Shown: positions 1 through 64,000 of the stretch, piece after piece | How positions within the stretch are numbered: position 1 is the stretch's first letter | Layout of the letters: each line of letters begins with the position of its first letter | DNA from: an uncultured Actinomycetota bacterium | GTDB lineage: Bacteria > Actinomycetota > Actinomycetes > Actinomycetales > Dermatophilaceae | Reading direction: 5' to 3' | DNA length: 64,000 bases | Assembly (NCBI GenBank): GCA_963811825.1 | Contig: CAWESS010000007.1 | Coordinates: forward strand, 30,262-94,261 | Made by a program: the position numbers and the translations under genes | The notes under the pieces: generated by a model | Database searches by the model: none | Told to the model about the DNA's origin: nothing | What the model saw: only the letters and a program-made list of their open reading frames with translations

Positions 1-1640
1 TCACGCGCAGCGGCCGGCTGCAGACCGAGACCCCGGCGTGGCTCGAGGGCACCGACCGGCGAGGGCCTCTACGCCGAGCAGCTCGCCGGCAAGACCCCGT
101 TCGGTGCGCGAGCGGCGCTCGTCGACGCCCTGCGGGCCTCGGGAGACCTCGACGGCGAGCCGACTCCGACCCAGCGCATGGCGAACTTCTACGAGCGCGG
201 CGAGAAGCCGCTCGAGATCGTCACCTCCCGCCAGTGGTACATCAGGAACGGCGGCCGCGACGCCGAGCTCAACGCCGCCCTGATCGCGCGCGGCGAGGAG
301 ATCGACTTCCACCCCGCGTTCATGCGCAGCCGCTACGCGAACTGGGTCGAGCGGCCTCAACGGCGACTGGCTCGTCTCCCGCCAGCGCTTCTTCGGCGTG
401 CCGATCCCGGTCTGGTACCCGCTCGACGCCGACGGCGAGGCCATCTACGACACCCCGATCGTCCCCGAGGAGTCAGCCCTCCCGGTCGACCCGGCGGCCA
501 ACCCTCCGGTCGGCTACACCGAGGACCAGCGCGGCGTGCCCGGTGGCTTCGTCGGCGACCCCGACGTCCTCGACACGTGGGCCACCTCCTCGCTCAGCCC
601 CCAGATCGCGGGTGGGTGGCGCAACGCCGACGGCACCGGGACCGACCCCCTGTTCGAGAAGGTCTTCCCGATGGACGTGCGCCCGCAGGGCCACGACATC
701 ATCCGCACGTGGCTGTTCTCCACCGTCGTGCGCGCCCACTTCGAGCACGGCACCGTGCCGTGGACCGACGCCGCGATCAGCGGCTGGATCCTCGACCCCG
801 ACCGCAAGAAGATGGCCAAGTCGCGCGGCAACGTCGTCACCCCTGAGGACGTCCTCAAGGAGCACAGCGCGGATGCCGTGCGCTACTGGGCGGCCAGCGG
901 TCGCCTCGGCACGGACGCGGCCTACGACACGGGCCAGATCAAGGTCGGCCGCCGCCTGGCCATCAAGGTGCTCAACGCGAGCAAGTTCGCGCTGTCGTTC
1001 GGGTCGGTGGACGGGGACCTCGCCTCTCAGGTCACCGAGCCGATCGACCTGTCGCTGCTCGCCGGCCTGCGCGAGGTCGTCGCCAAGGCCACGGCGGGCT
1101 ACGAGGCCTGGGACTTCACCCGCGCCCTCGAGGTGACCGAGCAGTGGTTCTGGTCGTTCTGCGACGACTACCTCGAGCTCGTCAAGGACCGCGCCTACGG
1201 CGCGCAGGGTGAGCGAGGCCGCGGCATCCGCCCGTGCGACGCTGCGCATCGCGCTCGACGTCGTGCTGCGCCTGTTCGCCCCGATCCTCCCCTACGTCAC
1301 CGAGGAGGTCTGGTCGTGGACCCACGACGGCTCGGTGCACCGCACCACGTGGCCGACCGTCGACGAGGTGCCGGCCGGGGGCGACCCCGCGGTGCTCGGG
1401 TCCGTCGGCGCGGCCCTGGCCGTCGTGCGCAAGGCGAAGTCCGAGGCGAAGGTCGGCATGCGCGCCGAGGTGCCGTCGATGACCCTCGTCGGGCCGGATG
1501 CCGTGCTCGCTCACGTGCGCAGCGCCGAAGGTGACCTCCGCGCGGCCGGCAAGCTCACCGGCATCCTCGAGTTCGCTGACGGCGACGAGGTGTCGGCGCG
1601 GGACATCGAGCTCGTGGCAGTCGCCAAGCCCACCGCCTGA
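1..1640 (+). CDS. valS: Valyl-tRNA ligase, C-terminal part (start outside window; frameshifts near 350 and 1215)
   Basis: Joined frames give SRQWYI..DWLVSRQRFFGVPIPVWY, DTWATSS, QGHDIIRTWLF and KMAKSRGNV (KMSKS-like), followed by an anticodon-binding domain. Confidence 0.95.
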
Positions 1641-1649
1641 GCAACACTC

Positions 1650-1728
1650 GCGACCTCTTGCGATCCACCCACCCCGCTGGCCCGGATCCGGACCGCTTCA
1701 GGTGGGCGGATCGCACAGTCAGGTCGCG
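1650..1728. terminator. Long imperfect inverted repeat between convergent valS and the peptidase-like gene
   Basis: cgcgacctcttgcgatccacccacc (1650-1674) pairs with ggtgggcggatcgcacagtcaggtcgcg (1701-1728). Confidence 0.6.
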
Positions 1729-1730
1729 GG

Positions 1731-2410
1731 TCAGGCGGGGGCGGCACCGGGAGCCACGGCGTACGAGGCGTGCCGCACGGAGCGCAACCCGTTGGGCCGC
1801 ACCGACGATCCACGGCACGTCCCACCCGCTGAGCCCGAGCCTGCCCTCGACGACGGCGTCTCGCCGCAGGTGGCTGACCCGCCCGGTGCCGGGGTCGTAC
1901 ACGTCGAGCATCCGGTCGCCGTCACCCGGCAGCACGAGGACGACGTGGCGCGGCATCGCGGCGTTGCCCACGTAGAGCAACCGCGGGCTCCCCCTCCGCG
2001 ACGACGTCGACGAGGGTGTCGAAGGACCCGATGAGGTCGCCGCGCGAGTCGGTGCGCAGGACGTCGACGGTGTAGAGCGTGCCTCGCCGGGCGGCGCCGT
2101 ACTCCAGCTCGCGTCGGGCCCCCCACGGCGGCGTCCCGAAGCGCCGGGGCCAGGGGACGTTGAGGCGACGGCCCCCGGGGAGCAGGCTGTTGGTGCGCTG
2201 CATGACGATGCGTTCGTACGCCGCGAAGCGCTCACCCGGGGTTGACCCTTCCGGTGAGCCCGGTGGGTTGGGGATGCCGGTGCGCACCCAGGACGCGAAC
2301 TGGGGATCCACGTGCATGCGGGCCACCGTGAGGCACGCAGACCCGCACGTCACCGGGGACTGTTGCACGGGTCCGGTGTCACCGGCGCGCAGACGATAGG
2401 CCATGACCAC
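1731..2410 (-). CDS. Hypothetical protein, standalone C39/papain-like cysteine peptidase (apparent frameshifts near 1982 and 1804)
   Basis: QQSPVTCGSACL at the N-terminus; the corrected frame gives PRHVVLV and LDVYDP, a Cys-His-Asp arrangement. Confidence 0.6.
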
Positions 2411-2452
2411 GACCCCATCGTGTCCGCGAACGAGCGTTCGCGCCAGTTCCGG

Positions 2453-3547
2453 TCAGCTCGACGCGCGCTCGATGAGGTCGACCCGCTGGACGATCCCCCG
2501 GCCGTCGGTTGCGTTCGGGACGTCAGCCCCGCCGGACACACCGTCCACTGCTGCCGACTGACCGGCATCCGACGGTGCATCGCCCACCGGGTGGCCCAGC
2601 TGGCGGAGCAGGAGCCGGGCCATGAGGCGACCCTGGGTCTCGGTGCGCTGGCGCACCGTCGTCAGGCTCGGCTCGGACAGGCGCGCCAGGTCGATGTCGT
2701 CGAAGCCCACGATCGCGACGTCCTCCGGCACCCGACGACCGAGCCGGCGGATGACGCTCATCGCGCCCAGCGCCATCAGGTCGGACGCCACGAAGATGCC
2801 GTCGATGTCCGGCGCCCGGTCGAGGAGCCGAGCCGCCGCCTGCTCCCCCGACCGTGTCGTGAAGTTGCCGAACTCGACGCGAGCCTTGCGGAAGTCGCGC
2901 CCCATGCCCTGGCGGAAGCCCTCGAGCCGGTCGTGCCCGGCAGACATGTCCTCGGGCCCGGCGATCGTGGCGATGCGACGACGACCGCGCAGCCGCAGGT
3001 GCCGTGCGGCCAGCCGGCCGCCCTCGACGTTGTCGTTGTCGACGTAGGGGACCTCGACCCTCGGGTCGAGCGGGCGGCCCCCGATGACGACGGGGATGCC
3101 GCTCTCGACCAGCTTCTCGGCGAGCCGGTGCCCACCGTGTTCGGAGATCAGCAGCACGCCGTCGGTGTGCCCCCCGGACAGGTAGCGCGACAGCGAGGAG
3201 ACCTGGTCGTCCGACTGGGTCATCGACAGGGACAGCTGAACCCCGGCGTGGGTGAGCTCGTGGCTGACGCCGCGCACGATCTGGGCGAAGAACGGGTCAC
3301 CGAAGACCCGGTCGTCGCTCTCGGCCGCGACGAGGGTGACGATGTCCGAGCGCCGGGTCATCAGCGCACGGGCAGCAGCGTTCGGCACGTAGTCGAGGTC
3401 GTCGACGGCCCGGTTGACGGCCTCGCGCAACGCAGGGTCCACCGAGAGGGAACCGTTGACGACCCGGGACACCGTTGCCCGCGACACTCCGGCGTGGCGG
3501 GCCACCTGCTCGAGCGTCGGCCTGCGCCGCCGAGCCGGCGTGGTCAT
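2453..3547 (-). CDS. LacI-family transcriptional regulator
   Basis: PTLEQVARHAGVSRATVSRVVNG HTH, a periplasmic-binding-like domain, and VGFDD...PSLTTVRQ. Confidence 0.95.
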   Translation of the reverse strand: MTTPARRRRPTLEQVARHAGVSRATVSRVVNGSLSVDPALREAVNRAVDDLDYVPNAAARALMTRRSDIVTLVAAESDDRVFGDPFFAQIVRGVSHELTHAGVQLSLSMTQSDDQVSSLSRYLSGGHTDGVLLISEHGGHRLAEKLVESGIPVVIGGRPLDPRVEVPYVDNDNVEGGRLAARHLRLRGRRRIATIAGPEDMSAGHDRLEGFRQGMGRDFRKARVEFGNFTTRSGEQAAARLLDRAPDIDGIFVASDLMALGAMSVIRRLGRRVPEDVAIVGFDDIDLARLSEPSLTTVRQRTETQGRLMARLLLRQLGHPVGDAPSDAGQSAAVDGVSGGADVPNATDGRGIVQRVDLIERASS

Positions 3548-3548
3548 C

Positions 3549-4835
3549 TCAGGCAGAACGCTTTCGGGGGGCGCGCTTGCGGCCGGGGTCGTCGGTGTGG
3601 CGCACGATCGTGGGGAGAACGTTCTTGCCCACGACCTCGCTCGTGATGACGACCTTGGCGATCTCGTCGTCGCTCGGCACGTCGAACATCGTGGGGAGCA
3701 GGACCTCCTCCATGATCGCGCGCAGTCCCCGAGCGCCGGTGCCGCGAGCCAGCGCCTGGTCGGCCACTGCCGCGACGGCATCCTCGGTGAACTCGAGCAC
3801 GACCCCGTCGATCTCGAACATCTTCTGGTACTGCTTGATGAGGGCGTTGCGGGGCTCGGTGAGGATCCGCACGAGCGCGTCGTTGTCGAGCGGCGCCACG
3901 GTGGTGATGACCGGCACCCGGCCGATGAACTCGGGGATGAGCCCGAACTTCATGAGGTCCTCGGGCATGACCTCGTGGATGCTCTGCGCGAGGTCCTTCG
4001 GGGTGTGCAGCTCGGAGCCGAAGCCCAGGCCCTTCTTGCCGTTGCGCGACTCGATGAGCTTCTCGAGCCCGGCGAACGCCCCACCCACGATGAACAGGAC
4101 GTTCGTCGTGTCGATCTGGATGAACTCCTGGTGGGGGTGCTTGCGACCACCCTGCGGCGGCACCGACGCGGTCGTGCCCTCGAGGATCTTCAGCAGGGCC
4201 TGCTGCACCCCTTCGCCGGAGACGTCCCGGGTGATGCTCGGGTTCTCGGACTTGCGGGCGATCTTGTCGACCTCGTCGATGTAGATGATGCCCGTCTCGG
4301 CCTTCTTGACGTCGTAGTCGGCGGCCTGGATGAGCTTGAGGAGGATGTTCTCGACGTCCTCACCGACGTAGCCGGCCTCGGTCAGGGCCGTCGCGTCGGC
4401 GATGGCGAACGGGACGTTGAGCATCTTGGCCAGCGTCTGTGCCAGGTAGGTCTTGCCGCAGCCGGTGGGGCCGATGAGCAGGATGTTCGACTTGGAGATG
4501 TCGACGTGGTCGGGGTCCTTCTTGCCCAGCGCCGACTCGCCCGCCTGGATGCGCTTGTAGTGGTTGTAGACCGCCACGGCCAGGGCCTTCTTCGCGACGT
4601 CCTGGCCGATGACGTACTGCTCGAGGAAGTCGAAGATCTCGCGGGGCTTGGGCAGGTCGTCGAGCCCGAGCTCGCTGGACTCCGCCAGCTCTTCCTCGAT
4701 GATCTCGTTGCACAGGTCGATGCACTCGTCACAGATGTAGACGCCCGGCCCCGCGATGAGCTTCTTGACCTGCTTCTGGGACTTGCCGCAGAAGGAACAC
4801 TTCAGCAGGTCACCCGACTCTCCGACACGTGCCAC
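3549..4835 (-). CDS. clpX: ATP-dependent Clp protease ATP-binding subunit ClpX
   Basis: Zn finger [26 protein letters not shown], Walker [23 protein letters not shown]. Confidence 0.99.
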
Positions 4836-4936
4836 GAATGGACCCTTCCTTCTGCTGGTGACGACGGGCCCGACGCTACCCGCCGGGGCCGACCACTGCA
4901 CCCATTGAAACCCCCACGCGCCGCGCGAGTCTGTCC

Positions 4937-4954
4937 TTTCCGCTGTCAGCGCAA
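4937..4954. promoter_or_regulatory. ClgR-like box upstream of clpX
   Basis: tttcCGCtgtcaGCGcaa matches the CGC-N5-GCG core of actinobacterial ClgR operators. Confidence 0.45.
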
Positions 4955-4979
4955 CCTGCTCAGGGTGCGTTCCCACACA

Positions 4980-5019
4980 CGGATGCCGTCCGCTCACGGT
5001 GAGCGGACGGCATCCGGGG
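4980..5019. repeat. REP-like palindrome, copy 1
   Basis: Perfect 17-bp arms cggatgccgtccgctca / tgagcggacggcatccg, a 3-nt loop and a G tail; near-identical copy at 41791. Confidence 0.9.
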
Positions 5020-5052
5020 CGTGGGTCGAGAACCCGCCAGGCTGCGTCGTTC

Positions 5053-5697
5053 TCAGACGGTGTTCTTGCGCGAGGCGAGCACCTCGTCGATGAGGCCGTA
5101 CTCCTTGGCCGCGGCGGCCGACAGGATCTTGTCGCGCTCGATGTCCTTGCGGACGAGCTCGACGTCGCGGCCCGCGTGGTGGGCGATGGTGTCCTCGAGC
5201 CACCCGCGCATGCGGATGATCTCGTTGGCCTGGATCTCGAGGTCGGAGGCCATGCCGCCGGTGCCCTCGATGGCCGGCTGGTGGATGAGCACCCGGGCGT
5301 TCGGCAGGGCGAACCGCTTGCCCTTGGCGCCCGCACCGAGCAGCACCGCGGCCGCCGAGGCGGCCTGCCCGATGACGAACGTCTGCACGTCGGGGCGGAT
5401 GTACTGCATCGTGTCGTAGATCGCGGTCATCGCCGTGAACGAGCCACCGGGGCTGTTGATGTACATGAGGATGTCGCGGTCGGGGTCCTGGGACTCCAGC
5501 ACGATGAGCTGGGCGATGACGTCGTCGGCAGAGGCGTCGTCGACCTGCACGCCGAGGAAGATGATGCGGTCCTCGAAGAGCTTGGTGTAGGGGTCGAGGC
5601 GCTTCATGCCGTAGGAGGTGCGCTCCTCGAACTGCGGCAGGATGTAGCGGCTGGAGGGGCCGGGCACGTGGAGGCGGCTGGTCAGGTGTGCGTTCAT
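5053..5697 (-). CDS. clpP2: Clp protease proteolytic subunit ClpP2
   Basis: [35 protein letters not shown]; downstream of clpP1. Confidence 0.97.
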
Positions 5698-5726
5698 GTC
5701 TGTTCCTCGCGTCGTCTCGGCCGTGG

Positions 5727-6350
5727 TCAGGGGGTCACGGGGTTGTCGACCCCGGGACCAGCCATGGTCGCCTTGGTGATGACCTGGTCGACGAAGCCGT
5801 ACTCCTTGGCCTCCTCGGCGGTGAACCACCGGTCGCGGTCGGAGTCCATCTCGATCTGGTCGATGCTCTGCCCCGTGTGCCGGGCGATGAGCTCGGCCAT
5901 CTGCTTCTTGATGTGCAGCAGCTGCTCGGCCTGGATCTTGATGTCGGATGCCGTGCCGCCGATGCCGCCGCTGGGCTGGTGCATCATGACCCGCGCGTGC
6001 GGGGTGGCGTAGCGCTTGCCCGGCTCGCCGGCCGACAGCAGGAACTGGCCCATGGAGGCGGCCATGCCCATCGCCACGGTCGCGACGTCGTTGGGGATCC
6101 ACTGCATGACGTCGAAGATCGCCATGCCCGCGGTGACGGAGCCACCCGGGGAGTTGATGTAGAGCCAGATGTCCTTGGTGGGGTCCTCGGCGGCGAGCAG
6201 GAGCATCTGGGCACAGATCGCGTTCGCGTTGTCGTCGCGCACGTCGGACCCGAGGAAGATGATCCGCTCCTTGAGGAGACGGTTGTAGATGTGGTCGTCC
6301 AGCCCGGCCTGGGGGCCCGGGCCGGCGGCGACGATCTCGGTGCTGGTCAC
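5727..6350 (-). CDS. clpP1: Clp protease proteolytic subunit ClpP1
   Basis: [46 protein letters not shown]. Confidence 0.97.
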
Positions 6351-6393
6351 GCTGGAGTCGCTCCTCGTCAGATCGGGTGCTGCTTGTCAGTGA

Positions 6394-6453
6394 CCCTAAC
6401 GCCGGACCTCGGCGCCGCACTCCCCGGTCCGCCTCGTGTTCGCCGTGAGCACA
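6394..6453 (-). promoter_or_regulatory. clpP1 promoter: -10 TAGGGT (6394-6399) and ClgR-like box GTTCGC-N5-GCA (6438-6451)
   Basis: Resembles the Streptomyces ClgR consensus GTTCGC-5N-GCG with one mismatch, at an activator-like distance from the -10. Confidence 0.55.
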
Positions 6454-6476
6454 ACGCCGGATGCCGGGCACGCCCG

Positions 6477-6507
6477 TGGGGGCGGAGCCTTCGGCTCCGC
6501 CCCCACG
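6477..6507. terminator. Perfect GC-rich hairpin downstream of the SHOCT gene
   Basis: gtgggggcggagcc-ttc-ggctccgcccccac, followed by three tandem tggtgcg. Confidence 0.7.
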
Positions 6508-6534
6508 GGTGGATGGTGCGTGGTGCGTGGTGCG

Positions 6535-6933
6535 TCAGGCGAGCGCCTTGGCCTTGAGGGCCTCGAACTCGCTCTGCGTGATCGCGCCGGAGTCGAGGAG
6601 GGACTTGGCGCCAGAGATCTGGTCGGCAGGTGACGTCGCGCTGCTGGCCGCGACCTCCTTGATGTACTTCTCCTGCTGGACCTGTGCATTGGCGATGGCC
6701 CGCATCTGGCGCTCACCCATGCTCTTGCCACGGGCAATGAGGTAGATCAGCGCACCGAGCCACGGCACGAAGATCATCAGGGCCGCCCAACCCGCCTTGC
6801 CCCAGCCGCTCAGCGTGGAGTCGCTGAACAGGTCGAAGATGCACCGGAACCAGATCATGATCGCGGAGATCCAGATGAAGATCCAGAAGCTCCAGACGAG
6901 GATCTCCCAGAAGTTGTTCGGGCTTGTGTCCAT
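6535..6933 (-). CDS. Small membrane protein with PLDc_N-like TM hairpin and C-terminal SHOCT domain
   Basis: FDLFSD..LSGWGKAGW...PWLGALIYLIARG; ADQISGAKSLLDSGAITQSEFEALKAKAL. Confidence 0.85.
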   Translation of the reverse strand: MDTSPNNFWEILVWSFWIFIWISAIMIWFRCIFDLFSDSTLSGWGKAGWAALMIFVPWLGALIYLIARGKSMGERQMRAIANAQVQQEKYIKEVAASSATSPADQISGAKSLLDSGAITQSEFEALKAKALA

Positions 6934-7057
6934 GGACGAAGTGCCTTTCGAAGAGTTGGTGTGTGGCCCTTCGGCCACAGTCGGCGCGGGCCAACCGACC
7001 TAGTGTTTCATCGTTGACGAAGAAACAATAAACCGGCTCCCCCGTTTGGGGTGACGG

Positions 7058-8269
7058 TCAGGTAACGGTGCGTGCCGGCTCGCGCACGGCGGGCACCACC
7101 GACAGCGCCAGCAGCGCGAGGAGCCCGACGACGACGAGCGAGCGCAGCACGCCCACACTGTCGCCGAGCAGGCCGAGCACCGGCGGGCCGGCGATGAAGG
7201 CGAGGTAGCCGATGGTCGCGACGACCGACATCCGCGCCGCTGCTCGGGCGGGGTCGTCGGCCGAGGCGCTCATTCCCACGGGGAAGCCGAGCGCCGCGCC
7301 GACGCCCCAGACGGCCGTGCCGATGAAGGCGAGCCAGGCGCTGCCGAAGATCACCATGGCCGCACCCACCGCCGCCAGGGCGAAGCTGACGCGCAGCACC
7401 GGCACCCGACCGTGGCGGTCGAGCAGTCGGGTGCCCACGAGGCGCCCGACGGTCATCGCCGTGAGGAAGGTCGCGAACGCCAGCACGCCGGCCCAGGCAG
7501 GAACGCCGTGGCCCTCGACGAAGGCGACGGCGAGCCAGTCGTTGGCCGTGCCCTCGGTGAACGCCGCCGCGAAGACGACGACACCGATGAGCAGGGTGCG
7601 CGGCTCGAGCCAGGCAGAACGGTGGCGCCCGCGGTCAGCCCGGGCCTGCTCGTGGTGCTCGGCGGTGCGCGGCAGGAAGCGCGGCAGCGCCCACCACGAG
7701 AGGAGGGCCGTCACGACGGCGGCGCCGATGAAGTGGACCGTGAGGGGGACGCCGGCCCACGACATGCCCGCGCCGATGAGCGCCGAGCCCACCGTGCCGC
7801 CACTGAACGCCGCGTGGAAGTGCGGCATGACCGAGGTGCCGAGGTTCCGCTCGACGTCGGCCCCCTCGAGGTTCATCGAGACGTCCCACACACCCACGCC
7901 GAGCCCGACGAAGAACAGCCCGGCAGCCACCGCCGCGCGCGGGCCCTGGGCGTCGACGACCACGCCCACGGCGAGGAGCCCGGCAAGCGCGACCGCGGTT
8001 CCCAGCGCAACGGCCCGGGTCGCCCCGATCCGCTGTGAGATCCGACCGGCCAGCGGCAGCCCGGTCACCGAGCCCACACTCGCCGCGAACAGGGTCATGC
8101 CCAGCTCGCCGGCGCTCAGCCCGAGGGCCTCCTTGGTGTCGGCGATGCGCGACGCCCAGGAGGCGAACACCAGACCGGCGAGGGCGAACGTCACGAAGAC
8201 GGCGGTCCTCGCCGTGACCACGCGCTCACGATCGATGTGCTGCGTGGTGGGGGCGGCGTCAGGCATGGC
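7058..8269 (-). CDS. MFS transporter
   Basis: About 12 hydrophobic helices; WASRIAD, MPHFHAAFSGG, EGTANDW. Confidence 0.9.
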   Translation of the reverse strand, partial: AMPDAAPTTQHIDRERVVTARTAVFVTFALAGLVFASWASRIADTKEALGLSAGELGMTLFAASVGSVTGLPLAGRISQRIGATRAVALGTAVALAGLLAVGVVVDAQGPRAAVAAGLFFVGLGVGVWDVSMNLEGADVERNLGTSVMPHFHAAFSGGTVGSALIGAGMSWAGVPLTVHFIGAAVVTALLSWWALPRFLPRTAEHHEQARADRGRHRSAWLEPRTLLIGVVVFAAAFTEGTANDWLAVAFVEGHGVPAWAGVLAFATFLTAMTVGRLVGTRLLDRHGRVPVLRVSFALAAVGAAMVIFGSAWLAFIGTAVWGVGAALGFPVGMSASADDPARAAARMSVVATIGYLAFIAGPPVLGLLGDSVGVLRSLVVVGLLALLALSVVPAVREPARTVT

Positions 8270-8379
8270 GGACAACGGGCTTTCCTTCGGTTCGTGCGGG
8301 TGAGCGGCAGGTCAGTCGGCACGGTGGAGTGCGGAAGTGGTCGCCATAGCCACCACTCCGCACTCAAGCGGGGTCAGGG

Positions 8380-8413
8380 TCGAATCGATTCGATCGAATC
8401 GATTCGATATTGT
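8380..8413. promoter_or_regulatory. Two abutting 14-bp palindromes TCGAATCGATTCGA (likely LacI operators) plus -10 TATTGT
   Basis: Perfect copies at 8380-8393 and 8394-8407; TATTGT at 8408-8413 lies 7 nt before the lacI ATG. Confidence 0.75.
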
Positions 8414-8420
8414 GTCTCGC

Positions 8421-9506
8421 ATGACCCCCACTCGTCAAACCCGATCCACGCGGCGCCGCCCGACGCTGCGTGACGTCGCGCGGCGTGCCGGGGTGTCGAC
8501 GTCGACGGCATCCCTGGTGTTCAGCGGCAAGGGGCCGGTCGCGGAGGCGACCGCCCAGCGGGTGCGCGACGCGGCATCCGAGCTGTCGTACGCCGGCCCC
8601 GACCCGCTCGCGTCGTCGCTGCGCCAGGGGCGGGTGGGCACCGTCGCCGTCGTCGTCGAGGGGCCGCTGCGGCACGCGTTCCACGACCCCTTCGCCCTGG
8701 CCATCCTCGACGGCCTGGCCGAGGAGCTCGATGCCGCCGACCGCTCGATGCTGCTCATCGCCCAGCCGCTCGAGGACCCCGAGCGGGCCGTGGCCCAGCT
8801 GGCCACCCAGGCCGTCGACGCGGCGGTCTTCCCGCTGTGTGGCAACCGCGACAACCCGGTCGTCGACCACCTGCTGGCTCGCGGCGTGCCGCTCATCGGC
8901 AGCGGAGCCCCGGTCCACCCCCAGGTGGCGCACGTGCTCACCGACGAGTTCACCGCCATGACGCTCACGACCCGCCACGTCCTCGAGCTCGGCCACGAAC
9001 GCGTCGCCCACCTCTGCATGATGCTCAGCCCGCACTCCCCCACCGCCCCGGTCACCGAGGACGACGTCACCCACGCGTCCTATCCGGATGCCGTGGGGCG
9101 GCTCGCGGGGTTCCGCTCGCTCGCCGGGGTGGGCGCCCCCGTGGTGCAGGCCCACGACCTCACGGTGGAGGCCGGGGAGGATGCCGCCCGGATCCTGCTC
9201 GACGTCCCTGCGGCGGTGCGGCCGACGGCGATCGTGGCGCAGGCCGACCTGCTCGCCGCCGGCGCCATCCGCGCCGCCGAGGCGCTCGGCCTGCGCGTCC
9301 CCGAGGACCTCACGGTCACCGGGTTCGACGGGGTCGACCTGCCGTGGCTGGACCACGTGCTGACGACGGTCGACCAGCCCGGCGCCGAGAAGGGCCGCCG
9401 CATGGGCCGGTTGGTGCGGCTCGCCCTCGAGGGTCTCGCGGTGTCCGACGAGCCCTACCCCGTGACGCTTCGGGTCGGCACGACGAGCGCCCCGCCCCCG
9501 GCCTGA
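8421..9506 (+). CDS. LacI-family transcriptional regulator, divergent from the MFS gene
   Basis: PTLRDVARRAGVSTSTASLVFSG HTH; LTVTGFDG...LTTVDQP. Confidence 0.95.
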   Translation: MTPTRQTRSTRRRPTLRDVARRAGVSTSTASLVFSGKGPVAEATAQRVRDAASELSYAGPDPLASSLRQGRVGTVAVVVEGPLRHAFHDPFALAILDGLAEELDAADRSMLLIAQPLEDPERAVAQLATQAVDAAVFPLCGNRDNPVVDHLLARGVPLIGSGAPVHPQVAHVLTDEFTAMTLTTRHVLELGHERVAHLCMMLSPHSPTAPVTEDDVTHASYPDAVGRLAGFRSLAGVGAPVVQAHDLTVEAGEDAARILLDVPAAVRPTAIVAQADLLAAGAIRAAEALGLRVPEDLTVTGFDGVDLPWLDHVLTTVDQPGAEKGRRMGRLVRLALEGLAVSDEPYPVTLRVGTTSAPPPA

Positions 9507-9534
9507 GGCCGGGCGGCGGGTCTGCCCGACGGGG

Positions 9535-10912
9535 TCAGGCCTTGTCTGCCTCGTCGGTGACGTCGGCCTCGTCGGTGACGTCGATCTCGTCATCCTCGAT
9601 GTCGTCCTCGTCGCCGATGAGGTCGGCCAGGTCGGTCTCGTCCTGCTGGGGCACGAGCTCGTCGAGGTCGATGGCGGTGCCGGCGGTGTCGGTCACCACG
9701 GCCTGGTCGAGCACGGCGGCCAGTGCCTTGCGGCGGGCGACCTCCTGCACGATCGAGGGGATCTGGCCCTGCTGGTCGATGGTCTGGGCGAACGTGTTCG
9801 GGTCCATGCCGTACTGCTGGGCGCTCATCACGAGGTACTCGATGAGCTCGGGCTGCTCGACGCGGACCTCGAGCTTCTCGGCGATGGCATCGAGCAGGAA
9901 CTGCGCCTTGAGCGCGCGGCGGGTGCTCTCCTGCACCTCGGCGCGGTGCTCGTCGTCGTCGAGGCGGTTCTCACCCTCGAGGTGCTGGTGCACCTCGGCC
10001 TCGACGACGCCCTCGGGCACGGCCACGTCGACGGTCTCGAGGAGGTGCTCGAGCACCTTGTCGCGAGCCTGGATGCCCTGCTCGTACTTCTTGCCCTGCT
10101 CGGCCTGACGGGTGACGTCGGCGCGCAGCTCTTCGAGGGTGTCGAACTCGGACGCCAGCTGGGCGAACTCGTCGTCGAGGGTCGGCAGCTCGCGGACCTT
10201 GACGGCCTGGACGGTGACGGTGCAGTCGGCGTCCTCGCCCTCGCGGTCGCCACCGGCCAGCGGGGCGGTGAAGTCCTTGGAGTCGCCCGCGGACAGGCCG
10301 AGCAGCGCCTCGTCGAGGCCGGGGAGCATGTTGCCGCTGCCGACCTCGTAGGAGACACCGGTGACCGAGTCGATCTCCTCGTCGCCGATGGTGGCGGACC
10401 AGGTCGAGGGAGACGAAGTCGCCGTCCTCGACGGCCCGCTCGACACCCACGAGGGCGCCGAAGCGCTCGCGCAGGGCGGTGAGCCGCTCCTCGATGTCCT
10501 CCTCGGAGGCCTCGACGGTGTCGACCTCGACGGCGATGCCCTCGAGGTCGGGAAGCTCGATCTCGGGGCGCACGTCGGTCTCGACGGTGAAGGTGAAGTC
10601 CTGGCCGTCCTCGAGCGGGACGGCGGTCACGTCGACCTCGGGCTGGCCGATGGCGCGCACGTTCTCGGCCTCGGCGGCCTCGGCGAAGAACCGCGGCAGG
10701 GCCTCGTTGACGGCCTCCTGCACGACGGCGCCGCGCCCGACCCGCTGGTCGATGATGCGGCTCGGGACCTTGCCCTTGCGGAACCCCGGGATCTGCACCT
10801 GCGCACCGATGGTGCGGTAGGCGTCGTCGAGCATCGGCTTGAGCTCCGCGAACGGGACCTCCACGCTGAGCTTGACCCGGGTCGGGCTGATGGTCTCGAC
10901 GGCACTCTTCAC
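9535..10912 (-). CDS. tig: Trigger factor (frameshift near 10400)
   Basis: VKSAVETISPTRVKLSVEVPF, IPGFRKGKVP, FKBP-like domain, LDDEFAQLASEFDTL. Confidence 0.96.
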
Positions 10913-11164
10913 TTCGGGCACTCCACAACCATGGGGGATTCGGGGGACATTCGCTCGGATGCCGTGCTGCCGGCCGCGAGCGGACCGGCACCTTCCAGCG
11001 GCGCGCGAGTGCGCGGCATCCGGACTGGCACCGAGGGTCCATGTTAGCGGCCGGTGTCGGGGCCACCCAATCCGCCGGCAACGTGGCCCCCCTCGGGGCC
11101 CGACGATGGGTAACGTCCCGTCCAGCGCGCCCGGCAGCCGGCGCCCCAGCGACGAAGGAACCCG

Positions 11165-12154
11165 ATGACCCTCATCTCGACCCGCACCCGCACCCTCGTC
11201 GGATCGGGCGCGATCCTCGCCGGCGTCCTCGCGAGCACTGCCGTGGGAGCGACCGCCGTCTCCGCCACCTCGGCGGGGTCGCCCGGGGAGCACGCGTGGT
11301 CGACCTCCGCGCTGGACTGCGGCCCCGGCGACCTCACCGCCTCCAGCGGTGCGCGCGTCGCCGAGGGGGCGACCGCCAAGGAGCCCAAGCTGTACCCGGA
11401 CAACGAGGCCAAGGCGTACGGCGCCCTGAAGGACCGCCCCCGCCTGGCCGACGGCTCGGTGACGATCGAGACGGTCTTCCACGTGATCTCCGACGAGGCC
11501 CTGTCCGGCGCCGACCTCACCCGCATGCAGGGCATGGTCGACGCCCAGATGACGGTCCTCAACGACTCGTTCGCGGGCCTGACCTCCGACACGGCATCCG
11601 ACAGCCCGTTCCGCTTCGACCTCACGAAGACCAACTACGTGGTCAACGAGGCGTGGGCCAACGTCGCCCCGGGCAAGGCCGAGCGGGACATGAAGGCCGC
11701 CCTGCACGAGGGCGACGCGACGACGCTCAACATCTACGCGGCCGACATCGGCGGCGGCCTGCTCGGCTGGGCGTACTTCCCCAAGGGCTACAACAACGGT
11801 CGCGACTTCATCGACGGCGTCGTCATCCTCGACGAGTCGATGCCGGGTGGCGATGCCGGCAAGTACGCGTTCGGCGACACGCTGACCCACGAGGTCGGCC
11901 ACTGGATGATGCTCGAGCACACCTTCGCCCACGGGTGCGGTGCCTCCGGCGACTACGTGGCCGACACCCCCAAGGAGGCTGTGCCGCAGTTCGACTGCCC
12001 CGAGGGCGCGGACACCTGCAAGGCCCCCGGCCTGGACCCGATCCGCAACTTCATGGACTACACCCAGGACGAGTGCATGAACGAGTTCACGCCCGGCCAG
12101 GTCGAGCGGATGAGCGACGCCTGGCTCGAGTTCCGGGTGGGCGCCAAGGCCTGA
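11165..12154 (+). CDS. Secreted zinc metalloprotease, M43 (pappalysin/ulilysin-like)
   Basis: Signal peptide; THEVGHWMMLEHTF, DYVADTP, NFMDYT..CM..FTPGQ. Confidence 0.88.
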   Translation: MTLISTRTRTLVGSGAILAGVLASTAVGATAVSATSAGSPGEHAWSTSALDCGPGDLTASSGARVAEGATAKEPKLYPDNEAKAYGALKDRPRLADGSVTIETVFHVISDEALSGADLTRMQGMVDAQMTVLNDSFAGLTSDTASDSPFRFDLTKTNYVVNEAWANVAPGKAERDMKAALHEGDATTLNIYAADIGGGLLGWAYFPKGYNNGRDFIDGVVILDESMPGGDAGKYAFGDTLTHEVGHWMMLEHTFAHGCGASGDYVADTPKEAVPQFDCPEGADTCKAPGLDPIRNFMDYTQDECMNEFTPGQVERMSDAWLEFRVGAKA

Positions 12155-12157
12155 CCC

Positions 12158-12826
12158 TCACTCCTGGTCGGAGAAGTACTCGACCTTGCGGCGCTCGCCG
12201 GAGACGATGATGAGGTCGCCCTCGTTGACCACGGACGTGGGTGTGGCGTACGAGAAGTCCTGTCCGTGCGACTTGATGCCCACGATCGTGACGCCGTAGC
12301 GCGCGCGCACCCCGGCATCCGCGAGGGTCTTGCCGAGGATGCCGCGCGGCGGGGTGGTCTTGACGATCGCGTACCCGTCGTCGAACTCGATGTAGTCGAG
12401 CATCCGGCCGCGCACGAGGTGGGCGACCCGCTTGCCCATGGCGTGCTCGGGCCGCACGACGTGCGAGACGCCGACCTGCTCGAGGATCTCGCCCTGCGAC
12501 GTCGTGATCGCCTTGGCCCAGACGTCGCTGACGCCGAGCTTGCGCAGCACGAACGCCGTGAGCACGCTCGCCTCGAGGTTGTGGCCGATGCCGATGACGG
12601 CCTTGGAGAACTCCCCCACGCCGAGCTGCTCCATGGCCTGGATGTCGGTGGAGTCGGCCTGGACGATGTGGGTGTAGCGGCCGGCGAGGTCCTGGACCCG
12701 TTTGGGGTCGTTGTCGATGGCGAGCACGTGCACGTCGTCGCGCTCGAGCTCGTCGGCGAGCGACTTGCCGAACCGGCCGAGGCCGATCACGACGACGCCG
12801 CCGGTCAGGGCGATCTTCCTAGCCAA
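12158..12826 (-). CDS. trkA: TrkA/KtrA-family potassium uptake NAD-binding subunit
   Basis: VVVIGLGRFG Rossmann motif, VVRPEHAMGKRVAH, RCK-C domain. Confidence 0.93.
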   Translation of the reverse strand: MARKIALTGGVVVIGLGRFGKSLADELERDDVHVLAIDNDPKRVQDLAGRYTHIVQADSTDIQAMEQLGVGEFSKAVIGIGHNLEASVLTAFVLRKLGVSDVWAKAITTSQGEILEQVGVSHVVRPEHAMGKRVAHLVRGRMLDYIEFDDGYAIVKTTPPRGILGKTLADAGVRARYGVTIVGIKSHGQDFSYATPTSVVNEGDLIIVSGERRKVEYFSDQE

Positions 12827-14190
12827 TGAGGGGCGCTCCTTCGGGCAGGGTGTAGCGGCGGGTGTTCTCGCGCAGGGCGAGTGCCGACACCAGGGTGATC
12901 GGGCCGAGGCGGCCCAGGAACATGAGGAAGACGAGCACGGCCTGGCCCGGGCCGCCGATCTCGGGGGTGATGCCGGTGGACAGGCCGACGGTGGCGAACG
13001 CCGAGGTCGTCTCGAACATGACATCCGCGAAGCGGCAGGTCGGTCAGCTCGGTGAGGAGCATGGTGCCGCCGACGACCGCGGCCACCCCGAGCAGGGCGA
13101 CGGTGGTCGCCTGCCGGATGACGCGGTGGTCGATGCGCCGGTCGAACGCGATGACGTCGCGGTCGCCCCGGACCTCCGCGACGATGACGAAGAACAGCAC
13201 GATGAACGTCGTGACCTTGAGCCCGCCGGCGGTGCCGGCCGAGCCACCGCCGACGAACATGAGCAGGATGGTGCCGAGCAGGGTCTCGTCGGTGACGGCG
13301 CCGTAGTCCCAGGCGTTGAAGCCGGCGGTGCGGGGCTGGACGGCGTGGAACCAGCCGCCGAGCAGCTTGTGTGCCGGCCCGAGGGGTCCGAGGGTGCCCT
13401 CGTTGCCCCACTCGGTGGCCGTGATGAAGATCGTGCCGCCGACGAGCAGGGCGCCGGTCATGAGCAGGGTGAGCCGGGTGTGCAGGCTCCACGTGCGGGT
13501 GCGCCGGGTGCGGCTGGTGCGCACCAGCTCGACGAGCACCGGGAAGCCCAGCCCGCCGATGATGATCGCGACGCTGATCGGCAGCAGCACGAACCCGTCG
13601 GTGAGGAAGCCCATGAGGTTGTCGCTGAAGAGCGCGAAGCCGGCGTTGTTGAACGCCGAGACCGCGTGGAAGACCCCGTGCCAGGTGGCCGTGGCCCACG
13701 TGTCGTCGTACTCGGCCCGGAATCGCAGCGTCAGCATCACGGCGATCGTGGCCTCGACGACGACCGTGATGAGGAAGACGCCGCGCAGCACCCGACGGAC
13801 GTCACCCGGGCCGATGGCCTTGGTCTCCGCGGCGGCCGTGAGCCGGGTGCGCAGGCCCATGCGGCGCGAGAGGAACAGGGCGATGAGGGAGGCCAGGGTC
13901 ATGATCCCGAAGCCACCGACCTGGATCAGCGCCAGGATGATCGCCTGTCCGGTGGTGCTCCAGTAGGTCGCCGTGTCGACGGTGGTCAGGCCGGTGACGC
14001 AGACCGCGCTCGTCGCCGTGAAGAGCGCGGTGATGAAGGGGGCGTTGCCCTCCTCCGCCCGCGAGACGGGCAGCAGGAGGAGCAGCGTGCCGATGAGGTC
14101 GGCCACGAGGAATGCGGTGACGACGACCTGCGCCGGGTGGCGGAAGTACGGCCGGCGACGAGCCGGGAAGCCCGGCCGGGTGACGAACAC
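12819..14190 (-). CDS. trkH: TrkH/KtrB-family potassium uptake membrane subunit (frameshift near 13025)
   Basis: TSAVCVTGL, SAFNNAGF, RTAGF, GGGSAGTAGGLKVTT, SAFATVGLSTG. Confidence 0.93.
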
Positions 14191-14300
14191 CCGCCAAGGA
14201 TGGCAGAACCCAGGGGGCGCGTCGTGCTCGGTGGGGGTTCGCGGACGAACGGCTCGTCCCCTGCGCCGCCCGACGGGGGCCGGGGCGCGATCTTCGGATG

Positions 14301-14374
14301 TGGAGCGGGCGACGAGAATCGAACTCGCGTAGTCAGTTTGGAAGACTGGGGCTCTACCATTGAGCTACGCCCGC
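14301..14374 (-). tRNA. tRNA-Gly(TCC)
   Basis: Reverse complement folds as a cloverleaf; anticodon loop CTTCCAA; CCA encoded. Confidence 0.95.
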
Positions 14375-14484
14375 ACACCTCGTGGCAGGTGACCACGAGT
14401 GCAGCGGCTAGCCTAGTGGCCGCGCTCGCGGGAACCGAAATCCGACGTCGACCTCGTGGTCGTCGGATGCCGTCCGGCGGGCTG

Positions 14485-14558
14485 CGGGGTATGGCGCAGC
14501 TTGGTAGCGCGTCCGCTTTGGGAGCGGAAGGCCGCCGGTTCGAATCCGGCTACCCCGA
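14485..14558 (+). tRNA. tRNA-Pro(TGG)
   Basis: CGGGGTA...; TCCGC-TTTGGGA-GCGGA; GGTTCGAATCC. Confidence 0.96.
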
Positions 14559-14598
14559 CGAACGAACCGGATGCGCTCGCGCATCCGGTTTCGTCGTC
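14557..14598 (+). terminator. Hairpin after tRNA-Pro
   Basis: gacgaacgaaccggatgcg-ctcg-cgcatccggtttcgtcgtc. Confidence 0.7.
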
Positions 14599-14681
14599 GG
14601 GGCAGCAGGATGACGGGAGCGGCTCGCGGCAGCGACGAAGCGGGTCCCACGCTCTGCGTGGGCGCTGGCGCGACCCGCGGT

Positions 14682-14693
14682 TCCGGCTACCCC
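14682..14693 (+). repeat. Direct repeat of the tRNA-Pro 3' end (att-like)
   Basis: TCCGGCTACCCC identical at 14545-14556 and 14682-14693. Confidence 0.6.
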
Positions 14694-14711
14694 TCAGGGC
14701 GCGGGTGACGC

Positions 14712-15446
14712 TCAGGCGGGGAGCAGGGTGGCCGACAGCTCGCTGACGACCCGCCCGGCCCGCACGCCCTTGGCCTCGAACCCGTCGTCCGGGCGCCATG
14801 ACGGCCGCTCCCCCTCGACGACCTTCCACCGACCGTGCTCAGCCAGCTGGGTCCGGGCGTGTGCGGCGTAGGCGACGATGTCCGTCGCGATGAGCAGCCG
14901 CCCGCCCGGCTCCAGCCTGGACGCGATGAGGGCGAGGGTGTGCTGCTGGACGAACCGTCGTTTGGCGTGCTTGTTCTTCGGCCACGGGTCGGGGAAGAAC
15001 AGGTGAACCGCGGCCAGCGACCCGGGCGCCACCCGCTCGGCGAGGAAGGGCAGGGCGTCCCCGGGGTGCACCCACAGGTTGCTGACGTCGGCAGCCTCCG
15101 CCAGGGCCAGCATCCGGGCGACCCCCGGCACGTGGACCTCGATGGCCAGGAGGTCGGTCTCGGGGTGGGCTGCGCAGAACGCGACAGCCGCTGCGCCGTG
15201 CCCCGAGCCGATCTCGACGACCACCGGCGCCACTCGCCCGAAGGCCACCTCGGGCACCAGCGGCCCGTCCGGCAACGAGCGTGCCGGGAGCAGCGTCGCC
15301 ATCCGCTCCTCCGTGAGGGGCGTGTTGCGCCAGCGCGGCGTGAACGTCCGCACCCCCTCGCGGGGCGCAGGAATGGCCTCGGCACCGTGGTCAGGGCTGG
15401 GCGAAGTGGCGGCTCCCACGGAGCGGGTCCTCTCGGGTGGGGTCAC
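14712..15446 (-). CDS. trmB: tRNA (guanine-N7)-methyltransferase
   Basis: VVEIGSGHG, LAIEVHVPG, LFFPDPWPKNKHAKRR, IATD. Confidence 0.95.
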   Translation of the reverse strand: MTPPERTRSVGAATSPSPDHGAEAIPAPREGVRTFTPRWRNTPLTEERMATLLPARSLPDGPLVPEVAFGRVAPVVVEIGSGHGAAAVAFCAAHPETDLLAIEVHVPGVARMLALAEAADVSNLWVHPGDALPFLAERVAPGSLAAVHLFFPDPWPKNKHAKRRFVQQHTLALIASRLEPGGRLLIATDIVAYAAHARTQLAEHGRWKVVEGERPSWRPDDGFEAKGVRAGRVVSELSATLLPA

Positions 15447-16550
15447 AGACGTCGGACGGCCAGGGCAGCCCGGTCGTCATCCTCTCCCGAACGGGCCGCC
15501 GCGCACACCTCACCAGCGACGTCGCCCTGCGGCGAGCAGGGCCATCGTCGCGATGCCGAGCATCCGGTCGACGCCGTCGACGAGGTCCCGCCCCCGCGCC
15601 TCGACGACGCCGTCGGTGTACAGCAGCAGGGCGTCGCCGTGCTCGAGTCGCCCGTGCTCGCGCGGGAAGCTCGCACCCGACACCACCCCCAGCAGCGGTC
15701 CCCGGCCGCCCCCGAGGACCTCCCACCGACCCTTTCCGAAGAGGAACAGGGCCGCGGAGGGGTGGCCGGCGTTGGCGATCGAGTACTCCCCCGTGCCGAG
15801 GTCGACGTCGAGGTGCACCGCGGTGGCGAAGCCCTCGACCCAGCCCTGGCGCAACAGGTAGTCGTTGGCCGTCGCGAGGAACTGTTCCGACGACACCGCG
15901 CCGAGCAGCCCTCCAAAGGCGCCTGACAGGAGCAGGGAGCGGGTGCCCGCCCGCGTCCCCTTGCCGCTGACGTCGACGAGGACGATCTCGAGGTGGTCCC
16001 CGGACGGCGAGAGGTGCGCGACGACGAAGTCGCCCGAGAAGTGCTCTGCGTGCGCCGATCGGATGCACGACGACACCCGCCAGCCCGGCGGCAGGTCCGG
16101 CATCTGCCCGACCAGGGCGATGCGGTCGCGCAGCTCGGCGAACATGCGGTCGGCGCGGAACCCCCGGGTGCCGATGCGCGCTCTCGACACCGACGCGAAG
16201 AGCATGAGCGCCATGACCGCCAGCATCGACACGGCGACGAACATCGAGCGCATCAACCCGACACCGGAGTGCGGGACCCACGCGGCCATGAGGACGAAGG
16301 CGAGGGCGTAGACCGCGGCGAGCGGGCGGGGGCGCAGGACCACGCCGGCCACGACCACGGTGGGGAACAGGAACGAGATCGGCACGGCATCCGGCCAGCG
16401 CGCGAGCGCGAGGCCCAGGGCGAGCAGCCCGACGACGAAGATGACCAACAGCGCCCGCTCGGACATCGACGCCGCCCTGCGGGACCAGCGCAACCATCCC
16501 GGGACGGCTTTCCGGCGAGGTCGCGGCCGTACGAGCACCTCGTTGGGCAT
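15443..16550 (-). CDS. PP2C/SpoIIE-family phosphatase with N-terminal TM segments (frameshift near the C-terminus, about 15520)
   Basis: FSGDF, LVDVSGKG, GFATAVH, NAGHP, LLLYTDGVVE. Confidence 0.9.
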
Positions 16551-16650
16551 GATCACCCCTTCCGGTCGGGTTGGCGCGCACACCCTAATGGGCGCTGCGG
16601 CCGCGTGACCAGATGCCCCGGCGATCAGGGGCGAGGTGGTGGTCGACGTC

Positions 16651-17124
16651 TCAGTCGACGGACAGCGGCGGGAGCGTTCCCTCGGCGTCGTAGGCCGCCA
16701 CCATGGTGATGCGCCTCACGTGCCGGGGGTCCCCGCTGAACGGCGTGCCGAGGAAGACCGACACCATGGAGCGCGCCTGCTCGACCGTGTTCATCCGGGC
16801 CCCGATGGAGATCACCTGGGCGTCGTTGTGCTCGCGGGCGAGCCGGGCCAGCTCGTCGTCGTAGCACAGGGCAGCCCGGATGCCGGTCACCTTGTTCGCG
16901 GCCATCTGCTCACCGTTGCCGGACCCCCCGAGCACGACCCCGAACGACCCGGGATCGGCGGCGACGGCCTCGGCGGCCCGCAGCACGAAGACCGGGTAGT
17001 CGTCGAGGGCGTCGTACGCGTGCGGCCCGTGGTTGGTGACCTCGTGGCCACTCGCCTCGAGGAACTCGACCAGGTCGACGAGCAGGTCGTAGGCCGCGTG
17101 GTCCCCGCCGATGTGGACCCGCAC
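16651..17124 (-). CDS. rpiB: Ribose-5-phosphate isomerase B
   Basis: IGGDHA, DDYP, GGSGNGEQMAANKV, REHNDA, RHVRRI. Confidence 0.95.
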   Translation of the reverse strand: MRVHIGGDHAAYDLLVDLVEFLEASGHEVTNHGPHAYDALDDYPVFVLRAAEAVAADPGSFGVVLGGSGNGEQMAANKVTGIRAALCYDDELARLAREHNDAQVISIGARMNTVEQARSMVSVFLGTPFSGDPRHVRRITMVAAYDAEGTLPPLSVD

Positions 17125-17125
17125 G

Positions 17126-17779
17126 TCAGGCCTCCGTGTGGAAGATGGGACCGCGGGTGCGCGAGCGCTTGAGCTCGAAGAAACCGTCGGTGCCGGCGAC
17201 GAGGACGCAGCCGTCCCAGAGGCGACCAGCAGCCTCCCCGCTGGGTGCCGGCGAGACGACGGGGCCGAAGAAGGCGGCATCCTCGACGGCGATGACGGGT
17301 GTACCGACCTCGTCGCCGACGAGGTCCATCGCCCGCTGGTGACTCGCCCGAAGTGCCTCGTCGTGGTCATCGCTCGCGGCCGCGGCGGCGAGCTCGGCGG
17401 GCAGCCCGAGCTCCTCCAGCGCTTCGGCGATGGCGACGTCGTAGTCCTCCTCACCGCGGTGGTGGATGCGCTCACCGAGCGCGTCGTAGAGCGGCTTGAC
17501 GACCTCGTCGCCGTGGGCTTCCCGCGCCGCGATCACGACGCGCACCGGACCCCATCCCCGGTCGAGCATCGCCCGGTAGTCGGCGGGGAGGTCGCGACCC
17601 TCGTTGAGCACGGACAGGCTCATGACCGACCACGTGACGTTGACGTCACGGACCTTCTCGACCTCGCCCATCCAGCGCGAGGACATCCAGGCCCACGGGC
17701 ACAGCGGGTCGAACCAGAACTCCGCCTCGGAGCCGGGGGTCAGGGGGGCGGGGGACTCGATTTCGGTGGAGACAGACAC
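17126..17779 (-). CDS. DsbA-like thiol-disulfide oxidoreductase (Rv2466c-like)
   Basis: FWFDPLCPWAWMSSRW, VGTPVI, FFGPV, FFELKRSR. Confidence 0.9.
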   Translation of the reverse strand: MSVSTEIESPAPLTPGSEAEFWFDPLCPWAWMSSRWMGEVEKVRDVNVTWSVMSLSVLNEGRDLPADYRAMLDRGWGPVRVVIAAREAHGDEVVKPLYDALGERIHHRGEEDYDVAIAEALEELGLPAELAAAAASDDHDEALRASHQRAMDLVGDEVGTPVIAVEDAAFFGPVVSPAPSGEAAGRLWDGCVLVAGTDGFFELKRSRTRGPIFHTEA

Positions 17780-17916
17780 GACCCCATTCTGCCATCCCGC
17801 CACGTCCTCGACCGTCCGGGGGCCGTGACAGGATGGTCGCTCGAGCCCATGACGCCCGTGACGCCCAGGCGGGCACCACCGCGGCGTCCACCCCGCACCG
17901 CACGCAAGGAGAACCC

Positions 17917-20478
17917 GTGCCCGGCACGAACCTCACTCGTGAGGAGGCCGCCGCCCGCGCGGCGCTCGTCACCGTCGACACCCACGACGTCGAGCTCGAC
18001 GTCACCACCGGTCCCGAGGTGTTCGCGACGCGCAGCACCATCCGCTTCACGTGCAGCGAGCCGGGCAGCGAGACCTTCGTCGACTTCGTCGGCGGCGACG
18101 TCCTGGGCGTCACGCTCAACGGTGCCGACCTCGACCCGGGGACGCACTACGCCGACAGCCGGCTCCGCCTGCCGGGGCTGGCCGCGCAGAACGTCGTCGT
18201 CGTCACGGCGACCGGCCGGTACACGAACACCGGCGAGGGCCTGCACCGGTTCGTCGACCCGGTCGACGACGAGGTCTACCTCTACAGCCAGTTCGAGGTG
18301 CCCGACAGCCGCCGCATGTACCCGGTGTTCGAGCAGCCCGACCTCAAGGCGTCCTTCTCCTTCACCGTGACCGCGCCGGCCCACTGGCAGGTGGTGTCGA
18401 ACTCCCCCACACCCGACCCGGAGCCCGCCGGAGAGGGCGCCGCCACCTGGCGCTTCGCCGCGACCCCGCGGATCTCGAGCTACATCACGGCCCTGGTCGC
18501 CGGGCCCTACGACGTCCTGCGCGACAGCCTGACCAGTCGGCGCGGCGAGGTGCCGCTCGGCATCTTCTGCCGCAAGTCGCTGACGCCCTACCTCGACGCG
18601 GACAACCTCTTCGACCTCACCAAGCGCGGGTTCGCCTTCTTCGAGGAGGAGTTCGACTGCGCCTACCCGTTCGAGAAGTACGACCAGATCTTCACGCCCG
18701 AGTACAACATGGGCGCGATGGAGAACGCCGGCGCCGTCACCTTCAACGAGGTCTACGTCTTCCGGTCCAGGGTGACCGAGTCGCTGGTCGAGCGCCGCGC
18801 CCTCACCGTGCTGCACGAGCTCGCCCACATGTGGTTCGGCAACCTCGTGACGATGCGCTGGTGGAACGACCTCTGGCTCAACGAGTCCTTCGCCGAGTGG
18901 GCGTCCACGACCTGCCAGGCCGAGGCCACGCAGTGGGTGGACGCCTGGACCACGTTCGGCACCCACGAGAAGGACTGGGCCTACCGCCAGGACCAGCTCT
19001 CCTCGACCCACCCGATCGTCGCCGAGATCCGCGACCTGCGCGACGTCGAGGTCAACTTCGACGGCATCACGTACGCCAAGGGCGCCTCGGTGCTCAAGCA
19101 GCTCGTGGCGCACGTCGGCCGTGAGCCGTTCCGGGACGGGCTGCGCGCCTACTTCGCCAAGCACGCGTGGGGCAACACCACCCTCGACGACCTGCTCGTC
19201 GAGCTCGAGGCCACGTCGGGCCGCGACCTGCGCGCGTGGTCGCGGCTGTGGCTGGAGACCGCCGGTGTCAGCACCCTGCGACCGGTCCTCGAGGTCGACG
19301 ACTACGGGCTCATCTCCTCGGCGGTCATCGAGCAGACGTGTGCCCCCGGCTTCGAGACGGTGCGCCCGCACACCCTGCACGTCGGCCTGTATGCCGTGCG
19401 CGACGGCGCGCTGCACCGCACCGACGTGCTCGCCCTCGACGTCGACGGGGCCGTGACGCCCGTGCCCGCCCTCATCGGCCGGGAGCAGCCCGACCTGCTC
19501 CTCGTCAACGACGACGACCTCGCCTACGCGAAGATCCGCCTCGACGAGCGCTCGCTCGCGACGGCCCTGACCCACCCGCGGGGGTTCACGTCCTCACTGC
19601 CGCGATCCCTCGTGCTGGCCTGCCTGTGGGACATGACCCGTGACGCCGAGATGGGCGCCCGTGCCTTCATCGACGTCGTGCTGGCCACCCTGCCCGGCGA
19701 GTCCGACTCCACGCTGCTGCGCACCCTCATCGCCCAGCTCCAGACAGCGGTGTTGTCCTACACCGCTCCCGAGCACCGCGAGGCGACCCGGGCCGCGACC
19801 CGCGAGCGCCTCTGGGAGATCGCCCGGGCAGCCACCGCGGGCACCGACGCCCAGCTCCAGCTGGTCAGCGCCGCCTGCTCGCTGACGACGGCGGGTGACG
19901 ACACGGCATCCGTGCGCGCCCTGCTCGAGGGCACGGAGGTGCTCGACGGGCTGACGGTCGACTTCGAGATGCGCTGGACCCTGCTGACGGCACTCGCCGC
20001 CGCCGGGGACGCCGACGCGGCGGAGATCGACGCGGAGCGTGCCCGTGAGGACACCGCCACCGGGCGCGAGCGTGCCGCTCGGGCACGGGCGGCACGGCCC
20101 ACCGCGGAGGCCAAGGAGGAGGCGTGGGCAGCCGCCGTCGACGGCGCCGGCCTGCCGAACGCCGTGGTCGACGCCATCGCCCACGGGTTCAGCCGGCCGG
20201 GCACCCCGTCCGAGCTGCTGCGGCCGTACGTCGACCGCTACCACGCCATGCTCGACACCGTGGAGGAGCGCGAGTCGCACGCGCTCGTGGAGTCGGTCGT
20301 CTTCGGGTTCTACCCGCGCCCCCTCGTCGACCGCGAGCTGCACGACGCGACCCAGGCCTGGCTCGACGCCAACCCCGACGCACCGGCAGCCCTGCGCCGC
20401 CTGGTCGTCGAGAACCGTGACCCCGTGGCCCGGGCCCTGGCGGCCCAGGCCCGCGACGCCGAGGCCACCGCACGATGA
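17917..20478 (+). CDS. pepN: Aminopeptidase N
   Basis: GAMENAG, HELAHMWFG..NESFAE, FDGITYAKGASVLKQL. Confidence 0.97.
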   Translation: MPGTNLTREEAAARAALVTVDTHDVELDVTTGPEVFATRSTIRFTCSEPGSETFVDFVGGDVLGVTLNGADLDPGTHYADSRLRLPGLAAQNVVVVTATGRYTNTGEGLHRFVDPVDDEVYLYSQFEVPDSRRMYPVFEQPDLKASFSFTVTAPAHWQVVSNSPTPDPEPAGEGAATWRFAATPRISSYITALVAGPYDVLRDSLTSRRGEVPLGIFCRKSLTPYLDADNLFDLTKRGFAFFEEEFDCAYPFEKYDQIFTPEYNMGAMENAGAVTFNEVYVFRSRVTESLVERRALTVLHELAHMWFGNLVTMRWWNDLWLNESFAEWASTTCQAEATQWVDAWTTFGTHEKDWAYRQDQLSSTHPIVAEIRDLRDVEVNFDGITYAKGASVLKQLVAHVGREPFRDGLRAYFAKHAWGNTTLDDLLVELEATSGRDLRAWSRLWLETAGVSTLRPVLEVDDYGLISSAVIEQTCAPGFETVRPHTLHVGLYAVRDGALHRTDVLALDVDGAVTPVPALIGREQPDLLLVNDDDLAYAKIRLDERSLATALTHPRGFTSSLPRSLVLACLWDMTRDAEMGARAFIDVVLATLPGESDSTLLRTLIAQLQTAVLSYTAPEHREATRAATRERLWEIARAATAGTDAQLQLVSAACSLTTAGDDTASVRALLEGTEVLDGLTVDFEMRWTLLTALAAAGDADAAEIDAERAREDTATGRERAARARAARPTAEAKEEAWAAAVDGAGLPNAVVDAIAHGFSRPGTPSELLRPYVDRYHAMLDTVEERESHALVESVVFGFYPRPLVDRELHDATQAWLDANPDAPAALRRLVVENRDPVARALAAQARDAEATAR

Positions 20479-21379
20479 CGCTCACGTGGGAACAGGCCCA
20501 GCAGTGGCTGCTCACCCAGGGCCTGCGCATCGTGCTCACGATCGTGCTGGCGGTGGTCGGTGCTCTGGGCGTTGCGCCGCCTGATCGACCGGGTCGTCGC
20601 GACGATGACGTCGAAGTCCGCACGACGCCTGGCCGAGTCGGGGCGGGCCGGAAAGGTCCTCGCCGGCGCCACCGGGTTGGACAACGAACGACAGCGTCAG
20701 CGCGTGGAGACCGTCGGCTCGCTGCTGCGCAGCATCGTGACCTTCGTCGTCGCGACGATCGCGGTCCTCACGATCATGGCGCTGCTCGGCATCCCCCTCG
20801 CACCGCTCCTCGCCTCGGCCGGTGTCGCCGGTGTCGCGCTCGGCTTCGGCGCCCAGAGCCTGGTCAAGGACTTCCTCGTCCGGCGTGTTCATGATCATGG
20901 AGGACCAGTACGGCGTCGGCGACGTCATCGACACCGGTGAGGCCATCGGCACGGTGGAGGAGGTCACCCTTCGCATCACCAGGTTGCGCGACGCGAACGG
21001 CGTGACCTGGTACGTGCGCAACGGCGAGATCATCCGCATCGGCAACAGGTCGCAGGGGTCCGCCACCGCCACCGTGGACATGCCGGTGTCCTACGCCGAG
21101 AACGTCGACCGGGTCGTCGGCATCCTCCGTGAAGCGGCGGCCGAGCTCGGTGCCGACCCCGACTTCGCCGACAAGCTCATCGAGCCGCCGACCGTGCTCG
21201 GGGTGGAGTCCATCGTCGGCACGACGATGACCATCCGCACATTGGTGGAGTGCGTACCCGGCGAGCAGTTCGCGGTGCAGCGCGAACTGCGCGAACGGCT
21301 GAAGACCGCCCTCGACGCGGCCGGCGTCAAGGGCCCACCGCTGGGTCCCTACTCGGGGCCGCAGGGAGGCCACCCGTGA
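20475..21379 (+). CDS. MscS-family mechanosensitive channel (frameshifts near 20560 and 20880)
   Basis: LLASAGVAGVALGFGAQSLVKDF, EDQYGVGD, YVRNGEI. Confidence 0.9.
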
Positions 21380-21777
21380 GCCTCTACGACGAGATCGGCG
21401 GTGCCCCGACGTTCGAGCGCCTCGTGCACGCCTTCTACCAAGGGGTGGCCGACGATGCCGAGCTGCGCGCGCTCTACCCCGAGGACGACCTGGCCCCGGC
21501 CGAGCGGCGCCTGCGGATGTTCCTCACCCAGTACTTCGGCGGCCCGAACACCTACAGCCAGGAACGCGGTCACCCGCGGCTGCGGATGCGGCACGCGCCC
21601 TACCCGGTGACGCTCGACATGCGGGACCGCTGGATGCGCCACATGCTCGCCGCGATGGACACCCTGGACCTGCCCGAGGCCCAGGCCGAGCAGATGCGCG
21701 ACTACTTCATGCGGGCCGCCCACATGCTCGTCAACACCGACGACCAGGCCAACCCGCCTCCCCCGTCGCTGGCCTGA
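21376..21777 (+). CDS. glbO: Group II truncated hemoglobin
   Basis: FYQGVADD, QYFGGPNTYSQERGHPRLRMRH. Confidence 0.92.
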   Translation: MSLYDEIGGAPTFERLVHAFYQGVADDAELRALYPEDDLAPAERRLRMFLTQYFGGPNTYSQERGHPRLRMRHAPYPVTLDMRDRWMRHMLAAMDTLDLPEAQAEQMRDYFMRAAHMLVNTDDQANPPPPSLA

Positions 21778-21827
21778 GCCCGACCTCCTCGACGTCGGAA
21801 TTGAGTCGGCCCACGGCATAGGGAAGC

Positions 21828-23633
21828 ATGTCGTCGGTGACCCCGAGCACCCCGCAGCCCCTGACCTCCCCCGGCGACGTCGTCCACCCGGCCGACTCCC
21901 CCGACGCCCCGTGGTGGCGCGACGCCGTGATCTACCAGGTCTACCCCCGCTCGTGGGCTGACGCGGACGGCGACGGCATCGGCGACCTGCCCGGCATCAC
22001 CGCTCGCCTCCCGTACCTGCGCGACCTCGGCGTGGATGCCGTGTGGCTGAGCCCCTTCTACGTCTCACCGATGAACGACGCCGGCTACGACGTCGCCGAC
22101 TACCGCGACATCGACCCGTGCTTCGGCACCCTGGCCGACGCGGACACGATGATCGGCGTCGCGCACGACCTCGGGCTGAAGGTGCTCGTCGACCTCGTTC
22201 CGAACCACACGAGCAGCGAACACGCCTGGTTCCGGGCCGCATTGGCCGCTGGGCCCGGCAGCCCCGAGCGCGAGCGCTACGTCTTCCGTGACGGCCGCGG
22301 GGCGAACGGTGAGGAGCCGCCGAACAACTGGCCCTCGGTCTTCGGCGGGCAGGGCTGGACCCGCGTCACCGAGGCCGACGGCTCACCCGGCCAGTGGTAC
22401 CTCCACATCTTCGACACCACGCAGCCCGACCTGAACTGGCACCACCCCGAGGTCCGCGAGGAGTTCCTCGACATCCTGCGCTTCTGGTGCGACCGGGGCG
22501 TCGACGGCTTCCGGGTCGACGTCGCGCACGGGCTCATCAAGCGCGACGGCCTGCCCGACTGGGACGGCCCGGTCGGGCTGTACGACGAGGTGCCGGACGA
22601 GGACGCCGTGGAGGGTGACGGCGCTCGCGAGGTGCGGTCCAGCGCCGGCGAGGTGCTCGACCACAACGCCACCGGTGCCGCGCCGATGTGGGACCAGGAC
22701 GGCGTGCACGAGATCTACCGCGAGTGGCGTTCCGTGCTCGACTCCTACGGCGCCCCGGACCGCATCCTGTGCGCCGAGGCCTGGGTGACCCCGGAGTCCC
22801 GCCTGGCCCGCTACGTCCGCCCCGACGAGATGCACCAGGCGTTCAACTTCGACTTCCTCGAAGCGCACTGGGACGCCGGAGCGCTCAGCAGCGCCATCGA
22901 GTCGGCGCTGCGCAGCAACGACAACGTCGGGGCGCCGACCACCTGGGTGCTGTCCAACCACGACGTCGTGCGGCACGCCTCCCGGCTGGGGCTCGACCAG
23001 AGCCTGCCGCGACCCAACGGCATCACGGCCGACGACCCGCAACCGGATGCCGTGCTCGGCCTCCGTCGGGCGCGCGCGGCGACCGCGCTGATGCTCGCCC
23101 TTCCCGGCGGCGCCTACGTCTACCAGGGCGAGGAGCTCGGGCTGCCCGAGCACACGACCATGCCCGACGACGTCCGTCAGGACCCGACCTTCCACCGCAC
23201 CGAGGGCACGATCACGGGGCGCGACGGCTGCCGGGTGCCGATGGCCTGGGCCAAGGAGTCCCCCAGCTTCGGCTTCGGCCCGGGCTCGAGCCCGTGGCTG
23301 CCGCAGCCAGACGTCTACGGCGACCTCGCCGTCGACCAGCAGCAGGGGGTGGAGGGGTCCACGCTCGAGCTCTACCGCGACCTGCTCGCCTACCGGCGCA
23401 AGCACCGCTTCGGCCACGGCAGCCTGTCCTGGGACGCCCTGACGTCCAGCTCGGTGATCGCCCTGCGCAACACCTCGGGTGACGGCGAGCGCACCCTGCT
23501 CGTCGTCACCAACATCGGGGGCGACGCGGTCACGCTGCCCGAGGGTGACGTGCTCATCTCCTCGGGACCGCTCGCCGACGACGGCACCCTGCCGGCGGAC
23601 ACCACGGCCTGGGTTCGGCTGCCGGTGGCCTGA
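21828..23633 (+). CDS. GH13 alpha-glucosidase
   Basis: WWRDAVIYQVYPRS, DLVPNHTS, GFRVDVAHG, WVLSNHD, YQGEELG. Confidence 0.94.
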   Translation: MSSVTPSTPQPLTSPGDVVHPADSPDAPWWRDAVIYQVYPRSWADADGDGIGDLPGITARLPYLRDLGVDAVWLSPFYVSPMNDAGYDVADYRDIDPCFGTLADADTMIGVAHDLGLKVLVDLVPNHTSSEHAWFRAALAAGPGSPERERYVFRDGRGANGEEPPNNWPSVFGGQGWTRVTEADGSPGQWYLHIFDTTQPDLNWHHPEVREEFLDILRFWCDRGVDGFRVDVAHGLIKRDGLPDWDGPVGLYDEVPDEDAVEGDGAREVRSSAGEVLDHNATGAAPMWDQDGVHEIYREWRSVLDSYGAPDRILCAEAWVTPESRLARYVRPDEMHQAFNFDFLEAHWDAGALSSAIESALRSNDNVGAPTTWVLSNHDVVRHASRLGLDQSLPRPNGITADDPQPDAVLGLRRARAATALMLALPGGAYVYQGEELGLPEHTTMPDDVRQDPTFHRTEGTITGRDGCRVPMAWAKESPSFGFGPGSSPWLPQPDVYGDLAVDQQQGVEGSTLELYRDLLAYRRKHRFGHGSLSWDALTSSSVIALRNTSGDGERTLLVVTNIGGDAVTLPEGDVLISSGPLADDGTLPADTTAWVRLPVA

Positions 23634-23634
23634 G

Positions 23635-24450
23635 GTGCGCGCCCGCGACTTCACCTACCTGGACTCCCCGACCCCGGTCGCCCTCGCGCACCGGGGCGGG
23701 GCGGCCTACGCCCCGAACGTCGGCATCGAGAACACGGTGGCCGCGTTCCGTCGGGCGGTCGACATGGGATACCGCTACCTCGAGACCGATGTCCACGCGA
23801 CGAGCGACGGCCAGCTCATCGCCTTCCACGACACGGTCCTGGACCGGGTGTCGGACGTCTCGGGTGCCATCGAGACCCTCCCCTACGACGCCCTGCGTGA
23901 GGTGCGGATCGGTGGGAGCGAGCCGATCCCCCTGCTCGGCGAGCTCTTCGAGACCTTTCCCGGCATCCGCGTCAACATCGACATCAAGGCCGACACCGCG
24001 CTCGAGCCCACGGTGCGCGAGGTGCTGGCGCACGGCGCGCGCGACCGCGTGTGCATCGGGTCGTTCTCGGAGCGGCGGTTGCGCGCGGCCCGGGCGGCCC
24101 TGGGCCCCGGGGTGGCCACCGCTGCCGGTCAGGTCGGGACGGCGCTGCTGCGTTTCACGCCGGACATCGTGTCCCGGCTGCTGCACACCCCGGCGCCGGT
24201 GCTCCAGATCCCCGCGAGCCACCGGGTCGCCGGGCGCACGATCACCCTGGTCACGCCGGGGCTGGTGCGGCGGGCGCATGCGCTCGGCAAGCACGTGCAC
24301 GTGTGGTTCCACTCGTGGTCGCGAGAGGACGCGACCGAGATGCACCGCCTGCTCGACCTCGGGGTCGACGGGATCGTCACCGACCACATCGACGTGTTGC
24401 GTGACGTGCTGGCCGAGCGGGGCCACCCCCTCACCCCACCGTTGGCCTGA
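23635..24450 (+). CDS. Glycerophosphodiester phosphodiesterase family
   Basis: LAHRGG, ENT, LETDVH, NIDIK, GVDGIVTD. Confidence 0.9.
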   Translation: MRARDFTYLDSPTPVALAHRGGAAYAPNVGIENTVAAFRRAVDMGYRYLETDVHATSDGQLIAFHDTVLDRVSDVSGAIETLPYDALREVRIGGSEPIPLLGELFETFPGIRVNIDIKADTALEPTVREVLAHGARDRVCIGSFSERRLRAARAALGPGVATAAGQVGTALLRFTPDIVSRLLHTPAPVLQIPASHRVAGRTITLVTPGLVRRAHALGKHVHVWFHSWSREDATEMHRLLDLGVDGIVTDHIDVLRDVLAERGHPLTPPLA

Positions 24451-24456
24451 CGTCGG

Positions 24457-25134
24457 TCAGCGCAGCAGGACGTGCCCACCGGCTGCGGTGAGCCTCGTCC
24501 ACCGGTTCGACCGGAACACGGTCACGGGTTGACCCGGCTCCAGGAAGCCGAGGGCATAGGCCGCGAAGGCGCCGCCTGAGCGCACGACGGTGGCGGCGTC
24601 CGGCATCCCGTCGTCGAGGGTCAGCAGGTCGGGGTGGGGCCCGGAGGCCTCCCGCACATCCCGTGCCCACACCCGGTCACGCACGAAGCCGGCGGCGGCG
24701 CCGCGCTCGCGCACGGCATCCGAGACCTCGACCAGCCCGTCGCGGGCCACTGCCGCGAGCAGGTCGCCGGGCAGGGCGCCGGCGGGCTCCCACGGTCCGC
24801 GTGGCGGGGTGAGGGCCGACCACGGGGCGAGGGCGCGGGTCGGGGGAACGGGCAGGTCGCTGCCACCGCCGCGGTTCGTGCGATCCGTCACCGCACCGAG
24901 CGGCACGATGACGTCGAGGTCGGCCGGGGTGGCGAGCGCGAAGGTGCGCAGCCCGAGGACCGTGCCCTCGGCGAGGATGCCGGAGCCGGGGAGGACACCC
25001 ACCCACGCGGCGAGCACTCCCCCGGCCGCCTGGAGGCGCATGGCACCGTCGGCGTCGATGGACCGAGCGCGCGCGGCGAACCGGCCGAGGTCCTCGAGTG
25101 CGGCGGGGTCGGTGAGCTGCAGGGTGTCGGTCAT
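24457..25134 (-). CDS. Conserved actinobacterial hypothetical protein
   Basis: Coding-like ORF translationally coupled to the thioesterase; GAFAAYALGFL...RWTRLT..GGHVL. Confidence 0.7.
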   Translation of the reverse strand: MTDTLQLTDPAALEDLGRFAARARSIDADGAMRLQAAGGVLAAWVGVLPGSGILAEGTVLGLRTFALATPADLDVIVPLGAVTDRTNRGGGSDLPVPPTRALAPWSALTPPRGPWEPAGALPGDLLAAVARDGLVEVSDAVRERGAAAGFVRDRVWARDVREASGPHPDLLTLDDGMPDAATVVRSGGAFAAYALGFLEPGQPVTVFRSNRWTRLTAAGGHVLLR

Positions 25135-25617
25135 CGGCCGGCCCACCGGAAGCTGACGGGCTCGCCCGCGTGCCGGGCCAGCTCGGTGCGCACCTCAGGG
25201 GACAGGCGTCGCGGCCGCGCCGCGGTGAAGTCGTAGAGGACGAGGCCGGTCTCGGCGACGGCGTAGACGGCCTCCCCGACCCCCTGTGGGTCGCGCACGA
25301 CGTAGCCGAGGTCGAACCCGGCGCCGTGCACGTGGCTGACCCACATGGCGACCTCGACGGGCGCGGGGCGGAAGGTCAGCGGCGCGCGGTACTCGATGGC
25401 GTGCCGCGACACGACGATGCCCTCGTCGAGCATCGAGGGCCGGCCGATGAACCACTCTCGGATGGCGACCACGCGGGCGTCCTCGAGCAGGCGGAGGAAC
25501 TGCACGTTGTTGACGTGGCCGTAGGCGTCCATGTCGGACCAGCGCAGCGGCACGTCGACGCGGTACGGCTGCGGCTGAGCGTCGTCGGGTGGGGGTGGGC
25601 TGCGCGGGGTCTGGCAT
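25131..25617 (-). CDS. Acyl-CoA thioesterase, 4HBT/YbgC hotdog family (probable indel near 25590)
   Basis: VPLRWSDMDAYGHVNNVQFLRLLEDAR. Confidence 0.9.
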
Positions 25618-25658
25618 GCGGCCCATCCTCGCAGGCCCGTGGCGCCTGGTCGTCTGGC

Positions 25659-26116
25659 AACCTGAGGGCGCACCCCGGACAAGGGTGGTGGGGCACGTCC
25701 GGATGCTTCACCTGGTGAGCCACCCGTTCGGCGGTCCCCACGGCTCACCCTGCGAGCCAACTTTGGGATGGATCGCGTGGTGAGCCACCTCGCCCGGCGG
25801 CCACGGCATCCGGCTTGAACTTCTCCGCCATCACTGGGGTGTCGGAGAAATGTCGAGTGGTCGGAGACATATCTCCGACGCGCCCCAGTTTCTCCGCCGT
25901 CACTGGGATGACGGAGAAATGCCGGTCTCGCTGGGCTCAGCTGAGCGTCCGTGGTTGAGGTGCGCCACTTCCAGCCCCAGCGCGCTCGTGGTTCACCACC
26001 CGAGGCAACTTTGGGATGGATCACGTGGTGGGCCAGGAGCGGGGTCCGGCCCTGGCTCACCACGTGAAGCATCCTGACCTTCCCCACCACCGTTGTCCCG
26101 ACCTCGCTCTCAGGTT
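25659..26116. mobile_element. MITE/BIME-like non-coding mosaic with ~64-bp imperfect terminal inverted repeats
   Basis: Inverted arms 25659-25722 and 26053-26116; direct repeats caactttgggatggatc(g/a)cgtggtg(a/g)gcca near 25758 and 26007; two ttctccg..cggagaaatg hairpins near 25820 and 25889. Confidence 0.65.
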
Positions 26117-26171
26117 CCCGCCACGAGCGCCTGACCCGCGACCAGGACGCCAAGCCACCTACCCTGTTCGG

Positions 26172-27609
26172 ATGCCGTTGCTCCCCTCGACCGTGACCCG
26201 CCTCGACCACGTGGTCGCCACCGCACAACGCGCCGGCCGTCTTCCGTCCGTGGCCGTCGGTCTCGTGCGGGGCGGCGAGCTCGTCTGGAGCAGCGCGGTG
26301 GGCACCCTCGACGGGAAGGCCGACGGCCGCCCGGCGGATACCGACACGCAGTACCGGATGGGGTCGATCACCAAGACCTTCATCGCCGTCTGCGTCCTCC
26401 GCCTGCGCGACGCCGGCCGCCTCGACCTCACCGACCACTTCGGGGCGCACGTGCCGGGCACGGCCCTGGACGACGTGACGATCGAGCAGCTGCTCACCCA
26501 CGCGAGCGGGGCCCAGGCAGAGACCAACGGCCCCTGGTGGGAGCGGACCCCCGGCGGCGACTGGGCCGACCTCATGTCCACCGCGTCCACGTCCCCCGCG
26601 CCCACCGGCCAGCGCTTTCGCGCCGGGCGCCGCTTCCACTACTCCAACGTCGGGTACGCCGCGCTGGGTCGCCTCCTCGAGGTCCACCACGGGCAGGGCT
26701 GGTTCGAGGTCGTGCACGACGAGCTCCTGGAACCGCTCGGGATGCTGCGCACCACCACGCGCCCCACGGGCACCGCAGCGCAGGGCCTGGCGGTCCACCC
26801 CTTCGCCGACGTCCTCCTCCCCGAGCCCGAGCACGACGCCGGGGCCATGGCGCCGGCCGGACAGCTGTGGACCACCATCGAGGACCTCTCCCGGTGGGCG
26901 GCCTTCCTCGGCGGCAACACCCACGAGTTGCTCTCTGCGGCAACCCTTTCCGAGATGTGCGAGCCGCACCACGTCGTCGACGAGCCGGGCCAGCCGTGGT
27001 CTGCCGCGCACGGCCTGGGCTGGCAGGTCTGGAACCTGAACGGCATCCGGTATGCCGGCCACGGCGGCTCGATGCCGGGCTTCCTCGCGGGGCTCCGGGT
27101 GCAGCTGACCAACGGAAGCCCGGGGCACGGCATCCGCGACCGGCGACCCGACGGGCAGCCCACCACCCGGCGCGACGGGCGACGGCGTCGTCGTCCTCAC
27201 CAACACGACGACGAGCAGCGCGACCAAGGCGCTCGCGACCGATCTCCTCCGCTCACTGGCAGAGCTCGAACCCGCACCCGTCCAGCCGTGGTCGGCCGCC
27301 GGCGACGCCAGCCTGCTCGAGCTCGTGGGCACCTGGCACTGGGGACCCGCCGTCGAGGTCGCCACCGTCGTCGGCGAGCACCTCGTCATCGGCGAGCCCG
27401 GCGCCGGGCGAGGGTCGCGTTTCCGACGGGTCGGCCCCGACGCCTGGGAGGGACTGGACGGGTACCACACCGGCGAACCGCTGCAGGTCGTGCGCCGCGG
27501 CGACGGCAGCGTCTCGCACCTCGACCTCGCCTCGTTCCGCTTCACGCGCACGCCCTACGACCCGGAGGCCGACGTGCCCGGCGGCGTGGACGAGACCGGC
27601 TGGGCCTGA
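26172..27609 (+). CDS. Serine hydrolase, beta-lactamase family (frameshift near 27125)
   Basis: YRMGSITKTF (SxxK), FHYSNVGY, GHGGSMPGF; C-terminal domain in the shifted frame. Confidence 0.9.
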
Positions 27610-27634
27610 GCCCTGCTTTTGCTACGGTCCCTGC

Positions 27635-28165
27635 GTGGGACTCGCGACCGATCTCGACTACCGCATCACCGCGCCGAACGCCGTCCAGCGGGGGGTGCGG
27701 CTCGCGGCATCCACCCGGCCGGGGTCCAAGGTCCTGGCCCGGGTCCTGCCGTCCCTGGACCGCACCGTCGCCCGCCTCAGCCGCGGGCGCACCACGGCCG
27801 TCGAGCTGCTGGCCGGCCTCCCGGTCGTCGAGGTCGCGACCACCGGCCGGCGCAGTGGCACGACCAGGCGCACCCAGCTCATCGCCATCCCGGTCGCGGA
27901 CACCCTGGCCCTGCTCGGCACGAACTTCGGACAGGCCAGCACGCCCACCTGGGCCCTCAACCTCGAGGCCGACCCTGCAGCCGTGGTCACGCACAAGCAC
28001 CGGCGGGTTGCCGTCGTTGCCCGGGCAGCGAGCGAGCAGGAACGCACCGAGGTGCTCGACCGCGCAGGGCAGGTCTACCTCGGCTACCCCAAGTACCTCG
28101 GCCGCATCTCGGGCCGCACCGTCCGCATCTTCGTCCTCGACCCCGCGCCCTCCACCCGTCCCTGA
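27635..28165 (+). CDS. Deazaflavin (F420)-dependent nitroreductase family
   Basis: TTGRRSG..RRTQL, GTNFGQ..TPTWALNL, YPKY...RTVRIFVL. Confidence 0.85.
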   Translation: MGLATDLDYRITAPNAVQRGVRLAASTRPGSKVLARVLPSLDRTVARLSRGRTTAVELLAGLPVVEVATTGRRSGTTRRTQLIAIPVADTLALLGTNFGQASTPTWALNLEADPAAVVTHKHRRVAVVARAASEQERTEVLDRAGQVYLGYPKYLGRISGRTVRIFVLDPAPSTRP

Positions 28166-28223
28166 GGCGCCTGTGGACGACGGGGACGGCGGTGTCGGTC
28201 ACCCGGCATACGGTGGGGTGACC

Positions 28224-30387
28224 ATGACGAACCCGACGGATGCCGTGACGCCACCCCCCGCTCTCCTCCGCCCCCCCGACCGCCCCCTCCCCTGCGCTGG
28301 CCGAGGCTGCTCGCACGGCGCTGCGGCGCCTCGTCGGGCGCGACGACGCCGACTTCCGCGACGGTCAGCTCGAGGCCATCTCCGCCCTCGTGGCCGACCG
28401 GTCCCGGGTGCTCGTCGTGCAACGCACCGGCTGGGGCAAGTCCGCGGTCTACTTCGTGTCGACCGCGCTGCGGCGCGCGGAAGGTGCCGGGCCGACGGTC
28501 ATCATCAGCCCGCTGCTGGCGCTCATGCGCGACCAGATCGCGGCGGCCGAGCGGGCCGGCATCCGGGCGGTGACGATGAACTCGGCCAATGCCCAGGACT
28601 GGGACGAGGTGCGAGGCGCGCTCGCGGCGGATGCCGTCGACGTGCTCCTCGTGAGCCCCGAGAGGCTCAACAACCCGCGCTTTCGCGACGAGCAGCTGCC
28701 CGACCTGGCGCGGCGGTGCGGGCTGCTCGTGGTCGACGAGGCCCACTGCGTCAGCGACTGGGGCCACGACTTCCGGCCCGACTACCGGCGCATCCGCGAC
28801 CTGCTCGTCGGGCTGCCGTCCGACACCCCGGTGCTGGCGACGACCGCCACGGCCAACGCCCGGGTGGTCACCGACGTCGTCGAGCAGCTCGAGGTCGGCG
28901 GCCGGTCGGTACTCACCGTCCGCGGCGGGCTGGCACGTGACTCGCTGCGCCTCGGGGTGCTGCGTTCGATGTCGCCCGAGCAGCGGCTGGGCTGGCTCGT
29001 GGCGCACCTGCACGAGCTGCCGGGCAGCGGCATCGTCTACACGCTGACCGTCTCGGCCGCCGAGGACGTCGCGTCAGCGCTCTCGGACGCCGGGCTGTCG
29101 GTCGCGTCGTACACCGGGCGCACCGACCCGGCGGACCGTGAACGCCTCGAGGGGTCGCTGCGCCGCAACGAGGTCAAGGCGCTCGTCGCCACCTCGGCCC
29201 TCGGGATGGGGTTCGACAAGCCCGACCTCGGGTTCGTCGTGCACCTCGGGGCGCCGAGCTCGCCGGTCGCGTACTACCAGCAGGTCGGCCGTGCCGGTCG
29301 CGCCACCGAGCGGGCCGACGTGCTCCTGCTGCCCGGCCCCGAGGACAAGGACATCTGGGCCTACTTCGCGTCGGTGTCGATGCCACGCGAGGAGCAGGCC
29401 CAGAAGGTGCTCGACACCCTCGCCGCCGCGGGGCGGGCACTGTCGACGGCGGCGCTCGAGACCGCGGTCGACGTGCGGCGCACCCGGCTCGAGCTGCTCC
29501 TGAAGGTGCTCGACGTCGACGGTGCGGTTCAGCGGGTCACGGGTGGCTGGGTGTCGACGGGGGTGGCGTGGGTCTACGACGCCGAGCGCTACGAGCGGGT
29601 GGCCCAGGCCCGGCGGGTCGAGCAGCAGCTGATGCTCGACTACGAGGCCAGCGACGCGTGCCGCATGGCCTTCCTCCAGGAGACGCTCGACGACGACACC
29701 GCGGTGGCCTGTGGCCGCTGCGACGGCTGCTCGGGGCCGTGGTACCCGACGAGCGTGCCGGATGCCGTGGTCGGCGCGGCCCGTGAACGCCTCACCCGGG
29801 CGGGAGTCGACCTCGACCCCCGGGTGCAGTGGCCGACCGGGATGGATCGCATCGGGGTGCCGGTCAAGGGGAAGATCGGTGCCGACGAGTCCCTGCAACC
29901 GGGGCGGGCGCTGGCCCGCATGTCAGACCTGGGGTGGGGCCAGCGCCTGCGCGAGGTGCTGCGCGAGGACACCCCGGCCAGCCCCGAGCTGCTGCGTGCC
30001 TGTGTGCCGGTGCTCGCCGAGTGGCCCTGGGCGCGGCGTCCGGTCGGCGTCGTCGCCGTACCGTCACGGTCACACCCGACTCTCGTGGCGTCGCTCGCGG
30101 CGGGGCTGGCGCAGATCGGCCGGCTGCCGCTGCTGGGCTCGCTCGACCTGGCCCACGGTGGCCCCGTCGGCGAGCCGGGTGGCAACAGCGCGTTCCGGCT
30201 CGCCGGGGTGTGGGAGCGGTTCGTGGTCGGACCCGACCTCGAGGCCGCCCTGGTCGGTGTCGACGGACCGGTGCTGCTCGTCGACGACCTCGTGTCATCC
30301 CGGTGGACCCTCACCGTTGCCGGCCGGGCGCTGCGTCAGGCCGGGGTCCCCGCGGTGCTGCCCTTCGCGCTCGCCGTCGACGGCTGA
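28224..30387 (+). CDS. rqlH: RecQ-like helicase of RqlH type with C-terminal PRT-like domain (frameshift near 28290)
   Basis: QRTGWGKS, DEAHCVSDWGHDFRPDY, LGMGFDKPD, YYQQVGRAGR, CGRCDGC, LLVDDLVSSRWT. Confidence 0.85.
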
Positions 30388-31091
30388 CCGGTCGACTCGT
30401 CAGCTCGGGGTGACTGGACACGCACCGTGAGCATCGGCAGGAAGAACTGCACGACCGGCCCGATGAGCAGCGCATACAGCACCGTCCCGACCCCGACGAT
30501 GCCGCCGAGGGCGAATCCCAGCACGACGACCGTCACCTCGAGCGAGGTCCGCACCAGCCGGATCGAGCGGCCCGTGCGCCGCGCCAGCCCGGTCATCAGG
30601 CCGTCGCGCGGCCCCGGGCCGAGCTGGCTGCCGATGTACATCGCGCCGGCGACCCCGTTGCCGACGATCGCCAGGAGCATGACGGCGATGCGCCAGCCCA
30701 GTCCCTCGATGTCCGGCACGACGGCCAACGTCGCGTCGATCGCGACCCCGATGACGACGGCGTTGAGCACCGTGCCCAGACCCGGCCACTGCCGCAGCGG
30801 GATCCAGAGCAGCAGCACGACGAACGAGACGACGATGCTCATCATCCCGTAGGACATCGGCACGTGCTGGATGAGCCCGTACTGGAGCACCCCCCACGGC
30901 TCGAGCCCGAGATCCGCCCGCAGCAACAACGCCATCGAGATGCCGAACAACACGAGTCCGACGAGCAGCTGGACCACGCGGTGCGTCAACCGGCCGGCGC
31001 GCAGCTGCTCGAGGGGGTTCATGGGGACGAGCTCGACACGCCGGCTCGCACCGCGTCGGAGGGCTTGGAGAGGGCTCATGCGCACCAGCAT
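30336..31091 (-). CDS. YczE/YitT-family membrane protein (start could be 31022; 3' end overlaps the helicase)
   Basis: LGLEPWGVL, PGLGTVLN, LGPGPRDGLMTGL, VGVGTVLYAL. Confidence 0.88.
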   Translation of the reverse strand: MLVRMSPLQALRRGASRRVELVPMNPLEQLRAGRLTHRVVQLLVGLVLFGISMALLLRADLGLEPWGVLQYGLIQHVPMSYGMMSIVVSFVVLLLWIPLRQWPGLGTVLNAVVIGVAIDATLAVVPDIEGLGWRIAVMLLAIVGNGVAGAMYIGSQLGPGPRDGLMTGLARRTGRSIRLVRTSLEVTVVVLGFALGGIVGVGTVLYALLIGPVVQFFLPMLTVRVQSPRADESTGQPSTASAKGSTAGTPA

Positions 31092-31099
31092 GCCTCAGA

Positions 31100-31139
31100 A
31101 GTGGCCTTCACTTCGATAGCCAATCGTGAAAGAGTGGCC
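31100..31139. promoter_or_regulatory. Probable MocR/YczR operator repeats
   Basis: AGTGGCC direct repeats at 31100 and 31133 with an inverted AGCCAAT between them, in the divergent yczE/yczR spacer. Confidence 0.5.
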
Positions 31140-31142
31140 ACC

Positions 31143-32626
31143 ATGCCGACGCCCACCGTCTCCGCCGCCCGCACCGCCCGACTCGTCGGCACCCTCGCAA
31201 CCGGCCGTCCGGCATACCGGGCCCTGGCCGACGCCCTGCGACTGGCGGTGGCCGACGGGCGCATCGCCGCCGGCACCCGGCTGCCCAGCGAGCGCGAGCT
31301 CACCGCCGCCCTGGACGTCAGCCGCACCACGGTCACCCGCGCGTATGCCGTGCTGCGCGAGAGCGGCTACCTCACCTCTCGCCGTGGGTCGGGCTCGGTG
31401 GCCGCACTCCCCTCGGGCAGCAGGGTGCGTGGCGCCGGGTCGCTCTTCCCCGCCGACCCGGACGAGGGCGTCATCGACCTCACCTGTGCGGCGACGCGCG
31501 CCCCGGCGGGAGTCGTCGAGGCGTACGAGCGCGCTGTCGCTCGGCTGCCCGCCCACCTGGCCGGAGCCGGCTACCTGACCTTCGGGATCCCCGAGCTGCG
31601 CGAGGTCATCGCCGACCGGTACACCGCCCGCGGGCTGCCGACGAAGCCCGACGACATCCTCGTCACCTCGGGTGCGGTCGCCGGCATGGGGATCGTCCTG
31701 CGGGCCCTGCTCGGCCACGGTGACCGGGTCGTCGTGGAGAGCCCGACCTACCCCAACACGGTCGAGGCCCTGCGCCGCGGTGGCGCCCGGCTCGTTCCGC
31801 TCGCCATGGATCCTGACGGGTGGGACGTCGCCGAGTCAGCACGCGCGGTCCGCTCGGCCAGAGCCGGCCTGGCCGTGTTGATCCCGGACTTCCACAACCC
31901 CACGGGGGCGCTGATGTCCGACGGCGACCGGGCGGTCCTCGCTCGGGCCCTCACCGCCGCCGGTACGGTCCCCGTCATCGACGAGACGATCGCGGAGGTG
32001 GACCTCGATGGCACGGCGGCGATGCCCCTGCCGTTCGCCGCGCACGACCCGCGCGCGATCAGCATCGGCAGCTCGTCGAAGTCGCACTGGGGAGGCCTGC
32101 GCACCGGGTGGATCCGCGCGCCCCGGGGCCTGCTTCCCGCACTGGTCGAGGCACGGGTCACGACCGACCTCGGCGCGCCGGTGCTCGAGCAGCTCGTCCT
32201 CCTCGAGCTGATGCGCACCTCCCCGGGCCTGACCCGCGAGCGCCGATCAGACCTCTGCTCATCACGCGATGCACTGGTCGGGGCGCTGCGGGAACAGCTG
32301 CCGGAGATCCGATTCCGGATGCCGCGTGGCGGGCTCTCGCTGTGGTGCGAGCTCCCCGAGCACCTCGACGCCACACCGTCGCCCTGGCTGCGGAGGACGC
32401 CGGGCTGCTCGTCGCCGCCGGACCACGGTTCGCCGTCGTCGGAGGTCTCGAGCGCTGGGTTCGCCTGCCCTACGTGCTGCCACCCGAAGTGATGGTGGAC
32501 GCCGTGGGTCGCCTCGCCACCGCCCTCGAGGCAGCCCGCACCCCCTCCCTTGCGTCCGGCACGTTGGCAGCTGGGGGAACCAACCTGCCGGACGCAAGCG
32601 GGCGGAGGCGACCGCTCGTCGCCTGA
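31143..32626 (+). CDS. MocR/GntR-family PLP-dependent regulator, YczR-like (frameshift near 32375)
   Basis: RLPSERELT...VSRTTV, PDFHNPTG, SSSKSHWGGLRTGW. Confidence 0.92.
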
Positions 32627-32679
32627 GTCCTCCCTCGTCGCGTGAGTCCACCCGGCACCCGGCGGATATCGTTGCGACG

Positions 32680-33652
32680 GTGACCTCGACCCAGCCCGCC
32701 CCGATCGTCGACCTCCTCGCCACCCTCGACCTCGAGGAGCTGGGGTCGGCCGTCATGAGCGTGCAGCCGATGTCGACCGCCGGGGCGGCGGACGGCGAGC
32801 TTCCGGTCCCGTTGCCCGAGACCTTCGCCGAGGACATCACGCTGTTTCGCGGGCAGAGCCAGAAGCAGCCGCACGGACGGGTGTTCGGTGGTCAGGTGCT
32901 CGCCCAGGGCGTCATCGCCTGCGGCCGGACGGTGCGCGCCATCGAGGGCGGGCAGGACCGCCGACTGCACTCGCTGCACGCCTACTTCATGCGCCCCGGC
33001 GACGACACGCAGCCGATCACCTTCAGCGTCGAGCGCATGCGCGACGGCCGCTCGTTCTCGACCCGCCGGGTGCACGCCATCCAGCACGGCAAGCCGATCC
33101 TGTCGATGAGCGCCTCGTTCCAGGACCCCGACAGGGGCCTGGACCACCAGGACCCCTTCCCCGAGACTCCCGCTCCGGACTCCCTCCCCTCGCTGGCCGA
33201 GCTGTTCGCCGGGGTCGACCACCCGTCGGCGCGCCACCTGGCCGAGGGTCGAGCGATCGAGCAGCGGCACGTCGAGGGCAACCTCTTCGTCACCCCGGCC
33301 ACCGAGCAGGTCGGCCGACCAGCGCGTCTGGATGCGGGCCAACGGCACGCTGCCCGACGACCCGCTCATCCACGACGCGGTGCTCGCCTACGCGTCGGAC
33401 TACTCCCTGCTCGAGACGATCCTGCGCCGTCACGGCCGCACGTGGACCACCAAGGGCCTGCGTGCCGCCAGCCTGGACCACGCGATGTGGTTCCACCGCC
33501 CTGCGCGGGCCGACGAGTGGATCCTCTACGCCGAGCACTCCCCCTCGGCCCAGGGCGGTCGGGGCCTCGGCGTCGGGCGGATGTTCACGCAGGACGGCGT
33601 GCTCATCGCGACCGTCGCCCAGGAAGGCATGCTCCGGGTCCCCCTCACCTGA
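32680..33652 (+). CDS. tesB: Acyl-CoA thioesterase II (frameshift near 33315)
   Basis: RVFGGQVLAQ, HSLHAYF, RDGRSFSTRRV, ASLDHAMWFH, QEGMLR. Confidence 0.92.
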
Positions 33653-33659
33653 CCCGGGT

Positions 33660-35560
33660 TCAGAAGGCGACGACGGCGGCGGATGCGGGCGGGAGGCGCA
33701 CGGCATCCCGGCCCAGGGACGTGCCTCCCTCGTCCCAGGCGAGCAGCACGCGAGAGACCCCACCGGGCACCGGCACCTCCTGCGCCACGTCGGCGAGGTT
33801 GACCACCACGCCGGATGCCGTCCGCCCGGCTGGCGCGTGCACCATCGCCACCCAGCGTGCGGCCTCGTCGACCCTCACCGAGACGTCTGCCAGCCGCGTC
33901 GGGTCGACGCCGATCAGGCTCCGCCGCAGCGAGATGCACGCGCGGTACCACTCGAGAACGCGAGCGTGGGCTTCCGACCCGACCTCCGACCAGTCGAGCA
34001 CCGACCGCGTCTCGGGTCGCAGGATCCTGCGGGTCAGGGACGTCGTCCGCGGACCAGCCGTGGCTGGCGAACTCGGCGTAGCGACCGGCCCGCACCGCCT
34101 CCCCCAGCGCGGTGTCCTCGAAGCTCGTGAAGTACTGCCACGGGGTCGATGCAGCCCACTCCTCGCCCATGAAGATCATCGGGGTCGTCGGCGCGAGCAG
34201 GTAGATCGCGGCCCCGGCCGCCTGCAGCCCCGGTGGAACGACCGCGCTGATGCGATCACCGGTCATCCGGTTGCCGACCTGGTCGTGCGTCTGGAGGTAG
34301 CCCAGCAGCCGTCGCGCATCGAGCGCGCTCGTGTCGACCGGCTGCCCCCATGGCCGCCCCCGAAACGAGGACAGGTTGCCGTCGTGGAGGAAGCCGCGCG
34401 TCAGGACCTTCGCGAGCACGGCGAGCGGACCGGCCTCCTCACGCCCCTCGCCCCCGGCGAAGTCGGTGTAGTACCCGTGGTCCTCGCCGGTGAGGGCGAC
34501 GTGCAGCGCGTGGTGGATGTCGTCGTCCCACTGCGCCGTCATCCCCCAGCCGCCGTGCGACGTCGGCGCGACGACGTCGACGTCGTTGAGGTCGCTCTCG
34601 GCGATGAGGTCGAGCGGCCGCCCCAGCTCGGACGACAGGGCCGCGACGGCATCGGCGCACTCGGCCAGGAAGTGCCGGGCCGAGGTGTCCCGCAGCTCGT
34701 GCACGGCATCCAGGCGCAGGGCGTCGAGGTGGAAGTCGCGCAGCCACCGCAGCGCGTTGTCGACGAGGAAACCGCGCACGTGTTCGGCGTCGTCCTGGTC
34801 GAGGTTGACCGCCGGCCCCCAGGGGGTGCCGTGCGCCGTGGTGAAGAAGGGGCCGAAGCGGGCGAGGTAGTTGCCGCTCGCGCCGAGGTGGTTGTGCACG
34901 ACGTCCAGGCACACGCCGAGACCGCGCGCGTGGCAGGCATCGACGAAGCGCGCGAAGGCGACCGGCCCGCCGTAGGGGTCGTGCACGGCATACAGCCCGA
35001 CACCGTCGTAGCCCCAGCCCCACTGGCCGTCGAAGGCGGCGACCGGCATCACGTTGACGACGTCGACCCCGAGCGAGACGAGGTGGTCGAGGCGCTCGAC
35101 GGCCGCGTCGAAGGTGCCCTCCGCGGTGAACGTGCCGACGTGCAGCTCGTAGACCACACCACCGAGCACGCCCTGTCCGTCGCGGGGGCCGCGCCAGTCG
35201 TGGTCGGTCCACGTCAGCTGAGTCGGGTCGAACGTCCGGCTCGGGCCGTGCACGCCGTGCGGCTGCCACGCACTGCGCGGGTCGGGCACGGCGGGCTCGG
35301 CGCCGTCGAGCACGAAGGCGTAGTCCAGGGCCATACCCGGGGATGCCGTGGCAGGCGCCTCCCAGCGCCACCACCCGTCTCCGACCGCCGTCATCGCCTC
35401 GCGCCCCTGGCGCCGTGTGACCTATTGGTCGATCTGACCCAGGTCGATCTGCCTCGGCCGACTCCGGGACGGACGGACCACTCGATCTCCACCCGATCGG
35501 CCAGGGGGGCCCAGACCTCGATCGGCAGCTGCCCGGCACCCGGACGGCGCGCACCGGTCA
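33660..35560 (-). CDS. treZ: Malto-oligosyltrehalose trehalohydrolase (frameshifts near 34000 and 35400)
   Basis: IEVWAP, PDPRSAWQPHGVHG, WGYDGV, LRLDAVHEL, HDQVGNR. Confidence 0.93.
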
Positions 35561-38018
35561 CGAGGACCGCACCAGGAGAGCAACCGGGCGGTGCGCCAGC
35601 AGGGAGGCCAGCGGGACCGGCCCACCAGCGACCAGCTCGTCGCCGTCGGCCAGCACGTCGCGCCACGACCCCGACGGCAGCTCGACCACGGCCCCGCCGA
35701 ATCCGCCACCCGCAGCGAGCAGCCCGGCACCGGTCGTCACGACGGTGACCACCCGTACGCCGCCCGCATCTCCACGCGCGAACGCGAGCGCGTGCTCGCT
35801 CGTGGTGCGCAGCCCGGCGTACGTCGTGCCCTCGCCGATGAAGGCGGCGGGGTCGTCGCGACGCACGCCGAGGGCCCGGGCGGTGAGCCGCAGCTTGTCG
35901 TCGTCGAGGTCGAGGGCCGGCTCGTCGGCCACGACCCGGGCCAGCCGCTCCTCGCGGTCGGTCCAGTCGACGGGACGACGGTTGTCGGGGTCGACGAGCG
36001 AGAGCGCGACGATCTCGCACCCCTGGTAGACGTCAGGGACACCGGGCATCGTGAGCTGGATGAGCTTCTGCGCGAGCACGTTCGCGCGCACCGACGGCTC
36101 GTGCGCCACCGTCCACGCGTCGAGGTGCTGCTGCACCGCCGGGTCGCGCGTGAGGGCCCGCGCGTAGTCGGTCACGGCGTCCTCGTAGGCCGCGTCGCCG
36201 TCGACCCAGGCCGTGTGGACCTTCGCCTCGCGAACGGCCTTGAGGAGGTAGTCCTCGAGCCGTGACCCCGTGATCGGCCAGGCCCCGACCAGCGTCTGCC
36301 ACAGGAGGTACTCGGTGGGCCCGTCGACGAGCTCGGTGCGGTGGGCGTCGCCGAGGCGCGCGGGCCTGCTCGACCCACCCGGCCCACCCCTCCCCGTCCT
36401 CGGCGAGCGACATGAGCCGGGCCCGCACGTCCTCCGAGCGCTTCGTGTCGTGAGTCGTGAGAGTGGTCATCGACGTCGGCCACGTCGACACGAGCCGCTC
36501 GCACCAGTCGTGGAACTCGTCCGCGGTGATCGACAGGTGGTCGGGGTGCCCGCCCACCTCGTTGGCCCCGGCCAGCCGCAGCCACCGGTAGTAGGCGGTG
36601 TCCTCGATGCCCTTGGCCATGACCGGGCCGCAGGTCTGCTGGAAGCGCACCCGGAAGTCGTCGGCGAGCGCACCGGTGTCGAGCCCCGCCCCGCGCACCT
36701 CACGGCCGAGCACGAGGTCGACGACGACGCCCAGGGCCTCCTCGTCGCTCGGCGCGATCCGCGCTCGCGCGCGATCGGCAGCGCCCTCGATGACCGCGAC
36801 CTGCTCGGGCTCCACCGAGCGGCCAGGGACGACGTAGGCCCGGTAGCGGTCCATCGCCACGAGCAGGGCCTCGAGCGACCGGCGGGCCGCGGCCTGGTCG
36901 ACGTCGGGCAGGATGCGCCGCACGAGGCGCATGAGCCGGTCGACCTCGGCGGCCTGCACGTCGTCGACGACGAGCCGCTTGGCCTGGCCCACGACGTCGT
37001 CGAGCTCGACGCGGTCAGGTGCCGCCTCGGCCCAGAGGCGGTCGAGGGCCGCCGTGCCGGCATCCGGGGTGAGCACCTGCTGCACCCGCAGCAGCGCGTC
37101 GTAGCCGGTGGTCCCGGCACAGCGCCACCCCTCCGGCAGCGTCTCGTCACCCTCGAGGATCTTCTCCACGACCACCCAGGAGTTCCCCGTCGCGTCGGCG
37201 AGCCGCTCGAGGTACCCGCCGGGATCGGCGAGCCCGTCGGGGTGGTCGATCCGGAAGCCGTCGACCGCACCGTGCCCGTGCAGGGCGAGCAGCAGGGCGT
37301 GGGTGGCCATGAAGACGACGGGGTCCTCGACCCGCACCGCGACGAGCGAGGTGACGTCGAAGAAGCGGCGGTAGTTGAGCGCCTCCCCCGCCTCGCGCCA
37401 GCTGGACAGCCGGTAGGCCTGTGCGTCGACGAGGTCCGCCAGCGGCAGGTCCTCGGTGCCCGGTGCCACGGGGAACTCGGCGTCGTAGTAGCGCAGGACC
37501 GGGTCGGATGCCGTCGGCCCGCCGTCCGCGACGAGCACCAGTTCGCCTGCCTCGAGGGCCTGCTCGACCGTTCCGCCGAGCACGGGCATGAGCAGCCGGT
37601 CGTCCTCGGCGACCCAGTCGACGTCGAACCACCCGGCGTACGGGGACCGTCGCCCGTCGCGCAGCAGCGACCAGAACGGGGCGTTGAGGTGCGCCGGCTG
37701 CGGCACGGCCATGTGGTTGGGCACGACGTCGACGATGATGCCGAGGCCGGCGTCGCGGCAGGCGGCGACGAGCCGCTCGAACGCGCCGCGACCACCCGCC
37801 TCCTCGCTGATGCGGGTGTGGTCGAGCACGTCGTAGCCGTGCATCGAGCCCGGCGCTGCCTGGAGCACCGGGGACAGGTAGAGGTGCGAGACGCCGAGCG
37901 ATGCCAGGTAGGCCGTGTGGCGCGCCGCCTCGTCGTAGCCGAACCCGGCGTGGATCTGCAGGCGGTAGGTCGCCGTCGGAACCACGCGGCCGGGTTCGGG
38001 TCGATGGGCTGGGGACAT
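35558..38018 (-). CDS. treY: Malto-oligosyltrehalose synthase (frameshifts near 36350 and 37995)
   Basis: TATYRLQ, GSMHGYDV, NYRRFFDV, RIDHPDGLADP, MAKGIEDTAYYR, TTHDTKRSED, PGVPDVYQG. Confidence 0.94.
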
Positions 38019-38020
38019 GC

Positions 38021-40171
38021 TCACACCCGGTTGGAGGTCGCGGCTCCGGACGGCTGAGGCGCGGCCTCGCGGGGGCTGCGCAGGACGATGACCGAGCGGG
38101 GCGCCACCATCAGCTCGCTGCCGGCGTCGTGCCACGTCTGGTCGACGATGTCGGCCCCGGTGTCGATCTCGGCGACCCAGTGCTCGCCCCACTCCTTGTC
38201 GGGCAGGACGAACGAGTCCTCCTCGTGGTCGGCGTTGAAGATGACGAGGAAGTCGTCGTCGAGCACGCGTCGACCCCGGGAGTCGGGCGTCGGGATGGCC
38301 TGGCCGTTGAGGAAGACCATGACGGTCTTCGCCTCGTCGTTGGACCAGGCCGACTCGCCCATGGGCTCACCCGAGGGCTGGAACCAGGCGATGTCGCCGA
38401 GCTCGGACGTCCCGCCGTGGTCGGCACTGCCCGCGAAGAAGCGGCGACGGCGGAAGACCGCGTGGTCGCGGCGCAGGGTGGTCAGCGCCGCGGTGAAGGC
38501 GTAGAGCTCCTTCTGCCACTCGTCGAGGTCCCAGTCGACCCAGGACAGCTCGTTGTCCTGGCAGTAGACGTTGTTGTTGCCCTGCTGGGTGCGCCCGATC
38601 TCGTCACCGTGGGCGATCATCGGGACGCCCTGGCTGAGCAGGAGCGTGGTGAGGAAGTTGCGCTGCTGGCGCAGCCGCAGCGCGGCCACCTCGGGGTCGT
38701 CGCTCGGCCCCTCCTCGCCGCAGTTCCACGAGCGGTTGTGGCTCTCGCCGTCGTTGCCGTCCTCGCCGTTGGCATCGTTGCGCTTCTCGTTGTAGGACAC
38801 GAGGTCGCGCAGGGTGAAGCCGTCGTGCGCCGTGACGAAGTTGATCGACGCGATCGGTTTGCGGCCACTGTGCTCGTAGAGGTCGCTGGACCCCGTGAGG
38901 CGGGACGCGAACTCGCCCAGGGTGCGGGGCTCACCGCGCCAGAAGTCGCGCACGGTGTCGCGGTACTTGCCGTTCCACTCGGTCCACAGCGGCGGGAAGT
39001 TGCCGACCTGGTAGCCGCCGTCGCCGACGTCCCAGGGCTCGGCGATGAGCTTGACCTGGGAGATGACGGGGTCCTGCTGGATGAGGTCGAAGAACGCCGA
39101 CAGCTTGTCGACCTCGTGGAACTGCCGGGCCAGGGTGGCCGCGAGGTCGAAGCGGAAGCCGTCGACGTGCATGTCGGTGACCCAGTAGCGCAGCGAGTCC
39201 ATGATCAGCTGCAGGACGTGCGGGTGCCGCATGAGCAGGCTGTTCCCGGTGCCGGTCGTGTCGTAGTAGTGGTCCTTGGCGTCGTCGACGAGGCGGTAGT
39301 AGGCCGCGTTGTCGATGCCGCGGAAGCACAGGGTCGGGCCGAACTCGTTGCCCTCGGCGGTGTGGTTGTAGACGACGTCGAGGATGACCTCGATGTCGGC
39401 CGCGTGCAGGGCCTTGACCATCGCCTTGAACTCGGTGACCTGCTCACCGCGACGGCCGCGGGCGTAGTCGTTGTGCGGGGCGAGGAAGCCGATGGTGTTG
39501 TAGCCCCAGTAGTTGGTCAGGCCCTTGGCCTGCAGCGAGGTGTCCTGCACGAACTGGTGCACCGGCATCAGCTCGATGGCGGTGATGCCCAGCGCCGTCA
39601 GGTGGTCGATGATCGCGGGGTGCGCGATGCCGGCATACGTGCCGCGGATCTCGGCAGGCACGTCCGGGTGGGTCATCGTCAGGCCCTTGACGTGCGCCTC
39701 GTAGATGACCGTCTCGTGGTACTCGTGGCGCGGCGGCCGGTCGTGGCCCCAGTCGAAGTACGGGTTGATGACGACCGAGAGCATCGTCTTGCCGAGGTTG
39801 TCCTCGGTGTTGCGCTTCTTCGGGTCCTTGAAGTCGTAGGAGAACAGGGCCTGGTCGTTCGTGACCTGACCCTCGATCGCCTTCGCGTAGGGGTCCAGGA
39901 GGAGCTTGCTGGGGTCGCAGCGGTGACCGTTCTTGGGGTCGTAGGGACCGTGCACCCGAAAGCCGTAGCGCTGGCCGGGCGAGATGCCGGGCACGTACGC
40001 GTGGTGGACGAAGCCGTCGACCTCGGGGAGGTCGACGCGGGTCTCGACGCCGTCGTCGTCGACGAGGCACAGCTCGACGCGGTCGGCCACCTCGCTGAAC
40101 AGGGCGAAGTTCACGCCGCTGCCGTCGTAGGTGGCACCGAGGGGGTATGCCGTTCCGGGCCAGATCTGCAC
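38021..40171 (-). CDS. glgX: Glycogen debranching enzyme GlgX/TreX
   Basis: YPLGATYDG, NYWGYNT, DGFRFDLA, AEPWD, HDGFTL. Confidence 0.97.
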   Translation of the reverse strand: MQIWPGTAYPLGATYDGSGVNFALFSEVADRVELCLVDDDGVETRVDLPEVDGFVHHAYVPGISPGQRYGFRVHGPYDPKNGHRCDPSKLLLDPYAKAIEGQVTNDQALFSYDFKDPKKRNTEDNLGKTMLSVVINPYFDWGHDRPPRHEYHETVIYEAHVKGLTMTHPDVPAEIRGTYAGIAHPAIIDHLTALGITAIELMPVHQFVQDTSLQAKGLTNYWGYNTIGFLAPHNDYARGRRGEQVTEFKAMVKALHAADIEVILDVVYNHTAEGNEFGPTLCFRGIDNAAYYRLVDDAKDHYYDTTGTGNSLLMRHPHVLQLIMDSLRYWVTDMHVDGFRFDLAATLARQFHEVDKLSAFFDLIQQDPVISQVKLIAEPWDVGDGGYQVGNFPPLWTEWNGKYRDTVRDFWRGEPRTLGEFASRLTGSSDLYEHSGRKPIASINFVTAHDGFTLRDLVSYNEKRNDANGEDGNDGESHNRSWNCGEEGPSDDPEVAALRLRQQRNFLTTLLLSQGVPMIAHGDEIGRTQQGNNNVYCQDNELSWVDWDLDEWQKELYAFTAALTTLRRDHAVFRRRRFFAGSADHGGTSELGDIAWFQPSGEPMGESAWSNDEAKTVMVFLNGQAIPTPDSRGRRVLDDDFLVIFNADHEEDSFVLPDKEWGEHWVAEIDTGADIVDQTWHDAGSELMVAPRSVIVLRSPREAAPQPSGAATSNRV

Positions 40172-40334
40172 TGGTTGCCTTCCGTGGGTGGTCAGGGACC
40201 AGCGACGGTGCTGGGGGCTCGCGGGGGCCCAGGAGCCGCCCGCGATGGTTCCCAAACCTACCCGGCACGACCGACGACGCGAAAACGTTCGGCCGTGGCC
40301 GGCATCCGGCGTACTGCTCGGTAGGGTCGAGCCC

Positions 40335-41091
40335 ATGGACACCCAACGCGTCGCCATCGTCACCGGAGCAGCCCGCGGCATCGGGGCGGCGACCGCCCGA
40401 CGGTTGGCCGGCGACGGCTTCGCCGTGGCGGTGCTCGACCTCGACGAGGCCGCCTGCGAGGGGGTGGCGGACGGCATCCGGGACGGCCGGCGGTCAGGCG
40501 CTGGGACTGGGGGTCGACGTGACGAGCGCGGAGCAGGTCGAGGCCGGGGTGGCGCGAGTGGCCGCCGAGCTCGGGCCGCCGGTGGTGCTGGTGAACAACG
40601 CCGGCATCATCCGCGACAACCTCATCTTCAAGATGACCGAAGGTGACTGGGATGCCGTGATGGCGGTGCACCTCAAGGGTGCGTTCCTCATGACGCGGGC
40701 GTGCCAGGCGCACATGACGGCGCAGAAGTACGGGCGCATCGTGAACCTGTCGTCGTCGTCGGCGCAGGGCAACCGCGGGCAGGCGAACTACTCCGCGGCC
40801 AAGGCGGGGCTGCAGGGGTTCACCAAGACGCTGGCCATCGAGCTCGGCCGCTTCGGGGTGACCGCGAACGCCGTGGCTCCCGGGTTCATCCAGACCGACA
40901 TGACGGCCGCCACCGCCGAGCGCATCGGGGTGCCGTTCGAGGACTTCCTGGCCCACGCCGCCTCCCAGGTGCCGGTGCAGCGGGTGGGCCAGCCCGACGA
41001 CATCGCGGCGACGATCGCCTTCCTCGTGTCGGCCGAGGCGGGGTTCGTGTCGGGGCAGGTCATCTACGTGGCCGGCGGGCCGCTCGACTGA
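40335..41091 (+). CDS. fabG: SDR, 3-oxoacyl-ACP reductase FabG-like (frameshift near 40485)
   Basis: TGAARGIG, NNAG, YSAAK, PGFIQTDM. Confidence 0.85.
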
Positions 41092-41108
41092 CGGGACCGG
41101 CACCCCTC

Positions 41109-41813
41109 ATGCGTCCTCGTACCCCTGCCGTCGGCGGCATGGTCGGCCTGTTCGTGGCCGTCGCCCTCCTGCACCTCGGCGCGCAGCTGTCCGGCGGCGA
41201 CGACGTCGCGGACGCCACGCAGGTGCTGCTCATGCCGGTGCTCGCGGCGGTGCTGTGGCTGCAGTCAGCCGCTCCCCGGAGTCGCCTCGTGGTGCTCACG
41301 CTCGTCGCGCTCGGGCTGTCCTGGCTCGGCGACAGCGCCCCGAAGCTGACGGACGGGGATGCCGCGTTCCTCGTGATGGTCGGCTTCTTCCTGCTCGCGC
41401 AGGTCGCCTACATCGTCGCCTTCTGGCCGTACCGGACGAACAGCGTTCTGCACCAGCGTCGCCCGCTGCTGCTCGGGTACGTGGCAGCGGTGGCCGGGCT
41501 CGTGGCGGCCTGCGTCGGCGGGGCAGCGGGGATGCTCGTGCCGGTGCTCGTGTACGGCGCCCTGCTCGGCACGATGGCGGTGCTCGCCACCGGGGTCAAC
41601 CTGCTGACCGCGGTCGGCGGGGCGCTGTTCCTCGTCTCCGACGGGCTGATCGCGCTCGACGCCTTCGCCGGCGGCTTCGACCTGCCGGGTCAGGGCTTCT
41701 GGGTCATGGCGACCTACATCGCCGCCCAGACCCTCATCGTCGCCGGCGTCCTGCGCGAGCAGACCCGCGTGCGAGCGCCCCAACCGACGACGGATGCCGT
41801 CCGCTCGGGGTGA
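41109..41813 (+). CDS. YhhN-family lysoplasmalogenase-like membrane protein
   Basis: LSWLGD, FFLLAQVAY, GALFLVSD, VMATYIAAQ. Confidence 0.85.
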   Translation: MRPRTPAVGGMVGLFVAVALLHLGAQLSGGDDVADATQVLLMPVLAAVLWLQSAAPRSRLVVLTLVALGLSWLGDSAPKLTDGDAAFLVMVGFFLLAQVAYIVAFWPYRTNSVLHQRRPLLLGYVAAVAGLVAACVGGAAGMLVPVLVYGALLGTMAVLATGVNLLTAVGGALFLVSDGLIALDAFAGGFDLPGQGFWVMATYIAAQTLIVAGVLREQTRVRAPQPTTDAVRSG

Positions 41814-41832
41814 GCGGACGGCATCCGGGGGG
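41791..41832. repeat. REP-like palindrome, copy 2
   Basis: 16-bp arms cggatgccgtccgctc / gagcggacggcatccg plus G tail; between convergent genes and overlapping the yhhN stop codon. Confidence 0.9.
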
Positions 41833-41846
41833 TGCGTCGTCGGGCC

Positions 41847-42992
41847 TCAGAGGCCGAGGTCGCGGCCGATGAGCTCCTTCATGATCTCGTTGGAGCCGGC
41901 CCAGATCTTGGTCACGCGCGCGTCGCGCCACGCCCGGGCCACGCGGTACTCGTTCATGAAGCCGTAGCCGCCGTAGAGCTGCACGCACTCGTCGAGCACG
42001 TCGTTCTGCACCTGGGCGCTCCACCACTTGGCCTTGGCCGCGTCGACGGCGGAGAGCTCGCCCTTCGAGTGCGCTTCGATGCAGTCGTCGACGTAGGCCT
42101 CTGCGACCTCGATCGCCGTCACCATCTCGGCGAGCTTGAACTTGTTGTGCTGGAAGGACCCGATGGCCTGGCCGAACGCCTTGCGCTCCTTGGCGTACTC
42201 GATGGTCTCCAGGAGGATCTGCTTGGCGTGCGCCACGTTCGCGCTGGCCGCACCGACGCGCTCCTGCGGGAGGCGCTGCATCATCGCGATGAAGCCCATG
42301 CCCTCGTCGCCGATGCGGTTGGTGTCGGGCACGCGAACGTCCTGGAAGAACAGCTCGGCGGTGTCGGACTCCTCCTGGCCGACCTTGTCGAGCTTGCGTC
42401 CGCGGGTGAAGCCCTCCATCCCGTCCTCGACCATGAACAACGTGATGCCCTTGGCGCCCTTGCTCGGGTCGGTGCGGGTGGCGACGATGACGAGGTCGGC
42501 CTGGTAGCCGTTGGTGATGAAGGTCTTGCTGCCGTTCAGCACCCAGTGGTCGCCGTCGCGCACCGCGGTGGTCTTCAGGGCCGCGAGGTCGGAGCCGCCA
42601 CCGGGCTCGGTCATGGCGATGGCGCAGATCTTCTCGCCCGCGGCCATGGCCGGCAGCCAGCGCTCCTTCTGCTCCTGCGTGCCGAGGTCGACGATGTAGG
42701 GCGGGCAGACGTCGCTGTGGATGCCGAAGCACGAACCGACGGCGGCGTTGAAGCCGTTGAGCACCTCGGCCGAGACGGCGTTGAAGCGGTAGTCCTCGGC
42801 GCCCATGCCGCCGAACTCCTCGGGGATGTCGAGGCCGAAGAGCCCCTGGCTGCCGGCCTCCTTCCAGATGTCGCGGTCGATGGTCTTGACCTCGAGCATC
42901 TGCTCGGCGCGCGGCTTGAGCGTGCGCTCGACGAACTCGCTCACGGAGGCTCGGAAGTCCTCGTGCTCGGGACCGTAGATGTTGCGGGGCAT
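41847..42992 (-). CDS. Acyl-CoA dehydrogenase
   Basis: AMTEPGGGSDL, NGSKTFITNG, QLYGGYG, IWAGSNEIMK. Confidence 0.97.
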   Translation of the reverse strand: MPRNIYGPEHEDFRASVSEFVERTLKPRAEQMLEVKTIDRDIWKEAGSQGLFGLDIPEEFGGMGAEDYRFNAVSAEVLNGFNAAVGSCFGIHSDVCPPYIVDLGTQEQKERWLPAMAAGEKICAIAMTEPGGGSDLAALKTTAVRDGDHWVLNGSKTFITNGYQADLVIVATRTDPSKGAKGITLFMVEDGMEGFTRGRKLDKVGQEESDTAELFFQDVRVPDTNRIGDEGMGFIAMMQRLPQERVGAASANVAHAKQILLETIEYAKERKAFGQAIGSFQHNKFKLAEMVTAIEVAEAYVDDCIEAHSKGELSAVDAAKAKWWSAQVQNDVLDECVQLYGGYGFMNEYRVARAWRDARVTKIWAGSNEIMKELIGRDLGL

Positions 42993-43034
42993 CGAAACTC
43001 CTCCGGGGGTGGATCAGCAGATCGCGTCGGCGTT

Positions 43035-43054
43035 GACTAAGCGCTTGCTTAGTC
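43035..43054. promoter_or_regulatory. Palindromic TetR operator
   Basis: GACTAAGC-GCTT-GCTTAGTC between the divergent ACAD and tetR genes; resembles the KstR2-type AnCAAGnnCTTGnT. Confidence 0.7.
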
Positions 43055-43081
43055 TCGCGTGGGTGCGGCATGCTGTCAACC

Positions 43082-43747
43082 GTGCCGAGCACCACACCGA
43101 TGAGCGAGACCGCCCTCCTCGCCGCCCTCGCCCCCGACGGCGGGCGCCACTCTGCCGTCGGTGACGTCACCGACACCGCGGTGCGGATCATGCTCGCCGC
43201 CGCGGACGCCTTCGCCGAGCGCGGCTTCCACGCCACGACGACCCGCGACATCTCCTCGCGCGCCGGCCTGTCCCCCGCGGGCGTCTACGTGCACTTCGCC
43301 TCCAAGGAGGTGCTCCTGTTCGAGCTCAGCCGTCGGGGGCACGAGCGGGCCCGCGACCTGCTGGTCGCGGCGGCGGATGCGGCGGCGAGCCCGACCGACG
43401 CGCTGCGCGCCATCATCGGCGGCTTCTCGCGCTGGCACGCCGAGCACTACGAGCTCGGACGGATCGTCCAGTTCGAGTTCCGTCACCTGCGCCCCGAGCA
43501 CCGGGATGCCGTGCTCGGGCTGCGCAAGGAGATCGACCAGGTCGTGGCCGGGGTGTTGCGTGAGGGCGTGGAGACCGGCGAGTTCGAGGTCACCGACGTC
43601 CCCGCCACCGCCCTCGCACTCCTGTCGATGGCCATCGACGTCGCCCGCTGGTACACCCCTGACGTGCGTCGGACGCCGGAGGCGATCGAGGTCACCTACG
43701 GGGAGCTCGCGGTGCGCCTCGTGCGCGCCGCGGGCCGCTCGGCGTGA
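43082..43747 (+). CDS. TetR-family regulator with KstR2-like C-terminal domain
   Basis: FAERGFHATTTRDI...GVYVHFASKE; DVARWY. Confidence 0.92.
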   Translation: MPSTTPMSETALLAALAPDGGRHSAVGDVTDTAVRIMLAAADAFAERGFHATTTRDISSRAGLSPAGVYVHFASKEVLLFELSRRGHERARDLLVAAADAAASPTDALRAIIGGFSRWHAEHYELGRIVQFEFRHLRPEHRDAVLGLRKEIDQVVAGVLREGVETGEFEVTDVPATALALLSMAIDVARWYTPDVRRTPEAIEVTYGELAVRLVRAAGRSA

Positions 43748-43781
43748 GAGCGCCGGGCGCTCGGGTCGCTACAGTGACGCG

Positions 43782-44519
43782 GTGAGGAACGCCGAAAGCG
43801 CATCGGGGCACGGTGGGTCCCCATCGATCGAGACGCCCGACTACTGGTGGTACGTCGCGCGGGCGGACCTGCTCGAGACCGCGCTGCGCTCCCACGTCGA
43901 GGGCGCCGGGCTGACCCTCGACCTCGGCAGCGCCGACGGCCCCAGTGCAGCCTGGTTGCGGGATGCCGTGCGGCGCACCGTCTCGCTCGACATCGACCCC
44001 CGGGGTCTGGGCAGCGACGGTGTGTGCGGCTCGGCGTTGGCGCTCCCGTTCGCCGACGAGACCTTCGAGGTCGTCTCGGCGTTCGACGTCATCGAGCACT
44101 GCGAACCTGAGGCCCAGGCCCTCTCCGAGGTGCGCCGGGTGCTGCGCCCCGGTGGACGCTTCGTCATGTCGGTGCCCGCGTACACCTGGGCGTGGAGCGA
44201 CTTCGACGTCGCCAACGGCCACCACCGCCGCTACACCCGTGCACGTGCGCGCGCGGCGGTGGAGGCTGCCGGCTTCAGCGTGCAGCGGGTCACGCACGGC
44301 TTCGCGACGGTCTTCCCGATGTTCGCCGCAGAGCGGGTTGCGCGCAAGGTGCGGGGCCGCCGGGCACCGGGCGCCGTCGACATCGTCGAGGTCCCCTCGG
44401 TGCCGAAGCCACTCAACGATGCCCTGCTGGCGATGTCGCGCTTCGACCGGCACATCCTGGCCCGCACCGACCTGCCCTTCGGCTCGTCGGTGTTCGTGGC
44501 CGCCACCCGTCAGGGCTGA
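43782..44519 (+). CDS. Class I SAM-dependent methyltransferase
   Basis: LDLGSADG, LPFAD..F, FDVIEH, WSDFDVANGHHRRY. Confidence 0.9.
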   Translation: MRNAESASGHGGSPSIETPDYWWYVARADLLETALRSHVEGAGLTLDLGSADGPSAAWLRDAVRRTVSLDIDPRGLGSDGVCGSALALPFADETFEVVSAFDVIEHCEPEAQALSEVRRVLRPGGRFVMSVPAYTWAWSDFDVANGHHRRYTRARARAAVEAAGFSVQRVTHGFATVFPMFAAERVARKVRGRRAPGAVDIVEVPSVPKPLNDALLAMSRFDRHILARTDLPFGSSVFVAATRQG

Positions 44520-44546
44520 CGGGACACCGGACGGCCGGGCTGCCGC

Positions 44547-45510
44547 TCACGGGTCGAGCGGGCCGCCACTCACCACGCGTGCCCTGACGTCTGCGGCGGT
44601 CCGCGCCAGCCCGGCGGCCAACGGCGTCGACGCGAGCGCGTCGACCTCCGGCCACACCCGCGAGACCAGCCGCAGGTCGAGCACCTGACCGGCCCCGGCC
44701 CCACCGATCGGGATGGTCCGCAGGGGGCGGTGGAACACGCGTCGGGCCTCGGAGACGAGGTAGCCGACGGTGACCGGCCGCCCGGAGGCCAGCACCTTGT
44801 CGACGACCGAGCCGGTCGGCTCCTCCCGCACGAGCGACAGGGTGCGCACGATCATCGCGGCAGCGTCGTCGACGTACACGTAGTCACGGATGGTGTCCAT
44901 CGAGACGTAGACCGGCAGCGGGCGCCCGGTGGCGTCGGCCAGGCAGAGCTGCGAGAGGAGGCCCTGCGGCTTGCCGAGGGTCTGCCCCGGGCCGTAGACG
45001 TTCGCGAGCCGACCGATCACGGCGCGCAGCCCGGTGTCGGACGCCAGGCGTCGGACGCGGGCCTCCATGGCGAGCTTTGCCCGGCCATAGGGCACGAGCG
45101 GCGCGGGCTCGGTCCGCTCATCGAACGGGGGACGGTCGGACCCGGCATACAGCCCACCCGCCGACGACGCGAGGAAGATGACGCCGTCCTCCCCCGGAGC
45201 CACGGATGCCGTGAGCGCGCCCAACATCCGCTCGAACACGCGGACCTCGGTTGCCAGCGACTCCTCTCCCGTCGCCACCACGCCCGCGCCGGCGCACCAC
45301 GCCACGGACCACGCACGCCCCGCGCGGGCTGCCGCGAACACGGTCGACCGCGTCGACGAGGGCCGAGACGCTCGACGCCTCGTCGTGCCACGGCACCGCG
45401 GTCACCAGCACCTCGTGCCCAGCCTGCTCGAGCCGGCGAACGACGTGCCGCCCCACGAGCCCTCCGGCGCCGACCACCCAGGTGAGCGGGGGCGCCGGGG
45501 ATGCGTTCAC
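44547..45510 (-). CDS. NAD-dependent epimerase/dehydratase (frameshift near 45345)
   Basis: VVGAGGLVG, SSAGGLY, YGRAK, RLANVYGPGQ, RDYVYVDD. Confidence 0.9.
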
Positions 45511-46484
45511 GCGTCGTCGCGGCCGAGCGGGCCGTCGCGCCGGTCGCGAACGGGGAGGTAGAGAGGCTTTCCCATCGCCATGTTGACGGCCATCCCCACG
45601 TACTCGGCGATGACACCCAGGGAGAAGAGGATGACGCCGGTCGCCACCATGAGCAGCACCATCGTCGAGGTCCAGCCCGGAGCGTCCCAGGACCCGGCGG
45701 CCCTGCCGATCAGGAGCGCCAGCGCGATGACCGGAGCGAGCAGAACCGCAGCGGCGCCGAGGACGCTGACCCAGCGCAGGGGGCGCGTGCCGCTGGACAG
45801 CACGAGGCGCCAGAAGTGCGAGACGAGTCGGCGCATCGTGTAGCCGGACGGTCGGTCACCCTCCCGGCGCATCTCCAGCGGGCAGGTCACGACGCGGCGG
45901 GCCACCCAGGAGATGGCGACGTCGAGGTAGATGCCCGGACCGGCGTAGGCAGCCACCGATCGGGCGACCTCGCCGAGGAGCAGGCGGTAGCTGTTGAAGT
46001 CCGAGGCCTGGGCGCCCTTGGTGAGCCGCTCGACGACGGCCTTGGCGCCTCGGGAGGCGAGGTTGCGCGCGGCGCCGTGCGGCGGCTCGTTCGTGGGCCT
46101 GGCGTAGACGACGTCAGCCTGCTCGGTCATCGCGGTGTCGAGCAACGAACCCAGGGACTCGGGGTCGTGCTGTCCGTCCTCGTCCATGGTGGCGACCCAC
46201 TCGCCACCGGAGGCGGCGATGCCGGCCAGGGTCGCGGCGTGCTGGCCGAAGTTCCGGCTCAGCCAGACCGGGCGCACCCAGTCGTAGCGGGCCGCGAGGT
46301 CCCTGATCGCGTCGTCCGAGGCGTCGGGTCCGCAGTCGTGGACGACCACCACCTCGGTCACCCGGTAGGGGCGCCCGGCCGGTGAGACCCGCGGCTCGAC
46401 CGAGGCAGCCAGCTCGTCGACGATGGTGGCCAACGTCCGCTCGCCCTGGTAGACGGGGATGACCACCGAGATCTGGTGTGTCAT
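45507..46484 (-). CDS. GT2 glycosyltransferase, ArnC/GtrB-like polyprenol-phosphate sugar transferase
   Basis: SVVIPVYQGE, LSRNFGQHAA, MDEDGQHDP, two C-terminal TM helices. Confidence 0.9.
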   Translation of the reverse strand: MTHQISVVIPVYQGERTLATIVDELAASVEPRVSPAGRPYRVTEVVVVHDCGPDASDDAIRDLAARYDWVRPVWLSRNFGQHAATLAGIAASGGEWVATMDEDGQHDPESLGSLLDTAMTEQADVVYARPTNEPPHGAARNLASRGAKAVVERLTKGAQASDFNSYRLLLGEVARSVAAYAGPGIYLDVAISWVARRVVTCPLEMRREGDRPSGYTMRRLVSHFWRLVLSSGTRPLRWVSVLGAAAVLLAPVIALALLIGRAAGSWDAPGWTSTMVLLMVATGVILFSLGVIAEYVGMAVNMAMGKPLYLPVRDRRDGPLGRDDA

Positions 46485-46486
46485 CG

Positions 46487-48169
<1,683 letters not shown>

Positions 48170-48224
48170 GGGGCACAGGCTATCGACCACCAGCGCCCCG
48201 GCCCGAATCCTCGTGCGGCCGCTC

Positions 48225-48782
48225 TCAGGCGGCCGCCTCGACGTCCGGCGGCACGAGCGGGCCCGAGTCCGGATACCCGACCTCGCCGAGACCGCGGCCC
48301 GGCTCATCGTCCACGGCGTACTCCGACGCCGAGGGCCGCGTGGGCTCGGGGTCCTGCGAGAACTCCTGGGACTGCGAGTGCTCCGCACCCTGTCGGAATC
48401 CCTCGCTCTCCCCCGGCCTGCCCACCTTCGCGAACGCGGTGGTGCCGTACGTCAGGTCGTGGCCGGCGGCATCGGCGACGACCTCGACGTCCCACCACGT
48501 CGTGCCGTCGTCCTTGGTGAACGTCGTGACCTGCTGCTTGCCGTGGATCGTCACCGGGTGACCCTTTCGCAGGGATACGGCGACGTTCGCGGCCAGGGCA
48601 CGGAAGGTCTTCACCGTGTAGAAGCTCGTGTCCCCGTCCTCCCACACTCCGGGCTGCCCCTGGACCTGGTTCCGGGACGAGGTCGCCACCCGGAAGACGG
48701 TCATCGGAGCACCCGTGCGGGTCGTGCGCACGGTGGGGTCGGCGACGAGCCGGCCCCGGATCGTCACATAGGTCTCATTCAT
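48225..48782 (-). CDS. ssb: Single-stranded DNA-binding protein, SsbB-like paralog
   Basis: VTIRGRLVADP, FRVATSSR, SLRKGHPV, GHDL..GT; lacks the typical acidic PPF tail of SsbA. Confidence 0.88.
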   Translation of the reverse strand: MNETYVTIRGRLVADPTVRTTRTGAPMTVFRVATSSRNQVQGQPGVWEDGDTSFYTVKTFRALAANVAVSLRKGHPVTIHGKQQVTTFTKDDGTTWWDVEVVADAAGHDLTYGTTAFAKVGRPGESEGFRQGAEHSQSQEFSQDPEPTRPSASEYAVDDEPGRGLGEVGYPDSGPLVPPDVEAAA

Positions 48783-48871
48783 CGCGGTCCTCCCCTTGGT
48801 GCCCCGCACCTCGGGGCTCACGCAAGAGCCTGCGCCCGCCGGCCGGTCCCGGCCACCCGCGTCGTGACCCC

Positions 48872-48909
48872 TGTGGACAACGACCACCGCGCGCGGTGCC
48901 TGTGGACGA
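48872..48909. promoter_or_regulatory. Two DnaA-box-like sites upstream of ssb
   Basis: TGTGGACAA (48872-48880) is the reverse complement of TTGTCCACA; TGTGGACGA (48901-48909) has one mismatch. Confidence 0.65.
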
Positions 48910-48915
48910 GCGCCC

Positions 48916-50587
48916 TCAGATCCCTGCGGCGCGACTGAGTGCGACCCGGGTCGCCGCGTGCCGCTCGAGCACTCGCTCGACAGAACGCACGATCTCCTGA
49001 CGGGCCACGCCGTCGATCGACTCCCGGAGCCGCTTGTCGATGACCCGAGCCCGACGCCGCGACCCGACCCGAGCCAGCCACCGGGCGATCAGCGCGAGCA
49101 ACAGCCCTGCGGCGAGCCCTCCGACCAGCAGGAGCAGCGGCACCGGCAGCACACCGACACTGGGAGGTGCGCCGATGACGGCATCCACCTGCAGCCATCC
49201 GAGGACGACGTACAACGCGAGCCAGAGGAAGCCCGCGACGGCCGCCGCGGCAAAGGCCAGCTGCCCGAGGCCGAAGACCCGCCACCAGACCGGCGCGCGG
49301 GCGTGCAGCGGCGTCCCGACGACTGCCTGGTCGAGGGCGTCACCCAGCGCGTCCCCGGGCGGGGAGGCAGCGCTCTCGACAGCCTCGGCCCACGGCGCCG
49401 GAAGACCCTCGGCAGCATGGTCAGCCAGCCGCCGGGTCGCGAGCTCGACGGCGGAACGGGCCGCCGGTGATGCCGGCGGCAACGACGAGCGGCCCGAGGA
49501 CCGACCGCACGTCGGAGTCGGAGACGCTGATGTCGCGACCGTCCAGCCGCAAGCGCCTCAGGGGCCTGGGCCGCAACGCCTGCACCCATCGGGTGAAGGG
49601 CCAACCGGTGTGTGATGCCGCCTCCATGCGGTAGTCCCGGGCGACCGCCTCGACGACCGTGGGCACCCCGGCACTGCGTGCGAGCGCGTCGACCAGCTCG
49701 GTCCGGGCCGCGTCGTTCAACACGGGCTCGGAGTCCGCGACGTGCGCCGTCAACGCGGCGGCGCTGGCCCGCACGTCCGCGGCCAGCCGGGACCGGGCCA
49801 TCGTGCGCCCGGCCACCGCGTTGGCCAGCCGTTGGCGCAGGACGTCGACCCCCTGGCCCGTGGTGACGGATGTCGCCAGCACGGTGGCGCGCGGAACCCC
49901 GTCCTGCTCCATGAGCCGGACGAGGTCGGCGCGGCACTGCTCGACCTCGAGGGCGGTGAGGCGGTCACTCTGGTTGAGCACGACCATCGTCACCGCCTCG
50001 TGCGTGGCGAGCGCAGCGACGTAGTCGTCGTGCAGCCGGGCATCGGCATACTTCTGGGGGTCGGTCACCCAGACGAACAGGTCGACGAGCTCGAGAACCC
50101 GCTCGGCCTCGGCGCGGTTGCCGATCTCGCGTGAGTCGAAGTCGGGCAGGTCGAGCAGGACGAGTCCGTCGAGCGAGCCGAGCACAGCCTCCACGTCGTC
50201 CGGCTGCTCACCGACGACATGTCGGGCGCCGACGCCGAGCCAGTCGAGCAGGTCACCCGCCGGCTCGGCCCCCCAGATGGCGGCTGTCGGGGTGGCCGTG
50301 GTGGGGCGGCGCACTCCCGTGACCGCGATGTCACCACCGACGAGGGCATTGAACAGGGACGACTTGCCACTGCCCGTCGCACCCGCGAGGGCGACGACGG
50401 TGTGGCCGCCGACGAGGGCGGTGCGCTCGGCGACCTTCGCGACGACGGCATCCGCCCGCGCACGCCCGTCGGCTGGCAACTGGGCCCCACCGGCGTCCGC
50501 CGCAGCGGCAAGGGCGGTCGCGGCAGCGGACAGCTCGTCGGCGGAGATCACCGCACCTCGAGCGCTCCCCCGGCGCAGCGGGCTCAC
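48916..50587 (-). CDS. Dynamin-like/YfjP GTPase with two C-terminal TM helices, DynB-like (frameshift near 49485)
   Basis: GATGSGKSS, RRPTT, DLPDFD, VTDPQKYAD, VLNQSD. Confidence 0.85.
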
Positions 50588-52305
50588 TGGACGACCGCCC
50601 GCAGGCGGGCGGCGACGGCCGTCAGCCGAGCAGCCTGTTCCGCCGGGGCCGACGTGTCGGCGAGCGCGACCGCGTACCTCTGCTGCTCACCCTCGTAGAG
50701 CTCGTCGGCGAGCTCGAGGAGACGGGCGCGCGCCTTGGCCGCCATCTCGCGCACCGCCTGGTCCCCGAAGATCGCCTCGAGCACGCGCTGGGCGAGGACG
50801 GCTGTTCCCCCGGCGATACCGATCTCGGCACCGACCAGCCCACCGGTGCTGCTGAACGCGACGAGCATGAGGAACAGGCCGATCGCGTTGAGGCCGTAGG
50901 CCGTGATGCGGGCGCTGGTGCGGCGGCCCTGTCCTTCGGTCCGCACGAGCTCGAGCACCTCGCCCTGCCACTGCCGCACGAGCCGTTCGACGTCACCCTG
51001 GAGGCCGGGGCTGGGCTTGGCAAGATCCGGATGCCGTGCCAGCACCGGTGCTCCGCCGGGCAGGCGCCGCCAGGCTCGTGCGGACTCGGACGCCGCGGTC
51101 TCGGCGTTCGCGAGGATGAGGGTGGCGACCCCGCTCTGCAGCGCCTCGCCCAGGCTCTCGGCGGGGGGCGTGCTGCCCTTGACGGCCGCGGTGATCTTGT
51201 CGCGCCACCGCGAGATCGTCGTCTCGACCTGGCGGAAGAACTCGCCGGTCCCGACGAACTCCTGCCACCGAGCCAGCACCTCACCGCGCAGCAGCGTGCC
51301 GTCGGTCATGCCGTCGTCGACGCGGCGGTGGGCCGCGTCGTAGCTTTCGTCGACCGCTCGCCGCAGTGCCGTGGCCGCATCGTGCTGGTCGCGGCTGGCG
51401 ACGACGAGCTCGCTCGTGCGACCGGAGAGGGAGTCCACGGCGCCCCGCAACGTCTGTCCGACGACGATCGAGCGAGCCCGTGAGTCGCTGGCGAGCGCAT
51501 GCAGCCACGAGCTGAGCCGCTCCACCGCCTCCGGCGGCAGCCGGCCATCGGCGTCGAGCGTGGCCTCGGGGACCGTGAAGATGGGCGCCGTCGGCAGACC
51601 CTGTTCGCGCAACATCGCCGCCAGGTGGGGCCGGATCTCCTCGATGGCCTCCGGCGGGATCCGGTCGAGCACGATCGCCACGGAGGTGCCACGGTCGGCG
51701 GCCGTGCGCAGCAGATCCCAGGGAACGGCATCCGCGTAGCGCGCGGCAGTCGTGACGAAGAGCCAGAGATCCGCGGCTGAGAGCAGCTGGGCGGCGATGG
51801 CGCGGTTGGCGGAGACGACCGAGTCGATGTCGGGTGCGTCGAGCAGCGCCATCCCCGCCGGGAGCGTCTCTGACTCGACAAGGCGCACCGTGCCGGGCTG
51901 GTCCAGGCCGGGCTGGTCGGCATTCCCCTGCCCGGTCACGCGCGCGAGTCCGGGCAGGATCCGGGTGTCCGCGAACCAGCGACGGTCGTCGGGGTGGTGG
52001 ACGAGCACCGGGGAGGTCGTGGTCGGGCGCAGCACACCCGGCCGGCTGACCGTGGCGCCGACGACCGAGTTGACCAGGGTCGACTTGCCGGCGCCGGTCG
52101 ATCCGCCGACCACGGCGAGAAGCGGGGCGTCGATCGCGCGCAACCGGGGAAGGACGTAGTCGTCAAGCTGCTGGAGCAGTGCCGTGCGGGAGGCCTCGGC
52201 CGCCGACCGGCTCGGCACATCGAGTGGGAGTGACGTCTGAGCCACCTCGTCGCGAAGGGCCTCGACGACGGAGGCGAGCGCCTCCACGTCACTGTCCACG
52301 GTCAC
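50584..52305 (-). CDS. Dynamin-like GTPase, DynA-like
   Basis: GSTGAGKST, LRPTT, DAPDID, TTAARYAD, long helical stalk. Confidence 0.85.
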   Translation of the reverse strand: MTVDSDVEALASVVEALRDEVAQTSLPLDVPSRSAAEASRTALLQQLDDYVLPRLRAIDAPLLAVVGGSTGAGKSTLVNSVVGATVSRPGVLRPTTTSPVLVHHPDDRRWFADTRILPGLARVTGQGNADQPGLDQPGTVRLVESETLPAGMALLDAPDIDSVVSANRAIAAQLLSAADLWLFVTTAARYADAVPWDLLRTAADRGTSVAIVLDRIPPEAIEEIRPHLAAMLREQGLPTAPIFTVPEATLDADGRLPPEAVERLSSWLHALASDSRARSIVVGQTLRGAVDSLSGRTSELVVASRDQHDAATALRRAVDESYDAAHRRVDDGMTDGTLLRGEVLARWQEFVGTGEFFRQVETTISRWRDKITAAVKGSTPPAESLGEALQSGVATLILANAETAASESARAWRRLPGGAPVLARHPDLAKPSPGLQGDVERLVRQWQGEVLELVRTEGQGRRTSARITAYGLNAIGLFLMLVAFSSTGGLVGAEIGIAGGTAVLAQRVLEAIFGDQAVREMAAKARARLLELADELYEGEQQRYAVALADTSAPAEQAARLTAVAARLRAVVQ

Positions 52306-52374
52306 ACCGCCAACCCTAACGACTTTGCGCACACTGACAGGCGATTCCTCAGGGCGCGCCGGATGATGTTCGGC

Positions 52375-52935
52375 ATGCGACTGTTCGTGGCGGTGGAACC
52401 TGATGTCGAGGTGGTGGAGCATCTCGACGAGTTTCTCGAGGTGCGCCGGGAGGCGGACCCGGACCTGCGATGGAGCTCGCCGGCGCAGTGGCACGTCACC
52501 CTGGCCTTCATGGGGGCCGCACCCGAGCGAGTGGTGGACGACCTCATCGAGTCCGTCAGCGCCGCAGCCGCGCGGTGTTCGCCCGTGGTGCTCGGCATCT
52601 CGGGTGGCGGCTGCTTCCCGGACGTGTCCCGCGCGAGGGTCTTGTGGGCAGGGCTGAGCGGGGGCGACGGTCTGGCGCCCCTCGCCCGCGGCGTGCGGGC
52701 TGCGGCGGCTGTCGCCGGGGGCGCGCCGGAGGGTGGGCCGTTCCGGCCGCACGTCACGCTGGGCCGCTTCGGGCATCCGACCGAGGCGACGCGGTGGGTG
52801 CGGGTGCTGGACTCGTACGCGGGGCCGACGTGGACGGCATCCGAGATCACCGTCGTGGCCTCGCACCTCCCCCGGGAACGCGGCCACCGTCCGCGACACG
52901 AGGTCCTCGCCCGCGCTCGGATGGGCCGCGACTGA
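52375..52935 (+). CDS. thpR: RNA 2',3'-cyclic phosphodiesterase (2H family)
   Basis: MRLFVAV, WHVTLAF and PHVTLGR, two HxT motifs. Confidence 0.92.
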   Translation: MRLFVAVEPDVEVVEHLDEFLEVRREADPDLRWSSPAQWHVTLAFMGAAPERVVDDLIESVSAAAARCSPVVLGISGGGCFPDVSRARVLWAGLSGGDGLAPLARGVRAAAAVAGGAPEGGPFRPHVTLGRFGHPTEATRWVRVLDSYAGPTWTASEITVVASHLPRERGHRPRHEVLARARMGRD

Positions 52936-53008
52936 CCCTTGGGTGCTCAGGGCGAGGGTGCTGGTCCAGTCCTACACTGACGGTCGGTGGTCGGGAGTCG
53001 GCCGCCCG

Positions 53009-53081
53009 GCCCCCGTAGCTCAGCGGATAGAGCAAGAGCCTTCTAATCTCGAGGTCGCAGGTTCGAGTCCTGCCGGGGGCG
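53009..53081 (+). tRNA. tRNA-Arg(TCT)
   Basis: GCCCCCG..; anticodon loop CTTCTAA; GGTTCGAGTCC. Confidence 0.95.
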
Positions 53082-53129
53082 CCGTCGAGAACATGTCCTG
53101 ACCTGCGAGAATGCGATTGCCTATTCCGA

Positions 53130-53151
53130 AGCGTGCACTAAGCGTGCACTA
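53130..53151. repeat. Tandem 11-bp repeat AGCGTGCACTA x2, resembling integrase arm sites
   Basis: Exact tandem about 50 bp downstream of tRNA-Arg. Confidence 0.6.
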
Positions 53152-53204
53152 GTCGCGGCTTCTCGTGCCCTTGCTCGGAACAACATGTGGAATGTGGTTG
53201 ACAC

Positions 53205-53246
53205 GTGGTCGACGTCGTCAGGTCCTCGACGTTCGATCGGTGGCTA
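53205..53246 (+). pseudogene. Possible N-terminal remnant of a RelE/HigB-like addiction-module toxin
   Basis: MVDVVRSSTFDRWL resembles the M-x-x-x-x-x-T/S-x-x-F-x-x-W-L start of that family; resemblance stops at the VOC stop codon. Confidence 0.4.
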
Positions 53247-53654
53247 GCCGAGTCTCCTCATGACGAGAGCGGCCAGTGCCTCACGGGTGGGGTGCCCCCA
53301 GCCGATGCAGAAGGGATGGCCCGCCGGATCGGCGTACACCTGATGCCCCTCGTCGCTCTCCAGGTCAGCGGCCTGAAGCACGCGAGCACCGAGCCTCATC
53401 GCCTGTTCGTGCGCCTGAGCCGGGTCGTCGACGTGGAGGTCGAGGTGTACCTGCTGAGGCGCGCCGTTCGGCCAGTCAGGAGGACTGTGCTGCGGCGCGA
53501 GCTGAACGCCGATCCGCCACTCGCCAGCAGCGTCGATCACGGTGTGAAACGTCTTGTCGTCGAAGACGTGGCCGTCCAGCATTCCCGCCCAGAAGGCGCT
53601 CTCGGCGTGGAGGTCGCTGGCATCGAAGACGACCACAGCGCGGATGGGATTCAT
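53244..53654 (-). CDS. VOC/glyoxalase-family protein
   Basis: VVFDASD....SAFWAGML, PDWPNGAPQQVHLDL, YADPAGHPFCI. Confidence 0.92.
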   Translation of the reverse strand: MNPIRAVVVFDASDLHAESAFWAGMLDGHVFDDKTFHTVIDAAGEWRIGVQLAPQHSPPDWPNGAPQQVHLDLHVDDPAQAHEQAMRLGARVLQAADLESDEGHQVYADPAGHPFCIGWGHPTREALAALVMRRLG

Positions 53655-53776
53655 GACGCGACCCTACGTAGCCCGTGAACGCAGGGCCAGATCGGGAACC
53701 TCCGAACTGTCGGACGCGCATCGGCACGGTCAGGGCAGATCCGTGATGGCCTCGGCCGCCAGGGATGACCAACTCG

Positions 53777-53836
53777 TGACGGGGTTGTCCGCTCGGGACG
53801 GGCGTGTACCCGCGTCGCGAGCGGACAACCCCGTCA
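53777..53836. repeat. Long hairpin sharing the REP core gtccgctc...gagcggac
   Basis: Perfect 19-bp arms tgacggggttgtccgctcg / cgagcggacaaccccgtca. Confidence 0.75.
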
Positions 53837-54165
53837 TCAGGTGACCGCACTCACTTGGCTGACGCTCACAGGGCCGACGAGCTGGCAGGTTGCACGTCCG
53901 TGGGTTCATGCGGTGCGGGCGTCGAAGGACAAGCGGCTGCTTCACCTCCTGACCCAAGGCGCAGAGGGGCGGAGCCCCGGTTCTCGGGGATGCGGAAGCG
54001 CTTCCCGCCAGGAAGCATGAAAGACTCGCCGCAAGCCCTCGTTCTCTCCCCCCAGTGCGCGAGGGCCCAGCGTCCCGGGTTGAGGCCTCAGGCCTCCCCG
54101 GGACGCGCCTTTCGGCAATAGTCTCGTGAGACACCACGGCACGCCGATGACCGAGAGGACCCGCC

Positions 54166-54619
54166 ATGGCCACGAAGAAGAGCGACAGCGGCGGGTTCAG
54201 CGCCGACGAGCGCGCGGCGATGAAGGCGCGCGCGGCCGAGCTGCGCGCCGAGGGCAAGAAGGGCGCCAAGCGTGCTGACGGTCTCCAGGCGATCCTCGAC
54301 CGCATTGCCGAGATGGACCCGGCGGACCGCGCCCTCGCCGAGCGCGTACACGCGCGTCGTGACCGAGACCGCACCAGACCTCATGCCGAAGACCTGGTAC
54401 GGGATGCCGGCCTACGCCGACTCCGACGGGAAGGTCGTCGCCTTCTTCCAGGATGCCGGGAAGTTCAAGTACCGCTACTGCACCCTGGGCTTCCAGGACG
54501 CCGCGAACCTCGACGACGGTGACATGTGGCCGGCCTCCTTCGCCCTCGTGGGGTGGAGCCCTGCGGTCGAGAAGAAGGTCATCGCCCTCGTGAAGGCGGC
54601 GATCAGGCCACAGGACTGA
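54166..54619 (+). CDS. DUF1801/YdhG-like protein (frameshift near 54355)
   Basis: GFSADERAAMKARAAEL, KTWYGMPAY, FFQDAGKFKYRYCTLGF, MWPASFAL. Confidence 0.88.
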
Positions 54620-55832
54620 TCTGCTCGGCGAGCTGGCGCGACCGTCGCAACGCCATCTCGGCGAGTGCGGCCGCGACGTCCGGGACGACCGAGTCGTCGA
54701 ACGCCGCGCGGGGTGAGTGGTTGTCCTCGGCGTCAGCCGGGTCCCCGAGGGCGCAGGCGCTCACGTTGAGGTAGGCGCCCGGCACCTCGTCCAGGACGAA
54801 CGACATGTCCTCCGACCCGGCCTCGGGGTTGACCATGTCCGCCCACCGGTCGGCACCGAAGAGGTCGACCACCACGCCCTGGGCGAAGGCGAACTCCTCG
54901 ACGTCGTTGACCGTCACCGGGTAGCCGTTGCCGATGGTGACCTCCGCGGTCATCCCGTGGGCCTGCGCGACGTGCTCGGCAACCCGGGTCACCGCGTCGT
55001 GGGCCCGGGCGCGGTTCTCGGCCGAGAAGGTGCGCAACGTCGCCTCGACGTACGCGTCGTCCGGGATGATGTTGTCCTTCGTTCCCGCGGCGATCCGGCC
55101 CACCGTGAGCACCACCGGGTCCCACACGCTGAACTGGCGGGTGACCGCGCTCTGGTAGGCCAGCACGATCTCGCACGCCACCGGCACGGGGTCCTTCGCA
55201 CGATCGGGCGCTGACCCGTGGCCGCCCACACCGCGCACCACGACGTGGACCTCGTCGGCCGCCGCCATGAGGGTGCCCGGGCGGCCGAACCACACCCCGA
55301 GTGGATGGTCCGCGGAGTACACGTGGACGGCGTACGCGGCGTCCACCCGCCGACCAGCCGCCTCGAGCAGCCCCTCACGGATCATCGGCTCGGCACCGCC
55401 GGGACCTTCCTCCGCGGGCTGGAACATCAGCACGACGTCGCCGACGAGCTCGTCACGCAGCTCGTGCAGGATGCGCGCCGCGCCGACGAGGCCCGCCATG
55501 TGCAGGTCGTGCCCGCACGCGTGCATCAGCCCCGGGCGGGTCGAGGCGTAGTCGACGTCGACCTCCTCGGCGACCGGCAGTGCATCCATGTCGCCGCGCA
55601 GCAGCACCACCGGCCGCTCCCCCGTCACCGGCGACCGCCCTCGCAGGACAGCGACGACCGAGCTCAGCGAGTCCCCCAGCGTCACCTCGAGGTCGAGCCC
55701 GGACAACGCCTCGAGCACCGCCGCCTGGGTGTCCGGCAGGTGCAGGCCCAACTCCGGGATGCCGTGCAGTCGCCTCCGTAGGTCGACCAGCTCGGGTGCG
55801 AGGCGGGCGGCGATGGCAAGGGTGTCGGTCAC
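54603..55832 (-). CDS. M20-family amidohydrolase
   Basis: LRGDMDALP, MHACGHD, FQPAEEG, GGHGSAP, GSEDMS, NHSP. Confidence 0.95.
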   Translation of the reverse strand: MTDTLAIAARLAPELVDLRRRLHGIPELGLHLPDTQAAVLEALSGLDLEVTLGDSLSSVVAVLRGRSPVTGERPVVLLRGDMDALPVAEEVDVDYASTRPGLMHACGHDLHMAGLVGAARILHELRDELVGDVVLMFQPAEEGPGGAEPMIREGLLEAAGRRVDAAYAVHVYSADHPLGVWFGRPGTLMAAADEVHVVVRGVGGHGSAPDRAKDPVPVACEIVLAYQSAVTRQFSVWDPVVLTVGRIAAGTKDNIIPDDAYVEATLRTFSAENRARAHDAVTRVAEHVAQAHGMTAEVTIGNGYPVTVNDVEEFAFAQGVVVDLFGADRWADMVNPEAGSEDMSFVLDEVPGAYLNVSACALGDPADAEDNHSPRAAFDDSVVPDVAAALAEMALRRSRQLAEQISPVA

Positions 55833-55885
55833 GGGGTCCTCTCGGGCGATGCGTGGTGAGCCGGCCGGTCAGGCACGGCGTGGGG

Positions 55886-57055
55886 TCAGGCGGCGTGCAG
55901 GCCGATGAACTCGGCCCGTCGATCGCGAAGAGCCAGCAACAGCTCGTGTTCCTGCTCGATGGCGTGGGCGTCCGCAGCCCGGTGAAGCATTCGGCGACGG
56001 AGCAGCGCCAGCTCGCTCGCGGCATCCTGGAAGGCCCGCATCGCCTTCAGGCCGTCGCGCCCGGTGTTGGCCCTGGCCCAGGCGCGGGCCTCGCGTCGTT
56101 GCGGCATCGAGGAGAGCATGGCGACCTCGGCGGGCGAGAGCCACCCGACGTCGGCGTAGGGCCGCAGGAACTGCCCGATGAGCCGACCCTCCTCACGGCG
56201 GGCCCACCCGACGAACGCGAGGAACGCGAAGAAGATGGGCACCTGGACGAAGAGGTAGACCACGACCATGCCCTGCCCGCCGGACACGGCGGCGAGGTTC
56301 CACAGGCCGTGGCTCAGCACTGCGAGCAGGAACCCCACCACGGGGGCGAACACTCGCGGCATCCACGACCTGCTCGTCGCAGCGACACCGATCCCGATGC
56401 CGGTCAGGATGGTGAACATCGGGTGGGCGAACGGCGACAGGATGCACCGGGCGATGAACGTGCCCGTCAGCAGCTCGCTGCCGCCGTCGGTCCACGCGAC
56501 GGCGAGGTACTGGATGTTCTCGGTGAAGGCGAAGCCGGCGGCGCAGATGCCTGCGTAGACCATGCCGTCGGTGATGCCATCGAACTCGTTGCGGAGGAAC
56601 CACCACACGAACAGGACGAACACCCCCTTCGCAGCCTCCTCCACGAACGGGGCCACGAGGACGGCGGTCGTCGTCAGCGCGGCGTCCGCGTCAGCGGTCG
56701 ACATCGCCTCGATGAGGGCGATGGCGGAGGAGTTGAGGACGGCCGCGACAGCCGCCGCCACGAGCGCTCCCCAGAGGAAGGCGCCGACGAGCAGCCGGTT
56801 CGGCTCCGACTCGAAGCGGTCGAGCCACAAGAAGGTGGGGATGACGATGCCGAGCGGCACGACGGCGGCGGCCAGCGCCAGCAGGGCGGTCTGCACCCCG
56901 AAGGCGGCGCCGAAGTACGCGGCGACGACGATCGCGACCAGCAGGAACCCCAGCCCGGCGACACCTGTCAGGACCCACCCGCGCAGTGCGGGGCGCGTGG
57001 TCGGGTCCCGACGCAGCCGCGGCGCGGGCCGTTGCGTCGTGACGTCGCCGCTCAT
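55886..57055 (-). CDS. prsW: PrsW-family intramembrane metalloprotease
   Basis: [32 protein letters not shown]. Confidence 0.92.
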
Positions 57056-57128
57056 GGCACGCGACACTAGCCCAGAAGGGGTGGGACGGACGGGCAACGC
57101 TGAGCGTGCGGCACCTAGCATGTGCCTC

Positions 57129-57815
57129 ATGGCCACCCCCGCGACAGATCGATCACTGAGCGACCGCATCGTCTGGATCGACTGTGAGATGACCGGCCTG
57201 TCGCTGACCCACGACGCCCTCATCGAGGTCGCCGCGCTCGTCACCGACTACGAGCTGACGGTGCTCGGTGACGGTGTGGACGTCGTCATCCGGCCACCGG
57301 ACGAGGCGCTCGCGCAGATGGACGACTTCGTGCGTGACATGCACACCACGTCCGGGCTGCTCGACGTCCTCGAGGGCGGCACGACGCTGGAGCTCGCGCA
57401 GGAGATGGTGCTGGACTACGTGCGCGAATGGTCGCCCGAGCCGGGTCGTTCACCCCTCGGCGGCAACACGGTCGCGACCGACCGGGCCTTCCTCGCCCGC
57501 GACATGCCCGCCCTCGAGAGCCACCTGCACTACCGGATCATCGACGTCTCCTCGATCAAGGAGCTCTCGCGCCGCTGGTACCCGCGGGCCTACTTCGCCG
57601 CGCCGAGCAAGTCGGGCGGTCACCGTGCCCTGGCCGACATCCGCGAGTCGATCGCCGAGCTGCGCTACTACCGCGAGGCGGTGTTCGTACCCCGGCCCGG
57701 GCCGACGACCGAGCAGGCCCGCGCGCTCGCAGCGCCCCACGTCGTCGACCACGGCTCGGCGTCCACGACGTCACCGTCGACGGACCGAGACGTGGTCGAG
57801 AGCACCCCTCCGTAG
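57129..57815 (+). CDS. orn: Oligoribonuclease
   Basis: [33 protein letters not shown]. Confidence 0.97.
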
Positions 57816-57875
57816 CAGGTACGATGGTTCGCGCTGCGGGCGCAAGGGATCCACGGATGCCGTCGCGCCCGCCGT

Positions 57876-57952
57876 GGTGGGTATAGCTCAGCTGGTAGAG
57901 CATCGCGTTGTGGTCGCGAGGGCCGCGGGTTCAAGTCCCGTTACTCACCCCA
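57876..57952 (+). tRNA. tRNA-His(GTG)
   Basis: G-1; TCGCG-TTGTGGT-CGCGA; CCA encoded. Confidence 0.95.
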
Positions 57953-57959
57953 GGACCGT

Positions 57960-57995
57960 GAGACCCCGATCCGCCTCTGCGGGTCGGGGTTTCAC
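57960..57995 (+). terminator. Hairpin after tRNA-His
   Basis: gagaccccgatccgc-ctct-gcgggtcggggtttc. Confidence 0.65.
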
Positions 57996-58060
57996 GCTGT
58001 CAGTGAAATCGCGGCGAGCCCGCGGCCGATGGTTCTCCACTGCTTTGCAAGGATGGTCGT

Positions 58061-58702
58061 ATGCAGTCACGCCGCTTCGCCACCGTCGTCACGATCGTCA
58101 TCGTGGTGGCGTTCTTCCTCGTTGCCATCGCCCCCGCGTTCGCCTCTCCGGCGCCGGGGACCCTCCCGCTGCACGCGCGGCTGCTCTCCTCGGCGCCTGC
58201 GGACGGGGCCACCCTCGACACCGTGGACCAGGTCGTGCTGACGTTCAACGAGGACGTCAACCCCGACTTCGTCGCCGTGCGTGTCGCCGGGCCCGCCGGT
58301 GGCGAGGCCGAGGGCGCCCCGACCGTCGACGGCCCCACGGTGACGCAGCCCCTCTCGGCACCGTTGGAGGCAGGCGAGCACACCGTGACCTACCGGGTGG
58401 TGAGCAACGACGGGCACCCGATCTCCGGAACCCTGACGTTCACGACGACGGCATCGGCGGTCGCCCCCTCACCCACCCCGAGCACTGCCGAACCGACCCC
58501 GTCGGAGGCCAGCTCCACGGCATCCGCGACGCCCACGCCGTCCGAGTCCCTGACGCCCGCGCCAGAACCCGCTGTCGAGGAAGAAGGGACGTCCCCATGG
58601 GTCGGTGTCGTGATCGCCCTGGGGGTGGCCGCGCTCGCCGCCATCGGGGGCGGCGCGTGGACTCGTCGCCGCGCGCGCCACTCGGACGGCGAACAGGTCT
58701 GA
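58061..58702 (+). CDS. copC: CopC copper-resistance protein with signal peptide and C-terminal TM anchor
   Basis: HARLLSSAPADG, LTFNE, YRVVSNDGHPISG. Confidence 0.9.
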   Translation: MQSRRFATVVTIVIVVAFFLVAIAPAFASPAPGTLPLHARLLSSAPADGATLDTVDQVVLTFNEDVNPDFVAVRVAGPAGGEAEGAPTVDGPTVTQPLSAPLEAGEHTVTYRVVSNDGHPISGTLTFTTTASAVAPSPTPSTAEPTPSEASSTASATPTPSESLTPAPEPAVEEEGTSPWVGVVIALGVAALAAIGGGAWTRRRARHSDGEQV

Positions 58703-58768
58703 CGCGAGGCGCGGGTCGGGCGACTCGATTTCGCGCCGCCGGAGCCCGCCTGCTAATGTCTCCGACGC

Positions 58769-58844
<76 letters not shown>

Positions 58845-58859
58845 CCGCTCATCGAGCGA

Positions 58860-58885
58860 GAGGCTCCCCGACACCGGGGAGCCTC
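58860..58885. terminator. Hairpin between tRNA-Lys and the convergent DUF3618 gene
   Basis: gaggctccccg-acac-cggggagcctc. Confidence 0.75.
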
Positions 58886-58922
58886 ACCTGTGTCACGGCC
58901 CGGAGGACACGTGGCGCCCGGT

Positions 58923-59288
58923 TCAGCCGCGACGGAGGCGCCGCACGATCAGCCACCCACCGACGACCGCCACCACCGCGACCACCGCAGCCAGGCGCTC
59001 GACGCGCAGCTCGCCCTCAGGGGTCGTCGCGACGTCGGCAAAACGCTTCTTGGCGACTTCGGTCTGGCGGTGGATGATCGACGACGGTCGCACCCTCTCG
59101 GTGAGCTCGTCGATGGTCTGGGCGAGCCGTTCACGACGGGCGACGATCTCGGCCTCGAGGGCAGGGATGGACGGGGGAGCTGGCGGGACTGCTGGTGCTG
59201 CGGTTGCGGCGGCTTCTGGTGCTGCGGTGGAGGCGGCTGCCGAGGCGCCGCTCGACGCGCTCGCGGCAGCGGGCTGGGCGTTGCTCAT
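58923..59288 (-). CDS. DUF3618-like small membrane protein
   Basis: LEAEIVARRERLAQTIDELTERVRP; C-terminal TM helix. Confidence 0.8.
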   Translation of the reverse strand: MSNAQPAAASASSGASAAASTAAPEAAATAAPAVPPAPPSIPALEAEIVARRERLAQTIDELTERVRPSSIIHRQTEVAKKRFADVATTPEGELRVERLAAVVAVVAVVGGWLIVRRLRRG

Positions 59289-59295
59289 GAGGTCC

Positions 59296-59766
59296 TCACT
59301 GGAGTCCGAGGTCGCGTCGCAGCTTGGCGACGTGTCCGGTGGCCTTGACGTTGTAGAAGGCGTGCGAGACGGTTCCCTGCTCGTCGACGACGACGGTGCT
59401 GCGGATGACGCCCTGCACCGTCTTCCCGTAGAGCTTCTTCTCGCCGAAGGCGCCCCATGCCGTCATGACAGCCCGATCCGCGTCTGACAGCAGGGTGATC
59501 GTCAGGCCGTCCTTCTCGCGGAACTTCGCGAGCTGTGCGGGCTGGTCGGGTGAGATGCCGAGCACGGTGTAGCCGTGCGCCGCCAAGGACTCGAGGGAGT
59601 CGCTGAAGTCGCAGGCCTGCGTGGTGCACCCGGGTGTCATCGCTGCCGGGTAGAAGTAGACGATGACCTTGCCGCCGCGCAGGTCGCTCAGGGTCACGGA
59701 CGTACCGGTGTCGTCGGGAAGGGTGAAGTCCGGCGCGCTGTCGCCGGGGCCGAGCCGGTCACTCAC
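59296..59766 (-). CDS. bcp: Thioredoxin-dependent thiol peroxidase Bcp
   Basis: YFYPAAMTPGCTTQACDF, YGKTVQGVIRST. Confidence 0.96.
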   Translation of the reverse strand: MSDRLGPGDSAPDFTLPDDTGTSVTLSDLRGGKVIVYFYPAAMTPGCTTQACDFSDSLESLAAHGYTVLGISPDQPAQLAKFREKDGLTITLLSDADRAVMTAWGAFGEKKLYGKTVQGVIRSTVVVDEQGTVSHAFYNVKATGHVAKLRRDLGLQ

Positions 59767-59850
59767 GGTGGCTCCTCGTCATGTCGTCTGGCTGTGGCAC
59801 AAACCTACCCCGCCGGGTGGTCGGTCGAGGCTGTCGCTCCCAACAGGGGT

Positions 59851-59935
59851 TGGTGCGCAAGGCGGGACTCGAACCCGCACACCCGAAGGCACCAGAACCT
59901 AAATCTGGCGCGTCTACCAATTCCGCCACTCGCGC
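59851..59935 (-). tRNA. tRNA-Leu(TAG)
   Basis: CCAGA-TTTAGGT-TCTGG; long variable arm; CCA encoded. Confidence 0.96.
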
Positions 59936-59964
59936 GCGGGCGACAGCCTACGACGGCCCGGTGC

Positions 59965-60603
59965 TCAGGTGCTGAGGAATTCTCGCAGGACAGGTTCGAG
60001 CGCCCGAAAGGCATTGCCCCGGTGGGAGATCGCATTCTTCTCCGCATCCGCGTGCTCAGCGAGCGTTCGCTGCTGCCCCGTGGGGACGAAGACCGGGTCA
60101 TAGCCGAAGCCGTTGGTGCCGCGCGGCCCGCGCACGATCGAACCCTCGACACGTCCTTCGACCCCGTGCACGCGACCGTCCGGCATGGCGAGCACGGCCG
60201 CGCACACGAACGCCGCGGCGCGGTGCTCGTCCGGCACGTCACCGATCTGTTCGAGGAGCAGGTTGAGGTTCGCGCGGTCGATGTCGGCGCGCCCGGCACC
60301 CGGCCCCGCAGAAGATCCCGACCAGCGTGCCGAGAACACACCTGGGCACCCGCCGAGGACGTCGACGGCCAGGCCCGAGTCGTCGGCCACCGCCGGCAGG
60401 CCGGTGGCCTCGGCAAGAGCGACCGCCTTCAGCCGGGCGTTCCCGAAGAAGGTCACCTCGGTCTCGGCGACATCCGGAGCACCCTCGACGTCGCCAGCGC
60501 CGATGATCTCGAGGTCGAGGTCCGCCACGAGACCCGCAAGAATCTGTCCGAGTTCGTGGACCTTGTGCTCATTGCGAGTGGCGAGCACGAGCCGCCGGCT
60601 CAT
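59965..60603 (-). CDS. rdgB: Non-canonical purine NTP pyrophosphatase
   Basis: LATRNEHK, ADDSGL, GFGYDP, SHRG. Confidence 0.96.
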   Translation of the reverse strand: MSRRLVLATRNEHKVHELGQILAGLVADLDLEIIGAGDVEGAPDVAETEVTFFGNARLKAVALAEATGLPAVADDSGLAVDVLGGCPGVFSARWSGSSAGPGAGRADIDRANLNLLLEQIGDVPDEHRAAAFVCAAVLAMPDGRVHGVEGRVEGSIVRGPRGTNGFGYDPVFVPTGQQRTLAEHADAEKNAISHRGNAFRALEPVLREFLST

Positions 60604-60608
60604 GCCAC

Positions 60609-61367
60609 TCACGCCTGACGCTCGCGCGGGGTCTCCTCGAGCGCGGCCTGCTGCACCATGGTGAGCTCGGCACAGCCGACCGTCGCGAGGTCGAGGAGAT
60701 GGCCGAGAACCGCGCGGTCGAACGGGTCCCCCTCCGCCGTGCCCTGCACCTCGACGAAGCGACCGTCCCCGGTCATCACGACGTTCATGTCGGTCTGTGC
60801 GGTGGAGTCCTCCGGGTAGTCCAGGTCGAGCACCGGGCGACCCTTGACGAGCCCGACGCTCACCGCGGCGATCGACCCGGTGAGTGGCTGCGCCGCTGGG
60901 GCGATCAGGCCCTTGGCGCGCGCGTCGGCCACGGCATCCGCCAAGGCCACCCAGGCGCCGGTGATCGCGGCCGTGCGGGTGCCGCCATCGGCCTGGAGCA
61001 CGTCGCAGTCCAGGACGATCGTGTTCTCGCCGAGGGCCTTGGTGTCGATGACCGCCCGCAGGCTGCGGCCGACGAGGCGGCTGATCTCGTGGGTGCGGCC
61101 ACCGACCTTCCCGCGTCGCGACTCGCGGTCGGATCGCGTGTTCGTCGACCTGGGCAGCATCTCGTACTCCGCGGTGACCCATCCGGTACCGCGGCCCTTG
61201 AGCCAGCGGGGAACGCCCGCCGTGAAGGATGCCGCGCACAGGACACGGGTGCGGCCGAACTCGACGAGGACACTGCCTTCCGCGTGGTCCAGCCAGTTGC
61301 GCGTGATGCGCACCTCGCGAAGTTGGTCAGGGGCGCGGCCGTCGTGGCGAACAGACTCGTGGGACAT
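60609..61367 (-). CDS. rph: Ribonuclease PH
   Basis: [28 protein letters not shown]. Confidence 0.98.
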
Positions 61368-61385
61368 GAGCCCAAGGTTATGGGG

Positions 61386-62156
61386 TCACAGCTCGTAGAC
61401 CGCGTTCGCCCGGGCGAGCTCGACGGTGCCCGGCCAGATCCCGGCCGCCTGGGCGCGGCAGACCTCCGGATCGTTCCAGGCCGGGATGTGCGTCAGCATG
61501 AGCCGCTTGACCCCGCCGGCCTTCACTGCAGCGGTGGCGGCTCGCGATCCGGACAGGTGGATGCCGGTGATCGCGTCGTCACGCCCGTCGACGAACGCGG
61601 AGTCCATCAGCGCCAGATCGGCGTCGCGAAGCAGGGGTGTGAGGTTGTCGCAGTCGTCCGTGTCACCGGTGTACGCGAGCACTGCTCCGCCGGCCTCGAC
61701 GCGATATCCAAACGCCTCGACGGGATGGTTCATCGCATAGGGCGTCACGGTGAACGGCCCGATGACGAGCGGCTCGGCATCCACGACCACGCGGACGTCG
61801 AACTGAGCCTCCATCCCCCCCGCTTCGAGGCCGTGGTACATCAGCTGCAGCCGTTGAGCCGTGCCCGTCGGCCCATGCACCGGGAGCCGCGACGGAAAGG
61901 GTCCGGCCGGGCGGTAGCGGCGCCAGACGTAGAGGCCACAGAGATCGACACAGTGGTCTGGGTGGAGGTGCGTGAGCACGACGGCATCGAGGTCATCCGG
62001 AGACAGGTGTCGCTGCAGCGCACCGAGCGCGCCGCTTCCGAGGTCGAGAACGATGTTCCAGACCCGCCCCCCGAACTCCTCCTGGATGAGGTACGACGAC
62101 GAAGGTGACGTGGGACCTGCGAAGGATCCTGAGCAGCCGAGGACCGTCACCTTCAT
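61386..62156 (-). CDS. MBL-fold metallohydrolase (RNase Z-like)
   Basis: LGCSGS, THLHPDH, YTGDT, LTH. Confidence 0.92.
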
Positions 62157-62980
62157 GGGATCACCGGTTTCACCGATGGCTGCGCCAGCGTGTAGACCCG
62201 CCCGAGCTTCGAACCCACCCCGAGAAAACGCGTGGCCAGGCGGCGGAACTCCTCCGGGTCACCTGTCGTGGTGAACCCATGGCTCGGCACGGGGAGGTCG
62301 TCGCCTCGCAGGAGATCGCCATCAGCCAGCACGTGGTAGACGTCCTTCGCGGTCTCCTCCGCCGACGAGACCAGCGTGACGTTGTCTCCCATCACGTAGG
62401 CGATCACCGCCGTGAGGAGTGGGTAGTGCGTGCACCCGAGGACGAGGGTGTCCACGCCACGCTCACGCAGGGGGTCCAGGTACTCGTGCGCGACGTCGAC
62501 GAGATCCGCGCTCCCGGTGATGCCTCGCTCGACGAACTCGACGAACCTGGGGCAGGGGGTGCTGGTCACGTCGAGGTGCGGGGCCGCCGCGAAGGCGTCG
62601 AGGTAGGCCCCTGACTGGTGGGTCCCGAGCGTGGAGATGACGCCGACCCGGCCGTTGCGTGTCGCTGCCGCCGCGCGACGAACCGCGGGGCGGATCACCT
62701 CGACCACTGGCACGTCGTAACGCTCCCGGGCGTCGTGCAGCACCGCGGCACTCGCCGTGTTGCAGGCGATCACCAGGACCTTGACACCGTGGTCGACGAG
62801 CCGGTCAAGGCAGCCCAGTGCCAGTTCGCGCGTTTCCGCGATGGGTCGCGGACCGTACGGCGCATGTGCCGTGTCACCGAAGTAGGCGACCGACTCGTGT
62901 GGCAACTGGTCGAGGATCGCACGCATGACGGTGAGGCCGCCGTACCCGGAGTCGAAGACCCCGATGGGTGAGTCCGTCAC
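62153..62980 (-). CDS. murI: Glutamate racemase
   Basis: [23 protein letters not shown]. Confidence 0.98.
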
Positions 62981-63061
62981 GGGCTTACCGTAGGCCAGTC
63001 GCGCGAGATCGGCAGCGGGCGCGGCCGTGATCTGCGTCGCGTCGAACGCGCACCTCCACCG

Positions 63062-63740
63062 TCACGCTGTGAGCATCGCGGATGCGAGGGTCTCCTGGAG
63101 CCAGGTGAGGAAGTCGTACACGGCCAGGGCGTAGGCCAGCGGGTCGTCCGGGTCGAGGTCGCCGGCCGCGGCCTCCAACGCGTCCAGGTCCGCGTCGGTG
63201 CGCAGCCCCATCCGTTCGCCGAGCACGAGCCGGACGTCGGTCAGGGCGGTGAGGACCGCTCGGGCCTGGCCCTCGTCGAGCACGATCTTGTCCTCGTGGC
63301 GCAGGAGGCCAGCCGCCTGCGCCAGGACCGCCGCCTTGCGCTGCCGCAGCCCGGTCTCGGTGAGCCGGCGGAACTCCGCTGCGGCTTCGTCGTCCTGTCG
63401 GTTGGCCGTCGGCAGGAGTCGGTCCAGGGCCGGGTCGCGATCGGCCGCGGAGGCCACGAGATCGTCCTGGTCCTCGGCCGCCAGCGTGACCCCCATCCCC
63501 AGCCCGGCGACGATCGACGCGAACTCGTCGGTCGCCCCGGAAGCCACCCACCGACTCCCCCGCCGCATCCGACTCCCCGGCGCCGGCCGCGCCGTCCGAG
63601 CCCACCGTCGACAGAGGCGGCGGCTCGAGCAGGTCGTGCACCTGTTCCATCAGGCCCGCGACGGTGGCGCGCTCGAGCGGGTCCAGGCGCGCGGCATACG
63701 ACGCGTTCCTCCCCCGCCCCTTGCGGCGGAACCCGCGGGC
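63062..63740 (-). CDS. DUF2017-family protein (frameshift near 63560)
   Basis: DPALDRLLP, EFRRLTE..L, LTDVRL.LG.R, YDFLTWLQE; located after clpS. Confidence 0.85.
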
Positions 63741-63742
63741 CA

Positions 63743-64000
63743 TCAGGAGTCCTTCTGGAAGGTCGCCCACAGGCCGTAGCCCTGCAGGGCCTCGGTGTCG
63801 GCCTCCATGGCCTCGCGCGTGCCGTTCGCGACGACGGCCCGACCCTGGGTGTGGACGTCCATCATCAGCTTCTCGGCCTTGGCACGGGAGTAGCCGAAGT
63901 GGTTCTGCAACACGTAGGTCACGTAGGACATGAGGTTGACCGGGTCGTTCCACACGATCGTGATCCACGGGATGTCGGGCGCGAGGTCCCCGCCGGTGGC
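63743..64000 (-). CDS. clpS: Clp protease adaptor ClpS (start outside window)
   Basis: [28 protein letters not shown]. Confidence 0.95.

What the first reader, a model, noticed from the sequence alone, without database searches (positions are those of the whole stretch)
871..60939. Highly iterated non-palindromic motif GGATGCCGT/ACGGCATCC written into genes on both strands (uptake-sequence-like or HIP-like)
Seen in sequence: about 42 exact 9-mer copies by hand count, 23 on + and 19 on -. Plus-strand starts include 871, 1496, 5946, 9086, 10957, 14465, 22034, 23045, 26170, 28238, 28629, 29760, 37506, 40650, 43504, 51029 and 57855. Minus-strand starts include 8505, 11591, 16384, 19903, 24713, 27127, 50445, 52834, 58517 and 60931. 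A simple 72% GC model predicts about 1 copy in 64 kb. In the coding copies I checked, it reads as GAT-GCC-GT (Asp-Ala-Val) or ACG-GCA-TCC (Thr-Ala-Ser), using GAT and GCA where the surrounding genes prefer GAC and GCC/GCG. This holds even at the conserved GTASD of ClpP1, so protein sequence alone does not explain it. It also forms the REP hairpin arms and sits about 20 bp upstream of both tRNA-Pro and tRNA-His. Established: this pattern is typical of DNA uptake sequences (Neisseria, Pasteurellaceae), Chi-like sites and cyanobacterial HIP1. Inference: an uptake, recombination or methylation-directed repair signal that I do not know to be described for this lineage.
Basis: partly seen in the sequence, partly recalled or inferred. 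Interest (0 to 1): 0.82.

Follow-up and report, generated by a model that had tools for sequence, protein, structure and literature searches.

The report
Uptake-sequence-like 8-mer saturating actinobacterial genomes
A short DNA word, GGATGCCG(T), is written about once per 800 bases into genes and spacers on both strands of this actinobacterial chromosome, overriding codon preference and sometimes the protein sequence. It behaves like the DNA uptake sequences of Neisseria and Haemophilus, which I did not find described for any Gram-positive bacterium in the papers searched.

Summary
GGATGCCGT occurs 44 times (24+/20-), against about 1 expected. The core is the 8-mer GGATGCCG, with 79 copies (40+/39-) against about 9 expected.

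A shuffle that keeps protein, codon usage and dinucleotides gives 12-15 genic 8-mers; 61 are observed. The word sits in three main reading frames, sense and antisense equally. It uses rare codons only where they complete it (GAT is 8% of Asp overall, 72% in that context). Relatives without the motif have other bases there, and sometimes other amino acids.

It is not local. The same word is enriched in relatives (Ornithinibacter-like, PepN 85-99% identical), in unlinked Ornithinibacter contigs and in Microbacterium. Knoellia carries a one-letter dialect, GTATGCCG. Oryzobacter, Phycicoccus and about 75 other actinobacterial loci lack it.

It is unskewed, whereas a second octamer in the same window (GGGGGAGT) is 0:9 polar. 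That excludes a Chi- or KOPS-like role.

Best reading (about 0.4): a self-DNA tag for uptake or exchange, spread by recombination-coupled drive. Function is untested. HIP1-like modification/repair and a protein-binding array remain open.

The parts
871..879 (+). 9-mer GGATGCCGT copy
   Evidence: sense G-GAT-GCC-G (Asp-Ala) in valS; L002 has GCGGACGCGGTG
1222..1229 (-). 8-mer GGATGCCG copy
   Evidence: in valS region, frame uncertain
1496..1504 (+). 9-mer copy
   Evidence: sense Asp-Ala frame, valS 3' part
1559..1566 (-). 8-mer copy
   Evidence: antisense C-GGC-ATC-C (Gly-Ile); relatives encode Gly-Ala/Gly-Ser
2272..2279 (+). 8-mer copy
   Evidence: Gly-Ile frame; relatives Gly-Glu
2563..2570 (-). 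8-mer copy
   Evidence: sense Asp-Ala frame, LacI-family regulator
3094..3101 (+). 8-mer copy
   Evidence: antisense Gly-Ile frame, LacI-family regulator
3775..3783 (-). 9-mer copy
   Evidence: sense Asp-Ala-Val in clpX; relatives DEAI/DEAV
4980..5016 (.). REP-like hairpin whose arms are two inverted 9-mer copies (4981-4989 +, 5007-5015 -) around GTCCGCTCA-CGG-TGAGCGGAC
   Evidence: between clpP2 stop and clpX start; 17-bp stem, dG -48 kcal/mol, z -8; absent from L002 at this spacer
5946..5954 (+). 9-mer copy
   Evidence: antisense ACG-GCA-TCC-GAC = TASD of clpP1; L002 GCC, L003 and L327 GCG
6459..6466 (+). 8-mer copy
   Evidence: spacer upstream of clpP1
8505..8513 (-). 9-mer copy
   Evidence: antisense Thr-Ala-Ser frame; four relatives keep TAS with GCG/GCC
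8572..8579 (-). 8-mer copy
   Evidence: Ala-Ser frame; conserved in L203
9086..9094 (+). 9-mer copy
   Evidence: sense Pro-Asp-Ala-Val; L326/L327 CCGGACGCCG
9179..9186 (+). 8-mer copy
   Evidence: sense Asp-Ala frame
10957..10965 (+). 9-mer copy, first of an inverted pair 57 nt apart
   Evidence: divergent spacer between tig and M43 peptidase; conserved in L202, L203, L205; L206 has CGTATGCCGT here
11014..11021 (-). 8-mer copy, second of the pair
   Evidence: conserved in L202, L203, L206
11591..11599 (-). 9-mer copy
   Evidence: antisense Thr-Ala-Ser-Asp, M43 peptidase
12313..12320 (-). 8-mer copy
   Evidence: sense Asp-Ala, trkA
12337..12344 (+). 8-mer copy
   Evidence: antisense Gly-Ile, trkA
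14465..14473 (+). 9-mer copy 11 nt upstream of tRNA-Pro
   Evidence: conserved in L201, L202, L203, L206
16384..16392 (-). 9-mer copy
   Evidence: sense Asp-Ala-Val, PP2C/SpoIIE phosphatase
16878..16885 (+). 8-mer copy
   Evidence: Gly-Ile frame, rpiB; conserved in all relatives
17275..17282 (-). 8-mer copy
   Evidence: sense Glu-Asp-Ala-Ala; outgroups Asp-Gly-Val-Ala
19903..19911 (-). 9-mer copy
   Evidence: pepN; L205 and Knoellia L328 carry ACGGCATAC (GT dialect) at the same site
20787..20794 (-). 8-mer copy
   Evidence: mscS region, frame uncertain; conserved in relatives
21118..21125 (-). 8-mer copy
   Evidence: Gly-Ile frame, mscS
22034..22042 (+). 9-mer copy
   Evidence: sense Val-Asp-Ala-Val; L327 GTCGACGCCGTG, same peptide
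23045..23053 (+). 9-mer copy
   Evidence: sense Pro-Asp-Ala-Val; outgroups Pro-Asp-Ala-Glu
23961..23968 (-). 8-mer copy
   Evidence: Gly-Ile frame, GDPD gene
24601..24608 (-). 8-mer copy
   Evidence: frame uncertain
24713..24721 (-). 9-mer copy
   Evidence: sense Ser-Asp-Ala-Val; L326 TCCGACGCCGTC, same peptide
24975..24982 (+). 8-mer copy
   Evidence: Gly-Ile frame made of preferred codons, also present in L326/L327
25803..25811 (-). 9-mer copy
   Evidence: region without a clean frame
26170..26178 (+). 9-mer copy
   Evidence: beta-lactamase-family region, frame uncertain
27040..27048 (-). 9-mer copy
   Evidence: Asn-Gly-Ile-Arg; outgroups Asp-Gly-Val-Arg
27127..27135 (-). 9-mer copy
27705..27712 (-). 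8-mer copy
28238..28246 (+). 9-mer copy
   Evidence: spacer upstream of RecQ-like helicase; conserved in L202
28557..28564 (-). 8-mer copy
   Evidence: Gly-Ile frame, helicase
28629..28637 (+). 9-mer copy
   Evidence: sense Ala-Asp-Ala-Val; L327 GAGGACGCCGTC
29760..29768 (+). 9-mer copy
   Evidence: sense Pro-Asp-Ala-Val, helicase
32317..32324 (+). 8-mer copy
   Evidence: rare frame GG-ATG-CCG
33700..33708 (-). 9-mer copy
33813..33821 (+). 9-mer copy
34703..34711 (-). 9-mer copy
   Evidence: sense Asp-Ala-Val, treZ-like
35341..35349 (+). 9-mer copy
   Evidence: antisense Thr-Ala-Ser
37058..37065 (-). 8-mer copy
   Evidence: sense Asp-Ala, treY-like
37506..37514 (+). 9-mer copy
   Evidence: antisense Thr-Ala-Ser-Asp
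40300..40307 (-). 8-mer copy
   Evidence: frame uncertain
40471..40479 (-). 9-mer copy
   Evidence: frame uncertain
40650..40658 (+). 9-mer copy
   Evidence: sense Trp-Asp-Ala-Val, SDR gene
41357..41364 (+). 8-mer copy
   Evidence: sense Asp-Ala, YhhN gene
41791..41827 (.). second REP-like hairpin; arms are inverted 9-mer copies (41792-41800 +, 41818-41826 -)
   Evidence: between convergent YhhN and acyl-CoA dehydrogenase genes; 16-bp stem, dG -41 kcal/mol; 92% identical to the first hairpin; same element in metagenome contig L127
42719..42726 (+). 8-mer copy
   Evidence: Gly-Ile frame
43504..43512 (+). 9-mer copy
   Evidence: sense Asp-Ala-Val, TetR regulator
43961..43969 (+). 9-mer copy
   Evidence: sense Asp-Ala-Val
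45204..45212 (+). 9-mer copy
   Evidence: antisense Thr-Ala-Ser
46531..46538 (-). 8-mer copy
   Evidence: sense Asp-Ala, ABC-F ATPase
46837..46844 (+). 8-mer copy
   Evidence: Gly-Ile frame
47953..47960 (+). 8-mer copy
   Evidence: Gly-Ile frame
49178..49186 (-). 9-mer copy
   Evidence: frame uncertain
50445..50453 (-). 9-mer copy
   Evidence: sense Asp-Ala-Val, dynamin-like GTPase
51029..51037 (+). 9-mer copy
   Evidence: rare frame
51725..51733 (-). 9-mer copy
   Evidence: sense Asp-Ala-Val
52834..52842 (-). 9-mer copy
   Evidence: antisense Thr-Ala-Ser, ligT
54402..54409 (+). 8-mer copy
   Evidence: frame uncertain
54451..54458 (+). 8-mer copy
   Evidence: sense Asp-Ala
55757..55765 (+). 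9-mer copy
   Evidence: Gly-Ile frame, M20 peptidase
56020..56027 (-). 8-mer copy
   Evidence: sense Asp-Ala, PrsW protease
56357..56364 (-). 8-mer copy
   Evidence: rare frame
57855..57863 (+). 9-mer copy 13 nt upstream of tRNA-His
58517..58525 (-). 9-mer copy
   Evidence: frame uncertain
60931..60939 (-). 9-mer copy
   Evidence: sense Asp-Ala-Val, rph
61227..61234 (+). 8-mer copy
   Evidence: antisense Ala-Ser, rph
61559..61566 (+). 8-mer copy
   Evidence: Gly-Ile frame
61775..61782 (-). 8-mer copy
   Evidence: sense Asp-Ala

Best explanation
c-GGATGCCG-t is a genome-wide identity tag read on double-stranded DNA by a sequence-specific protein of the cell's DNA-exchange machinery. The most likely reader is the DNA-binding step of natural transformation, as for the DUS of Neisseriaceae and the USS of Pasteurellaceae.

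Proposed mechanism (inferred):
- Fragments that carry the word are taken up or transferred preferentially and then recombined into the chromosome.
- New copies that arise by point mutation are therefore over-transmitted (molecular drive).
- The word accumulates to about one per 0.8 kb wherever the protein can tolerate it: three permissive reading frames, spacers, and inverted pairs at gene ends.

Shown here:
- The enrichment is real.
- It acts at the DNA level.
- It does not depend on strand or orientation.
- It arose by convergent substitutions.
- Sites persist among relatives more than control sites do.
- Dialects exist.
- The word is found in several genera.

For: (1) Enrichment survives every null model. 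There are 79 8-mers against 9.4 expected under an order-3 Markov model. Genic copies number 61, against 8.9 under synonymous shuffle and 12-14.6 when protein, codon usage and dinucleotides are all kept.

(2) It is a DNA-level signal, not an RNA or protein one. Sense and antisense copies are about 35:34 and fall in three main frames. Rare codons are used only where they complete the word: GAT 72% against 8% overall, GCA 52% against 6% overall.

(3) It was built by convergent change. At orthologous sites, motif-free relatives differ from the word at 1-5 positions. At position 4 they carry C (36 cases), G (14) or A (3), so several mutation types converge on T. In several clear cases the motif-encoded residues themselves differ (Gly-Ala to Gly-Ile, Asp-Gly-Val to Glu-Asp-Ala, Asp-Gly-Val to Asn-Gly-Ile). 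In 48 of 60 comparisons the surrounding four-codon peptide also differs, though that count includes ordinary flanking divergence.

(4) There is no replication polarity. The count is 40+:39-, and a 75% skew is rejected at p=3e-6. In the same window GGGGGAGT is 0:9, and a further 0:24 in co-oriented syntenic relatives.

(5) Density and spacing resemble DUS/USS. Mean spacing is 781 nt, CV 0.85, largest gap 2.8 kb. The 9-mer is about twice as dense outside called genes.

(6) Two inverted pairs form 16-17 bp stems, one in the clpP2-clpX spacer just downstream of clpP2 and one between two convergent gene ends. This is the arrangement reported for DUS at terminators (PMC3630211).

(7) The enrichment is neither local nor strain-specific.
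- Syntenic relatives carry 0.9-1.3 copies per kb.
- An unlinked Ornithinibacter contig (L108) is enriched.
- Five Microbacterium contigs are enriched, as is M. lacticum L329, which was chosen without reference to the motif (14 observed against 3.3 expected).

(8) Dialects exist. Knoellia has GTATGCCG, 18 against 0.9 and 14 against 0.7 expected. GG and GT forms replace each other at orthologous sites. The flank preferences are shared across groups: C or G before the word, T after it.

(9) Motif sites persist better than control 8-mers among relatives: 77% against 48%, 50% against 35%, 47% against 28% and 56% against 26%.

(10) A lytic Microbacterium phage shows neither excess nor avoidance, 2 observed against 1.9 expected.

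(11) A Hi-C study reported uptake of a non-conjugative plasmid by a Microbacterium in mixed culture (PMC10257627).
Against: No uptake, transformation, receptor or competence gene was tested or seen. The window holds only housekeeping genes.

I did not find natural transformation reported for Ornithinibacter or Knoellia; no search targeted those genera.

The identical word occurs in two families (Microbacteriaceae and Intrasporangiaceae), with motif-free genera between them (Oryzobacter, Phycicoccus, Curtobacterium, Arthrobacter). This distribution is patchier than the vertical DUS pattern. It could point to a mobile determinant such as a modification system.

Most spacer copies lie on the promoter side of genes (upstream of tRNA-Pro, tRNA-His, clpP1 and the helicase, and in the tig/peptidase divergent spacer) rather than in terminators.

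Density is the same in well-shared and poorly shared DNA, 1.04 against 0.97 per kb (small sample). DUS concentrates in core genes.

The excess conservation of sites fits site-level selection as well as it fits drive.
Confidence: 0.4

Rival explanations
1. HIP1-like: the word is the target of a sequence-specific DNA modification or mismatch-correcting system. That system would be a methyltransferase, possibly paired with a Vsr-like nicking enzyme, which restores near-matches to the full word. The determinant could be mobile, which would explain the patchy distribution.
For: The enrichment has the same general signature as cyanobacterial HIP1: about 1 per kb, in all frames, and conserved. The distribution is patchy across two families, with an identical word in both. 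The word contains the GGATG and GCATC cores typical of type IIS recognition sites (my knowledge, not tested). HIP1 itself is now linked to methylases and to transformation (bioRxiv 10.64898/2026.06.24.733823).
Against: The word is non-palindromic and 8-10 nt long, which is longer than usual methyltransferase specificities. No DNA methyltransferase or nuclease gene was seen in the window or in the fetched loci. Substitutions converge on the word from every base at several positions, so a single-mismatch repair bias is not enough. A lytic Microbacterium phage shows no avoidance.
Confidence: 0.2
2. Binding-site array for an abundant sequence-specific chromosomal protein, such as a nucleoid organiser, a condensin loader or a global regulator. 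Under this reading each site is kept by ordinary selection.
For: Sites are retained among relatives 1.4-2.2 times better than control 8-mers. Spacer copies upstream of tRNA-Pro and in the tig/peptidase spacer are conserved across species. Spacing is slightly more even than random, with CV 0.85 and no gap above 2.8 kb. Density is equal in shared and poorly shared DNA.
Against: I know of no actinobacterial nucleoid protein with an 8-10 nt asymmetric site at this density (my knowledge). Closely related genera with the same genes and synteny do without it, which is hard to reconcile with an essential architectural role. Selection at roughly 4,000-5,000 sites per genome (extrapolated), each worth very little, is weak compared with drive.
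Confidence: 0.15
3. Donor-side transfer signal. The word would be read by a conjugation-type DNA translocase or nickase, comparable to the 8-bp TraB recognition sequences of Streptomyces plasmids or the scattered bom sites of mycobacterial distributive conjugal transfer. Chromosomal segments carrying the word would then be exported preferentially, and drive would operate through mating.
For: The population-genetic signature is the same as in the best explanation. Actinobacteria use double-strand DNA translocases that read 8-mers (my knowledge). In the Streptomyces loci fetched here, the TraB-type word GACCCGGA occurs at 0.21 per kb.
Against: TraB sites work as clustered direct repeats, and no clustering is seen here. 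The Streptomyces word is skewed 90:41, unlike this one. No conjugation gene lies in the window or the fetched loci. TraB-type elements are typical of mycelial actinomycetes rather than Micrococcales (my knowledge).
Confidence: 0.1
4. Chi-like or KOPS-like polar signal for a recombination nuclease or for the FtsK translocase.
For: It is a short over-represented word that also lies inside genes.
Against: The count is 40:39 in a window lying on a single replichore, and a 75% skew is rejected at p=3e-6. The internal control GGGGGAGT is 0:9 in the window and a further 0:24 in co-oriented relatives.
Confidence: 0.02
5. By-product of protein sequence, codon-pair bias, or chance.
For: One of the three frames (C-GGC-ATC-C, Gly-Ile) is built from preferred codons and also occurs in motif-free relatives. 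This explains a background of roughly 2-7 copies per 21 kb.
Against: The excess is 4- to 14-fold over shuffles that preserve protein, codon usage and dinucleotides. Rare codons are used only in motif context. Spacer copies exist. About 75 other high-GC actinobacterial loci have a median of 0.05 copies per kb, against 1.23 here.
Confidence: 0.01

Closest known systems
DNA uptake sequence (DUS) of Neisseriaceae, AT-DUS 5'-ATGCCGTCTGAA-3' and its dialects (PMC3630211)
   Same: Both are non-palindromic words of about 10 nt at roughly one per kb on both strands. Both are common inside genes in permissive frames and form inverted pairs with stem-loops at gene ends. Related genera differ by one-letter dialects. 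Copies are kept at orthologous sites. The two words even share the letters ATGCCGT(C).
   Different: The CTG core and the 3' A that define every DUS dialect are absent: ATGCCGTCTG occurs 0 times in the window. The shared heptamer is best treated as coincidence. The host is a high-GC Gram-positive with no type IV pilus minor pilin ComP known. The distribution is patchy across two families rather than vertical within one. Uptake bias is untested.
Uptake signal sequence (USS) of Pasteurellaceae (9-mer core AAGTGCGGT)
   Same: Both have a 9-mer core with weaker flanking preferences, a density of about 1 per kb and no strand bias. Both prefer reading frames that encode tolerable tripeptides and leave a measurable imprint on protein sequences.
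   Different: The sequence is unrelated. No AT-rich flanking segments are seen. The phylum and cell envelope differ. The receptor is unknown in both cases.
HIP1 (GCGATCGC) of cyanobacteria
   Same: Both are octamers at about 1 per kb across genes and spacers. Both are conserved at orthologous sites and have lineage variants. Function was long unknown for HIP1, which is now discussed as a transformation or uptake signal.
   Different: HIP1 is a palindrome and is recognised by known methylases. The present word is asymmetric, and no methylase is linked to it.
Chi sites and FtsK-orienting polar sequences (KOPS)
   Same: Both are over-represented 8-mers that are tolerated inside genes.
   Different: Those are co-oriented with replication. 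This word is 40:39, whereas a separate octamer in the same window (GGGGGAGT, 0:9) behaves like a polar sequence.
REP/BIME-type extragenic palindromes
   Same: Two copies of a 37-nt perfect or near-perfect hairpin lie in spacers, and a third lies on a metagenome contig.
   Different: About 85% of motif copies are bare 8-9-mers inside genes with no palindrome. The hairpins use the word as their arms rather than the word being a fragment of a REP.

Membership tests
Neisseriaceae DUS | 12-mer with invariant CTG at +6..+8 and A at +10 | tested here: not met
   The word ends at GCCGT(S). ATGCCGTCTG occurs 0 times and GCCGTCTG twice in 64 kb. The feature is defined in PMC3630211.
Neisseriaceae DUS | About one copy per kb on both strands, intragenic and intergenic | tested here: met
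   79 copies in 64 kb, 40+/39-; 61 lie in called genes and 18 outside.
Neisseriaceae DUS | Inverted pairs forming stem-loops at gene ends | tested here: met
   Two pairs with 16-17 bp stems, at 4980-5016 (clpP2-clpX spacer, downstream of clpP2) and at 41791-41827 (between convergent gene ends). There are only two, and other spacer copies lie on the promoter side.
Neisseriaceae DUS | Dialects that follow phylogeny | tested here: inconclusive
   Knoellia has GTATGCCG and the window clade and Microbacterium have GGATGCCG. Intervening genera lack any form, so the pattern is patchy.
Neisseriaceae DUS | Read by the minor pilin ComP of a type IV pilus | not testable with these tools
   No whole genome of a motif-bearing strain could be searched, and no such gene lies in the window.
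DNA uptake sequences as a functional class (DUS, USS) | DNA carrying the word is bound, taken up and recombined preferentially | not testable with these tools
   This needs uptake or transformation assays.
DNA uptake sequences as a functional class (DUS, USS) | The word overrides codon preference and imprints the proteome | tested here: met
   Context-specific GAT and GCA use. Amino-acid changes at motif sites relative to outgroups.
DNA uptake sequences as a functional class (DUS, USS) | Enriched in core DNA and poor in recently acquired DNA | tested here: inconclusive
   1.04 per kb in well-shared DNA against 0.97 per kb in poorly shared DNA, based on only 18.5 kb of the latter.
HIP1-type iterated palindromes | Palindromic octamer | tested here: not met
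   GGATGCCG is not its own reverse complement.
HIP1-type iterated palindromes | Cognate DNA methyltransferase(s) acting on the word | not testable with these tools
   No methylome data are available. No DNA methyltransferase was found in the window.
Chi / KOPS polar motifs | Strong co-orientation with replication | tested here: not met
   40:39, against the control octamer at 0:9 in the same window.
REP/BIME elements | Extragenic imperfect palindromes of 20-40 nt | tested here: not met
   Only 2 hairpins (4 of the 79 copies form their arms); 61 copies lie inside called genes without a partner arm.
TraB recognition sequences (clt/clc) | 8-mers acting as clusters of closely spaced direct repeats | tested here: not met
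   Spacing is near-random, with a median of 610 nt and no direct-repeat clusters.

The most novel reading that the evidence does not exclude
This would be the first sequence-specific DNA uptake or exchange signal in Gram-positive bacteria. A self-recognition word with dialects would be shared by Microbacterium and by part of the Intrasporangiaceae (the Ornithinibacter group, and Knoellia with its dialect). It would be read by a receptor unrelated to the Neisseria pilin ComP. That would imply frequent, cryptic, conspecific-biased natural transformation in common soil and activated-sludge actinobacteria.
Probability: 0.35. Interest if true: 0.92.

Novelty: new variant of a known kind. Interest (0 to 1): 0.8.

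Why it matters
Sequence-biased DNA uptake is known experimentally from only two proteobacterial families, and the origin of such biases is a long-running debate. An independent case in another phylum would give that debate a second, unrelated test system. This case has a simple 8-mer, a one-letter dialect, and motif-free sister genera to serve as natural controls.

It would also make the question of whether non-mycelial actinobacteria exchange chromosomal DNA in nature directly testable. Microbacterium is easy to grow and has a large phage collection.

There are practical uses too. The word is a strong taxonomic marker for binning metagenomic contigs. Adding it to constructs might improve the genetic tractability of these genera.

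Whatever the mechanism, it is a clear example of a DNA-level force rewriting codons and amino acids in housekeeping genes such as clpP, clpX, valS and pepN.

Tried and rejected
- Exact-protein look-ups of the window's clpX and acyl-CoA dehydrogenase found nothing. The source genome is not on record under my gene starts.
- I laid Logan metagenome contigs on the window. The result was thousands of fragments from mixed relatives, and the output was too truncated for per-site analysis, so I abandoned it.
- A viral-contig scan for inverted motif pairs gave two apparently enriched contigs, and neither held up. L234 is host DNA next to an integrase. L267 is a Faecalibacterium phage whose complete relative has only 8 copies in 35 kb.
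- A plasmid search with a Microbacterium protein gave nothing useful.
- An Rfam scan found only the six tRNAs and no family for the hairpins.
- Maximal-order Markov statistics were uninformative, because the word inflates its own sub-words. I used an order-3 model instead.
- Comparing core with poorly shared DNA showed no difference.
- Literature searches for the word alone returned primer matches in unrelated papers. Searches combining it with actinobacterial terms, or uptake sequences with actinobacteria, returned nothing linking the two.
- I considered and rejected RNA-level roles (pause, terminator or rut site), because sense and antisense copies are equal. I rejected a promoter element because most copies are intragenic. 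I rejected a single context-specific mutation type because the ancestral bases at each position are diverse.

Full report
**1. Observation**

GGATGCCGT occurs 44 times in the 64-kb window (24 on +, 20 on -). Dinucleotide-preserving shuffles give 1.12 +/- 1.17 copies, with a maximum of 5.

Aligning the flanks and counting sub-words shows the invariant core to be the 8-mer GGATGCCG. It has 79 copies, against about 9.4 expected under an order-3 Markov model. Position 9 is T in 44 copies, G in 16, C in 14 and A in 5. C precedes the word in 33 of the 44 9-mers.

One-letter variants of the 9-mer at its first eight positions are rare, 0-5 copies each. The related 8-mer GTATGCCG has 11 copies against 0.5 expected.

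The window is 71% G+C.

**2. It is not a coding artefact**

I called 56 genes from codon statistics, covering 82% of the window.

| Null model | Genic 9-mers (31 observed) | Genic 8-mers (61 observed) |
|---|---|---|
| Synonymous codons permuted within genes | 1.46 +/- 1.08 | 8.9 +/- 2.5 |
| Protein, codon usage and all dinucleotides kept | 2.2-3.0 | 12-14.6 |

These nulls are conservative, because the rare codons contributed by the motif stay in the pool.

The word lies in three main frames (approximate tallies, since a dozen frames are uncertain):
- Sense G-GAT-GCC-G (Asp-Ala): about 32 copies.
- Antisense C-GGC-ATC-C (Gly-Ile): about 18 copies.
- Antisense CG-GCA-TCC (Ala-Ser): about 13 copies.
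- Other frames: 6 copies.
- No clean local frame (spacer or uncertain): about 10 copies.

Sense and antisense copies are about 35:34, so the signal is read on DNA and not on mRNA.

Rare codons appear only where they complete the word:
- GAT is 8% of Asp codons overall, but 72% (29/40) of Asp in G|Asp-Ala|G context and 7-17% in other Asp-Ala contexts.
- GCA is 6% of Ala codons overall, but 52% in NCG-Ala-Ser context and 5% elsewhere.
- 27 of the window's 97 GAT codons lie inside the word.

The 9-mer is about twice as dense outside called genes: 13 copies in 11.7 kb against 31 in 52.3 kb.

**3. How the copies arose**

The window comes from an Intrasporangiaceae/Dermatophilaceae actinobacterium. 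Its PepN is 88% identical to that of Fodinibacter luteus, about 85% to Ornithinibacter MAGs, about 80% to Phycicoccus and about 74% to Knoellia.

I aligned syntenic loci from motif-free relatives and examined the orthologous sites. The relatives were a MAG with 92% ClpX identity (L002), Knoellia, Oryzobacter and Phycicoccus. At those sites they carry near-matches built from preferred codons. Examples are GCG-GAC-GCG-GTG for the window's GCG-GAT-GCC-GTG, and ACG-GCC/GCG-TCC-GAC for the window's ACG-GCA-TCC-GAC in ClpP1.

The outgroup sequences differ from the word at 1-5 positions. At position 4 they have C (36 cases), G (14) or A (3), so different mutation types converge on the same letter. 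In several clear cases the motif-encoded residues themselves differ (Gly-Ala to Gly-Ile, Asp-Gly-Val to Glu-Asp-Ala, Asp-Gly-Val to Asn-Gly-Ile). In 48 of 60 comparisons the surrounding four-codon peptide also differs, though that count includes ordinary flanking divergence.

A single context-specific mutational bias cannot produce this. It requires selection or transmission bias for the whole word.

**4. No polarity**

The 8-mer is 40+:39-, interleaved along the whole window. An E. coli-Chi-like 75% skew is rejected at p=3e-6.

By luck the window carries its own control. The octamer GGGGGAGT (9 copies against 0.7 expected) is 0 on + and 9 on -, inside genes of both orientations. In the syntenic relatives oriented like the window it is a further 0:24, and in the oppositely oriented Knoellia locus it is 2:0.

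The window therefore lies on one replichore and does contain a polar, KOPS-like word. GGATGCCG is not one. The Chi/KOPS option is excluded.

**5. Spacing and spacer anatomy**

Mean spacing is 781 nt, median 610 and CV 0.85, with no gap above 2.8 kb. This is close to random and slightly more even.

Two spacers hold a near-identical 37-nt hairpin: CGGATGCCGTCCGCTCA-CGG-TGAGCGGACGGCATCCG.
- The first lies between clpP2 and clpX.
- The second lies between two convergent genes.
- Their stems are 17 and 16 bp, with dG -48 and -41 kcal/mol and no U-tract.
- The same element occurs on metagenome contig L127.

Other spacer copies lie on the promoter side of genes:
- 11 nt upstream of tRNA-Pro and 13 nt upstream of tRNA-His.
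- Upstream of clpP1 and of a RecQ-like helicase.
- As an inverted pair 57 nt apart in the tig / M43-peptidase divergent spacer.

**6. It is not local to the window**

Loci fetched through PepN homologues were chosen without reference to the motif, and they show the same enrichment:

| Locus | PepN identity to window | 8-mer copies | Expected |
|---|---|---|---|
| L201 | 99% | 10 in 9.3 kb | 1.0 |
| L202 | 93% | 25 | 3.5 |
| L203 | 90% | 20 | 2.0 |
| L205 | 86% | 20 | 3.3 |
| L206 (Ornithinibacter MAG) | 85% | 17 | 3.0 |

A metagenome scan for inverted pairs returned contigs that do not overlap the window and carry many further copies. Exact-protein cluster look-ups and a SecY search identify these contigs:
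- L108 is Ornithinibacter.
- L119, L141, L095, L136 and L120 are Microbacterium (M. testaceum group and relatives).
- L184 remained unnamed.

M. lacticum (L329) was fetched through SecY only. It has 14 copies against 3.3 expected.

Flank preferences are the same in all groups: C before the word, T after it, then G or C.

**7. Dialect and patchiness**

Both Knoellia loci are enriched for GTATGCCG instead, with 18 copies against 0.9 expected and 14 against 0.7. T is again preferred after the word.

The window clade keeps GTATGCCG as a minor form, with 11 copies in the window and 18 in its relatives. At orthologous sites the two forms replace each other. Site 10957 reads CGTATGCCGT in L206, and site 19904 reads ACGGCATAC in L205 and in Knoellia.

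The following are not enriched, or only 2-3 fold through the preferred-codon Gly-Ile frame:
- Oryzobacter sp. R7.
- Phycicoccus jejuensis.
- The ClpX-92% MAG (L002).
- An Ornithinimicrobium MAG.
- Curtobacterium and the Arthrobacter group.
- About 70 other actinobacterial clpX loci, whose median is 0.05 copies per kb against 1.23 in the window.

The distribution is therefore patchy. It spans two families of Micrococcales, with motif-free genera in between.

**8. Persistence**

Among motif-bearing relatives, window sites are retained more often than control 8-mers from the same alignments:

| Locus | Motif sites retained | Control 8-mers retained |
|---|---|---|
| L202 | 20/26 (77%) | 48% |
| L203 | 9/18 (50%) | 35% |
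| L205 | 9/19 (47%) | 28% |
| L206 | 10/18 (56%) | 26% |

The relatives are not independent, so this is a trend rather than a formal test. The spacer sites upstream of tRNA-Pro and in the tig spacer are among the retained ones.

**9. What was not found**

The window and the fetched loci encode housekeeping functions only. These include valS, clpX, clpP1 and clpP2, tig, trkAH, pepN, trehalose and glycogen enzymes, an ABC-F ATPase, an SSB paralogue, dynamin-like GTPases, rph, rdgB and murI. No DNA methyltransferase, restriction, competence or conjugation gene was seen.

Rfam finds only tRNAs.

A lytic Microbacterium phage (Count, 52.5% G+C) has 2 copies against 1.9 expected. It shows no enrichment and no avoidance, though its host's motif status is unknown.

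Density is equal in well-shared and poorly shared DNA (small sample).

**10. Interpretation**

The known class that combines all of the following is the DNA uptake sequence (DUS/USS):
- An asymmetric word of 8-10 nt.
- About one copy per kb.
- No strand or replichore bias.
- Occupation of permissive reading frames against codon preference.
- An imprint on proteins.
- Inverted pairs at gene ends.
- One-letter dialects between related genera.

These hallmarks are described in PMC3630211. HIP1 shares most of them but is palindromic, and it is itself now being proposed as a transformation signal.

I therefore commit to a self-DNA tag for uptake or exchange that spreads by transmission bias plus homologous recombination. 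My confidence is about 0.4.

The steps from "driven or selected DNA word" (shown) to "uptake signal" (inferred) are not demonstrated. Three observations pull toward rivals, which I score separately:
- The patchy distribution across two families.
- The promoter-side position of most spacer copies.
- The equal density in shared and poorly shared DNA.

The rivals are a mobile modification/repair system (0.2), a protein-binding array (0.15) and a conjugal donor-side signal (0.1).

The word shares ATGCCGT(C) with the Neisseria AT-DUS, ATGCCGTCTGAA. It lacks the CTG core that defines all DUS dialects. It is not a member of that family, and I treat the shared letters as coincidence.

**11. Novelty**

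Full-text searches found no paper linking the word to any actinobacterium, and no uptake-type sequence reported in Actinobacteria. Searches for the word alone returned only primer matches in unrelated papers.

A Hi-C study reported that a Microbacterium took up a non-conjugative plasmid in mixed culture (PMC10257627). Competence in that genus is therefore plausible.

I rate this a new variant of a known kind. It is of high interest because it is directly testable in a tractable genus, with natural negative controls.

Noticed in passing
window 9034, 12610, 15785, 18401, 21895, 25016, 33537, 47034, 63554 (all on the - strand); also L201-L206, L326-L328: The octamer GGGGGAGT has 9 copies against 0.7 expected and is completely polar. 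It is 0:9 in the window, a further 0:24 in co-oriented syntenic relatives, and 2:0 in the reversed Knoellia locus. It lies inside genes of either orientation. It occurs in co-oriented Intrasporangiaceae relatives both with and without GGATGCCG. It is a candidate FtsK-orienting (KOPS/AIMS-like) word for this family.
   Followed up: partly
L003 and L328 (Knoellia loci): Knoellia genomes are saturated with GTATGCCG(T), at 14 and 18 copies per roughly 21 kb against fewer than 1 expected. This is a one-letter dialect of the window's word.
   Followed up: partly
L119, L141, L095, L136, L120 (metagenome contigs) and L329 (M. lacticum): Microbacterium, in a different family (Microbacteriaceae), carries the identical GGATGCCG enrichment with the same flank preferences.
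   Followed up: partly
window 25742-25787 and 25990-26035: A 46-nt direct repeat (85% identical, GG(C/T)TCACC...CAACTTTGGGATGGATC(G/A)CGTGGTG(A/G)GCCA) is present twice, 248 nt apart. It lies in a 1.8-kb stretch where I could call no clean gene. Relatives encode a beta-lactamase-family/DUF7586 protein there.
   Followed up: no
window about 1140-1200 (valS), 12805-13100 (trkH 3' part), 20560-21379 (mscS), 33526-33900 (treZ-like), 36033-36400 (treY-like): Several conserved genes change reading frame or end in Arg/Pro-rich nonsense in my translations. This suggests indel errors in the assembly or real frameshifts. It makes a few motif frame assignments uncertain.
   Followed up: no
window 14544-14611 and 53770-53843: There are two further long hairpins. 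One lies directly after tRNA-Pro; its arms contain CCGGATGCGC/GCGCATCCGG, a near-match to the word. The other has 36-nt arms containing GTCCGCTC/GAGCGGAC, the same inner stem as the two motif hairpins.
   Followed up: no
33 Streptomyces/Kitasatospora clpX loci (L012...L080): GACCCGGA, the 8-mer I recall as the TraB recognition sequence of plasmid pSVH1, occurs at 0.21 per kb. It is skewed 90:41 relative to clpX orientation.
   Followed up: no
window 28390-30387 (+): This RecQ-like DEAD/Helicase_C protein has a roughly 350-residue C-terminal extension. The end of that extension (…LLVDDLVSSRWTLTVAGRALRQAG…) looks to me like a ComF/phosphoribosyltransferase-type motif. Pfam gave no hit there at 1e-5.
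   Followed up: partly
L326 (Oryzobacter) and L002: The motif-free relatives show a moderate excess of AGGCCGAG (18 against 3.2 expected, and 13 against 3.0). It may be only codon-driven, and I did not examine it.
   Followed up: no
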